A stretch of 64,000 nt of DNA from Torpedo marmorata. Its lineage: Eukaryota. How positions within the stretch are numbered: the stretch's first letter is position 1; the number at the start of each line of letters is the position of its first letter. This document shows, piece by piece, positions 1-64,000 of the stretch. Location of the stretch: NCBI GenBank assembly GCA_977017645.1, contig CDRNVU010000047.1, positions 310,001 through 374,000 on the forward strand. The letters run 5' to 3'. A model generated the notes under the pieces. The model made no database searches, was not told the origin of the DNA, and saw nothing but the letters and a program-made list of their open reading frames with translations. A program made the position numbers and the translations under genes.

Positions 1-2776
1 TTTAAAAATAGGCGCGTTTTTCCTCCTCTTAATATTAATTTAGAATTCCATTTATAAATAACTTCTTTCAAATCTTCTCCTATGTTAATTAATTCTATTC
101 TAATCCAAGGAGAACATTTTCCTTAATCAAACGTTTCATTAATAAATTTTATTTGAGCTGCTTTATACTAATTTTGAAAATTGGGAAGTTGTAAACCACC
201 CATTTCATAATCCCAGGTTAACTGCTCCATACCTACTCTGGCCAACTATCCTTTCCACAAAAAATTCCTAATAATCAAATTTAAATCTTTAAAGAATTTT
301 TGAGGAATTTCATAAGGAATTGATTTAAAAAGATATTAAGTTCTAGGAAAAACATATATTTTAATACAATTTCCCTTCCTATTAAAGTGAAAGGTAAGTT
401 CTTCCAACTTTCTAAATCTTTTTTAATATTAATAAATAATGGTAAATAATTTAATTTATATAAATTGGCTAATATCTGCATCTATTTGTATTCCCAAATA
501 TTTAATTCCTTCGTTTGACCATTTAAATTGTGTAATTTCTTTACATTTATTATAGTCCCCTTGTGTCAATGCCATAATTTCATTTTTATCAGAATTAATC
601 TTATAACCAGATATTTCCCCATATTCTCTCAATAAAACTTTCAATTGTATTAAAGAAGTAATAGGTTTTGTCATATAAATCAATACATCATCTGCAAATA
701 AACTAATGTTATGCTCTTCTTTTCCAACTTTAATACCTACAATCTTAATATATTGTCGAATTAATTCTTCTAAAGGTTCTATTGCAAAAATAAACAATGC
801 TGGCGACAAAGGGCCTCCTTGTCTACTTGGCCTAGTCAAGGAATATTTTGAAGTGAATTAATTTGTCCATTCTTGCAGAAGGTTCTTTATATATAGTTTT
901 AATCCAATTAATAAATGTAGTTCCAAAACCAAGTTTTTCCAGTACTTTAAATAATTAATTCCACTCTCATCTATCAAAAGCTTTTTCGGCATCTAATGTT
1001 AGTAGTAGTGCTAATTCTTCTTTCTTTTGTGCCACATTTAATAAACTAATTAATCTAGCTATATTATCTTTTGAATATCTATCTTAATAAAACTTGCTTG
1101 ATCTACATGGATTAAGTCTGATAAATATTTAGCCACTCTATTTGCTAAAAGTTTCGCCATTATCTTATAATCCACATTTAACAATGAAATTGGTCTATAT
1201 GATACTGTTTTCAACACATCCCTATCTTTTTTAGGTATAACTGTGATTATTCCATTTGAAAATGTTTCCGGTAGAGAATGAGTTTCCGTTATTTGTTTTA
1301 ACATCTCCATATATGGAGTTATCAATAAATCCTTAAACTCCTTATAAAATTCTGATGGGAAACCATCCTCCTCCGGAGATTTTTTCCACTCGTTAAAGAA
1401 CTAAGAACATCATTAACTTCCCTCATCGTAAACGATAAATCTAAAAGTTCTTTACTCTCAGTATTTATTCAAGGTAACTTAATTTTAGTTAGAAATTCAT
1501 TAATTTTAGCATCATCTTTATCAGTTTGAGATTTATATAAATTTGAATAAAATTCCTTAAATTAATCATTTATTTCTCGAGGTTTATATGTTATTTTCTT
1601 TGAATGCTTTTTATAGCACTGAAAGATCTGGAAGTTTGTTCTTTCTTTAACTGCCACGCCAACACTTTATGAGTTCTTTCTTCCAAGTCATAATATCTTT
1701 GCTTAGATCTTTCAATTAATTTTTCCATTTTATAGGTTTGTAAGGTATTATAATACAAATTTTTTTCGATAACATTTTTCCTCTTTTCTTCTGATCTCTT
1801 TTTTGGCAAATCCTTCTCCAAAAACTCAATCGCCTTCTCCAAATTATCCACTTCCGAAATATTCCTTCTTAACTTTTGCTGAATAACTTATTATTTGACC
1901 TCTTAAAATAAGCCTTCAGAGCTTCCCAAATAATAAATTTATTATCAATTGAATTAGAATTAATCTGTAAATTTCTTGAATTTCTCTTCTTATATAATTA
2001 CAAATATCCATTATTTTCAATAAAGAAGAATTAAATCTCCACCTATATATATATTTATATATTTTCTTTTTATGGGATTATACATGAAATTAATAGAGGC
2101 GAGAGATCAGAAATTGTTCTTGCTTTGTATTGTGCTTGAGTCACCCTGTCTTCTAATTGTGATGACAATAAAAACATGTCTATTCTGGAATAAGAATCAT
2201 GTCTAAAAGAACAAAAAGAATAATATTTTTCTCTTGGATTCAACTTCCTCCAAATATCTATTAAATTTAAATCTTTTAGCAGTTTTAGTTCTGATAGTTG
2301 ATTTCGATGTTTTATCCATTATTGGATCTAAACAAAAATAAAAAAATCTCCCCACCAATTAAGAAATTATCATTTGCTTCTGAGAAATGCATAACAGAAT
2401 ACTGAATAAATTGTTCATCTTCCATATTTGTCACATATATATTCATAAGTGTCCACATTTCTGAATATATCTGACAATTTATTAAAACATATCTTCCTGC
2501 TACATCTATAACCCCAGATTGTATTTGAAAAGGTAACTTTTTATTAACTAATATAGCAACTCATTTTGCTTCCGAATTAAATGGAGACGCAACCACTTGA
2601 CCAAACCATTCTCTTTTCAACTTCTGATGTTCTATATCTGTCAAATATGTCTCTTGTAAAAAAGCGATATCAACATTAAACTTTTTAATGTATGCTAAAG
2701 TTTCCTTCCTTTTACTCGGATTATTTAGCCCATTTATATTAAAAAATACGACATTTATTAATTTACTATCCGCCAT
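1..2776 (-). mobile_element. Degenerate L1/Tx1-clade LINE ORF2 (APE endonuclease + reverse transcriptase)
   Basis: ORF 2561-2776 has the APE N-terminus (NINGLNNPSKRK, DIAFLQET). RT motifs: YRPISLLNVDYKIMAK (1059-1325), RQGGPLSPALF and LFADDVLIY (456-839). Many stops and frameshifts; runs off the window start. Confidence 0.9.
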
Positions 2777-2964
2777 TTCTTATATTTAATAACTCTCTCT
2801 CCATCAGATCCACCGGCACCCCCTTCCACATTTGTAGTCTATTTGCCATCTCCTAAGAAGGAAAAAGAAAAAAATACAAAGAAAAAAAAATAAAAATACC
2901 ACTATATTTAATACTGGCGTAATTACCCCAGTACTACCACCCTTCATTGTTCGGGAAGTGGCCC

Positions 2965-4015
2965 TAGTCATACATGCAAGGCTTATTGAGAAAGTAAGGA
3001 GGCATGGGATACAATGAACATTGTTTGCGGATCCGTAACTGGCTTGCCCACAGAAAGCAAAGTGTAGTTGTAGACGGGTCATATTCTGCATGGAGGTCGG
3101 TGACCACTGGTGTTCCTCTGGGATCTGATCTGGGACCCTTACCCTTCGATATTTTTATAAATGACATCGATGAGGAAGTGGAGGAAGGGTTAATACGTTA
3201 ACTGATGACAAAAAAGTTTGGGGGTGTTGTGGATTGCGTGGAGGGCTGTCAGATGTTACAGCGGGACATTGATAGGATGCAAAACTGGGCTGAGAATTGG
3301 CAGATGGATAAGTGTGAAGTGGTTCATTTTGGTAGGTCAAATATGATTGCAGAATATAGTATTAATGGTAAGACTATTGTAAGAGTGGAGGATCAGAGGG
3401 ATCTTGTGCTCCGAGTACATAGGTCGCTCAAAGCAGCTGCGCCGGTTGATTCTGTTGTTAAGATGGCATACGGTGTATTGCCCTTCATTAATCGTGGAAT
3501 GAAATTTAAGAGCGGGAGGTCATGTCGCAGCTTTATAGGAACCTGGATAGACCCCACTTGGAGTACTGGGCTCAGTTCTGGTCACCTTACTACCGGAAGG
3601 ATGTGGAAGCCATGGAAAGTGTACAGAGGAGATTTACAAGCATGTTGCCTGGTTGAGTGAGCATTCCTCATGAAAACAGGTTGAGTGATCTCAGCCTTTT
3701 CTTCTTGGAGCGGCGTAGGATGAGGGGTGACCTGATAGAGGTGCTTCAGATGATGAGAAGCATTGATCGTGTAGATAGTCAGAGGAATTTTCCCAGGGCT
3801 GGAATGTTTGCCACAATAGGTCACGGTTTAAGGTGCTGGGGAGTAGGTACAGATGTCAGGGGTATTTTTTTACGCAGAGAGTGGTGGGTGCATGGAATGG
3901 GCTGCCGGCAACGGTAGTGGAGGCGGATACGTTAGGGTCCTTTTAGAGGCTTTTGTATAGGTACGTGGACGTTAGAAATTGTGCTGTAAGTATTCTATGT
4001 TCTCAGTTTCTGTGT
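2965..4015 (+). mobile_element. CR1-clade LINE, RT 3' half and tail
   Basis: VTTGVPLGSDLGPLPFDIFINDID, LQRDIDRMQNWAENWQM, LERRRMRGDLIEV; ends in short ttcta/tgttct repeats. Confidence 0.85.
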
Positions 4016-4689
4016 TCTAAATCATACAATGTCATGCACTTTGAGTGCTTGGCAAAAATACAAAGGGTTGTTTGTGCGTATCACTGATGGTCCAGCGCAG
4101 CGGATATTTCAGTGGAATATTGAACGTTGAATTGGCAACGAAAACAATTGTGTTTTGCGAATTTTGAACGACATCGATCCGGTCTGGGCCGGAGCACCGA
4201 TGAAGCTGTGGTCGGCAGCTTTAGGTAATCATTCAGCCTCTCGTGGTGCAGTTTTTCCGTCACTGGAATTCAATGTTAAAATGGTTTCGGATGTAATAGG
4301 GCAGTGGTTTTGTCATTGCAGCTGCACTGAACAGATCACACATGGACATCATGCACCGCTCTCTCTCCCAGCACAGCGGATACTCACCATGATGTTTTCA
4401 CAATCTAAATATTACCGTTGAAATACCTGTACCCATAATAGCAAGCTGCAACAATGACCATAACGGGATGACGAAGGTAAACGCTAATGTTGCGCGGCAG
4501 TAACGATCGATCAATGTCGACACATTTTCTGTAAAATTAATTTAACCGGCGGGAGCACTGGTGTGGGGTATCCAACTTCAACTTTAACGTGGTGTTGGGA
4601 CTGACCAGGTGACGGTATGAACGGGCTGACTGCGCCGGGACTTCAACAATAATTTTCGACTATGTCGGCGTATCAGTAAGAGCGGAGCT

Positions 4690-5010
4690 ATATGGGAGGG
4701 GAGACTCGGACAAGAGGGTAAAATTTCAGGATTGAAGGGCGCCCACTGAGAACAGAGATGGGGCGGAGTGTCTTTATCCAGAGGGGTTTGGACCCCTGCA
4801 ATTTGCTACCTTGTGCGACTGTGAAGGCCAGGTCGTTCTGTGTATTCCAGGAGGAGATTGATCGATATCTGAACAGTCAGGATATCAAGAGTTAAGGGGA
4901 GAAGGCAGGGTAGTGGGGTTGAGTGGGAGAATGGATATGCTCATGGCGGAATGGCGGTGCGGACTCGTCGGGCCGAAAGGCCTACTTCTGCCCCTTTCTC
5001 TTATGGTCTT
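4690..5010 (+). mobile_element. CR1 LINE 3' fragment
   Basis: Decayed CR1 terminal sequence ending gggccgaaaggcctacttctgcccct...tcttatggtctt. Confidence 0.6.
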
Positions 5011-5125
5011 AACAGTATTATTGTTATATTTCTTGACGAAGGAACATTGTGCCATTGGATTTAAAAATGCAGTGATGCAGAAAATATGTCTTTGTTTGTT
5101 CGGCAGCGATAATTAACACCAATTA

Positions 5126-5172
5126 TGATGCAAGTTGTTTTCAACATCAGGTATGAATTTGTTCTATAAAAA
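5126..5172 (+). promoter_or_regulatory. Candidate promoter elements upstream of orphan GPCR exon 1 (TGATGCAAG; TATAAAAA)
   Basis: TGATGCAAG at 5126-5134 and TATAAAAA at 5165-5172, about 270 bp upstream of ATG 5438. Short motifs that may be chance. Confidence 0.25.
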
Positions 5173-5437
5173 GGTGCAACTCGGCGTCTGAACATTACTT
5201 CGAACTGAACCAACAGGACACAAAGACCTCGAAATCTTTCGCAAAGGAGGATCGGAGGATCTGTTAATTGATGCAGTTGCCAGGAATTCAATAAAGATAT
5301 TTTACTTTGTTTTTGGCAGTTTCTTTCTGACGTTCATTGTATTTGTAGAATACGAATTATTTTCGTTGTATCCAGATTTCCAAACTGAGTGCTTCCTCTC
5401 GTGCGACAAGCATCGGAACTTCCACAGGCAATACAGA

Positions 5438-5492
5438 ATGAGAGAGTACACAAATGTTCTTTACCCACTTATCACAGTCATCGGCATCCCTG
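5438..5492 (+). CDS. Exon 1 of a GPR139/GPR142-like GPCR (orphan; exon-2 partner uncertain)
   Basis: MREYTNVLYPLITVIGIP then G|GTAAGT (phase-1 donor at 5493). Aligns with exon 1 of the minus-strand paralog (YVARIYFPVIAAVGIP G|GTAAGA) at the identical intron position and phase. Confidence 0.7.
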
Positions 5493-6499
5493 GTAAGTAT
5501 GTCCCGCCACCGGGTAATTGTTGGGAATTCCGAGGTCCGGCTGTTCCTGTTGATGTGTCCATTGTGCTTCGTGTATTTGAGCCGTCATTTGTGGTTGTCA
5601 TTTCGTCCACCAACAGCGGGCGTCCAGTGACTGGTGGGTTCGCTGTGTATTTCTCCCAATGTGATATGTGGTATTTTTCAAAATGAACTCATTTATTTCG
5701 CTGAGTTCCGAGCAGAAGGCAGCGGTTCACTTTAAATTAATTGAACTGCAAAGTTTCAGCTCGTTGTCCAGGGATTTCCACGGAACATTCGGACCGGTTC
5801 CCACAATTGCCGGGTGCTGCGGTGCGATCACGTTTAATTATTTGAAGGACTTTCGCGTTTTTGTTGGGTCTTCAAAATGCAGCGAGTCAGCTGGAACATC
5901 CCCTGTCCGCAGCAACGTTAGTTTCCATCCAGGAAGATTCTCAATCCATCAAAGATATGCTCGTAATTAATCCGGTTCAGACAGAACACTGCTGACTTTA
6001 CACATTCCCGCATCGAATGCAAGTTTTGAACAGTTCATTTTCCCTATTTTTCAATATATTCTCTGGATATGGATGTCGATGACGATAGCGATATTCATTA
6101 TACATTCCAGTGTATCCCTGAACTCAGGATTCAGTTAAGAGGCATTCCTGTTGGTGAGTGCACAGCCAGGTGTACGCCAGAATGTTAAATCCGGTAGATT
6201 TCTTCCGTTAACGAAGCTGTGTTAAAATGTGTGAATTTTGGAAATCGCATGGATTAATGTTCACGGTCACAGACATTAACGTTCTTGAATGTGCACCCCC
6301 TCTTTGTCAAAGTTGTATTTTATCTCTGAGCCCTGGGTCGATAACCATCGTAATGTCACAGTCTTCTTCCACCAGAGTTGCTCCCCCCAGCAATTGATAA
6401 ACTGTTCAAGTTGAACTGTCAATCATGATCTGTCGAATAATATCATCAGCAATATTTATAACCAAAGTGTGATTTTGTATTTTTATTCAGGGGAAAATA

Positions 6500-7290
6500 A
6501 GTTGATCATTTCATTAACCTCCTCTATAAAATCTATAAGATTGGTTTAAAACGTCGAACCACGCACAAAGCCATGTTGAGTATTCATAATCAGTACCTGG
6601 CTATCTAAATGCTTGTATATCCGAATTCGTGGAACACCTTCCAATAATCTACCTACTACTGACTTCTGACTCACCGGACTCTTATTTGAAGGGTTACTTT
6701 TGGGATATTTTTAAGTAACGGAACAGTGAGCAATACCCTATCCCCTGCTACTATATATTGGAGTATTGTGCGTAATTCTGGTCGCCTCACTACAGGAAGG
6801 ATGTGGAGGCATTAGAAAGGGTGCAGAGGAGATTTACTATGAAGTTTAGGGAACATACCTTATGGAAACAGGTTGAGGGAACTAGGCCTTTTATCCTTGG
6901 AACGAAGGAGGATGAGAGGGGACGTGATTGAGGAGTTTAAGATGATAAGGGGCTTTGATCGTGAAGACAGTCAGAGGCTTTTCCCATGGGCCGAAATGGA
7001 TGCTACAAGGGGACACAGGGTTAAGGTGTTGGGAAGAAGGTACAGAGGAAATGTCAGAGGTACGTTTTTTACGCAAAGAGAGGTGGGTGCGTGGAATGAG
7101 TTGACGGCATCGGTGGTGGAGGCGGATTCTATAGGGACTTTTAAGAGACTTTTGGATAGGTTCATGGAGCGCAGAAATATAGAGGGATATAAGTAAGTCT
7201 TTCAATTCCAAGAGTAGTTATTTGTTCGGAACAACGTTGTGGGCCGAACGGCTGTATTGTGCTGCAGTATTTCTCTGATTCTATGATTCT
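6500..7290. mobile_element. CR1 LINE fragments (minus-strand RT piece 6500-6750, plus-strand 3' end 6755-7290)
   Basis: ORF 6873-7196 LLSLERRRMRGDVIEEFKMIRGFDR...FFTQREVGAWNEL; CR1 tail gggccgaacggctgtattgtgctg. Confidence 0.8.
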
Positions 7291-7419
7291 ACTACACCTG
7301 TGGCTAAAGAAATTAAAATATTTCTGCCAGAGCTCCTGAAATTTCTGCACCAGCCACCCTCATGGTCCGATGGAAGATTGCGTCAGGCCCTGGCGATATA
7401 TCCACCCTTTTTTTGTTTT

Positions 7420-7660
7420 AAAAAAATATGTCATGAAGCACGGTAACAGGCCATTTCGGCCCAGGAGTCCGTACCACCCCTTTTACACCCAATTACACAA
7501 CACCCCCGGTACGTTTTCAACGGTGGACGGAAGGCGGAGCCCCCGGGGAAAACCCACGCAGACACGGGAAGAACGTAGAGACTCCTTACAGACAGCGCTG
7601 GATTCGAAACCAGGTCCCAATCGCTGGCGGTGTAAAGACATTGTGCTAACCGTGCTGCCC
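7420..7660 (-). mobile_element. tRNA-derived V-SINE (HE1-like)
   Basis: Reverse complement of the SINE at 40838-41090: B-box ggtttcgaatcc, V-domain gtgtctgcgtgggttttccccggggg, CR1-like tail gggccgaaatggcctgttaccgtgct. Confidence 0.8.
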
Positions 7661-8340
7661 TTTAACCATGCTGTAAGACAGCAAACACATCCTCATCTTC
7701 AATCCGTATAGGTTCCATGACCTCACTTCTTGTTTTCCTTACTTTCCTCGAATCTGTGCCAGTTTCCTGAGCGAATACTGATACAACAAACCCATTTAAG
7801 ATCTCCCGCAACTTTATGGCTCCATACAAAGCCGGTCACTCTTAACTTCAAGGGGACAAATTGTGTTCCTTACCATTCGTTTGCACTTAATATACATATG
7901 GAAACCCTAAGGATTTTCCTTCACATTGTCTGCCGAAGCAACTTCATCTAATCTTTTAGCCTTCCTTCTTTCTTACTTGAGGTGCTTTCTTACATTTTAT
8001 ACACTCCTCATGTACCTCATCTGCTCCGCGATGCATAAACCTGCCAGACACCTCTCTTTTTTTCAGAATAGATCCCCACTTTCGCTCGAAAACAAAATTT
8101 CCCTATGCCTGATAACTTTGCATTTAATCCTGATAGGAACATACAAACTCTATACTTTCAATATTTCACCTTTTATGGTCTTCCACTTACCTCGCACATT
8201 CTTGACCGAAAACAACTTATCTCAACCCGCACATTCTAGATGTTTTCTAATTTCCTCAAAATTGGCCATTCTCCAATTTAGAATCTCAACACTAGGCACA
8301 GACCTATCCTTCTCCATGCTTAACATGAAAATAATGGCAT
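7660..8340 (-). mobile_element. CR1 ORF2 middle fragment
   Basis: Minus strand resembles the CR1 endonuclease-RT linker (also seen at 34400-34900); degenerate. Confidence 0.55.
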
Positions 8341-9550
8341 TTGTCTGTCTGGGTCGGTAGCAGAATGTCGAGCACCGTCGCGCCGAGCACCGGCGCACCT
8401 CAGGGACGTGTGTTCAGCCCGCTCATGTTCACGCTACTTAACCCCGACGGCATCACCATATCCTGCTCCAACAGTGACATCACGTTTGCTGATGACACAA
8501 CAGAAGTTGGTCTCATAAGCAACAACGATGAGTCGCACTACAGTGAAGAGGTGGAAAATCTCGTGAAATAGTGCGAGAGTATAAACCTGAGTCTCAACGT
8601 GGACAAGGCGAAGGAGATGATCTTGCACTTCAGGAGAACGAGGAATGACCAACCTCCACTATACATCAACTGCTCTCTTGTAGAGAGACTAGAGAGCACC
8701 ACGTTCCTTGGAGTTCACTAAACTAGTGACCTATCGTAGGCACTCACCATTTCCTCACTTGTCAGGAAGGCGCAACAGCGACTGCAATTCCTGAGAAGAC
8801 TGAAGCGCGCAAGGCTACCGGCCACCGATATGTCAATAGGAGCTAAACCGAGAGCGTTCTGGCCGGCTGTATCACAATGTGGGACGGTTGCTGCAGAGAA
8901 ATTGATCGGAGGTCAAGCCACAGGACAATTAGAGTGGCAGAAGGATAACTGGAGTCTCCCTCCCTCCATTGATCTGATCTACGGGGAGCGTTGTTTGAAG
9001 AGGGCGCGCAAAATCACTGAGGACCAATTCTGCCCTGCACACAGAATCTTTCAGCTGCTCCCGTCGGGGAAGATATACAGGAGTATCAGAGCCATCACCA
9101 CCAGGCTAAAGAACAGCTTCTTCCCACGGGCAGTGAGAATGTTGAACGATGAAAGGATCTGCTATCAATCCGAGACTCTCATTTGTANNNNNNNNNNNNN
9201 NNNNNNNNNNNNNNNNNNNNNNNNNNNNNNNNNNNNNNNNNNNNNNNNNNNNNNNNNNNNNNNNNNNNNNNNNNNNNNNNNNNNNNNNNNNNNNNNNNNN
9301 NNNNNNNNNNNNNNNNNNNNNNNNNNNNNNNNNNNNNNNNNNNNNNNNNNNNNNNNNNNNNNNNNNNNNNNNNNNNNNNNNNNNNNNNNNTTGTATCGAT
9401 AAAATGCATGCCCTTCATACCTATTGTTTGTCTGAATGTGTGTTATTTCTCTGTGTCTACACGTTTTGCGCCGAGGACCGGAGAACCTTGTTTCGTCGGG
9501 TTGTATTTGCACAATCAGATGACAATAAAGTGGACGACTCAACTTGACAT
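8341..9550 (+). mobile_element. Rex1/Babar-clade LINE, RT and 3' UTR (interrupted by assembly gap)
   Basis: STGAPQGRVFSPLMF, FADDTTEVGLISNNDESHY, FQLLPSGKIYRSIRAITTRLKNSFFPRAVR; tail gatgacaataaag at about 9518-9530. Confidence 0.85.
9188..9390. other. Assembly gap (N run)
   Basis: Run of N. Confidence 1.
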
Positions 9551-10385
9551 TATGATCACAGGACCAATATCCTCCCCTACGCATAATTCTGTCACCTGTC
9601 CTGTCCCATTCCCCGATAGCAGATCTAGCATTTCGCACTATATTGTTGGTACCTCCATATATTGATTTAGAAAACTTTCCGGAAAACATTTGACAAACTC
9701 CAAGCCATCTCGCCTTTTTACAGTATTGGAGCCCAAGTCAATATGTGAGTCAAAGTTAAATTCACCTACTTTCACAACATGTTTCCTGCAGCTGTCTGCT
9801 ATCTTTCTACAGATTTGCTCCTCCAAGTCTCGTTGACAATTGTTCGATCTATAATACAACTACATTAGTGTGGTCATACATGTCCCGTTCCTATGATCAT
9901 CGCATAAAACCTCAGTAGACGAGCCCTCTGTTCTGTCCTGCATGAGCACAGCTGTGATATTTTCACGGACGAGCAATGCCGCTCCTCCCCCTTTCATCCC
10001 CCAGCCCGTTCTATCGCGTCTGAAGCAACTGAAGCCCGTAACATTGAGCGGTCAGTCCTATCCCTCCTCCAAGGATGTTTCACGAATGTCCACAATTTCA
10101 TATTTCCACGTGCCAATCCACGCTCTAAGCTCGTGTGTTTTTCTGCAATACTCCTTACATTGAAATAGATGCACCTGAGAAAATTTGCACCGCGCACAAC
10201 ACATTGAATTGTAACGTTACATGCAATTTTCAAATTATATTTCTCCCATCCCATCCTCTATCTGCTCTGGCACTCTGGTTCCCACCCCCCTACAAATCCA
10301 ATTTAAATCTACCCCCTCCCCCCCGAGCAGCACCAGAAAACCTTATCGCAAGGTTATTACTCCCCCTCCAGTTTAGATTTCCGTA
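9550..10385 (-). mobile_element. CR1 LINE endonuclease region
   Basis: LRCIYFNVRSI; YYRSNNCQRDLEEQICRKI...VGEFN...FVKCFPESFLNQYMEVPT. Confidence 0.75.
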
Positions 10386-11765
10386 ATACAACAAATATAA
10401 AATACATCAGCAATATTTCGGGATCGAACCGTTCATGAAGGTATGGAAAAATATCGGCAGGCTCCCTATCAAAATGGTAGGGGGTTGAGGAGGGACCCAC
10501 ACGCAGGAGGTAATAGGTGGATGACGGAGAGAGGGCACAGCAGCAAGCAGGGGAAGGGGCATTGCTCTGTAAATAGAGAGAGAATGTGTGGAGAGCTGAG
10601 GGAAAGAAGACAAAGGGGAAAGGGAAGGTGGGAGAATGATTAGTAGGTTATCAGAAACCGGAGAAATCGATGTTAATGCCATCGGGTTGGAGAGAGCCGA
10701 GACGGAAAATCAAGTGTTGTTCCTCCAATTTACGGGTGGTCTGGGTGGAATAGTACATGACGTCTCGGACAGACATGTGAGCATTGGAGAGGGAGGTAGA
10801 ACTGAAATGGTTGGGCACTGGGAGGTCCCTGTCACTGGTGCAGACAGAGGTGCTCAGCGAAGCGACCTGCCAGTCTGTGCCCAGTCTCTCCGATGTAGAC
10901 AAGGCCACAACGGGAGCAGAAATGCAGTAAATAACTCAAGCGGATACACAAGTAATATGTTGCTTAACTTGAAAATACTGTTTGTGGTGAAAGAGGAGAT
11001 GGCGGCGCAAGTGTGGCACTTCCTGCTGCCACATGGGAAGGTGCTGGGCGGCGATTGGCGGGAGGGATAAGTGGATGTGGGGATCAAAGAGAGAGCGGTT
11101 CCTACGGAAGGCAGAGAAGGGAGGAGGGGGGAAGGTTTGTCTCGTAGTGGGATCATGTTGTTGATGGAGGAAATTACGGAGATAATATGTTGAATGCCGA
11201 GGCTGGTTGGGTTGGAGGTGAGGGTAAGTGGAATCCGTTGTTTGTTACTTCATGGGGTAGAGGGGGTTAGGCCAGATGAGCGAGAACTGTAGGATATACG
11301 GGTAAGGCCTGAATTTATGGTGGTGGAGGGGAGGCCACATTTGTGGAAGTAGTTGGACATTTCAGATGATGTGGACTGGATGACCTAATCTTGGGATCAG
11401 ATGAGGCGGAGATGGAGAAATTGCAAAAAGGGAATAGAATCGTTTCAGGCGAATGGGTGTGAGGAGGTGAAGTCGAGGTACTTGTGGCAGTTATTTGGTT
11501 TTTAAAATATGTCCGTCGAAAGCTTGTCTCCCGATATGGAGACAGAGAAATGAAGAGAGTGTTCTCTGTGATGGACCATGTGAATTTGAGATGGGGGTGG
11601 ATGTTGGCAGCGTAGGAAATGAAGTTGACGAGCTCATCACGAGTGCATGGTGTTGTCGTCAATATAGCGCGGTAAGAAATGAGGGGCTTTGCCTGTGTAG
11701 GCTTGTAGCATGGATTGTTCCACCAAGCCCACAGACAGGCAAGCATAGTTGGCACCCATGTTGGT
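10385..11765 (-). mobile_element. Penelope-like element (RT C-terminal/GIY-YIG region plus terminal repeat)
   Basis: RKLEEQHLIFRLGSLQPDGINIDFS C-terminal motif, HPHLKFTWSI RT motif, FPCGSRKCHTC zinc linker; degenerate. Confidence 0.8.
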
Positions 11766-11800
11766 ACACATTGCTACTCCTTTTATTTGTCGGAATGAGA

Positions 11801-12645
11801 TGTCAAATAGTACGTGCCCCCACTTTTTCAGTTCATTTTCATCTGTGTAGGACAGTCACTTTAAGAGAACAAATTTAGCAAACCCCTGCAGGCTTTGGAG
11901 AGTGACTGTGAACTGACAGCAGGCTGACAGCGTGTTCCTAAATTGGATAAATGTGAAGAGAGAGGAAGGGTCCCTGAAAAAAAACATGTGCAGAGACCAT
12001 GTGACCAACAGATTCAAGACTGAGTACACAGTTTTGCTCTGCGGCTATGTTGAGGAGGCAGTGCTGTGGAGCAGTGCTCATGGAAGTAATAAAGTACTGT
12101 AATGGCCTCGTGTGTGGTTATAGACAATCTTTTTGATTTCCCCATGTTACACGGGAATGAGATGTGGCCATTTTAAGGAGTCCGTACTTGGAAAAGCAAA
12201 CTTTGAAGGGTTACTATGCTGAATGTTGCCCAGTGTGGTGATAGACAATTTGTCTGATTTCTCCAGGTTATAGGGGAATGAGAATACCACTCTGTGACCA
12301 CAAAGTGAAGGTCGCCTTGATCGGCCGACCCGCGGAAAAGGTTCTGGAAGCAGAAGAAATACTGCGTTTTTATTGTGACAATTGTGAGGGTTACTTGAAT
12401 TCTGCTGACACACGGAAAGTGTTTTGGAAGCTTTGTGAGCATCACTCGCTTCGTGTCCCCTTCGCCAAAGAAGAGGTGAGTTTTGGTTGCACTCGTCTAA
12501 AAAGAACATTTCGCTGGAAGCTCCTCGGCAACATTTTTGTGAGTTAATAAACATTCTGTCACCCCCGGTCTCTGCTACCTACTTTTTGAACTGCTTCGCA
12601 TCCATCTAAAGCCTGCATGTCGATAGATTTTAAACCTGCGTGACA
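11801..12645 (+). mobile_element. Candidate LTR (Gypsy-like 5' LTR) followed by PBS-like AAATTGG
   Basis: Inverted termini TGTCA...TGACA, AATAAA near 12546, AAATTGG immediately 3'. Confidence 0.5.
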
Positions 12646-12844
12646 AAATTGGATGGTCCATTGCACAAATGTTGGAACTTGCGTTGGTGTAACAAGCGAT
12701 GAAAAAGGCAGAGATTCAGAAAATTATAGGGCACTGTTATGTAAGAGAAGGGAAGTTTGGAGAGGAGGAGGTTAAACAATTTCTCAAGAGTGAATCACGT
12801 GAGCAGCGGTCACCGGGGGAATAAATTGAATCAGAACAACATAG

Positions 12845-13505
12845 ATTGATAATAAGCAAAAAGTGTATTATTTAATACATTAAACTTTTCTTTCATTCTT
12901 TGAAAATAATAAATTTACAGCTTCAAAACAATCATTTATTTTTTTAATTCCTTTTTGAAACCAAGGTTTAAATAATTGGATGTCAATAGTAAATGGAATA
13001 AGTTTATTTTGATATAAAGGCATTTTCCGAGATTTTAACCCTTATCCTCCTATATCCCCATACATTTTATTCTATATTTATAACAGATGTTTTAAAATAG
13101 GAGAATTATTACCTTTCCTTAAAAATAATATAGAATTCCATTTATAAATAACGTCTTCTTTCAAATCCTCTCCTATATTATTTAATTCTCTTATAATCCA
13201 AGCAGAATATTTTCCTAAATAAACATTTCATTAATAAATTTTAATTGGGCTGCTTTATAATAATTTTGAAAATTGGGAAGTTATAAACCACACATTTCGT
13301 AATTCCAAGTTACTTTCTCCATACCTACTCTGGTCTACTTTCCCTTCCACAAAAATTTACTAATAATTAAATTTAAATCTTTGAAGAATTTTTGAGGAAT
13401 TTCATAAGGAATTGATTGAAAAGGATATTGAATTCTTGGAAAAACATTCATCTGAATAAAAGTTACCCTTCCTATTAAAGTTTTAGGTAAATCAATCCAA
13501 CTTTC
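12845..13505 (-). mobile_element. L1 ORF2 segment (inverted 5' part of an L1 copy)
   Basis: Same family as 1-450 (LIGRV, PQKFFKDLN, LPNFQNYYKAAQ); on the minus strand it ends at KEKFNVLNNTLFAYYQ near 12845. Confidence 0.8.
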
Positions 13506-13509
13506 TAAA

Positions 13510-14322
13510 TCGTTTAGAAATGTTTAGTTGAAAGGTTGGGTTATAGTTTAACTTTAACAAGACCAGGTGAATTGGAACTATCAGTTACTAATGGGGGTAT
13601 AAATACATTTATTTCTCAAATGTTTAGACTGCTACAGGAAAAAATGCCTAAACCAAGAATTCATAAATCAAGATTAAATTGGGAATCAGATTTGTCCAAG
13701 AATACATGCTTTTTGGCTGAAAGTTAAAAAGTTTAAAGACAACGTATTAAGAATGACACACCCAATGAATCCTATGATATTTTTGTTTGGAGATATTTAA
13801 ATAATTAATATTACAATGAGATTAAATATGTATTAAATAGAATTTTTGCGAATTGCTTTACATGTTTCAAAGAAATGCATTGCTATTACATGGAAATCTA
13901 ATGTAGATTTATGGTTAGAAAGATGGCATGCATAACTCCGTTCATGTATACCACTTGAAAAAATTACTTATAATTTACGTAACAAATATAATTTATTTTT
14001 GAAAATGTGGAGCCCATATATAAAGACTGTGGGTTTAAAGACTTGAGCATCTCTCTATATTAGGTCTGAATGGTGAATCGGTGTTCCATTATATAACCAA
14101 TATATAATAGTTTTTATTTAGACTGACATTCTCCAATTATTATCTCTTTTTTCCTTTTCTTTAATTCTAAACTATATTAGAGTCGTAGGGGTGGGTGGGT
14201 GAGGGAGGGGAAAGGGAAGGAGGGGAGGGTGAAAATATATCACATGTATTCTGATAATATAAATGTTATAAACACGTATTATCGTGTGATTTGAAATTTG
14301 AAATAAAATAAATAAAAATAAA
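13510..14322 (+). mobile_element. L1 ORF2 C-terminus, 3' UTR and A-rich tail
   Basis: FISQMFRLLQE...WESDL, KKCIAITWKS, CIPLEKITY; G-rich 3' UTR tract about 14187-14230; (AATAA)n tail 14300-14322. Confidence 0.8.
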
Positions 14323-14614
14323 CTTGTAGATTAATTATCTTTGTTTTTTATGACCCCATAGTCATTATTACTAGTAGTGTACTCCATACCCTGGCCAGAA
14401 GCCTTCATACGATGGGTTTTGATTATTAGATTAGTAATATATGGGTTTTTTATATTTTATTTTTCCATTTAATAGCATGGGTTCATATGTATCGTATTCA
14501 CTGTTATTTGATATTTGTAACGATATTAATTTACTTTATCATTATTACCATATGTACATATGTATTTGCATATGTTAAAACCAATAAGAAAATTGAAAGT
14601 GGGAAAAATGCAGA

Positions 14615-17600
14615 AGTACGTACTATTGCATCCCCCTTCCTGGTCTTGACTTGTACCGGCACGATTGAGAGTTTGCAGGTATCCTTACCGGCCCTGGTAA
14701 GGCCACTTGTCTGAACCGAGGCGATAACACTGTTTTCTGATGCTTCCTTTGTTTCTCTTTGCTCCTTTACCAGTTCCTTATTCCTTTGGTGAATATGCTG
14801 CATTCTTGGATGCTTCAAATTGCATATGTTACCGCTAAGTCGCTTCTTGCATTTTTTACTGATATGCCCTTTACACATACAGCCAAACCATACTCTATTT
14901 TCCTTTAAGAAAGCGATCTTCTCATTATGTTCCTTCTTTTCAAATTGTGAACACATTTCCAAAGCATTTCCACCTTGACAGAACAAACAACTCTTCTCAG
15001 CAGGCAAATTCTCCTTTTCTTCAGTTACTTTATCATTTCCCTTACTTACAATTGACACTGTTGTGGCAAAGGTGCCCCTTTTCAATTTCGGTCTAGGCTG
15101 TGAGTTGGAACTCCTTACATCTTCGCTCACTGTTGGAGTATACTTGATATTTCCAAATACTGGTACAGTTACGATCCGCACGTGCCATTCAAGGAACACC
15201 ACAATATCCTCAAAGGTAGCATTCTTTCTATGTTTTGTCTGAAGTTTACACTCTCCTGTTCTCCACAAATCCTTCAGCCTATAAGGTAATTTGCTTGTGC
15301 TGATTAATATATTAGAAAGTAAGTTAAGATCACGCATGCGATCGATATCTCCCATGGCATTATAACATCCTCTTAAAGAGAGGGCGAAAGCTTTTAAAGC
15401 CTTTTTATCCTCCGCTTTTATTGATCGCCATGAGAGAATCTTCTCCATATAAGCCATTTCAATTTTATTCTCATTGCTAAAACGATCTTGTTGCAATGCC
15501 TTTGCCTTTGTGAATCCACTTTCTGTATCCATATGCAGGCATATATTACAAGTTCCTTTGGCTGTCCTCCAGTGTACTGTTTCAGGTAATAAAGACGATC
15601 TCTGGCGTTTTTATTCTTACTTTCAAGATTCAAGATTCAAGATTCAATTTATTGTCACAGCAATAAGACAGTGTCATATACCACGAAATTTCTTTTTGCC
15701 TGCTCCAAGGCAGACAGATTTGCCATCGGCATAAATTGGCTAAGCGCCTCTAGCATTCCCTACAGTCAGATAAAGAGCAGCGAAGGAGAGTCCCCCCAGA
15801 GTCACCGAGTGTCCATAGATTCGCCGCCAGCGCTTCCACAGCCACACAGAGTCCAGTCCAAACGATCGGCATCCCGAGCTCCAGATCTGAACCCCCAACA
15901 CGGTCAGGTCGCCCTCGGCACCCCCTCACATCCCGGTTCCGATACCTGGTACTCCTCCAGCCAGTTCGAGCCAACCTCCAGCAGTCCACAGCCCGTCGTG
16001 AGACCCCCGACAGCAGTCTCCAACAGCCCACAACCTCCGCGGGTTCCTCGCCTCGAGTCGCCAGCAGCCCGCCGCATGCACTGGTCCTTCAGCCTCAGAG
16101 CCCCTCACCGGTCCGCCGCTGTGCTCACCGTCCTGTGGGTCGTCTCCTCCGCTTCTCCTTCTCAGACGGGGGTGATCTTCCCGTCCACTGGTGCCCTGCT
16201 CCAGTCCCCCGCTTCCCCGGAATCTGCAGCCCCTCGTGGCTGCTGCCGGTTAAAAGGCGCTGCCATCTTGGGCGCAGACCCCGTGGTCGCGGGATCTCAA
16301 ATAAAACCACCGTCGGCTCCTTTAACGGGACGTTCAAAGCCCGTGCGGAACCGACGGCAGTCTCTGGGCGGCTGGACCCCGCGGGAGCGCTGTATCTCGC
16401 TCCCACGCTCCTCGCGGGTCCGCACCAGCGGCAGCGCTGCCGCTACTGCGGCTCCGGCAGCACCGCCATCTTCAAAATATTTAATGAATGTTTGATACTG
16501 AAGTGGATCTCCGTTAACAAATTTGAATCGCCTTCTTGGGTAAGGAATAGAGACCTTGTTGCTGCATTAATAAAGCAGTAATTTCATTTTGTTTTGAAAT
16601 GATTGACAATATATTGTCTTGTTCACCGTGGCTTAAAGTTTGTACTGCAGCGGAAAACGTCACATGTCGTTCCTCACCCTGAATTTTATTACCTGACGGA
16701 CGTGAATAGAATTCTGGCACGACAGATTGAAATCCGCTCATATCTCTGTCTGAGGGGGTGATTATTAGTGTTCGAGCCCCGGCAACACCTTGCTCGGGGA
16801 GGATTTGTCCATGTACATTCATGCCTTGTGACCGTGGTACAAAAGCTTCTGCCTTAGCATCAAATACTCTCATTTCAAGTGACGACCTCTTACCAACCAT
16901 CGGACCTCTGAGATAGGTCGCTTCGAACAACAGATTCCTTTAAACTTGTCAGTACCTTCACTTCAGCCTTCTTTGCAAAATGTTTTGATTTCACATCCAA
17001 TTGTTCCCATTTTCACCTTCGCTCCAATTGCTGCTTCATTTTCTGCCTCCTCAGCTGTCCCTTCTGGTTCATTTTCTGCCTTTGTAGCTGCTCCTCCTCG
17101 TCCTCGAAGGCACATTTCTCATCAAGCACATCTTGTTGTGGTTGAAGAGCGACCAACTCAGCCTGAGCCTTTATATATGGAGATGAAGCACCTGAAGCGC
17201 GGGAAGCCCTGGAGCCCACATTGGAACTTGTTTTGCTTCTCCTGCTTCCAGCATTTGACACACTGTCTTCTGTATTTACTTCTGGTACGTCAGTTGCTGC
17301 CCGGAAATCTGACTCCTTTTCAAATTCGAATCGTACATCCTCTTCCCTTTCGTCCTCTTCGCCGGCACTTTGTGACACATCTTTAGCCATTACCGGACCA
17401 CTGACTCTAGAATCAGCTGACGTCAACTGCAGTGCTTTCACGGAGACATTACTCTCATCAACCGAAGCTGCCTCTACTCCTTCTTTAATTGCCAGCTTCA
17501 GTCTAGCGACGAGAGCACTTTTGTCCCCTGTTGTATCTCGCCCTCGTTGGCGCAGTTCTTTCATAAGTTCTGCCTTCTTCCACGTTTCGATACGTTGTGA

Positions 17601-17700
17601 ATTAGCGCAGACTCCTGAAGCAGCGGCGGCTATTTCGCCTGTATCCATCTTGATGCCGAGTTCCCATCACAGAAACACAAGCAAACTCTACTGTTATCAG
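14615..17700 (-). mobile_element. BEL/Pao LTR retrotransposon gag (to the start of protease), frameshifted and interrupted
   Basis: NGDPLQYQTFIKYFE/RDRLYYLKQYTGGQPKELV (DUF1759-like), KLPYRLKDLWR, ATFEDIVVFLE, three Cys/His knuckles (CLFCQGGNALEMC, CMCKGHISKKC, CNLKHPRMQH), KLSIVPVQVK; ATG at 17648. Confidence 0.85.
15622..16474 (-). mobile_element. Non-autonomous LINE-derived element inserted in the BEL gag
   Basis: Minus strand starts AAGATGGCGG, has a GC/CpG-rich body and ends tgacaataaatt(GAATCTT)3. TTCAA occurs at both junctions and the gag sequence resumes on either side. Confidence 0.7.
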
Positions 17701-17944
17701 CAAGCAAATATCCACCGCAGCATCCGTAATTTATACCACTAATTTGCAAGAAATGGCTTTACCAACGTGTCAACAAAATCCTCTTCCACAGTTTAGAAGT
17801 TTCGAACTCTTGTTCTGGCCACTACTCAGGCTGATGGGTATGGATTACACACTGCAAAACAACTCAGCATTTCTAATATGGCCGCCGCATTGCTTTCAAT
17901 ACAATTCAATTTCCCTTACAGCAGTCCAAATGTTCCAATAAAAA

Positions 17945-19200
17945 ATTCTGTTGACTATTTTTGAAGAGGTGACTAGGAATGTGGATGAGGGTAGCGCGGT
18001 GGATGTTGTCTATATGGACTTCAGTAAGTCCTTCGATAAGCTTCCGCATGGAAGGTTAGTTAGGAAGGTGCAGTCTTTATGTATAAATTCTGAGATAGTC
18101 AAATGGATTGAACATTGGCTGGAAGGGAGAGGCCAGAGAGTGGTAGTGGATAATTGTCTGTCAGGTTGGAGGCCGGTGACCAGCGGTGTGCCTCAGGGAT
18201 CTGTATTGGGCCCATTGTTGTTCGTTATATATATCAATGATCTAAATGATGGGGTGGTAAACTGGATTAGTAAATATGCAGATGATACTAAAATAGGTGG
18301 AATAGTGGATAATGAAGAAGGTTTTCAAAGATTGCAGAGGGATTTGGGCTGCTTAGAAAAGTGGGCTGAAAAATGGCAGATGGAGTTGAATGCTGATAAG
18401 TGTGAGGAGCTTCATTTTGATAAGAAGAATCAGAACAGGACATATGTAGTAAATGGGAGAGCATTGATGAATACAGAAGAGCAGAAAGATTTAGGAAGAA
18501 CGGTGCATCGTTCCCTGAAGGTGGAAACTCATGTGAATAGGGTGGTGAAGAAGGCTTTTAGTATGCTGGCCTTTATCAATCAGTGCATAGAATATAGGAG
18601 TTGGGAAGTGATATTGAGATTATATAAGGCTTTGGTGCGGCTAATTTAGAGTTCTGTGTGCAGTTCTGGTCGCCAAATTATAGAAAGGATATCAACAAAG
18701 TGGAGAGAGTGCAGAGAAGGTTTACCTGAATGTTACCTGGGTTTAAGAATCTAGAGTACAAGGAGAGATTGAGCATATTAGGTCTTTATTCTTTGGAGCG
18801 TAGAGGGTTGAGAGGGGATTTGATAGAGGTATTTAAAATTATGAAAGGGATAGACAGAGTGGATGTGGATAGACTCTTTCCGTTAAGTGTAGGAGAGATT
18901 GAAACAAGAGGACATGAGCTAAGAGTTAAGGGGCAGAGGTTTAGAGGTAACATGAGGGGGAACTTCTTTACTCAGAAAGTGGTAGCGGTGTGGAATGAGC
19001 TTCAGGGAGAAGTAGTGGCGGCAGAGTCAATTTTATTATTTAAGAAAAATTTGGACAAGTATATGGATGAGAAGGAAGTGAAGGGTTATGGGCAGTGTGC
19101 AGGTAGGTGGGACTAGATAGGAATGTTTGGTTCGGTGCGGACAGGAAGGGCCTAATGGCCTGTTTACGTGCTGTAATTGTTATATGGTTATATGGTTAAT
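17945..19200 (+). mobile_element. CR1 LINE, relatively young 5'-truncated copy
   Basis: ORF 17951-18649 VDVVYMDFSKSFDKLPHGRL, SGVPQGSVLGPLLF, KYADDTK; ORF 18730-19116; (TTATATGG)n tail. Confidence 0.92.
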
Positions 19201-19779
19201 TGTAGCGACTTCAATCAATAAAACAGTAGGTTAAGTGAGGCGTTTGTCTGCGACGCGTTTCTTGAATGAATCGGTAACGAAGACCAAATTAATTTTTAAA
19301 CAGTTTTTATTAACCAGCAAAAAAGGGCTAACGTCTGTCGTATCGTTTAATATCAATAGCAAAAAACTACTGTAGTACCGAAATACCGATTAATCATAAC
19401 ATGTAACATAAACGTTTTATCGTCCGTATAACGTCCGCGTAACGGTGAACAGAAATTATCGACGCCTAATTCACCCTACTCGGATCGCCCCAACTGACGA
19501 CACGGGCGAACGAGCAAACTTTTCAATGCGCACAAACCCTCGCGCCTGCTCATTGCAGAACGCGCTGGCCCAGGCTCCAACCGCTCTCTGCCGGCACAGA
19601 GCCGAGCGCGCATGCGTCAACCCAGTCAATGGCGCATGCGCACCGGTGGACATGCCGGCCGCGGCTGAAGTCTCTGCCAACCGCGCATGCGCGGCCAGGG
19701 GAAGAAGCCCACGGACCCCAGGACACCGCCGATGACTGCGGCCAAACCACAGGTAAGGAATGAGCCTTTCGCTCTTACA
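19201..19779 (-). mobile_element. Candidate LTR, CpG-rich
   Basis: Minus strand TGTAAGAGC...GTCGCTACA (TGTA/TACA termini), AATAAA near 19310, purine tract GAGGGGTAG just upstream; several GCGCATGCG motifs. Confidence 0.45.
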
Positions 19780-19829
19780 CTACCCCTCACCTTATCCGTC
19801 TCACTGTTATGCTTCACCGTTTCTGGTTA

Positions 19830-21465
19830 GAACCATAACACCATAGAACACTACAGAACAGAAAACAGGCCATTCGCTCATTCTAGTCCGTGCCGAAACA
19901 TCATACCGCTAGTCCCACTGACCTGCACCCATTCCATAAACCTCCAGACCTCTCCCATCCATGTATCCATCAAATTTATTATTAAAACGTAAGTGTCAGT
20001 CCGCATTGACCACATCAGATGGCAGCTCGTTCCACACTTTCACCGCTCTCTGAGTGCAGAAGTTCCCCCTAATGTTATAACCATATATAACATGTAACCA
20101 TATAACATTTACAGCACAGAAACAGGCCAGTTCGGCCCTTCGGATCCATGCCGAACACATTCTCCCACCTAGTCCCACTGACTCGCACCTAGCCCATAAC
20201 CCTCCACACCTCTCTCGTCCATATACCTATCAAACTTTTCCTTAAACATTAAAATTGAACCTGCATCTACCACTTCGGCCGGAAGCTCGTTCGTTCTCCC
20301 TAAACCTTTCCCAATTCACCTTAAAGCCATGTCCTCTCGTATGTATCTCTCCTACTCTAAGTGGAAAGAGCCTACTCGCATTTACTCTGTCTATACCCCT
20401 CATAATTTTGTAAACCTCCATCAAATCTCCCCTCATTCTTCTACGCTCCAAGGAATAAAGCCATAACGTGTTTATTTTTTCTCTGTAACTCAACTACTGA
20501 AGACCAGGCAACATCCTAGTAAATCGTCTCTGCACTCTTTCAATCTTACTGATATCCTTCCTGTAGTTTGGCGACCAGAAGTGCACACAATACTCCATAT
20601 ATGGCCCACCAATGTCTTATACAACCTCACAATAACATCCCAACTTCGATACTCAATACTTTGATTTATGAAGGCCAAAATGCCAAAAGCTTCCTTTACA
20701 ACCCTGTCTACCTGTGACGTCACTTTCAGGGAATTATGTATCTGTATTCCCAGATCCCTCTGATCCTCTGCACTCCTCAGTGCCCGACCATTTACTATGT
20801 ATATCCTACCTTGGTATTCCCTTCCAAAATTCAACACTTCATACTTGTCTGCATTAAATTCCATCTGCTATTATCTGGCCCATTTTTTCAGTTGGCCCAG
20901 ATCCATGTGCAAGATTTGAAAGCCTTCCACGTTGTCCACAACGCCTACATTCTTAGTGTCATCAGCAAACTTGCTGATCCAATTTACCACATTATCATCC
21001 AGATCATTGATATAGACAACAAACAACAATGGTCCAGCACCGATCCCTGAGGCACACCACTAATCACAAGAATCCAGACTGAGAAGCAATCATCTACTAC
21101 CGCACTTTGTCTTCTCCCATTCAGCTAATTTCGAATCCAGTTTGCATCCTCTCCACGGATACCTTGTATCTGAATTTACTGAACAAACCTCCCCTGTGGG
21201 ACCTTGTGAAAAGCCTTACTAATGTTCATGTAGGCAACATCCACAGCCTTTCCCTCATCTCCGTTCTTGGTGACATCCTCCAAAATCTCTATAATTTTCG
21301 TTACGCACGACCTACCACGCACAAAGCCATGCTGACTATTCTTAATCAATACTTGTAAATCCGATCTCTCAGAACACCCTCCAATAATTTACCTGCTAAT
21401 GACGTCAGGCTCACCGGCCTGTAATTTCCTGGTTTACTTTTGGAGCCTTTTTAATCAAACGGAAA
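19830..21465 (-). mobile_element. CR1 LINEs (two nested 3' ends plus RT)
   Basis: ORFs 20242-20493 and 20490-20864 with CR1 RT C-terminal motifs; tails at about 19830 and about 20076. Confidence 0.88.
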
Positions 21466-21689
21466 AACATGAATTTTCCAATATGCAACTGCATCCTCAA
21501 CAAACACCCTCCCCTTCCAGTCCGCAGCATACCGATCATCTCACCCATGCACTCTAACGCTTGATGAAAGCTTCCGCCCTGAAAACTCGACAAATTTTAT
21601 CCCGACGAGCTGCCCGATCTGATGAGATACTACGGCAGTTTGTTCTTTGATTTTTTACTTGCAAGCTATTTTTTGATGTTTCGTTAAAT

Positions 21690-24600
21690 ATGTGAGTGTA
21701 AGCAATCAGTACTGTTCCACTATGAATGAGCCTGGAGTGGGATTACTAACCAGGATATCTACCACGGCCGGAGTAAAGGGGGATGTAGTGGAGGGATAGT
21801 TTATTAAGTCAGTGCAGATGGACCTCAGGAACAGGAAAGGAACAATAAAAGGTCTGGTTATCAATTTGTATTTTTTATTTTTTAATTAGACATACAGGCA
21901 GGGTGAGGATGGGAATGTGAAAGAAACATAGCATACAAGTGATTCAACAAATATTTAAGAACTAAAGAAAACGTTACGAGTGGTTACAGAGCAAATAACC
22001 GGATAGAGCTCCAGATAATTTCAAGATTTGCAGGCAAGAGCTTAGGAAAGCTCATGGGAAAGGGAGAAGAGCCCATGAGAATGCATTGGCTGCATTATTA
22101 AGGAAAATGCCAAGGCATTCGACAAGTATATGAGGAATAAGAGAATGAGTAATCTGAGGACAGGACCCATCAGGGTGACAGGTGAAACGTGTGCGTGGAG
22201 TGGGCGGATGGAGCGGATGCCAAAGATGAATACTTTGCGTCAGTTATCACCAGCGAAACGGGCCATGTAAATTGTGAGGATTTATTAAAGCGGAATAAAA
22301 TGCTTGAAAATATTGTCAACATGAAAAAGAGATGTGCTGAGGATTTTGAAAAACATGATTTTAGGTGAGTCGTCAGGACCAGCGGGGATTTACCAAAAGC
22401 TAATGTGGAAATCACGGTAGGAGATTGCTGGTCCACGGGCGATGATCTTCGGGTTTCTACTGCTGTTCCACTGTTCAACAAATAGAGTAGATACAACCAT
22501 GGAAATTATGTACAATGTGTCTTAGGTCAGTGGTGGCCAAACTGTTGGAGAAGAACCCATGATACGGGTGGTCCAAGCATTTAGAGATGCCTACGCTCCA
22601 TAGGGATAGTCATCATGTGTTTGTCAGAGGAAGAATGAGTCATAGGAATAATTTTGTTTGAGGATGTGACAAACACTGGAATGAAAGGAATGAAGGTTGG
22701 GGTGGTGGATGGAGTGCATATGTTTTGCAGTGAATAACGTGATCAGGTTCCTCATGCAAGGGTAATTCAGAACGTAAGGAGGCAGATTATCCAAGGAGAC
22801 CTTGCTTTGTGTATGCAGAATTTTTCAGACAAGGTAAAGTGTGGTTGAAGTTAACACATAAAGTGCTGGGGAATCTCAGCCTGCAGCGTCCACAAGATGT
22901 AAGGATATACAGTTAGCCGTTTGGTACTGTGCCCCACGTCAAGATATGTTAAAACGCAATCAGCCTCCCGAATAATAAGGCGGAGGGATGATGAAATATC
23001 TAACAGGGAGGAGCACAGGTCAACACCCAGTGCATCATATGTGACCATGTATAGGAAGTCAGGTGAGGAAAGATGAAAATTAATTCAGGGATGGGAATAG
23101 CTCTGTATATGCAGAGTTGGAGGAAAAGGGACACGGGAGAGGCCAATGGTGAGACGGGGGCACTAACGGGATAGGCCAATGGTGAGACGGGGGCACTAAC
23201 GGAAATGTATGAGACAGTAAAATGATAGAATTCTTCCTGCAGTTTGAGAGGGTGAAACTAAAATCAGAGGTGTCAAAAAAACAGTGGAATAACGGGACTG
23301 CAGATTTATGAGATAGGAACTTGAAATTATAATTGGAACGGCACACGAGCAGGAAGGACGGCAGAGCAGAAATTCCTGGAGATTCTGCAGAACAGATACA
23401 TTCCAAAAAGTATATTTGATTGGAAAAATAACACAACTGTGGCTGACAAGAGAGGTCAAAGCCAAATTAAAGGTAAAATAAATGGCATGCATTAAAGCAA
23501 AAACTAGTGGGAAGATAGAGGACTGGGAAGCTTTGAGAAGTATACGGAAGGTAACGATCATGACGAAAGAGAAGATGAACTTTGAAAAGTGGCTTGAAAA
23601 TAATATTAACGAATATACAAAAAATAAATTTAGTGTATTAAGTGTAAAAAAAGGCAAGTGCAGATATAGGACCGTTAGAACATGACGCTGGAGAAATTAT
23701 AATGGGAGACAAGGAAATGGCAGAGGAAATCAATGAGTATTTTGCACTGGTCTGCACTATGGTCGGCATCATCAATACACTGGACGATCACGCATGTCAG
23801 AGAAGACGCTGAATGCAGTCACGATCACCAGAAAGAAGTGATGGGAAAGCAGAAAGGTCTAAGGGTGATTATGTCTCACGGACCAAATGGAATGCACATT
23901 CGGGTAATGAATGAAGAAGCTGTCGACATGGTGGAAGCACTAGTGTTGATCTTTTAAGAATCAATAGATTCTGGCATGGTTCCGGAAGACTGGAAAATTG
24001 CGAAGGCTAATGCGCTAATTAAAAAGGGTCTATAATTCCCTTTCAGAAGAAAGGGAATTTTAGACAGGTTAGCCAAGCATCGGTGGTTGGGAATTGTTGG
24101 AGTCGACTGTGAAGAATGAGATTACGGGTACCTGGAGGTGCATGACAAGGTAAGCTAAAGTCAACATGGTTTTGTAGAGGGAAAGTCGTGCCTGGCAAAT
24201 CAACTGAATATTTTGAGGAAACCACAAGCAGGCGAGAGAAAGGACATGCAGCTAATGTTGTGTATTGTAACCTTTCAATTGTCCTTTGACAAGGTGCCAC
24301 ACATGAGGCTGCATAATGTGAGAGTCCACTGAAATTACAAGAATGATACTAGAATGATATTAGCATGGGTACAGCATTGGTTGATCGCCAGAAAGAAGAG
24401 AGCGGGAATAAAGGGATGCTATTCTATTTGGCTACCATTTACCAGTGGAGGACCCAGGGGTCAATGTTGGGACCACTTATTTTTACGTTGTATGTTAATG
24501 ATTTGGATTGGGAAATAAATGACTTTATGTGTAAGTTTTCAGATGATATAAAGATAGGTGGAGGGACAGGTAATGAGGATCAACAGGACAGACGGCGGAG

Positions 24601-25405
24601 AGATGTAGATAGATGGTGAGAATGGGCAGAAAAAATGTCAAATTAAATAGAATGTTAGAAAGTGTACCGACATGCACTTCGGTGGAAGGAATAAAACGCC
24701 AAAATATTAATTGGATGTGGAAATAAATTAAAAATTTGGAGGTGCAATGGAACTTGGGACTCCTCGTGCAGGATACCTTAAACATTAACCTCCAGGTTGA
24801 ATCGGTGAATGCAAATGCAGAAGGGGAATGCAAAGTTGCCATTGATATCTAGAGGAAGAGGATATAAGGGCAGTGATGTGATGTTGAGGCTTTATAAGGC
24901 ACTGGTGAGGCATAATTTCGAGTACAGGGTACAATTGTGGTTTCATTATATACGAAATGATGTACTAGAGTCGGAGAGGGTTCAGAGAAGATTTACAAGA
25001 ATGATTCCTGGAATAAAGATATGACCATGAGGAACGTTTGGCTGGTCTTGGACTGTACGCTTTGGAGTGGAGAAGAATGAGAGGTGAACTCATAAATGAA
25101 TTCCGAATGTTGAGAGGCGTGCACGGAATAAATGTGTAAAACTTGTTTCCCATGGTAGTGGAGTCGAGGACATGGAGGTACAAGTTTGTCATGTGGTCAT
25201 TTAAAACAGAGATGCGAACGAATTTATTTAGTCAGAGAACAGTAAACCTCTGGAATTTGCTGAAATGGGCAGGCCAATTCGTGAGAAGTATTTGAGGCAG
25301 AGATCGATATTTATGTGAATAATCATGAGAATGTATCAGTTTATGATGGAATAGCGAAGCGGATTTGACGGACCGAATAGCCTACTACTCCTTATCTTGT
25401 GGTTT
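21690..25405 (+). mobile_element. Old CR1 ORF2 fragments with an inserted Penelope-terminus fragment (about 22850-23100)
   Basis: QGSMLGPLIFTLYVNDLD...KFSDDIKIGG (24365-24619), LRLYKALVR (24809-25024); heavily decayed. Confidence 0.75.
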
Positions 25406-25924
25406 TATATCATACATATCGGACGCTGGTTCATCACTGACAATCGTAACACCCGATTTTGAAGGGACGGTTATACAATCAGTACCCACCACACCCTCTA
25501 CAAGAAGCGGGCTCGGTACACCGATTAGGAAAGGAACAAGTCTGGTTACAATGTAAAACGGGTGGCACAATGCAGTCTCCCACATTTCCATGCCACTATA
25601 GCCCCCACCCTGTAACGGCATACAGCTCACATCTGGCTATTCAGCGTCGTCGGCGACACGCAACCGCCGTGAGAGGAGTTCAGGGATCATCTTAAGGAAA
25701 AATGAGAGTATTCTGTTCCCCATGTGTCCTTTCTAATACACCCGGCTGGAGGGGCCGGATTAGGTGTGCGTGCGTGACCCGAGAGAACAATTGCGTGGCG
25801 GCTTCACTGGTGGGTGGATATAATCCTTGAATGGCAGGTGTGGTGACTTCGGACTGGTTTCCCGGAGAGGTCAGGTGAAATTCCGTATAAATTCATCACC
25901 CACTTAGTTTTCCTAGATTCCATT

Positions 25925-26180
25925 ACATGTAGATTTCGGTAGATTTCAGATTTATTGTCAGAGTACATACATGACATCACGTGCAAACGAGAGATGGGCT
26001 TTTCTTCCTGCAGGGCGAGGCAGAATTACCACTTATTGGTAGTGTAAAAACTGACTCAACATACACATGTAAACAATAAAATATAAACTACCTGACTGTG
26101 CAATACAGAGAGAAAAAATCAATAAAGTGCAAAATAATTGTCCTTAAATAAGTCACTGATTGAGTTAGTTGTTCTGCTAT
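25925..26180 (-). mobile_element. Rex1-like LINE 3' UTR fragment
   Basis: Minus strand ends gtatgtactctgacaataaatctgaaatct, matching the tail type at 9518-9530. Confidence 0.5.
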
Positions 26181-26342
26181 TTTAACAATTGAATCAACGC
26201 CATTTGCGTTATTGGACCGGTTGCAGTCGGCAATACAAACAATATAAGTTCAAGCATGTTGTGACATGGATGTATTATATTTCCCAAACAGACAAAACGT
26301 TTAGAACATTTGTGAGAACAGAAGTTGCAAAACATGAGCATT

Positions 26343-27241
26343 TTACCTGCAATTATATCCACGTAATGCAAACAAATGCATCACCCCATTCTTCAGCTCC
26401 TCTCTGAACTTTCTCTGTGAGAGTGTGTAGATACAAGTATTGGTGCAGGTGCTGAGAAATTGCAACATGATTGAAAATTGTTGGAAGATATATGTCGGGG
26501 GACTGTAGTATCTGTCTTGGTAAAAATTATTCCGAACCGACCAATTCAGGTGAAATACTATACATGGAGTCCACAGTACAATAAAATTGGCAGACAGAGC
26601 GAACAATAAAATCATTGAATTTCTCCGATTCTCAGCCTCTGGATCCTTTTGATTCTCACGGTTGTTCCGCCAACGCCGACGTATTTTATTAACAGCTATG
26701 ATGTGACGGACTGTTAAAGCATTGAACAATACAAGCAGACCGATTGGCAACCAGGGTGTGGCGATTGTGCTAAATACCGTATAGGCTTTCCACAAAGGTG
26801 AAGCGATGTATTCAGCTTTGCCGATGCAGCGCCACGGCACCTGATCAATGATGACATATGGTTTCACTGCAAAGTAGCAGGGAACATGCCTTGCACAGGT
26901 AACGGTTGAAACAATTAATGTCACAATAATCGCTGTTCTCTCGGTGCAATAACGTTCCCTCAGCCTCTGACTACAAATTGCGATGCAGCGATCGAACGAG
27001 AAAGCCACCGTCAGCCAAACGGAGCAGTCAATGACTAAATGCCTCAGGACAAGAGTCAGAGCGCATATCGGAGTTATGAGCAAATAACGGGAATAAATGT
27101 AGATATTATTAATCTGATCCACTACAACAGCAATGACAACAACCATTAAATCAGTCACTGCCATTCCCACCAAGTAACGAGTGATGCATTTGGAGAGACC
27201 ACATTTTCCACGAGAGAGAATCACAATCGCCATTAAATTAC
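26343..27241 (-). CDS. Exon 2 of an intact GPR139/GPR142-like class A GPCR (spliced product 322 aa)
   Basis: Acceptor ttgtttcctctccttgaag|GT AAT TTA. Open frame with rhodopsin-family helices: GNLMAIVIL, YLVGMAVTDL, SVWLTVAFSFDRCIAIC, PWLPIGLLVLFNALTV, FIVLWTP, TCTNTCIYTLSQRKFREEL. 70+899 nt = 323 codons. Confidence 0.9.
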
Positions 27242-27295
27242 CTTCAAGGAGAGGAAACAAAGGTATGAGTCAACCGCGCCAAACGTGTGCTGTTT

Positions 27296-30200
27296 AACTC
27301 GTGGTGGTCACACTAACATGCCCGGTATCGTGGTGTATGGAAACTCGTGGTGCTCACACTAACATGCCCGGTATCGTGGTGTATGGAAACTCGTGGTGCT
27401 CACACTAACATGCCCGGTATCGTGGTGTATGGAAACTCGTGGTGGTCACACTAACATGCCCGGTATCGTGGTGTATGGAAACTCGTGGTGCTCACACTAA
27501 CATGCCCGGTATCGTGGTGTATGGAAACTCGTGGTGCTCACACTAACATGCCAGGTATCGTGGTGTATGGAAACTCGTGGTGCTCACACTAACATGCCCG
27601 GTATCGTGGTGTATGGAAACTCGTGGTGCTCACACTAACATGCCCGGTATCGTGGTGTATGGAAACTCGTGGTGCTCACACTAACATGCCCGGTATCGTG
27701 GTGTATGGAAACTCGTGGTGCTCACACTAACATGCCCGGTATCGTGGTGTATGGAAACTCGTGGTAATCACACTAACATGCCCGGTATCGTGGTGTATGG
27801 AAACTCGTGGTGCTCACACTATCATGCCCGGTATCGTGGTGTATGGAAACTCGTGGTGCTCACACTAACATGCCCGGTATCGTGGTGTATGGAAACTCGT
27901 GGTGCTCACACTAACATGCCCGGTATCGTGGTGTATGGAAACTCGTGGTGCTCACACTAACATGCCCGGTATCGTGGTGTATGGAAACTCGTGGTGCTCA
28001 CACTAACATGCCCGGTATCGTGGTGTATGGAAACTCGTGGTGCTCACACTAACATGCCCGGTATCGTGGTGTGTGGAAACTCGTGGTGCTCACACTAACA
28101 TGCCAGGTATCGTGGTGTATGGAAACTCGTGGTGCTCACACTAACATGCCCGGTATCGTGGTGTATGGAAACTCGTGGTGCTCACACTAACATGCCCGGT
28201 ATCGTGGTGTATGGAAACTCGTGGTGCTCACACTAACATGCCCGGTATCGTGGTGTATGGAAACTCGTGGTGCTCACACTAACATGCCCGGTATCGTGGT
28301 GTATGGAAACTCGTGGTGCTCACACTAACATGCCCGGTATCGTGGTGTATGGAAACTCGTGGTGCTCACACTAACATGCCCGGTATCGTGGTGTATGGAA
28401 ACTCGTGGTGCTCACACTAACATGCCCGGTATCGTGGTGTATGGAAACTCGTGGTGCTCACACTAACATGCCCGGTATCGTGGTGTATGGAAATTCGTGG
28501 TGCTCACACTAACATGCCCGGTATCGTGGTGTATGGAAACTCGTGGTGCTCACACTAACATGCCCGGTATCGTGGTGTATGGAAACTCGTGGTGCTCACA
28601 CTAACATGCCCGGTATCGTGGTGTGTGGAAACTCGTGGTGCTCACACTAACATGCCAGGTATCGTGGTGTATGGAAACTCGTGGTGCTCACACTAACATG
28701 CCCGGTATCGTGGTGTATGGAAACTCGTGGTGCTCACACTAACATGCCCGGTATCGTGGTGTATGGAAACTCGTGGTGCTCACACTAACATGCCCGGTAT
28801 CGTGGTGTATGGAAACTCGTGGTGCTCACACTAACATGCCCGGTATCGTGGTGTATGGAAACTCGTGGTGCTCACACTAACATGCCCGGTATCGTGGTGT
28901 ATGGAAACTCGTGGTGCTCACACTAACATGCCCGGTATCGTGGTGTATGGAAACTCGTGGTGCTCACACTAACATGCCCGGTATCGTGGTGTATGGAAAC
29001 TCGTGGTGCTCACACTAACATGCCCGGTATCGTGGTGTATGGAAACTCGTGGTGCTCACACTAACATGCCCGGTATCGTGGTGTATGGAAACTCGTGGTG
29101 CTCACACTAACATGCCCGGTATCGTGGTGTATGGAAACTCGTGGTGCTCACACTAACATGCCCGGTATCGTGGTGTATGGAAACTCGTGGTGCTCACACT
29201 AACATGCCCGGTATCGTGGTGTCTGGAAACTCGTGGTGCTCACACTAACATGCCCGGTATCGTGGTGTATGGAAACTCGTGGTGCTCACACTAACATGCC
29301 CGGTATCGTGGTGTATGGAAACTCGTGGTGCTCACACTAACATGCCCTGTATCGTGGTGTGTGGAAACTCGTGGTGCTCACACTAACATGCCCGGTATCG
29401 TGGTGTATGGAAACTCGTGGTGCTCACACTAACATGCCCGGTATCGTGGTGTATGGAAACTCGTGGTGCTCACACTAACATGCCCGGTATCGTGGTGTAT
29501 GGAAACTCGTGGTGCTCACACTAACATGCCCGGTATCGTGGTGTATGGAAACTCGTGGTGCTCACACTAACATACCCGGTATCATGGTGTATGGAAACTC
29601 GTGGTGCTCACACTAACATGCCCGGTATCGTGGTGTATGGAAACTCGTGTTGCTCACACTAACATGCCCGGTATCGTGGTGTATGGAAACTCGTGGTGCT
29701 CACACTAACATGCCCGGTATCGTGGTGTATGGAAACTCGTGGTGCTCACACTAACATGCCCGGTATCTTGGTGTATGGAAACTCGTGGTGCTCACACTAA
29801 CATGCCCGGTATCGTGGTGTCTGGAAACTCGTGGTGCTCACACTAACATGCCCGGTATCGTGGTGTATGGAAACTCGTGGTGCTCACACTAACATGCCCG
29901 GTATCGTGGTGCATGGAAACTCGTGGTGCTCACACTAACATGCCCTGTATCGTGGTGTGTGGAAACTCGTGGTGCTCACACTAACATGCCCGGTATCGTG
30001 GTGTATGGAAACTCGTGGTGCTCACACTAACATGCCCGGTATCGTGGTGTATGGAAACTCGTGGTGCTCACACTAACATGCCCGGTATCGTGGTGTATGG
30101 AAACTCGTGGTGCTCACACTAACATGCCCTGTATCGTGGTGTATGGAAACTCGTGGTGCTCACACTAACATGCCCGGTATCGTGGTGTATGGAAACTCGT

Positions 30201-32078
30201 GGTGCTCACACTAACATACCCGGTATCATGGTGTATGGAAACTCGTGGTGCTCACACTAACATGCCCGGTATCGTGGTGTATGGAAACTCGTGGTGCTCA
30301 CACTAACATGCCCGGTATCGTGGTGTATGGAAACTCGTGGTGCTCACACTAACATGCCCGGTATCGTGGTGTATGGAAACTCGTGGTGCTCACACTAACA
30401 TGCCCGGTATCGTGGTGTATGGAAACTCGTGGTGCTCACACTAACATGCCCGGTATCGTGGTGTATGGAAACTCGTGGTGCTCACACTAACATGCCCGGT
30501 ATCGTGGTGTATGGAAACTCGTGGTGCTCACACTAACATGCCCGGTATCGTGGTGTATGGAAACTCGTGGTGCTCACACTAACATGCCCGGTATCGTGGT
30601 GTATGGAAACTCGTGGTGCTCACACTAATATGCCCGGTATCGTGGTGTATGGAAACTCGTGGTGCTCACACTAACATGCCCGGTATCGTGGTGTATGGAA
30701 ACTCGTGGTGCTCACACTAACATGCCCGGTATCGTGGTGTATGGAAACTCGTGGTGCTCACACTAACATGCCCGGTATCGTGGTGTATGGAAACTCGTGG
30801 TGCTCACACTAACATGCCCGGTATCGTGGTGTATGGAAACTCGTGGTGCTCACACTAACATGCCCGGTATCGTGGTGTATGGAAACTCGTGGTGCTCACA
30901 CTAACATGCCCGGTATCATGGTGTATGGAAACTCGTGGTGCTCACACTAACATGCCCGGTATCGTGGTGTATGGAAACTCGTGGTGCTCACACTAACATG
31001 CCCGGTATCGTGGTGTATGGAAACTCGTGGTGCTCACACTAACATGCCCGGTATCGTGGTGTATGGAAACTCGTGGTGCTCACACTAACATGCCCGGTAT
31101 CGTGGTGTATGGAAACTCGTGGTGCTCACACTAACATGCCCGGTATCGTGGTGTATGGAAACTCGTGGTGCTCACACTAACATGCCCGGTATCGTGGTGA
31201 ATGGAAACTCGTGGTGCTCACACTAACATGCCCGGTATCGTGGTGTATGGAAACTCGTGGTGCTCACACTAACATGCCCGGTATCGTGGTGTATGGAAAC
31301 TCGTGGTGCTCACACTAACATGCCCGGTATCGTGGTGAATGGAAACTCGTGGTGCTCACACTAACATGCCCGGTATCGTGGTGTATGGAAACTCGTGGTG
31401 CTCACACTAACATGCCCGGTATCGTGGTGTATGGAAACTCGTGGTGCTCACACTAACATGCCCGGTATCGTGGTGAATGGAAACTCGTGGTGCTCACACT
31501 AACATGCCCGGTATCGTGGTGTATGGAAACTCGTGGTGCTCACACTAACATGCCCGGTATCGTGGTGTATGGAAACTCGTGGTGCTCACACTAACATGCC
31601 CGGTATCGTGGTGTATGGAAACTCGTGGTGCTCACACTAACATGCCCGGTATCGTGGTGTATGGAAACTCGTGGTGCTCACACTAACATGCCCGGTATCG
31701 TGGTGTATGGAAACTCGTGGTGCTCACACTAACATGCCCGGTATCGTGGTGTATGGAAACTCGTGGTGCTCACACTAACATGCCCGGTATCGTGGTGTAT
31801 GGAAACTCGTGGTGCTCACACTAACATGCCCGGTATCGTGGTGTATGGAAACTCGTGGTGCTCACACTAACATGCCCGGTATCGTGGTGTATGGAAACTC
31901 GTGGTGCTCACACTAACATGCCCGGTATCGTGGTGTATGGAAACTCGTGGTGCTCACACTAACATGCCCGGTATCGTGGTGTATGGAAACTCGTGGTGCT
32001 CACACTAACATGCCCGGTATCGTGGTGTATGGAAACTCGTGGTGCTCACACTAACATGCCCGGTATCGTGGTGTATGG
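27296..32078. repeat. 46-bp minisatellite, about 104 copies, inside the GPCR intron
   Basis: Unit GGAAACTCGTGGTGCTCACACTAACATGCCCGGTATCGTGGTGTAT in head-to-tail copies with only sporadic substitutions and no spacers. Confidence 0.98.
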
Positions 32079-32478
32079 GTGCCCTTTACTCTGATCCTCT
32101 TTAGGACAAGGGTGGAGTACACGTCCACGTTTACAGGTTGTTGTTTCAAGGCCCGTCAAATTGGGAGCGGGCAATTGGACACTGCGGAGCAGCGTTGTGT
32201 CTCCGCTCTCTGATCTCCCGGGTCTGTACCACATGATGCGCTCCCATTACAGCATCGCCGACTGCGCCACTAACGTTTGTTCTGGATGAACCAAAATAAA
32301 TTATACAAAAATAAATAATATGTAAAGATCATAAAACAAATACATAAAACCAGAACATTTTGGAAACATTCACCAGATGAGGCAGCATCTGTGCTGGGTA
32401 TCAGAACTACATTTCTGCAGTGCAGCAGGAAATACATGTAAAGGGAACCACACGGATAGACCAGCTCCAGGATCTTAC

Positions 32479-32548
32479 CAGGGATACCGACTGCTGCAAT
32501 TACAGGGAAGTAAATTCTCGCAACGTAGTAAATTGCTGCATATCCCAT
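32479..32548 (-). CDS. Exon 1 of the intact GPR139/GPR142-like GPCR
   Basis: MGYAAIYYVARIYFPVIAAVGIP + G|GTAAGA phase-1 donor; joins in frame to 27241 giving GIPGNLMAIVIL (TM1 GN motif). Confidence 0.88.
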
Positions 32549-32622
32549 TTCCTGTGTGAGTTCGCGGTTAGTAGTTCAGCATCTTCCAATTGCCCTGGTA
32601 TATCAGTGATGAATTTTACAAG

Positions 32623-32728
32623 CTCTTATACAAGAGATAAATCAATCCACGGAGACAATTAATGTGACCAACCCCTCCACCGCATCAGTCACAACCCACT
32701 GAACAAACTATTTTTGCTCATTGCGTCA
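32623..32728 (-). promoter_or_regulatory. Candidate promoter of the intact GPCR (TATAAGAG; TGACGCAAT)
   Basis: TATAAGAG at 32630-32623, about 80 bp above the ATG; C/EBP-ATF hybrid site TGACGCAAT at 32728-32720. Confidence 0.35.
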
Positions 32729-32769
32729 CAGTGATGTTAGTCGTCAGGGGAGATCACGACAACTAGTTT

Positions 32770-33025
32770 TACAAGCGTTGTACTGTTTCTAGCGCAGGAC
32801 GCTTTGCGCTATTGGCGCACCAGCTGCCACTGTTAGAATCCGGCGATGTCTGAAAGCAGTTTGCAGGTTCTTCTTGTGACCTGCTTGAGTTTTCTCCGGG
32901 TTCTCCAGTTTCCTGCCACCCTCCAAATATCTACGGAGCTTGCAGGTTAATTGGTGTATTTGGGTGGCACGGGACCGTGGGACGAAAGGGGCGGTTAACG
33001 TCCTGTACCTCAATATTAGAAAAAT
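32770..33025 (+). mobile_element. Degenerate V-SINE
   Basis: Similar to 40838-41090 (gcaggttaattgg, ctccggg...ctccagtttcctgccacc, tail). Confidence 0.6.
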
Positions 33026-33089
33026 AATCAGTTTTGGAAATGGAACGTTGAAATTCTCAGTTGTGTGATTCCATGATCGAACAACAAAA

Positions 33090-35015
33090 ATAGAAAGACT
33101 TGTAGAGTATATGAGTTACTTGGACGCAATCACAGCTCGGAGTCAGGAAGATGTTAGCTGGGTGACAGTCAGGAGTGGGAAAGGGAACATGTTGTCAGTG
33201 TCGGGTACTTCAGTGGCCGCTTCTGTCAATAACACATACTCTTTGGACACTGTTTAGGGGGACGACCCACCAGGGTCAAGCCTCAGCGGTCAGGTATCTC
33301 GCATGGCGTCTGGATTTGTGGAATGAGGGGGAGGAGCAGAGGTCAGGTGTGGTAATAGGCGATTTGATAGCCAGGGGAACATACAAGAGGTTGTGCGGAA
33401 GAGGTAGAGAATCCAGGATGGTATGTTGCCTCCTGCCTGATGCCAGCGTCCGGGGCATTTTCCAGGGGGAGAAGGAACAGTCATTTATGAAGGTCCATGT
33501 AGGGACTACTGTCGTGCGGAAAAAGGATGACGCTGTCCTGCAAAGAAAGTTCAGAGAATTAGGCTCTGAGGTGAAGGACAGGACATTCAGGATTGAAATC
33601 TTAGTGTTGCCGCCGGTGTCACGTGCTAGTGAGATGAGCCAATGGAGAATAATACAGCCTCGCTTAACTGATTGTGCAGTAGGTAAGGCTTCATATTTAT
33701 GCATCATTGGGCTCTCTTCCAGGGTACCTGTGACCTTTACTGGCGGGAAATTTTGTTGGTGCTTTTTCGGATGTGTGTGTGTTAATTTATGCATTGGGGT
33801 GGTATCCAGAGCCCGAGAGCTTATAGTGGCGGGGAAGGGAAATATGATGTTCAGACTGCATTAAAACATAAATTAAAGATTTGTGCGTGGTGGAAAACAT
33901 GTTCGAAGCTGCATCTCCTTCAAAAAACGTACCGTGGGAGTAGGCTAATGGGGTGTACATTGGGCGGAACGGACTCGTGGCCTGAAATGGCATGTTACCG
34001 TGCTGTATGTACAAATTAAATTTAAAAATGCAAGGTGTGATGACGAACTTAGAGCATGGATTGGCACATGGAATTATTACATTGTGTCTACTCTATTGTA
34101 GACCACAATTTGTCAGTGAAAATTGGAGGAATATATCTGCCGAGAATTAGCAAATATCTGCGGGAAAGATAAAGACGTAATAGTAGGTGCATTTAACTTT
34201 CCACATCGCAACAGAGGTTCCCATACTTTATAGTTAGTGAAATGTGTTCATGAATGTTTTCCTAATCAATACGCAGACGTAACAAACAGAGAGAGTGCAA
34301 TACTGCAATAAGGGCCGAAGCAGGACAGGTGACACAAGAATGTGCAGCGGAACACTTCGTGGCATTGATCATAATGCCGCATGTTTTAAGCTAAATATGG
34401 ATAAGGACTGGTCCTCGGTTTAATATTCTAAATTGCAGATAGTCATTTTTTTAGGAATGGAGCAGGGATCGATGAGCGTGGATTCTCAAAACTGGTTTTC
34501 TGGTAAGTCTGTGCTCGGTATTGGAAGGCCTTGAATAAACACATTTTGAGAATATCGAGTTTGTATGTACCTTTCAGGAATAACTGCAAAGTTAAAAGGA
34601 TATTGGGGATCTGTTTTGGGTGAAGAGAGAGCTGTACAACTGGTAAATGCAACCAGGTGCAAATGAGGTGCTTGAGAAGTATAAAATGCCAGAATAAAGT
34701 AAAAAGGAAATCAGGACTAAACAAAGACATGAGGTTGATTTGGTATAAAATGTGATGGAGAATCCAACGGGCTTCTCAGAGATATTACGAGAAAAATAAT
34801 AATAAATATCCAAATTAGACCTCTTCATAAGTCGCCGGCTGTGTATGGAGCCAGAAGAGATGCGGAGACCAGAAATGGGTTTTTGCATATGGATTTAGCC
34901 GGGAAGCAGACACATAATCTTAGAAAGTAAGGTAAATAAAAAAAGGAAATGAGTTAATTGAACCCATACATAATAATAGAAATGGGTACTTGATGTCGTC
35001 GGGGGCTAGTGTATA
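33090..35015 (+). mobile_element. CR1 LINE ORF1 SGNH esterase plus ORF2 fragments (SINE tail inserted about 33890-34030)
   Basis: VVIGDLIARG...RESRMVCCLLPDASVR...VHVGTT resembles the esterase of CR1 ORF1; decayed endonuclease follows. Confidence 0.7.
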
Positions 35016-35017
35016 AA

Positions 35018-35155
35018 NNNNNNNNNNNNNNNNNNNNNNNNNNNNNNNNNNNNNNNNNNNNNNNNNNNNNNNNNNNNNNNNNNNNNNNNNNNNNNNNNNN
35101 NNNNNNNNNNNNNNNNNNNNNNNNNNNNNNNNNNNNNNNNNNNNNNNNNNNNNNN
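35018..35155. other. Assembly gap (N run)
   Basis: Run of N. Confidence 1.
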
Positions 35156-36485
35156 TGTGTTGACGGGGGATTGGAGAGAAGCTCATGATGTTCTGTTATT
35201 TGAAACGGTTACAAAATTACAGGAAATTATAGGCAGTGACAAGGAATTGCTGATTTAACCAGAGGCTACGTGTCAGAATTAACTGCTGGTTTGAAAGCGT
35301 TTGTTAAACTAACGTTCTTTGTTGCACTAATGCATCAAAAGGACGATCTCTATCCCTGCCCATCTTACAACTATAATCATTCATATATTTCTACACTAAT
35401 GCATCATAGATTAGTAGAAATAAAGTTTACCTGAACCATGAAGCACCAGAAAATATACTTTAAACAACTCAACCAGTCACTTTCTCCAGAACGACAACAT
35501 TTCGTTTACAGGTTCTGCCCACACACGGCCACACAGCGATCAACAGTGCTAGTGACGGTGAACCAAACAGTACAGTCAGTGGCGGCATAAAGCAGGAAAC
35601 CGTGGTATCGACACACGCGGACGTGATAAACGAACTCCCAAACCTTCGGGTAACCAGTCGGGATATTCTCCAAAATTACATCGTCTCACTGTCTTCACCT
35701 CAGCACTCCTTGAGGAGTCGGGGAATAAGGCATTCACCAGGATTCTAATTTTTGAAGCTTTAGGTGTTTCAGTCACCATGGAAATGTGACAATTTAATGG
35801 TTACGGTTTGGTAACTTTTACTCATATTGCTGAAAGAACATCTTTTGTTTCTTCAGACACTTAATTTGAGTATTATTAAGAGGAATCTTCAAGCTAAACA
35901 CAGATCTTGTTTGAAATGCTTAATAAACTTCCTAGAGTTTCATGATGTGATAGTTTATACCCGTTACAGTCGGCCATAATCCTTCCTATCGCTTCCGATT
36001 TTATGAAATAAAATCTAGATATTTCTCCGATATTGTTCAGCATTGCATCTGAGTCAGCCAACTTATTCAAGGCCACGACTGCAATGAAATCTCAACATGG
36101 GAGGTAAGAAGAATTGAACGGACGGGCACGTTTCCTATCTCAAAGTGATGAGACAATTGTCACATCGATCTCATGAAGACATTTATGAGAGTTCCCGTGG
36201 TGCTGGCGGCACATAACCCTCAGCCAACACAATGAAATCCTCTGTTTGTTACAATGATGCTGATGATTCGATACGTCGAATTTCATCCTGCTCAGCTAGA
36301 CGTTAAATATCGATTAGCATCGCTGCTTGTGGGCGTTAGAATGATTGGATTTACCAATGCTCCAGTAGTTCATCTGTTTAAAAGCTGGAGGACTCTACAA
36401 AAACCAATTTAACTACGTGTTTACGCATTAAATTCAATTGTCTTCTGTGTTTTTTTCACAATGCGACTGTCTGTTTCTTCCTCAG

Positions 36486-37449
36486 TAAACCTGGTGACAA
36501 TCGTCATTTTCCGCCGAGGAAACTGAGGTCTCTCCAGGTGTATCGCCCGCTATCTGGTGGCGATGGCTGCGGCGGATCTTATGGTGGTGATTATTCAAGT
36601 CCTGCTCTACCCGGAGATTCAAGCAAACCGATTCGATTTCAGGACTTCTGAATCAATTTTATACAACATATTCATCCTCCTTGACAAAGCTCCGTCCTAC
36701 CTTGTGGGCTGTGTCCTGAGTCACTTCATTGTTGATTGTTCCTTGTGGTTCGCGGTTGCTTTATCTTTCGATCGCTTTGTGGCGATTTGCTGGCCGGAGG
36801 TCAAGCCAAAATACTGCACTGCAAAACAAAATACGCGTGTGGTTATTGGCAAAATATGTATCGCATTCTGTTTAAAGAACATTCCTTTTTATTTTGTGCA
36901 TATAGGATCATCACGTGAGTCTGGAGAAGGGGATTGGATGTGGAACGGTAGACCAGTTCTTCCTATGACGGGAATATTTGATGGATTTTTTGGTGGACCG
37001 GATGTTGAAACCGCTACTCCCTCTCTTCCTCATTTTAACCCTCATTGCACTGACTGTCAGACAGATACTGGATGCGAGCAGAGTCCGAAGGGGGCTCCGG
37101 GGGCAGAGATATACCGAGAAATAACGGGCCCCCGGGATGGAGACCTGGAGACAATATACCATTCCGCTCTTCACCCTGTCGGCGAGTTTCCTTCTCTGCT
37201 GGGCGATAACACCGTGATCGTCATTCTCCGGCGCTGCCTCTACACGGAATGGAAACCTCCATGCGCCTTTACCGCGCAGATCGGGTGGGGTCTGTGATTC
37301 AGATTTTAAGATGCTGCACCAACACGTTGATTTACTGAGTGACCCAGAGAAAATTCAGAGAGCAACTGTTGATTGCGCTGCTCTCTCCGTTCATATGCCT
37401 GTTGCAATGGTCAGGCAGCTTACCTCGCGCGGGTGAACGTGTAAAGTAA
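36486..37449 (+). pseudogene. Disabled exon 2 of a GPR139/GPR142-like GPCR
   Basis: Acceptor ttcttcctcag|TA AAC CTG gives NLVTIVIFRRGN*GLSRCIARYLVAMAAADL, SLWFAVALSFDRFVAIC, PLLPLFLILTLIALTVRQI, NTLIY*VTQRKFREQL. TGA at 36524, frameshifts after about 36900 and further stops. Confidence 0.85.
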
Positions 37450-37639
37450 TTTTACATTTTCCCCTGAACACGATACCAGTTCACAATCACGGGTGAATAC
37501 TCTCACGCAACATTATTAGATGTATACATAGATTAGAAAGTTTTCTTGCACACAAAGAAGCAATTTTACTCTATGTCTTTGAAACCTATGTTCATGGTAT
37601 ACTAAGCACTGCCCTCCTGCGTTAATCTGCATCTTTCAA

Positions 37640-38678
37640 TGCACGTTGATAGCCAGACGAGCAATTTTATTGAAATGGAAAGAAGATTCTTCGCCGACTC
37701 ATGCACAGTGGTTACACGATGTAATGCATTATTTAATCTTATACAAAATTAGATATAACATTAAAGACAATAACCTTCAATTTGATGATATCTGGGGCCA
37801 AATCATGGAATATTATCACGATTGGAAGATTTAAGAAGTTTGGATGCTCCGAGGATTCTCGGTATAGTGTCTGAAGGTCCCTATTTGATCGATATTTGTA
37901 CCTTTTGTACAATGGCAAACTTGATTAGAGGAAGGGGTTAGATTAGAATTAGGTTAGTTTTGGGTTTGTTGTTGGACATTTTTTATTTTCATATAATTTT
38001 TACTTTCTTTTTGTCCTTTTTTGTACTAATTAGGAAATGGGTTTAATTATGTCTGTTACTGTTTATTTTAAATCAAACAGAATTTAACTTCGGTTTATAT
38101 GGAAGATAGTTATATGTATAACCATATAACCATATAACAATTACAGCACAGAAACAGGCCAGTTCAGCCCGTCTAGTCAATGCCGAACACCTTCTCCCAC
38201 CTAGTCCCACTGACCCGCACCCGGCCCATAACCCTCCACACCTCTCTCGTCCATATACCTATCCAACGTTTCCTTACACATTAAAATTGATCCTGCATCT
38301 ACTACTTCGGCCAGAAGCTTGTTCCACAATCCCACCACTCTCTGATTGAAGAAATTCCCTCTCATGTTTCCTCCAAACTTTTTCTCCCTTCAATCTCAAT
38401 CCATGCCCTCTTGTTTGAATCTTCCCCACTCTCAATGGAAAAAGCCTGTCCACGTTGACTCTATCTGTCCCCTTCAGAATTTTAAATACCTCTATCAAAT
38501 CACCCCTCAACCTTCTACGCTCCAGGGAATAAAGTCCCAGCTGCTCAACCTTTCCCTGTATATTTGTTCCAATATGTTATTTTACATGTGTATGAAAAGA
38601 TTTGTTATCTGTTTATTACAGATTATGTATGTATGATATATGTTCAACTCAATAAAAATATTTTAAAAAGAAAAGAAA
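37640..38678 (+). mobile_element. L1 3' end with A tail, interrupted by a minus-strand CR1 3' end (38120-38558)
   Basis: IARRAILLKWKEDSSPTHAQWLHDVM; AATAAA plus A-rich tail 38650-38678; CR1 ORF 38274-38510. Confidence 0.8.
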
Positions 38679-38679
38679 A

Positions 38680-40115
38680 CGACTCCTTCTCCTCAGTGGA
38701 AAGACCCCTAACCTGGTGTTGCTAACAACCCAATAAACCCTGAAGCAGCAAGAGAAACCTGATTGGATATGCGCCACTCTTTGAAAGTTACACCATTCGG
38801 AGATGGAAGAGCCGCCCAACAAGGCACACGAGCAAGAGTGACTGGTGGGACTGTGTACGAGGGGAATTGGGAAGCCGCGGCTCAGCACATTCATGTCCAT
38901 GATACAAGAATACGCGCGCGCCACGAATCCTTTGCAGTTGCTGGATCTGTATGGCCACACCGACCCACTCAAGCTCTAGGTGCTGTCCCTTTTAAAGAAT
39001 CTGAAAGCAGAGAATATCGGGACATCATGTGAGGGCTCTGTTTTATTGTGGGACCGACGAATGCCTGGAAAGGGAACAACGGACAGATCGCGGTCCTCCT
39101 ATTACCATGTACGAGACCTCAGGACAATCCACAGATGACGACAACCCCAGGAAAGGGTATCGATTCCATGGGTGGTTGTTTCCCTTTTATAATTTAACAA
39201 ATCCTGCACCACTATCTTGCTTGTCATTCCACACAAGGTTGAAAGCTGCTGATGTTGGGAGGATGGAAGACAAATGACGGCTGGAGTAAACGTGATCAGA
39301 TAAAACTCATACCTTCACAGGGGTCCACTAGACCCTGAATGGCACCTACTAAATAGGACATCAGGCTCCCTCCTTGGGACACAGAGACCACCATGATAAA
39401 AGGAACTATCGCATTATAATTAAGCAGAGGGCCGTTTCAAAATGTGAGCAATTTTGGATGATAATGTTCCCTCCTTGGGAAACAGGTCGAACAGCCACAG
39501 AGGTTATCAAGATGGCTAAAGCATCAGAAAAGAGAGCCGATGACACGGACTCAGATCTAGGAGAACAAGAGCAGGTATAGTGTAGTACAGCCAGAATATT
39601 ACCCACTCCGTACGTTTGTTTTGTAGAACAAGGTGGCTCTCAACTTTATCCTTGCCGGGAAGGGGGGCGTGTGCGCCCTAATGGGCCAGGAAAGTTGCAC
39701 GTACATCCTCGATGAATCTGAAAACATCATCCACTTAGGAGACCACGTACAGAAGCAGGTGAGTTGAATTCGGAAGACAGGGATCGATTGTAACGACTAT
39801 AACACAAATGGCAGTGTGTTGGTGGCTTTTTGGGAACCTATTAGCAGGATGGTGGGCTATGATAGTCCACCTTGGATGAATTTTGCCAATGATAACAATC
39901 GACCTCTCCTTTCCAAATGTGTCTGCCTGCCCCAGCCTGTGAGAATGTTCCCCCAGCAAGCGTGGAAACCGTGAGGAAACCGAAAGCCTCAGGGACAATA
40001 AGTAGGATAGTTATGATGTGTTTGAAAATGAGACCCTTCCCGGTGGGTTACGATAGACCGGCCATTGAAGATAGTTATTAAGGATCTTGATCTAGAAGAT
40101 TAACAAGGAGGGAAT
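38680..40115 (+). mobile_element. Endogenous retrovirus relic: integrase C-terminus and env
   Basis: QWKDP..VLLTTQ*TLKQQEKPDWI (integrase tail). HQKR furin-like site near 39522. L*NKVALNFILAGKGGVCALMGQESCTYILDESENI (39621-39730) matches the immunosuppressive domain plus the CX6-7CC region. PPT AACAAGGAGGGAA. Confidence 0.8.
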
Positions 40116-40516
40116 TGTGGAGGAAAAATTGACAGTGTTCTTTGAGCTGCTTGAGATGATGGCAGTCATGACCTTTTTTGTATTAGACTTTTGTATTATC
40201 TTCACTGCTTGCTAGCTCAGGAAGAAAGTGCTACAAGGGGAACATGCAAAGATTGCAAGTTGTGTTCTGCCCTGTGACAATGATTAAATACTTCTGTCTG
40301 AGCACAAAACCACGAACTGCTGCCAAATAGAACTTTGTACTAACCTCAAGAATGGAGAAGTGATCAGCATCTGCAACGGCAGCCAACTGCCCAGATATGT
40401 TCTTTAATTTAGTGTTGAGTGTCGATGGAGACCAGCATTCTCTCGCCTTGGTGCCAAGTAAAATAAAGGACCTGGAATGAGAGATCGGAGTTGGCCGTGT
40501 TTGTTTTTTTCCCACA
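40116..40516 (+). mobile_element. 3' LTR of the ERV
   Basis: Follows the PPT; termini TGTGGAGGAAAAA...TTTTTTCCCACA; AATAAA near 40462. Confidence 0.75.
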
Positions 40517-40837
40517 GCAAGGGGAATATTCTTCCAGAACAGTGAGTAATATTCACATCACAAATGTTTCAAGCAAGAACCATCTCCAAACCAACCAGCG
40601 CTAACAGCTGGAAGGACTAGGCCAGCAAAAAGTGGGGGACACTACTTGGAAACACGAGACTGTGGATGCTGGAATCTGGATCAACATTCTGCGGGAGGAA
40701 CTCAACGGGTTAAGCAACAGGAGACGGGGAATGACAAGAAGGGATCCGATCCAAAACACTGAAAATTGGTTGTCTGCCACAAAAGCCTCTTGAGCCGTTG
40801 AGCTCGTCCAGCAAATGTTTCTGAACATGAACCATTG

Positions 40838-41090
40838 GGGCGGCAAAAGTAGCGCAGTGGTTAGCGCAACGCTATTGCAGGGTCAGCGATCGGGACCGGG
40901 GTTCGAATCCAGCGCTGCCTGTAAGGAGTTTGTACGTTCTCCCAGTGTCTGCGTGGGTTTTCCCCGGGGGCTCCGGTTTCCTCCCACCGTTCGAAACGTA
41001 CGTGGATTGCAGGTTAATTGGGTGTAATTGGGCCGCACGGGATTGTGGGCCGAAATGGCCCGTTACCGTGCTGTATGTCTAAATTAAATC
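40838..41090 (+). mobile_element. tRNA-derived V-SINE (HE1-like), well preserved
   Basis: A-box TAGCGCAGTGG, B-box GGTTCGAATCC, V-domain ggagtttgtacgttctccc...gtgtctgcgtgggtttt, CR1-like tail and AT-rich end. Confidence 0.85.
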
Positions 41091-41329
41091 ATGGGCCTGA
41101 AAGTTCGTCCACAGAAAACGCACCATCCTCACAGAGACGTTTATACCCCATATTCTCCACTGATCGTCCTGCTGAATCCTATCTGCACGCTCAGCTCCTC
41201 CCACCTGCCCTTCAAAGTGTCTACTCTCCCAGCTCCCATCTGACCATCACAACAATTTCTGTCTCCCACATCCACTCTTCAATCCCCCATCTCACTCACA
41301 TTGTCTCCCCACTCGCCTTCCCACCTCCT

Positions 41330-44300
41330 CATCACTGTCTCCACCCTCCTCCTCACTGTCTCCACCCTCCTCCTTACTGTCTTCACCCCCTCTTCACTGT
41401 CTCCACCCCTCCTCACTGTCTCCACTCTCTTCCTCACTGTCTCCACCCTCCTCCTCACTGTCTCCACCCTCCTCCTCACTGTCTCCACCCTCCTCCTCAC
41501 TGTCTCCACCCCCTCCTCACTGTCTCCACTCTCCTCCTCACTGTCTCCACCCTCCTCCTCACTGTCTTCACCCCCTCTTCACTGTCTCCACCCCTCCTCA
41601 CTGTCTCCACTCTCTTCCTCACTGTCTCCACCCTCCTCCTCACTGTCTCCACTCTCTTCCTCACTGTCTCCACCCTCCTCCTCACTGTCTCCACCCTCCT
41701 CCTCACTGTCTCCACCCTCCTCCTCACTGTCTCCACCCTCCTCCTCACTGTCTCCACCCCCTCCTCACTGTCTCCACCCTCCTCCTCACTGTCTCCACCC
41801 TCCTCCTCACTGACTCCACCCTCCTCCTCACTGTCTCCACCCTCCTCCTCACTGTCTCCACCCTCCTCCTCACTGTCTCCACCCTCATCCTCACTGTCTC
41901 CACCCTCCTCCTCACTGTCTCCACCCTCCACCTCACTGTCTACACCCCCTCCTCCTCACTGTCTCCACCCTCCTCCTCACTGTCTCCACTCTCCTCCTCA
42001 CTGTCTCCACCCTCCTCCTCACTGTCTCCACCTCCTCCTCACTGTCTCCACCCCCTCCTCACTGTCTCCACCCTCCTCCTCACTGTCTCCACCCTCCTCT
42101 TCACTGTCTCCACCCTCCTCCTCACTGTCTCCACCTCCTCCTCACTGTCTCCTCCCTCCTCCTCACTGTCTCCACCATCCTCCTCACTGTCTCCACCTCC
42201 TCCTCACTGTCTCCACCCTCCTCCTCACTGTCTACACCCTCCTCCTCACTGTCTCCACCCTCCTCCTCACTGTCTCCACCCTCCTCCTGACTGTCTCCAC
42301 CCTCCTCCTCACTGTCTCCACCCTCCTCCTCACTGTCTCCACCCTCCTCCTCACTGTCTCCACCCTCCTCCTCACTGTCCCCACCCTCCTCCTCACTGTC
42401 CCCTCCCTCCTGCTCACTGTCTCCACCCTCCTCCTCACTGTCTCCTCCCTCCTCCTCACGGTCTCCACTCTCCTCCTCACTGTCTCCACCTCCTCCTCAC
42501 TGTCTCCACCCTCCTCCTCACTGTCTACACCCTCCTCCTCACTGTCTCCACCCTCCTCCTCACTGTCTCCACCCTCCTCCTGACTGTCTCCACCCTCCTC
42601 CTCCCTGTCTCCACCCTACTCCTCACTGTCTCCACCCTCCTCCTCACTGTCTCCACCCTCCTCCTCACTGTCCCCACCCTCCTCCTCACTGTCTCCACCC
42701 TCCTCCTCACCGTCTCCACCCCCTCCTCACTGTCTCCACCCCTCCTCACTGTCTCCACCCCCTCCACACTGTCTCCACCCCCTCCTCACTGTCTCCACCC
42801 TCCTCCTCACTGTCTCCACCCTCCTCCTTACTGTCTCCACCCTCCTCCTCACTGTCTCCACCCTCCTCCTCACTGTCTCCACCCTCCTCCTCACTGATTA
42901 CAACCCCTCCTCACTGTCTCCACCCCCTCCTCACTGTCTCCACCCTCCTCCTCACTGTCTCCACCCTCCTCCTCACTGTCTCCACCCTCCTCCTCACTGT
43001 CTCCACCCTCCTCCTCACTGTCTCCACCCTCCTCCTCACTGTCTCCACCCTCCTCACTGTCTCCACCCTCCTCCTCACTGTCTCCACCCTCCTCGTCACT
43101 GTCTCCACCCTCCTCCTCACTGTCTCCACCCTCCTCGTCACTGTCTCCACCCTCCTCCTCACTGTCTCCACCCTCCTCCTCACTGTCTCCACCCTCCTCC
43201 TCACTGTCTCCACCATCCTCCTCACTGTCTCCACCCCTCCTCACTGTCTCCACCCTCCTCCTCACTGTACCCACCCTCATTCTCACTGTCTCCACCCTCC
43301 TCGTCACTGTCTCCACCCTCCTCCTCACTGTCTCCACCCTCCTCCTCACTGTCTCCACCCTCCTCCTCACTGTCTCCACCCTCCTCCTGACTGTCTCCAC
43401 CCCTCCTCACTGTCTCCACCATCCTCCTCACTGTCTCCACCCTCCTCCTCACTGTCTCCACCCCTCCTCACTGTCTCCACCCTCCTCCTCACTGTCTCCA
43501 CCCTCCTCCTCACTGTCTCCACCCCTCCTCCTCACTGTCTCCACCCTCCTCCTCACTGTCTCCACCCTCCACCTCACTGTCTCCACCCTCCTCACTGTCC
43601 CCACCCTCCTCCTCACTGTCTCCACCCTCCTCCTCACTGTCTCCACCCTCCTCCTCACTGTATCCACAATCCTCCTCACTGTCTCCACCCTCCTCGTCAC
43701 TGTCTCCACCCTCCTCCTCACTGTCTCCACCCTCCTCCTCACTGTCTCCACCCTCCTCCTCACTGTCTCCACCCCTCCTCACTGTCTCCACCATCCTCCT
43801 CACTGTCTCCACCCCTCCTCACTGTCTCCACCCTCCTCCTCACTGTATCCACCCTCCTCCTCACTGTCTCCACCCTCCTCGTCACTGTCTCCACCCTCCT
43901 CCTCACTGTCTACACCCTCCTCCTCACTGTCTCCACCCTCCTCCTCATTGTCTCCACACTCCTCCTCACAGTCTCCACCCCTCCTCACTGTCTACACCCC
44001 CTCCTCACTGTCTCCACCCTCCTCCTCACTGTCTACACCCTCCTACTCACTGTCTCCACCCTCCTCCTCACTGTCTACACCCTCCTCCTCACTGTCTCCA
44101 CCCTCCTCCTCACTGTCTCCAACCTCCTCCTCACTGTCTCCACCCCTCCTCACTGTCTCCACCCCTCCTCACTGTCTCCACCCTCCTCCTCACTGTCACC
44201 ACCCTCCTCCTCACTGTCTCCACCCTTCCTCACTGTCTCCACCCTCCTCCTCACTGTCACCACCCTCCTCCTTACTGTCTCCACCCTTCCTCACTGTCTC

Positions 44301-47300
44301 CACCCTCCTCCTCACTGTCTCCACCCTCCTGCTCACTGTCTCCACCATCCTCACTGTCTCCTCCCCTCCTCACTGTCTCCACCCTCCTCCTCACTGTCTA
44401 CACCCTCCTCCTCACTGTCTCCACCCCTCCTCACTGTCTCCACCCTCCTCCTCACTGTCTCCACCCCCTCCTCACTGTCTCCACCCTCCTCCTCACTGTC
44501 TACACCCTCCTCCTCACTGTCTCCACCCCTCCTCACTGTCTCCACCCTCCTCCTCACTGTCTCCACCCTCCTCCTCACTGTCTCCACCCTCCTCCTCACT
44601 GTCTACACCCTCCTCCTCACTGTCTCCACCACCTCCTCACTGTCTCCACCCTCCTCCTACTGTCCCCACCCTCCTCCTCACTGTCTACACCCTCCTCCTC
44701 ACTGTCTCCACCCTCCTCCTCACTGTCTCCACCCTCCTCCTCACTGTCTCCACCCTCCTCCTCACTGTCACCACCCTCCTCCTAACTGTCTCCACCCTTC
44801 CTCACTGTCTCCACCCCTCCTCACTGTCTCCACCCTCCTCCTCACTGTCTCCACCCTCCTCCTCACTGTCTCCACCCTCCTCCTCACTGTCTCCACCCTC
44901 CTCCTCACTGTCTCCACCCCCTCCTCACTGTCTCCACCCCCTCCTCACTGTCTCCATCCCCTCCTCACTGTCTCCACCCCTCCTCACTGTCTCCACCGTC
45001 CTCCTCACTGTCTCCACCCTCCTACTCACTGTCTCCACCCTCCTCCTCACTGTCTCCACCCTCCTCTTCACTGTCTCCACCCTCCTCCTCACTGTCTCCA
45101 CCCCTCCTCACTGTCTCCTCCCTCCTCCTCACTGTCTCCACCATCCTCCTCACTGTCTCCACCTCCTCCTCACTGTCTCCACCCTCCTCCTCACTGTCTA
45201 CACCCTCCTCCTCACTGTCTCCACCCTCCTCCTCACTGTCTCCACCCTCCTCCTCACTGACTCCACCCTCCTCCTCACTGTCTCCACCCTCCTCCTCACT
45301 GTCTCCACCCTCCTCCTCACTGTCTCCACCCTCATCCTCACTGTCTCCACCCTCCTCCTCACTGTCTCCACCCTCCACCTCACTGTCTACACCCCCTCCT
45401 CCTCACTGTCTCCACCCTCCTCCTCACTGTCTCCACTCTCCTCCTCACTGTCTCCACCCTCCTCCTCACTGTCTCCACCTCCTCCTCACTGTCTCCACCC
45501 CCTCCTCACTGTCTCCACCCTCCTCCTCACTGTCTCCACCCTCCTCTTCACTGTCTCCACCCTCCTCCTCACTGTCTCCACCTCCTCCTCACTGTCTCCA
45601 CCCTCCTCCTCACTGTCTACACCCTCCTCCTCACTGTCTCCACCCTCCTCCTCACTGTCTCCACCCTCCTCCTGACTGTCTCCACCCTCCTCCTCACTGT
45701 CTCCACCCTCCTCCTCACTGTCTCCACCCTCCTCCTCACTGTCTCCACCCTCCTCCTCACTGTCCCCACCCTCCTCCTCACTGTCCCCTCCCTCCTCCTC
45801 ACTGTCTCCACCCTCCTCCTCACTGTCTCCTCCCTCCTCCTCACGGTCTCCACTCTCCTCCTCACTGTCTCCACCTCCTCCTCACTGTCTCCACCCTCCT
45901 CCTCACTGTCTACACCCTCCTCCTCACTGTCTCCACCCTCCTCCTCACTGTCTCCACCCTCCTCCTGACTGTCTCCACCCTCCTCCTCCCTGTCTCCACC
46001 CTACTCCTCACTGTCTCCACCCTCCTCCTCACTGTCTCCACCCTCCTCCTCACTGTCCCCACCCTCCTCCTCACTGTCTCCACCCTCCTCCTCACTGTCT
46101 CCACCCCCTCCTCACTGTCTCCACCCCTCCTCACTGTCTCCACCCCCTCCTCACTGTCTCCACCCCCTCCTCACTGTCTCCACCCTCCTCCTCACTGTCT
46201 CCACCCTCCTCCTTACTGTCTCCACCCTCCTCCTCACTGTCTCCACCCTCCTCCTCACTGTCTCCACCCTCCTCCTCACTGATTACAACCCCTCCTCACT
46301 GTCTCCACCCCCTCCTCACTGTCTCCACCCTCCTCCTCACTGTCTCCACCCTCCTCCTCACTGTCTCCACCCTCCTCCTCACTGTCTCCACCCTCCTCCT
46401 CACTGTCTCCACCCTCCTCCTCACTGTCTCCACCCTCCTCACTGTCTCCACCCTCCTCCTCACTGTCTCCACCCTCCTCGTCACTGTCTCCACCCTCCTC
46501 CTCACTGTCTCCACCCTCCTCCTCACTGTATCCACCCTCCTCCTCACTGTCTCCACCCTCCTCCTCACTGTCACCACCCTCCTCCTCACTGTCTCCACCA
46601 TCCTCCTCACTGTCTCCACCCCTCCTCACTGTCTCCACCCTCCTCCTCACTGTACCCACCCTCATTCTCACTGTCTCCACCCTCCTCGTCACTGTCTCCA
46701 CCCTCCTCCTCACTGTCTCCACCCTCCTCCTCACTGTCTCCACCCTCCTCCTCACTGTCTCCACCCTCCTCCTCACTGTCTCCACCCTCCTCCTCACTGT
46801 CTCCACCCTCCTCCTCACTGTCTCCACCATCCTCCTCACTGTCTCCACCATCCTCCTCACTGTCTCCACCCTCCTCCTCACTGTTTCCACCCCTCCTCAC
46901 TGTCTCCACCCTCCTCCTCACTGTCTCCACCCTCCTCCTCACTGTCTCCACCCCTCCTCCTCACTCTCTCCACCCTCCTCCTCACTGTCTCCACCCTCCT
47001 CCTCACTGTCTCCACCCTCCTCACTGTCCCCACCCTCCTCCTCACTGTCTCCACCCTCCTCCTCACTGTCTCCACCCTCCTCCTCACTGTATCCACAATC
47101 CTCCTCACTGTCTCCACCCTCCTCGTCACTGTCTCCACCCTCCTCCTCACTGTCTCCACCCTCCTCCTCACTGTCTCCACCCTCCTCCTCACTGTCTCCA
47201 TCCTCCTCCTCACTGTCTCCACCCCTCCTCACTGTCTCCACCATCCTCCTCACTGTCTCCACCCCTCCTCACTGTCTCCACCCTCCTCCTCACTGTATCC

Positions 47301-50300
47301 ACCCTCCTCCTCACTGTCTCCACCCTCCTCGTCACTGTCTCCACCCTCCTCCTCACTGTCTACACCCTCCTCCTCACTGTCTCCACCCTCCTCCTCACTG
47401 TCTCCACACTCCTCCTCACTGTCTCCACCCCTCCTCACTGTCTACACCCCCTCCTCACTGTCTCCACCCTCCTCCTCACTGTCTACACCCTCCTACTCAC
47501 TGTCTCCACCCTCCTCCTCACTGCCTACACCCTCCTCCTCACTGTCTCCACCCTCCTCCTCACTGTCTCCAACCTCCTCCTCACTGTCTCCACCCCTCCA
47601 AACTGTCTCCACCCCTCCTCACTGTCTCCACCCTCCTCCTCACTGTCTCCACCCTCCTCCTCACTGTCTCCACCCTTCCTCACTGTCTCCACCCTCCTCC
47701 TCACTGTCACCACCCTCCTCCTTACTGTCTCCACCCTTCCTCACTGTCTCCACCCTCCTCCTCACTGTCTCCACCCTCCTGCTCACTGTCTCCACCATCC
47801 TCACTGTCTCCTCCCCTCCTCACTGTCTCCACCCTCCTCCTCACTGTCTACACCCTCCTCCTCACTGTCTCCACCCCTCCTCACTGTCTCCACCCTCCTC
47901 CTCACTGTCTCCACCCCCTCCTCACTGTCTCCACCCTCCTCCTCACTGTCTACACCCTCCTCCTCACTGTCTCCACCCCTCCTCACTGTCTCCACCCTCC
48001 TCCTCACTGTCTCCACCCTCCTCCTCACTGTCTCCACCCTCCTCCTCACTGTCTACACCCTCCTCCTCACTGTCTCCACCACCTCCTCACTGTCTCCACC
48101 CTCCTCCTACTGTCCCCCCCTCCTCCTCACTGTCTACACCCTCCTCCTCACTGTCTCCACCCTCCTCCTCACTGTCTCCACCCTCCTCCTCACTGTCTCC
48201 ACCCTCCTCCTCACTGTCACCACCCTCCTCCTCACTGTCTCCATCCTTCCTCACTGTCTCCACCCCTCCTCACTGTCTCCACCCTCCTCCTCACTGTCTC
48301 CACCCTCCTCCTCACTGTCTCCACCCTCCTCCTCACTGTCTCCACCCTCCTCCTCACTGTCTCCACCCCCTCCTCACTGTCTCCACCCCCTCCTCACTGT
48401 CTCCATCCCCTCCTCACTGTCTCCACCCCTCCTCACTGTCTCCACCGTCCTCCTCACTGTCTCCACCCTCCTACTCACTGTCTCCACCCTCCTCCTCACT
48501 GTCTACACCCTCCTCCTCACTGTCTCCACCCTCCTCCTCACTGTCTCCACCCTCCTCCTACTGTCTCCACCCTCCTCCTCACTGTCTACACCCTCCTCCT
48601 CACTGTCTCCACCCTCCTCCTCACTGTCTCCACCCCCTCCTCACTGTCTCCACCCTCCTCCTCACTGTCTCCACCCTCCTCCTCACTGTCTCCACCCTCC
48701 TCCTCACTGTCTCCACCCTCCTCCTACTGTCCCCACCCCTCCTCACTGTCTCCACCCCTCCTCACTGTCTCCACCCTCCTCCTCACTGTCTTCACCCTCC
48801 TCCTCACTGTCTCCACCCTCCTCCTCACTGTCTCCACCCTCCTACTCACTGTCCCCACCCTCCTCCTCACTGTCTCCACCCTCCTCCTCACTGTCTACAC
48901 CCTCCTCCTCACTGTCTCCACCCTCCTCCTCACTGTCTACACCCTCCTCCTCACTGTCTCCACCCTCCTCCTCACTCTCTCCACCCCTCCTCCTCACTGT
49001 CTCCACTCCTCCTCCTCACTGTCTCCACCCTCCTCCTCACTGTCTCCACCCTCCTCCTCACTGTATCCACCCTCCTCCTCACTGTCTCCACCCTCCTCCT
49101 CACTGTCTCCAACCTCCTCCTCACTGTCTCCACCCCTCCTCACTGTCTCCACCCCCCTCCTCACTGTCTCCTCCCTCCTCCTCACTGTCTCCACCCTCCT
49201 CCTCACTGTCTCCACCCTCCTCCTCACTGTCTCCACCCTCCTCCTCACTGTCTCCTCCCTCCTCCTCACTGTCTCCACCCTCCTCCTCACTGTCTCCACC
49301 CTCCTCCTCACTGTTTCCACCCTCCTCCTCACTGTCTCCACCCTCCTCCTCACTGTCTCCACCCTCCTCCTCACTGTCTCCACCCTCCTCCTCACTGTCT
49401 CCACCCTCCTCCTCACTGTCTCCACTCTCTTCCTCACTGTCTCCACCCTCCTCCTCACTGTCTCCACTCTCCTCCTCACTGTCTCCACCCCCTCCTCACT
49501 GTCTCCACCCTCCTCCTTACTGTCTCCACCCCCTCCTCACTGGCTCCACCCTCCTCCTCACTCTCTCCACCCCCTCCTCACTGTCTCCACCCTCCTCCTC
49601 ACTGTCTCCACCCTCCTCCTCACTGTCTCCACTCTCTTCCTCACTGTCTCCACCCTCCTCCTCACTGTCTCCACTCTCCTCCTCACTGTCTCCACCCTCC
49701 TCCTCACTGTCTCCACCCTCCTCCTCACTGTCTCCACCCTCCTCCTCACTGTCTCCACTCTCCTCCTCAATGTCTCCACCCTCCTCCTCACTGTCCCCAA
49801 CCTCCTCCTCACTGTCTTCACCCCCTCTTCACTGTCTCCACCCCTCCTCACTGTCTCCACCCTCCTCCTCACTGTCTCCACCCCTCCTCACTGTCTCCAC
49901 CCTCCTCCTCACTGTCTCCACCCTCCTCCTCACTGTCTCCACTCTCCTCCTCACTGTCTCCACCCTCCTCCTCACTGTCTCCACCCTCCTCCTCACTGTC
50001 TCCACCCTCCTCCTCACTGTCTCCACCCTCCTCCTCACTGATTACAACCCCTCCTCAGTGTCTCCACCTCCTCTTCACTGTCTCCACCCTCCTCCTCACT
50101 GATTACAACCCCTCCTCAGTGTCTCCACCCTCCTCCTCACTGTCTCCACCCTCCTCCTCACTGATTACAACCCCTCCTCAGTGTCTCCACCTCCTCTTCA
50201 CTGTCTCCACCCTCCTCCTCACTGATTACAACCCCTCCTCACTGTCTACACCCTCCTCCTCACTGTCTCCACCCCCTCCTCACTGTCTCCACCATCCTCC

Positions 50301-53300
50301 TCACTGTCTCCACCCTCCTCCTCACTGTCTCCACCCTCCTCCTCACTGTCTCCACCCCCTCCTCACTGTCTACACCCTCCTCCTCACTGTCTCCACCCCT
50401 CCTCACTGTCTCCACCCTCCTCCTCACTGTCTCCACCCCCTCCTCACTGTCTCCACCCTCCTCCTCACTGTCTACACCCTCCTCCTCACTGTCTCCACCC
50501 CTCCTCACTGTCTCCACCCTCCTCCTCACTGTCTCCACCCTCCTCCTCACTGTCTCCACCCTCCTCCTCACTGTCTACACCCTCCTCCTCACTGTCTCCA
50601 CCACCTCCTCACTGTCTCCACCCTCCTCCTACTGTCCCCACCCTCCTCCTCACTGTCTACACCCTCCTCCTCACTGTCTCCACCCTCCTCCTCACTGTCT
50701 CCACCCTCCTCCTCACTGTCTCCACCCTCCTCCTCACTGTCACCACCCTCCTCCTCACTGTCTCCATCCTTCCTCACTGTCTCCACCCCTCCTCACTGTC
50801 TTCACCCTCCTCCTCACTGTCTCCACCCTCCTCCTCACTGTCTCCACCCTCCTCCTCACTGTCTCCACCCTCCTCCTCACTGTCTCCACCCCCTCCTCAC
50901 TGTCTCCACCCCCTCCTCACTGTCTCCATCCCCTCCTCACTGTCTCCACCCCTCCTCACTGTCTCCACCGTCCTCCTCACTGTCTCCACCCTCCTACTCA
51001 CTGTCTCCACCCTCCTCCTCACTGTCTACACCCTCCTCCTCACTGTCTCCACCCTCCTCCTCACTGTCTCCACCCTCCTCCTACTGTCTCCACCCTCCTC
51101 CTCACTGTCTACACCCTCCTCCTCACTGTCTCCACCCTCCTCCTCACTGTCTCCACCCCCTCCTCACTGTCTCCACCCTCCTCCTCACTGTCTCCACCCT
51201 CCTCCTCACTGTCTCCACCCTCCTCCTCACTGTCTCCACCCTCCTCCTACTGTCCCCACCCCTCCTCACTGTCTCCACCCCTCCTCACTGTCTCCACCCT
51301 CCTCCTCACTGTCTTCACCCTCCTCCTCACTGTCTCCACCCTCCTCCTCACTGTCTCCACCCTCCTACTCACTGTCCCCACCCTCCTCCTCACTGTCTCC
51401 ACCCTCCTCCTCACTGTCTACACCCTCCTCCTCACTGTCTCCACCCTCCTCCTCACTGTCTACACCCTCCTCCTCACTGTCTCCACCCTCCTCCTCACTG
51501 TCTCCACCCCTCCTCCTCACTGTCTCCACTCCTCCTCCTCACTGTCTCCACCCTCCTCCTCACTGTCTCCACCCTCCTCCTCACTGTATCCACCCTCCTC
51601 CTCACTGTCTCCACCCTCCTCCTCACTGTCTCCAACCTCCTCCTCACTGTCTCCACCCCTCCTCACTGTCTCCACCCCCCTCCTCACTGTCTCCTCCCTC
51701 CTCCTCACTGTCTCCACCCTCCTCCTCACTGTCTCCACCCTCCTCCTCACTGTCTCCACCCTCCTCCTCACTGTCTCCTCCCTCCTCCTCACTGTCTCCA
51801 CCCTCCTCCTCACTTTCTCCACCCTCCTCCTCACTGTTTCCACCCTCCTCCTCACTGTCTCCACCCTCCTCCTCACTGTCTCCACCCTCCTCCTCACTGT
51901 CTCCACCCTCCTCCTCACTGTCTCCACCCTCCTCCTCACTGTCTCCACTCTCTTCCTCACTGTCTCCACCCTCCTCCTCACTGTCTCCACTCTCCTCCTC
52001 ACTGTCTCCACCCCCTCCTCACTGTCTCCACCCTCCTCCTTACTGTCTCCACCCCCTCCTCACTGGCTCCACCCTCCTCCTCACTCTCTCCACCCCCTCC
52101 TCACTGTCTCCACCCTCCTCCTCACTGTCTCCACCCTCCTCCTCACTGTCTCCACTCTCTTCCTCACTGTCTCCACCCTCCTCCTCACTGTCTCCACTCT
52201 CCTCCTCACTGTCTCCACCCTCCTCCTCACTGTCTCCACCCTCCTCCTCACTGTCTCCACCCTCCTCCTCACTGTCTCCACTCTCCTCCTCAATGTCTCC
52301 ACCCTCCTCCTCACTGTCCCCAACCTCCTCCTCACTGTCTCCACCCCCTCTTCACTGTCTCCACCCCTCCTCACTGTCTCCACCCTCCTCCTCACTGTCT
52401 CCACCCCTCCTCACTGTCTCCACCCTCCTCCTCACTGTCTCCACCCTCCTCCTCACTGTCTCCACTCTCCTCCTCACTGTCTCCACCCTCCTCCTCACTG
52501 TCTCCACCCTCCTCCTCACTGTCTCCACCCTCCTCCTCACTGTCTCCACCCTCCTCCTCACTGATTACAACCCCTCCTCAGTGTCTCCACCTGCTCTTCA
52601 CTGTCTCCACCCTCCTCCTCACTGATTACAACCCCTCCTCAGTGTCTCCACCCTCCTCCTCACTGTCTCCACCCTCCTCCTCACTGATTACAACCCCTCC
52701 TCAGTGTCTCCACCTCCTCTTCACTGTCTCCACCCTCCTCCTCACTGATTACAACCCCTCCTCACTGTCTACACCCTCCTCCTCACTGTCTCCACCCCCT
52801 CCTCACTGTCTCCACCAACCTCCTCACTGTCTCCACCCTCCTCCTCACTGTCTCCACCCTCCTCCTCACTGTCTCCACCCCCTCCTCAATGTCTCCACCC
52901 TCCTCCTCACTGTCTCCATCCCTCCTCACTGTCTCCACCCTCCTCCTCACTGTCTCCACCCTCCTCCTCACTGTCTCCACCCTCCTCCTCACTGTCTCCA
53001 CCCTCCTCCTCACTGTCTCCACCCTCCTCCTCACTGTCTCCACCCTCCTGCTCACTGTCTCCACCCCCTCATCACTGTCTCCACCCCCATTTCACTGTCT
53101 CCACCCCCTCCTCACTGTCTCCACCCTCCTCCTCAATGTCTCCACCCCTCCTCACTGTCTCCACCCTTGTCCTCACTGTCTCCACCCTCCTCCTCACTGT
53201 CTCCACCCCTCCTCACTGTCTACACCCCCTCCTCACTGTCTCCACCCCTCCTCACTGTCTACACCCCTCCTCACTGTCTACACCCCCTCCTCACTGTCTC

Positions 53301-56300
53301 CACCCCTCCTCACTGTCTCCACCCTCCTCCTCATTGTCTCAACCCCCTCCTCACTGTCTCCACCCTCCTCCTCACTGTCTCCACCCTCCTCCTCACTGTC
53401 TCCACCCTCCTCCTCACTGTCTCCACCCCTCCTCACTGTCTCCACCCTCCTCCTCACTGTCTCCAACCCCTCATCACTGTCTCCACCCCCTCCTCACTGT
53501 CTCCACCCCTCCTCACTGTCTCCACCCTCCTCCTCACTGTCTCCACCCCTCCTCACTGTCTCCACCCTCCTCCTCACTGTCTCCACCCTCCTCCTCACTG
53601 TCTCCACCCCTCCTCACTGTCTACACCCCCTCCTCACTGCCTCCACCCTCCTCCTCACTGTCTACACCCTCCTACTCACTGTCTCCACCCTCCTCCTCAC
53701 TGTCTACACCCTCCTCCTCACTGTCCCCACCCTCCTCCTCACTGTCTCCACACTCCTCCTCACTGTCTCCACCCCCCTCACTGTCTCCACCCTCCTCCTC
53801 ACTGTCTCCACCCTCCTCCTCACTGTCTCCACCCCCTCCTCACTGTCTCCACCCTCCTCCTCACTGTCTACACCCTTCCTCACTGTCTCCACCCTCCTCC
53901 TCACTGTCTCCACCCCTCCTCACTGTCTCCACCCTCCTCCTCACTATCTACACCCTCCTCCTCACTGTCTCCACCCCTCCTCACTGTCTCCACCCCACCT
54001 CACTGTCTCCACCCTCCTCCTCACTGTCTCCACCCTCCTCCTCACTGTCTCCACCCTCCTCCTCACTGTCTCCTCCCTCCTCCTCACTGTCTCCACCCTC
54101 CCCCTCACTGTCCCCACCTTCCTACTCACTGTCTCCACCCTCCTCCTCACTGTCTCCACCCTCCTCCTCACTGTCTCCACCCTCCTCCTCACTGTCTCCA
54201 CTCTCCTCCTCACTGTCTCCACCCTCCTCCTCACTGTCTCCACCCCTCCTCACTGTCTCCACCCTCCTCCTCACTGTCTCCACCCTCCTCCTCACTGTCT
54301 CCAACCTCCTCCTCACTGTCTCCACCCCTCCTCACTGTCTCCACACCCCTCCTCACTGTCTCCTCCCTCCTCCTCACTGTCTCCACCCTCCTCCTCACTG
54401 TCTCCACCCTCCTCCTCACTGTCTCCACCCTCCTCCTCACTGTCTCCTCCCTCCTCCTCACTGTCTCCACCCTCCTCCTCACTGTCTCCACCCTCCTCCT
54501 CACTGTCTCCACCCTCCTCCTCACTGTCTCCACCCTCCTCCTCACTGTCTCCACCCTCCTCCTCACTGTCTCCACCCTCCTCCTCACTGTCTCCACCCTC
54601 CTCCTCACTGTCTCCACTCTCTTCCTCACTGTCTCCACCCTCCTCCTCACTGTCTCCACTCTCCTCCTCACTGTCTCCACCCCCTCCTCACTGTCTCCAC
54701 CCTCCTCCTTACTGTCTCCACCCCCTCCTCACTGTCTCCACCCTCCTCCTCACTGTCTCCACCCCCACCTCACTGTCTCCACCCTCCTCCTCACTGTCTC
54801 CACCCTCCTCCTCATTGTCTCCACTCTCTTCCTCACTGTCTCCACCCTCCTCCTCACTGTCTCCACCCTCCTCCTCATTGTCTCCACTCTCTTCCTCACT
54901 GTCTCCACACTCCTCCTCACTGTCTCCACTCTCCTCCTCACTGTCTCCACCCTCCTCCTCACTGTCCCCACCCTCCTCCTCACTGTCTTCACCCCCTCTT
55001 CACTGTCTCCACCCCTCCTCACTGTCTCCACCCTCCTCCTCACTGTCCCCACCCTCCTCCTCACTGATTACAACCCCTCCTCAGTGTCTCCACCCTCCTC
55101 CTCACTGTCTCCACCCTCCTCCTCACTGATTACAACCCCTCCTCAGTGTCTCCACCTCCTCTTCACTGTCTCCACCCTCCTCCTCACTGATTACAACCCC
55201 TCCTCAGTGTCTCCACCCTCCTCCTCACTGTCTCCACCCTCCTCCTCACTGATTACAACCCCTCCTCAGTGTCTCCACCTCCTCTTCACTGTCTCCACCC
55301 TCCTCCTCACTGATTACAACCCCTCCTCACTGTCTACACCCTCCTCCTCACTGTCTCCACCCCCTCCTCACTGTCTCCACCATCCTCCAAACTGTCTCCA
55401 CCCTCCTCCTCACTGTCTCCACCCTCCTCTTCACTGTCTCCACCCCCTCCTCAATGTCTCCACCCTCCTCCTCACTGTCTCCACCCCTCCTCACTGTCTC
55501 CACCCTCCTCCTCACTGTCTCAACCCTCCTCCTCACTGTCTCCACCCTCCTCCTCACTGTCTCCACCCTCCTCCTCACTGTCTCCACCCTCCTCCTCACT
55601 GTCGCCACCCTCCTGCTCACTGTCTCCACCCCCTCATCACTGTCTCCACCCCCTCCTCACTGTCTCCACCACCTCCTCACTGTCTCCACCCTCCTCCTCA
55701 CTGTCTCCACCCCTCCTCACTGTCTCCACCCTCCTCCTCACTGTCTCCACCCTCCTCCTCACTGTCTCCACCCCTCCTCACTGTCTACACCCCCTCCTCA
55801 CTGTCTCCACCCCTCCTCACTGTCTACACCCCTCCTCACTGTCTACACCCCCTCCTCACTGTCTCCACCCTCCTCACTGTCTCCACCCTCCTCCTCATTG
55901 TCTCCACCCCCTCCTCACTGTCTCCACCCTCCTCCTCACTGTCTCCACCCCCTCATCACTGTCTCCACCCCCTCCTCACTGTCTCCACCCCTCCTCACTG
56001 TCTCCACCCTCCTCCTCACTGTCTCCACCCCCTCCTCACTGTCTCCACCCCTCCTCACTGTCTCCACCCTCCTCCTCACTGTCTCCACCCCTCCTCACTG
56101 TCTACACCCCCTCCTCACTGTCTCCACCCTCCTCCTCACTGTCTACACCCTCCTACTCACTGTCTCCACCCTCCTCCTCACTGTCTACACCCTCCTCCTC
56201 ACTGTCTCCACCCTCCTCCTCACTGTCTCCACCCTCCTCCTCACTGTCTCCACCCCCCTCACTGTCTCCACCCTCCTCCTCACTGTCTCCACCCTCCTCC

Positions 56301-58740
56301 TCACTGTCTCCACCCTCCTCCTCACTGTCTCCACCCCCTCCTCACTGTCTCCACCCTCCTCCTCACTGTCTACACCCTTCCTCACTGTCTCCACCCTCCT
56401 CCTCACTGTCTCCACCCCTCCTCACGGTCTCCACCCTCCTCCTCACTATCTACACCCTCCTCCTCACTGTCTCCACCCCTCCTCACTGTCTCCACCACTC
56501 CTCACTGTCTCCACCCTCCTCCTCACTGTCTCCACCCTCCTCCTCACTGTCTCCCCCCTCCTCCTCACTGTCTCCACCCTCCTCCTCACTGTCCCCACCT
56601 TCCTACTCACTGTCTCCAACCTCCTCCTCACTGTCTCCACCCTCCTCCTCACTGTCTCCACCCTCCTCCTCACTGTCTCCACTCTCCTCCTCACTGTCTC
56701 CACCCTCCTCCTCACTGTCTCCACCCCTCCTCACTGTCTCCACCCTCCTGCTCACTGTCTCCACCCTCCTCCTCACTGTCTCCACCCTCCTCCTCACTGT
56801 CTCCACCCTCCTCCTCACTGTCTCCACCCTCCTACTCACTGTCTCCACCCTCCTCCTCACTGTCTCCACCCTCCTCCTCACTGTCTCCACCCTCCTCCTC
56901 ACTGTCTCCACCCTCCTCCTCACTGTCACCACCCTCCTCCTCACTGTCTCCACCCTTCCTCACTGTCTCCACCCTCCTCCTCACTGTCTCCACCCCCTCC
57001 TCACTGTCTCCACCCCTCCTCACTGTCTCCACCCTCCTCCTCACTGTCTCCACCCTCCTCCTCACTGTCTCCACCCTCCTCCTCACTGTCTCCACCCTCC
57101 TCCTCACTGTCTCCACCCTCCTCCTCACTGTCTGCACCCTCCTCCTCACTGTCTCCACCCTCCTCCTCACTGTCGCCACCCTCCTCCTCACTGTCTCCAC
57201 CCTCCTCCTCACTGTCTCCACCCTCCTCCTCACTGTCTCCACCCTCCTCCTCACTGTCTCCACCCCTCCTCACTGTCTCCACCCCTCCTCACTGTCTCCA
57301 CCCTCCTCCTCACTGTCTCCACCCTCCTCCTCACTGTCTCCACCCTCCTCCTCACTGTCTCCACCCTCCTCCTCACTGTCTCCACCCTCCTCCTCACTGT
57401 CTCCACCCTCCTCCTCACTCTCTCCACCCTCCTCCTCACGTTCTCCACCCTCCTCCTCACTGTCTCCACCCCTCCTCACTGTCTCCACCCTCCTCCTCAC
57501 TGTCTCCACCCTTCCTCACTGTCTCCACTCTCCTCCTCACTGTCTTCACCCCCTCCTCACTGTCTCCACCCCCTCCTCACTGTCTCCACCCCATCCTCAC
57601 TGTCTCCACCCTCCTCCTCACTGTCTCCACCCTCTTCACTGTCTCCACCCTCCTCCTCACTGATTACAACCCCTCCTCAGTGTCTCCACCTCCTCTTCAC
57701 TGTCTCCACCCCCTCCTCACTGTCTCCACCCTCCTCCTCACTGTCCCCACCCTCCTGCTCACTGTCTCCACCCTCCTCCTCACTGTCTCCACCCTCCTCC
57801 TCACTGTCTCCACCCTCCTCCTCACTGTCTCCACCCTCCTCCTCACTGTCTCCACCCTCCTCCTCACTGACTCCACCCTCCTCCTCACTGTCTCCAACCT
57901 CCTCCTCCTCACTGTCTGCTCCCTCCTCCTCACTGTCTCCACCCTCCTCCTCACTGTCTCCACCCTCCTCCTCACTGTCTCCACCCTCCTCCTCACTGTC
58001 TCCACCCTCCTCCTCACTGTCTCCACCCTCCTCCTCACTGTCTCCACTCTCCTCCTCACTGTCTCCACCCTCCTCCTCACTGTATCCACCCTCCTCCTCA
58101 CTGTCCCCACCCTCCTCCTCACTGGCTCCACCCCCTCCTCACTGTCTCCACCCTCCTCCTCACTGTCTCCACCCTCCTTCTCACTGTCTCCACCCCCTCC
58201 TCGCTTTCTCCACCCTCCTCCTCACTGTCTCCACCCCCTCCTCGCTTTCTCCACCCTCCTCCTCACTGTCTCCACCCCCTCATCACTGTCTCCACCCTCC
58301 TCCTCACTGTCTCCACCCTCCTCCTCACTGTCTCCACCCCCTCCTCACTGTCTCCACCCTCCTCCTCACTGTCTCCACCCCCTCCTCACTGTTTCCACCC
58401 TCCTCCTCACTGTCTCCACCCTCCTCCTCACTGTCTCCACCCACCTCCTCACTGTCTCCACCCTCCTCCTCACTGTCTCCACCCTCCTCCTCACTGTCTC
58501 CACCCTCCTCCTCACTGTCTCCACACTCCTCCTCACTGTCTCCACCCTCCTCCTCACTGTCTCCACCCTCCTCCTCAATGTCTCCACCCTCCTCCTCACT
58601 GTCACCACCCCCTCCTCACTGCCTCCACCCTCCTCCTCACTGTCCCCACCCTCCTCCTCACTGTCTCCTGCCCCCTCCTCACTGTCTCCACCCACCTCCT
58701 CACTATCTCCACACTCCTCCTCACTGTCGCCACCCTCTGC
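41330..58740. repeat. 21-bp C-rich minisatellite array, about 17.4 kb (roughly 830-870 units), with higher-order duplications
   Basis: Consensus CTCACTGTCTCCACCCTCCTC with 18-22-bp variants; diagnostic variants recur at about 3.4 kb and about 2.5 kb periods. Confidence 0.98.
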
Positions 58741-60290
58741 ATCTCCCCATCACTGAGTCCACCCTCTCCATCTTCTCCTCACTGTCTCCACCTTCGAACT
58801 CTCATTCGTCCCCCTCCACACGACCACTCTCTGACCTCGTCGCCACTTGCCCTGCCCTCCTCGTCTCTCACCTCCCCCTCTGTCTCCACCCTCCCCACCT
58901 TCAACATCCCGCTCACAGTCTCCACCTTCCCTAATCACCCACTTCCCCCTCACCCTACACATCTCCCCCCACCTCCTCACTATCTCCACCTTCCCACGTG
59001 CCACCTCCCACTCACCCTACAGATCTCCCACCACCCCTCACTATCTCCACCATCCCCATCTGCAACCTCTCGCTGTCTTCACCCTCCACCTCATTCCCAT
59101 CGCATATCCCATCTCCCCCTTTCTGCCTCCATCTGACCCATTCCTACCTACCCGTCAAAATTCACCCTGCCCATCTGGCACCTCCCCCTCACTATCTCCA
59201 AACAACCCTGCTCCCACGTCCCCATTATTGTCTCCACCCTTCCCGTCTCCCTCCTCCCAATGGCGGTCTCCACTCTCCCCTTGCTCTGTCTGCCCTCATC
59301 ATGTCCCAACACCCCATCACTGACTGACCCATCCCCATCTCCCACCTACACTCAGTCTCCATTATCCGCATGTCCACTTCCCGCTCATTGTATCTACTCG
59401 TCTCGTCTCCACATTCTCCTCATTTCACCGCACTCCCCATCTCCCACCTCCCCCTCACCGTCCCCATCTCCCACCTCCCCGTCACGTTCCACATCTCCCC
59501 CTCACCCTCCCCTTCTCCCACCTCCCCCTCACCATCCACACCTCCAACCTCCCACTCAGTCTCCACCTTCCCCACACTTTCCAATCTTCCCATCACTGTC
59601 TACACTCTCACGATCTCCTACTTCCACCATTCTGTCTTCACCCCATCTCCCAGCTCTGCCTCAGTTTCAATGTCACTTCACTCCAAGTCTGCCACCTCAA
59701 CCTCACTGTCCCCACCCTCGCCATCGCCCACCTCACCATACACCTTCTGCGTCTTAACCCATCCTCACAATATCCACCATCCTCTTCTCCCACCTACATC
59801 CACTTTCTCTATTCCCCCAGTCTTCCACTACCCTCTCACTATCTCCACTATCCCCGTCTCCCACCTCACCCCCATCATCACGACCTTCCATTGCTCCCAA
59901 CTCACCCTCACTGTCTCCTCCAACACCCTCCACAACCCCTCCATTTCCCCGCCTTCACTGTCTTCCTCCTCTACTTCCCCATCACCGACCCCTCTCCCCT
60001 TACAGTTTCCCACGCTCACCCTGTCCCAACACACCCCACTGACGTCACCATCCCCATTCCCCACCACCACTCTGTCCCCATTCTCCCCGTCTCCTGCTTC
60101 CCCCTCATTGTATCCACTCTCCTCGTCTCCACCCTCCCCAACTCAGTCATCACCATGCACTGCTCCACCTACCCGTCCAGATCTCCCACCTCCCTCTCAC
60201 TGGCTTCCCGATCTTGTACTCAGTACCATTGCCCTCCCCCCACCACGGACCACAACCAGGCCCTATGCCCGACCATGTCCCCTCCCCTGG
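58740..60290. repeat. Degenerate C/T-rich low-complexity flank of the array
   Basis: Scattered ctcactgtctcc/tctccacc motifs in otherwise non-periodic pyrimidine-rich sequence. Confidence 0.8.
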
Positions 60291-60299
60291 GAATAAATG

Positions 60300-61250
60300 T
60301 AACGCCTTCGCCCCCTCCTTCCCCGGGAGGGAGAATTTCCCAGGTTCCCAGCCGGCGAGAGCAGCATCCTCCTCCCCATGTGTGGACCGAGCTGAGGGGA
60401 GAATCGGTGGCTGATCCGGGTCCCGGGGGGGAGGCCTGGGGGTCGAGGTGGGTCCCGAGGGGGGTCGATGGTCCCTGAAGCGGGCGAGGATCCCAGGAAG
60501 GGGAAGAGAGTCCCGGGGAGGGGATGAAGGTCCCAGGGAGGGGACGCGGGTCCCGGGGAGGCGACGAGGGTCACGGGGAGGGGACGAGGGTCACGGGGAG
60601 GGGACGAGGGTCACGGGGAGGGGACGAGGGTCACGGGGAGGGGACGAGGGTCCCGGATGGGGGGGCGGTGCGATCCCTACACTGGGGCCTGCACCGAGCC
60701 GATGGGCCAAGCGGTCTCTTGCGCCTTCAAAATAAACCAGTGAACTCAACGAGTGCGACCGCAGAAACCGCCTCAGTCGCCGGCGGGGAAACCGGTCACG
60801 GACGCTGCAGGTTTCCCTCGGGACATTCGCTCCGCGTGTTGGTCCGGGCTCTGTCGAAAGTGACGCCCCCTTCGGCGGATCCGCCACTGCTACTGGGTAG
60901 AACCGCTGATTGACTGTCTCTGCCGCCAATGGGAACAAAGCAGCTCGCGCCACCCGCGTTCCCAGGTGGAGGGGCCGGATCAACGTGGGCGGGCGCGCGC
61001 TCGGCCATTGAACGTCCTCAGCACGTGTGAGACGTCGGAACCGCGATTGGGGGTTGTGGGCGGAGCTTGTGGTTCGTAGAGCTCATCGCCGGCTGCCCGG
61101 TGATTGACAGGCAGCAGATGGGGTGTGACGTCACGGGACCGCCGTGAATCTCCAGCGGGGGCGCTGCAGTGAAAAAGGGGCGAACCCAGAGTTACAGGTT
61201 CGATTCCCGCTCCAGCCCTGTGAAATTTCCAATGCAGGGTGTGCATATTT
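60300..61250. promoter_or_regulatory. CpG island with promoter motifs
   Basis: High GC and CpG; CCAAT about 60926, GC boxes about 60987 and about 61058, E-box CACGTG about 61022, CRE TGACGTCA about 61126. Confidence 0.65.
60520..60655 (+). repeat. 20-bp G-rich tandem repeat (about 6 copies)
   Basis: (GAGGGTCACGGGGAGGGGAC)n. Confidence 0.85.
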
Positions 61251-61574
61251 AAATTATCAATGCGAATTCTAGTCATATCCAGCCATTTAATGGTTCATGA
61301 TGAGCGAGGCGAGGAGAATTATAAATGTAGTTTAATCAGAGCCTTTCATGTGAACTGAGGAAAAAGCAGCAGCTCACTCGGCCCGACGAGACTGGCCCCA
61401 TCAATCATTTGGAACACGCCTGATGTGAAAAGCACCGTTCCACATCCCGGACCCACCCCGACCACTTCACCCCATTGCTCACGGAGTCACGGAGACCGAC
61501 AGCGCGGAATGAAACCCAGCTTGTCCGTCCCGAACCGGACAAGCAGGAACAACGGAAGGTGCTGGGAGACGGGG

Positions 61575-61830
61575 GCGACCCACAGAATGCTGGAGGTTTC
61601 CACCTTCTCATCCGGTCAGCATCCATGGTGCCAGGAGGCCGTGCAGGGCAGCAAGGAGCAGTGGACGTTTCGGGTCGAAACATCATCAGGAACCGGGCAG
61701 AAACCCAAATGAAACGACGGGGGAAGGGGGAGGGGAGCACGGGCTGGAGGTGGAAGTTGAAGACAGCTGGGAGGTGTACGAATCGGGGAAATAACCAAAA
61801 TAGGGGTAGATGTTGATAGAGGGGACTGAA
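61575..61830 (-). mobile_element. Penelope-like terminal repeat fragment
   Basis: cagaatgctggagg...gacgtttcgggtcgaaacatcatcagg followed by a G-rich tract; same layout as 10385-10650. Confidence 0.5.
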
Positions 61831-62092
61831 TCAACCGTCAGTGTACAGATATGCTCTGAGAGAGATGGACTCTCAGACAGTCATACGTAACAGCAGACAG
61901 TCGGTGAAAAAATTAAATGCGCCAGGGACCAGTTCCTTGACCACAACACACCATGGGGAAGCTGGTGGACTAGTGGGGTTGGGGGAAGTTGGCGGGCAAA
62001 TAGTGGGTATGGCCTGTGTGTGATGTAAAGCCGTTCGCGGAGTACTAGCCCGCAAGCCGATTGCATTGGTCTGGTGACTTAGAGGGGTGGAA

Positions 62093-62751
62093 TGTAATAG
62101 GAGGGTCATGTTACCTCTCCTTCAGTCAAACGATCATGAATGACTTCAGCTGCCAATCAAGGATGAGGCTGATGCGCTATTGGTCATCGCAGCTGTCGTA
62201 TGATTCGTCCTCCAGGTGCCAATCCATGGTGAGATCGGCCCACAGGTGAGGATGAAACTCCATAGGTCATTGCATATCACGTGGGCGGCCCCTGCATGAA
62301 ATGATAGCCCTCCACGTGGAGCAGTTCGGTCTCTTTGCTGCTCCCTCGAGTCCATCGAAAACGTCAAGACTGCGGGACGCGGTCGGCACCGGAGGGCGGC
62401 TGTGATGGGACTGTCCCGGATCCCGAGCCGAGGGTGACGCTGGACACGAGTGTCATGGTCCACACTTGTTTGTTGTAATTAGGTTACTGTTTATTGGTGT
62501 GCTGTGCCTGCTGGAGAGGGAGGGATGGTGGGCAATGTGTGTTGAACCGTCGTGTTCACAATCGGTAGTTGAGAATACTTAGCAGTGATTTGTTTAACCC
62601 GATGTGTCGTTATTTTCGTATTATTACTGTGAATATGTGTGTTCCCTTTTGTAAATTCCCCTGTGTGTAAATAAATGCGGTAGGTGAATAAACACACGTG
62701 TCCAACCTTGATTCTCTTTGAACCCGTCGAACCTATTCTCCTCATTACTCA
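62093..62751 (+). mobile_element. Candidate 3' LTR preceded by a PPT
   Basis: AGAGGGGTGGAA|TGTAATAGGAG ... AATAAA about 62687 ... CTCCTCATTACTCA. Confidence 0.45.
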
Positions 62752-62849
62752 TCCTTAACCCTCTCTTTTTCTGTCATCCATGTGCCTGTCCACCAGTCAT
62801 TTAAATGTTGCTATTGTACCAATCTCCATCGCCACCGCTGTCGGAAAAA

Positions 62850-63740
62850 TGTCACATTGTCGTGTTTTCGACAAAGTGTTTTATTTGTCTATTTTTAATA
62901 ATGTACATTCATCCTCTCTCTGTGCAAGACATTCCTTATTGCAATTTAAAGTAGTCCATAGGGCCCACTATTCGAAAGTTCAATTAGTTACATTTTACCC
63001 CAATATATCCTCTAAATGCGATAAGTGTACAACCCAGGAAGGTACTTTATATAATATGTTTTGGTTATGTCCCTCCCTTTGTATCTTATGGAAAGAGATA
63101 TTTAGTACACCATCTTTAATTTTTGTATATATATCTGTCCCCGAGCTCTATTATTGCTATTTTTGGAATGTGTGGACCAATGAACTTAATTTTGACTCCA
63201 TCTCAATCCCATGAAGTTGTTTTTGCTTCCCTGATTGCTGGAAGGCTAATTTTGCTGCGGTGGAAAGATGTTCTCTCTCACACGCATACACAATGGTTGT
63301 TGGATTTGATGGCATCCCTCTCTTCAGAGAAAATTAGGAGCTCAACTTCTAAAACGAGTATTAATGTTTTTCTCTTTGGGCTTCTTTTTTCAATTATTTT
63401 CAGAATTTATAGATCAATTAGTTTTGCTTGTTATTAAAACTCTTTTTATTTTTTTCTCTTTTTCTTCATTTCCTGAACTATTAGTATTGAAATTAATAGT
63501 TGACGCCTGGCTTAAATAGGTATCGCTCATACAATAGTTTGGGGTTAGAAATTAGATTAGTTGTCGATTTTATTTCTTTTTTATTTTCCTTTTTTTTCAA
63601 TAACATGGATCACATGTATCTTGTTTACCGTCGTTTAATGTCTGTAATTTTATTTTACTTTTACCTGAACTTTATATTGTATGTATCTATGTATTTGAAT
63701 TTTTTTTTCTCAAATACCAATTAAAAGATTGAAAATGAAA
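62850..63740 (+). mobile_element. L1 ORF2 C-terminal zinc knuckle and 3' UTR
   Basis: CARHSLLQFKVVHRAHYS, CDKCTTQEGTLYNMFWLC, LIAGRLILLRWK; A-rich end. Confidence 0.85.
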
Positions 63741-63749
63741 GTCTAAGCG

Positions 63750-64000
63750 TTTTCATTCTTCTCAATTTTATTTATTGATTTTTAAAACAAATAAGGTCAA
63801 ACAATACAGAGGCAGTCAGTGCAAGAGTATACAATAAGTACAATACAAGGATAATAATAAAGAAAATTATAATTACAAATGTCATTAAGTCCCCTCTCAG
63901 AAGTAATAATACAAGGAAAGAGCAATCAAGAATGGCCACATAAAACTGACATACCGCCAAAACATTGAAGGAAAGTAAAAAAAAAGAAAAGAATAAAAAA
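63750..64000 (-). mobile_element. L1-like 3' UTR/A-tail, tail-to-tail with the previous copy
   Basis: Minus strand is T-rich and ends aaatcaataaataaaattgagaagaatgaaa. Confidence 0.45.

Follow-up and report, generated by a model that had tools for sequence, protein, structure and literature searches.

Cartilaginous fishes carry a G protein-coupled receptor (GPCR) family that appears, from sequence comparisons, to be large and old and to have multiplied only in this lineage within the reach of our searches. Three of its copies, one intact and two dead, lie in the 64,000-nucleotide stretch of the Torpedo marmorata genome analyzed here (the window). The likeliest role of the family, which we propose tentatively, is in chemosensation, as a repertoire whose subfamilies are each predicted to have a small-molecule or peptide ligand of their own. 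The literature portrays cartilaginous fishes as GPCR-poor (PMC8455134). The family is as large as or larger than their olfactory receptor set (20-62 genes as given in PMC10869828) and has been hidden under one automatic label.

The intact gene, gene A, is a confirmed two-exon class A GPCR gene on the minus strand that encodes 322 aa. Exon 1 (32479..32548, minus) comprises the ATG, 23 codons and one base, ends in TM1 at a phase-1 GT donor, and gives the top match when the window is searched with an exon-1 profile built for the family (E 3e-7). The predicted intron (27242..32478, minus; 5,237 bp) has a GT donor and an AG acceptor behind a pyrimidine tract. A 46-bp satellite (27296..32078; 104 copies, 98% match) makes up 91% of it and stops 54 bases short of the acceptor. 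The frame of exon 2 (26343..27241, minus) is open to the stop and covers the end of TM1 to helix 8. A TATA-like hexamer (32625..32630, minus), 82 bases upstream of the ATG, is a candidate promoter by motif match only.

The product of gene A can be placed in class A (rhodopsin-like) by its sequence and predicted fold. It matches Pfam 7tm_1 (PF00001; E 1.8e-19), and this profile alone passes the cut-off; those for OR, TAAR, V1R, V2R, and T2R do not. N1.50, D2.50, the DRY-type R3.50, W6.48, Y7.53, and the TM3-ECL2 cysteines form a complete set. The structure model has seven helices (mean pLDDT 87.8), with an ECL2 predicted to fold as a hairpin of the peptide-receptor type. A Foldseek search with this model matched class A folds, with peptide receptors including C3aR on top and GPR139 absent among the 50 listed rows. 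Because E values across these rows are nearly level (4e-8 to 5e-7), the ranks fail to separate class A receptors, and the fold search was left out of family assignment. The N-terminus is very short. The motifs DRC and NTCIY, recorded by an earlier sequence-only reading as features of the intact protein, are present but are family traits rather than an oddity of gene A: they occur in 33 and 108 of the 120 closest relatives, respectively, and the NPxxY proline is missing family-wide. Cys3.25 is kept in all 120 of these relatives and the ECL2 cysteine in 119.

The same reading had reported several divergent paralog pieces within 32 kb, which we confirm as gene A and a broken gene B, together with a previously missed fragment C. 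Gene B exon 2 (36486..37449, plus) is pseudogenic, with stops at 36524, 37122, and 37336, frameshifts near 36992, 37203, and 37244, and a final stop that ends the exon at 37449. Its best piece is 38% identical to gene A (E 1e-22). It agrees with catshark protein P0171 in 153 of 305 columns, up to 37395, and is sister to P0171 in our tree at 100/99. An exon 1 at 5438..5492 (plus; 18 codons and one base, G|GT donor) had been taken as the orphan of a separate copy. The exon stands far above chance: against its own subfamily it scores 64, and no non-exon position exceeds 26 among the 127,888 positions of the six frames; the match to the general family exon-1 profile is weak (E 0.64). Twelve of its 18 residues equal the N-terminus of P0171, the best match among all collected proteins. 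Both exons find their match in one catshark subfamily and hence most probably belong to a single pseudogene, with exons 31 kb apart, rather than to two genes. The shared exon-1 ending with a G|GT donor holds for genes A and B.

The inferred intron of gene B (5493..36485, plus; 30,993 bp) would enclose gene A and fragment C, both antisense. It crosses two N gaps (9188-9390 and 35018-35155), so that its contiguity rests on the assembly. Fragment C (35407..35682, minus) is a TM2-TM4 remnant of a third subfamily with one stop at 35508; it shares 48 of 99 residues with zebra-shark P0160 and matches the family profile at E 3.6e-15. The copies, described earlier as tandem, are instead nested in opposite orientations, and the locus is crowded with satellites and repeats. 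No flanking marker gene was identified around it. No O/E motif of the olfactory type was found in about 1 kb upstream of exon 1 of either gene. A promoter common to genes A and B was rejected, as the upstream alignment score of 23 was equaled or exceeded in 69 of 200 shuffles. No 26-bp satellite was found upstream of exon 1.

Beyond the window, 3,172 candidates yielded 1,738 clusters (90% identity) of relatives at E<=1e-5. A species is named for 114 of the 120 matches listed, and all 114 are chondrichthyan (sharks or rays, 17 species). In the electric ray Narcine bancroftii, all 21 matches are distinct at 90% across the core (median identity 60%) and sit on contigs of 11 different sizes. These at least 21 copies, a lower bound, are far from one to three copies in 1:1 orthology with GPR139/GPR142. 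Subfamilies are common to sharks and rays, and a chimaera carries a family member. The full 322-aa frame is retained in many copies. Recent birth is seen in four catshark proteins, 89-97% identical, on a single contig. With the pseudogenes, these findings support birth-and-death turnover and uphold the proposed lineage-specific expansion. Metagenomes returned no relatives, only 78 pattern matches. We found no published description of this receptor radiation in the literature searched. GPR139 is not mentioned in the searched part (12 of 24) of the whale-shark paper supplements, nor in the sole supplement of PMC6504862.

By sequence, GPR139 is the nearest characterized relative, and the family appears to belong to the wider clade around it. 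A profile search of solved structures placed GPR139 (E 3.5e-30) ahead of NTSR1 (1e-22), making it the best solved relative by sequence. The family profile is nearer to GPR139, NTSR1, and GHSR than to chemokine or chemoattractant receptors, and Atlas neighbors include FMRFamide-receptor-like clusters. Databases name the family 'GPR139', and the closest PDB entry by sequence is human GPR139, both as expected of ordinary GPR139 or GPR142 orthologues sensing L-Trp and L-Phe. Those are class A orphan receptors, activated by these two amino acids and strongly conserved across species (PMC7318219). We nevertheless regard this explanation as almost certainly wrong. The match to human GPR139 scores 29 bits (E 6.5e-6), versus 105 bits for a salamander gene and 83 bits for a coelacanth gene, whereas GPR139 identity between human and zebrafish is 70% (PMC7318219). 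In alignment, Cys 3.25 and 12 ECL2 residues of the family are absent from GPR139. Only one of the six agonist-pocket residues of GPR139 (E3x32, F3x33, H5x43, W6x48, R6x51, N7x38) is kept in gene A, so that Trp/Phe sensing by this copy is not supported either. Judged by sequence, the family members are only distant relatives of GPR139 and not GPR139/142 orthologues; membership in GPR139/142 proper is not supported, and two further lines of vertebrate genes lie nearer to them than GPR139 does.

In a tree without any GPR139 or GPR142 sequence (a motif check found none among the 425 collected proteins), a branch at 97/91 sets 54 rows apart from the others. A 'probable GPR139' gene of amphibians and sturgeon (Xenopus tropicalis XP_031757816.1; Acipenser ruthenus RXM35349.1) is sister to the radiation at 100/95. 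It forms one cluster per species (20 clusters from amphibians, one from sturgeon). Restriction to cartilaginous fishes thus holds for the expansion and not for the family with its sister gene. A second conserved line, found with coelacanth XP_005988539.1, is low in copy number and includes shark orthologues of its own, which fall outside the radiation. Our guess is that it is GPR210A or B. Rinne et al. 2019 (PMC6504862) report that coelacanth, gar, and fishes have orphan subtypes of the GPR210A/B type adjoining GPR139/GPR142; sharks do not occur in the main text of that paper.

The predicted pocket varies widely among distant members. Pocket positions were assigned by class A numbering, as offsets from anchor residues and not from coordinates. 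Among 58 divergent members, entropy at 26 predicted pocket positions (2.66 bits) exceeds that at 38 further helix positions of the outer half (2.13; p=0.012). In single-copy relatives the order is reversed: 0.04 versus 0.39 in 22 amphibian proteins and, for the second conserved line, 0.63 versus 1.12 in 120 proteins. The outer half of the receptor is variable (entropy 2.4) and the inner, cytoplasmic half conserved (1.2). At the six GPR139 pocket sites, the 58 members show 56 combinations and the 22 amphibian proteins a single one. At most two of the six GPR139 residues are kept in the 120 close relatives, and at most three in the 58 divergent members. The pocket is not more variable in the 120 closest relatives (1.46 versus 1.58 at other outer positions, p=0.59). 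In 43 close pairs it differs slightly less than other outer positions (0.111 versus 0.137, p=0.047), which gives no support to ongoing positive selection on it. Inner-helix change in the same pairs is about half that of outer positions (0.065 versus 0.137). The varied predicted pockets suggest that the family members probably detect many different chemicals.

A chemosensory repertoire could have arisen from one orphan receptor that belonged to the GPR139/142 neighborhood and had a GPR139-like pocket. This state is probably still seen in amphibians and sturgeon, where each species has one copy. Duplication would have freed the pocket from constraint, and subfamilies would have taken different ligands while keeping a common signaling face. 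Scattered sensory cells, whether in olfactory epithelium or in skin, gill, or gut, may express the receptors, and coupling may be to Gq/11 by analogy with GPR139; both are guesses. Variable pockets likewise mark immune and nociceptive receptor families, which weakens the case for a chemosensory role. Catshark olfactory neurons, moreover, are already explained by V2Rs (PMC11979771).

The main rival, which we judge unlikely but a serious contender, is that the receptors, carried by leukocytes, mast-like cells, or sensory ganglia, are FPR- or MRGPR-like immune or nociceptive sensors of microbial or damage peptides. Copy turnover and pocket variation are equally expected of such sensors. The peptide-receptor hairpin predicted for ECL2, the conserved Cys3.25 and ECL2 cysteines, and the top fold matches also fit; those ranks, however, are nearly flat within class A, and the sequence profile points away from chemokine and chemoattractant receptors. 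MAS1 and its relatives are reported absent from cartilaginous fishes (PMC8455134), which may have left this niche open. Endogenous neuroendocrine or reproductive signaling in brain, gut, or gonad, in which each subfamily would respond to a hormone or metabolite of its own, is distinctly improbable. Receptors for a host's own ligands are usually few and keep their pocket, whereas this family has dozens of copies, pseudogenes, and nearly as many pocket combinations as divergent members. The invariant pocket of the single-copy sister gene is what an endogenous ligand would predict. GPR139 is expressed in brain and GPR142 in pancreas and gut (PMC7318219), and invertebrate neuropeptide receptors fall within the wider clade (PMC8514136). 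An expansion by largely neutral drift of copy number where repeats abound, with a few copies keeping the ancestral job and the others decaying, could account for the two dead copies of three in the window, the satellites and repeats throughout the locus, the numerous partial models in databases, and pocket change in close pairs no higher than at neighboring outer positions. It is very hard to reconcile with subfamilies common to sharks and rays and reaching a chimaera, with inner-helix positions that change half as often as outer ones, or with the many full-length frames.

The chemosensory reading has a more specific form, which we consider unlikely. The receptors would be a fifth olfactory receptor family of sharks, rays, and chimaeras, derived from a GPR139-related orphan gene that is single-copy in frogs and sturgeon, at least equal in size to the known olfactory receptor set, and expressed as one subfamily per neuron. 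Complete olfactory receptor genes number 20-62 in cartilaginous fishes, which nonetheless have many sensory neurons (PMC10869828; PMC10116579), a context that also favors a chemosensory role in general. If true, this proposal would resolve how large olfactory organs seemingly run on so few receptors. Whatever its tissue of expression, the family would give a key vertebrate lineage a large uncharacterized sensing system. In Xenopus, the sister gene, single-copy and with an invariant pocket, offers a tractable route to the ancestral ligand.

Among known systems, the amphibian and sturgeon sister gene shares with the family a short N-terminus, both cysteines, and a similar ICL3 motif, and is 28% identical to gene A; it differs in being single-copy, with an invariant pocket that keeps three of six GPR139 residues and has K for R at 6.51. 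GPR139 and GPR142, like the family, have two-exon genes but are highly conserved, in contrast to the expanded chondrichthyan family (PMC7318219). The aligned GPR139 also lacks the NPxxY proline. Its pocket reads E/F/H/W/R/N versus R/H/S/W/C/I in gene A, and it has no 3.25 cysteine and a shorter ECL2, whereas the family has both the cysteine and a longer ECL2. The second conserved line has a species range comparable to that of GPR210A/B. Birth-and-death evolution, a pocket that varies between subfamilies, and a conserved inner face are shared with OR, TAAR, V1R/ORA, V2R/OlfC, T2R, and FPR/MRGPR receptors, as is, except for V2R, the short N-terminus. Unlike OR, TAAR, V1R, and T2R receptors, the family matches none of their Pfam profiles, lies on another class A branch, and has an intron in TM1.

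The window is repeat-rich DNA of vertebrate type and encodes one intact receptor gene, gene A, on the minus strand. Its open frame (27269-26346) matches Pfam 7tm_1 (E 1.8e-19), which places the product among class A GPCRs. Gene A comprises a 70-base exon 1 (32548-32479) and an exon 2 (27241-26343), separated by a 5,237-bp GT-AG intron in phase 1. The 322-residue product, with the motifs DRC and NTCIY, is the intact gene that an earlier sequence-only reading had described. A 46-bp satellite (27296-32078), with 104 copies at 98% match, takes up 91% of the gene's only intron; its copies are highly homogeneous, and it stops 54 bases short of the splice acceptor.

Via tBLASTn and a family profile, we identified two exon-2 remnants besides gene A in the whole window, and no more. 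One (36486-37449, plus strand) carries three stops and three frameshifts, bearing out its description as pseudogenic. The other, overlooked by the sequence-only reading, is fragment C (35682-35407, minus strand), a remnant of a third subfamily that spans TM2-TM4 and has one stop. The closest relative of the pseudogenic exon 2 in a tree is the catshark protein P0171 (100/99). The P0171 N-terminus scores 64 (12 of 18 residues identical) at a plus-strand exon at 5438-5492; of 127,888 positions, the runner-up is gene A exon 1 with 34, and no other position exceeds 26. P0171 is also the top match of this exon among all collected proteins (64, next 55); the match to the general exon-1 profile is weak (E 0.64). 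Donor and acceptor joined in phase encode the same valine as P0171 at the junction. Because both pieces match the same protein and join in phase, we infer a single dead gene, gene B, whose intron would span 30,993 bp, and reassign to it the exon 1 previously considered an orphan. This intron would hold intact gene A and fragment C, both antisense. The gene B interval spans two N gaps, so it is possible that assembly placed together two separate half-genes. With gene B as one gene, the window has three paralogues from three subfamilies; the tandem arrangement proposed earlier is replaced by a nested one. A motif scan of the regions upstream of the gene A and gene B exon 1s found a TATA-like site at gene A and no O/E motif at either, and the two regions have no sequence in common.

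A 21-bp C-rich array (41324-58737, 17.4 kb) has 844 copies (92% match); one plus-strand frame runs for almost 12 kb with no stop, which follows from the sequence of the repeat unit and is no evidence of a gene. A 217-codon minus-strand frame (17016-17666) has a SAP domain (Pfam E 7e-8) and presumably resembles the beginning of a gag-type frame from a retrotransposon. Interspersed repeat pairs occur at 1-422 and 13090-13515 (85% identity) and at 17957-19194 and 20091-21286 (70% identity), and several interspersed copies contain frames that we take to be LINE-type reverse-transcriptase-like. A GC-rich stretch (60450-61100) containing 10 tandem copies of a 20-bp unit could be the CpG-island promoter of an adjoining gene; its 163-codon minus-strand frame has no Pfam match.

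The receptor family is real, large, and old, and apparently undescribed. Searching with the exon 2 protein identified 1,738 clusters (90% identity, E<=1e-5) among 3,172 candidates, a total that also counts isoforms and broken models. Among the best 120 clusters, the 114 with a species name are all from sharks or rays (17 species) and are all annotated as "probable" or "putative" GPR139. The closest sequence, at 80% identity, comes from the electric ray Narcine bancroftii, so a ray is the likely source of the window. Within these 120 only, proteins distinct at 90% over the core number at least 21 in Narcine (21/21), at least 19 in Mobula hypostoma (19/19), and at least 14 in Heterodontus (14/17). 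An unindexed search gave 97 representatives at 50% identity (E<=1e-30); 16 of the 17 looked up belonged to named chondrichthyans, one of them the chimaera Callorhinchus milii. Given 1,738 clusters from a few dozen annotated species, the data suggest tens to a hundred or more copies per genome. One contig carries four catshark proteins that are 89-97% identical. Divergent paralogues, these near-identical copies, and broken copies support the birth-and-death cluster previously proposed. Exon 1 is recognizable in just 43 of the 120 database models (P0001-P0120), which suggests that the tissues sampled for annotation provided few supporting transcripts, and many models carry unrelated N-termini. 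At the 5' end, the family's public gene models are thus largely wrong.

Two further vertebrate lines score above GPR139 against gene A: a salamander protein (105 bits) and a coelacanth protein (83 bits). The salamander search, word-limited in sensitivity, returned 25 matches (20 amphibian clusters with 20 different lead species, one sturgeon, and four chondrichthyans), with no teleost or amniote among them. The coelacanth search returned 145, the best 120 of which cover sharks, ray-finned fishes, amphibians, turtles, and squamates. This second conserved line may correspond to GPR210A/B (PMC6504862). Two of its members (P0278 and P0376; shark, frog) bear the name "transmembrane protein 183A isoform", suggesting that in these two animals the gene adjoins or sits inside TMEM183A, which could serve as a marker of synteny. 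P0258 (anchovy) and P0262 form long branches close to this line and may be further GPR139-like subtypes. In a tree of 80 rows, rooted on seven distant proteins (one a named annelid) and built from sequences other than GPR139 and GPR142, the chondrichthyan radiation (54 rows, 13 without confirmed species; 97/91) has the gene of amphibians and sturgeon as its sister group (100/95), and the second conserved line falls outside.

Pocket positions are predicted ones, assigned by general class A numbering counted from anchor residues. Across 58 divergent members (54 chosen from 150 rows of the unindexed search, all near full length, and four from the salamander search), helix variability is 2.4 bits in the outer half versus 1.2 in the inner half. 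Variability at the predicted pocket sites is above that at the other outer sites (2.66 versus 2.13, p=0.012, with sites that are not independent of one another); in both single-copy lines the order is inverted (0.04 versus 0.39; 0.63 versus 1.12). The 120 closest relatives have no pocket excess (1.46 versus 1.58, p=0.59), and in disjoint close pairs, which mix paralogues with cross-species orthologues, pocket change is slightly below that of outer neighbours (43 pairs, 0.111 versus 0.137; 63 pairs, 0.299 versus 0.322).

A fair reading is that constraint on the pocket was relaxed after duplication. Subfamilies would then bind different ligands while keeping one signalling face in common, possibly coupled to Gq/11 by analogy with GPR139 (PMC12775434). 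The pattern is consistent with a sensor repertoire and does not indicate a cell type. External chemosensation is plausible, at a little under an even chance, because known olfactory genes are few (20-62) in these animals, which are rich in sensory neurons (PMC10869828 and PMC10116579); in the catshark, V2Rs already account for much of olfaction (PMC11979771). Immune or nociceptive sensing would be the main, less likely alternative, endogenous signalling is improbable, and drift alone is very doubtful.

No description of the expansion was found by title and abstract in the literature, with subscription papers and supplements partly covered. The term "GPR" is absent from the main texts of four genome or repertoire papers, including PMC11979771, PMC10869828, and the whale shark paper; the latter (PMC8455134) reports a relative paucity of GPCRs. 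In PMC12294341, GPR139 appears in a reference only. The automatic GPR139 name has concealed a large old receptor family.

By sequence, gene A matches human GPR139 best among PDB entries, yet at 29 bits; the human and zebrafish versions of that receptor share 70% identity (PMC7318219). Structure-model fold matches are to assorted peptide receptors, with flat scores. Of the six GPR139 agonist-pocket sites described in PMC7318219 and transferred by alignment, gene A retains one residue, W6.48. The amphibian gene retains F, W, and N, with K replacing R, in 22/22 proteins. Given the low score, the single pocket residue, and the two closer lines, membership of the family in GPR139/GPR142 proper is not supported. 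GPR139 and GPR142 themselves group with invertebrate MIP and FMRFamide-type receptors (PMC8514136). Both the TM3 and the ECL2 cysteine are present in the family, whose ECL2 is predicted to form a hairpin; GPR139 has no 3.25 cysteine, and its ECL2 is shorter by 12 residues.
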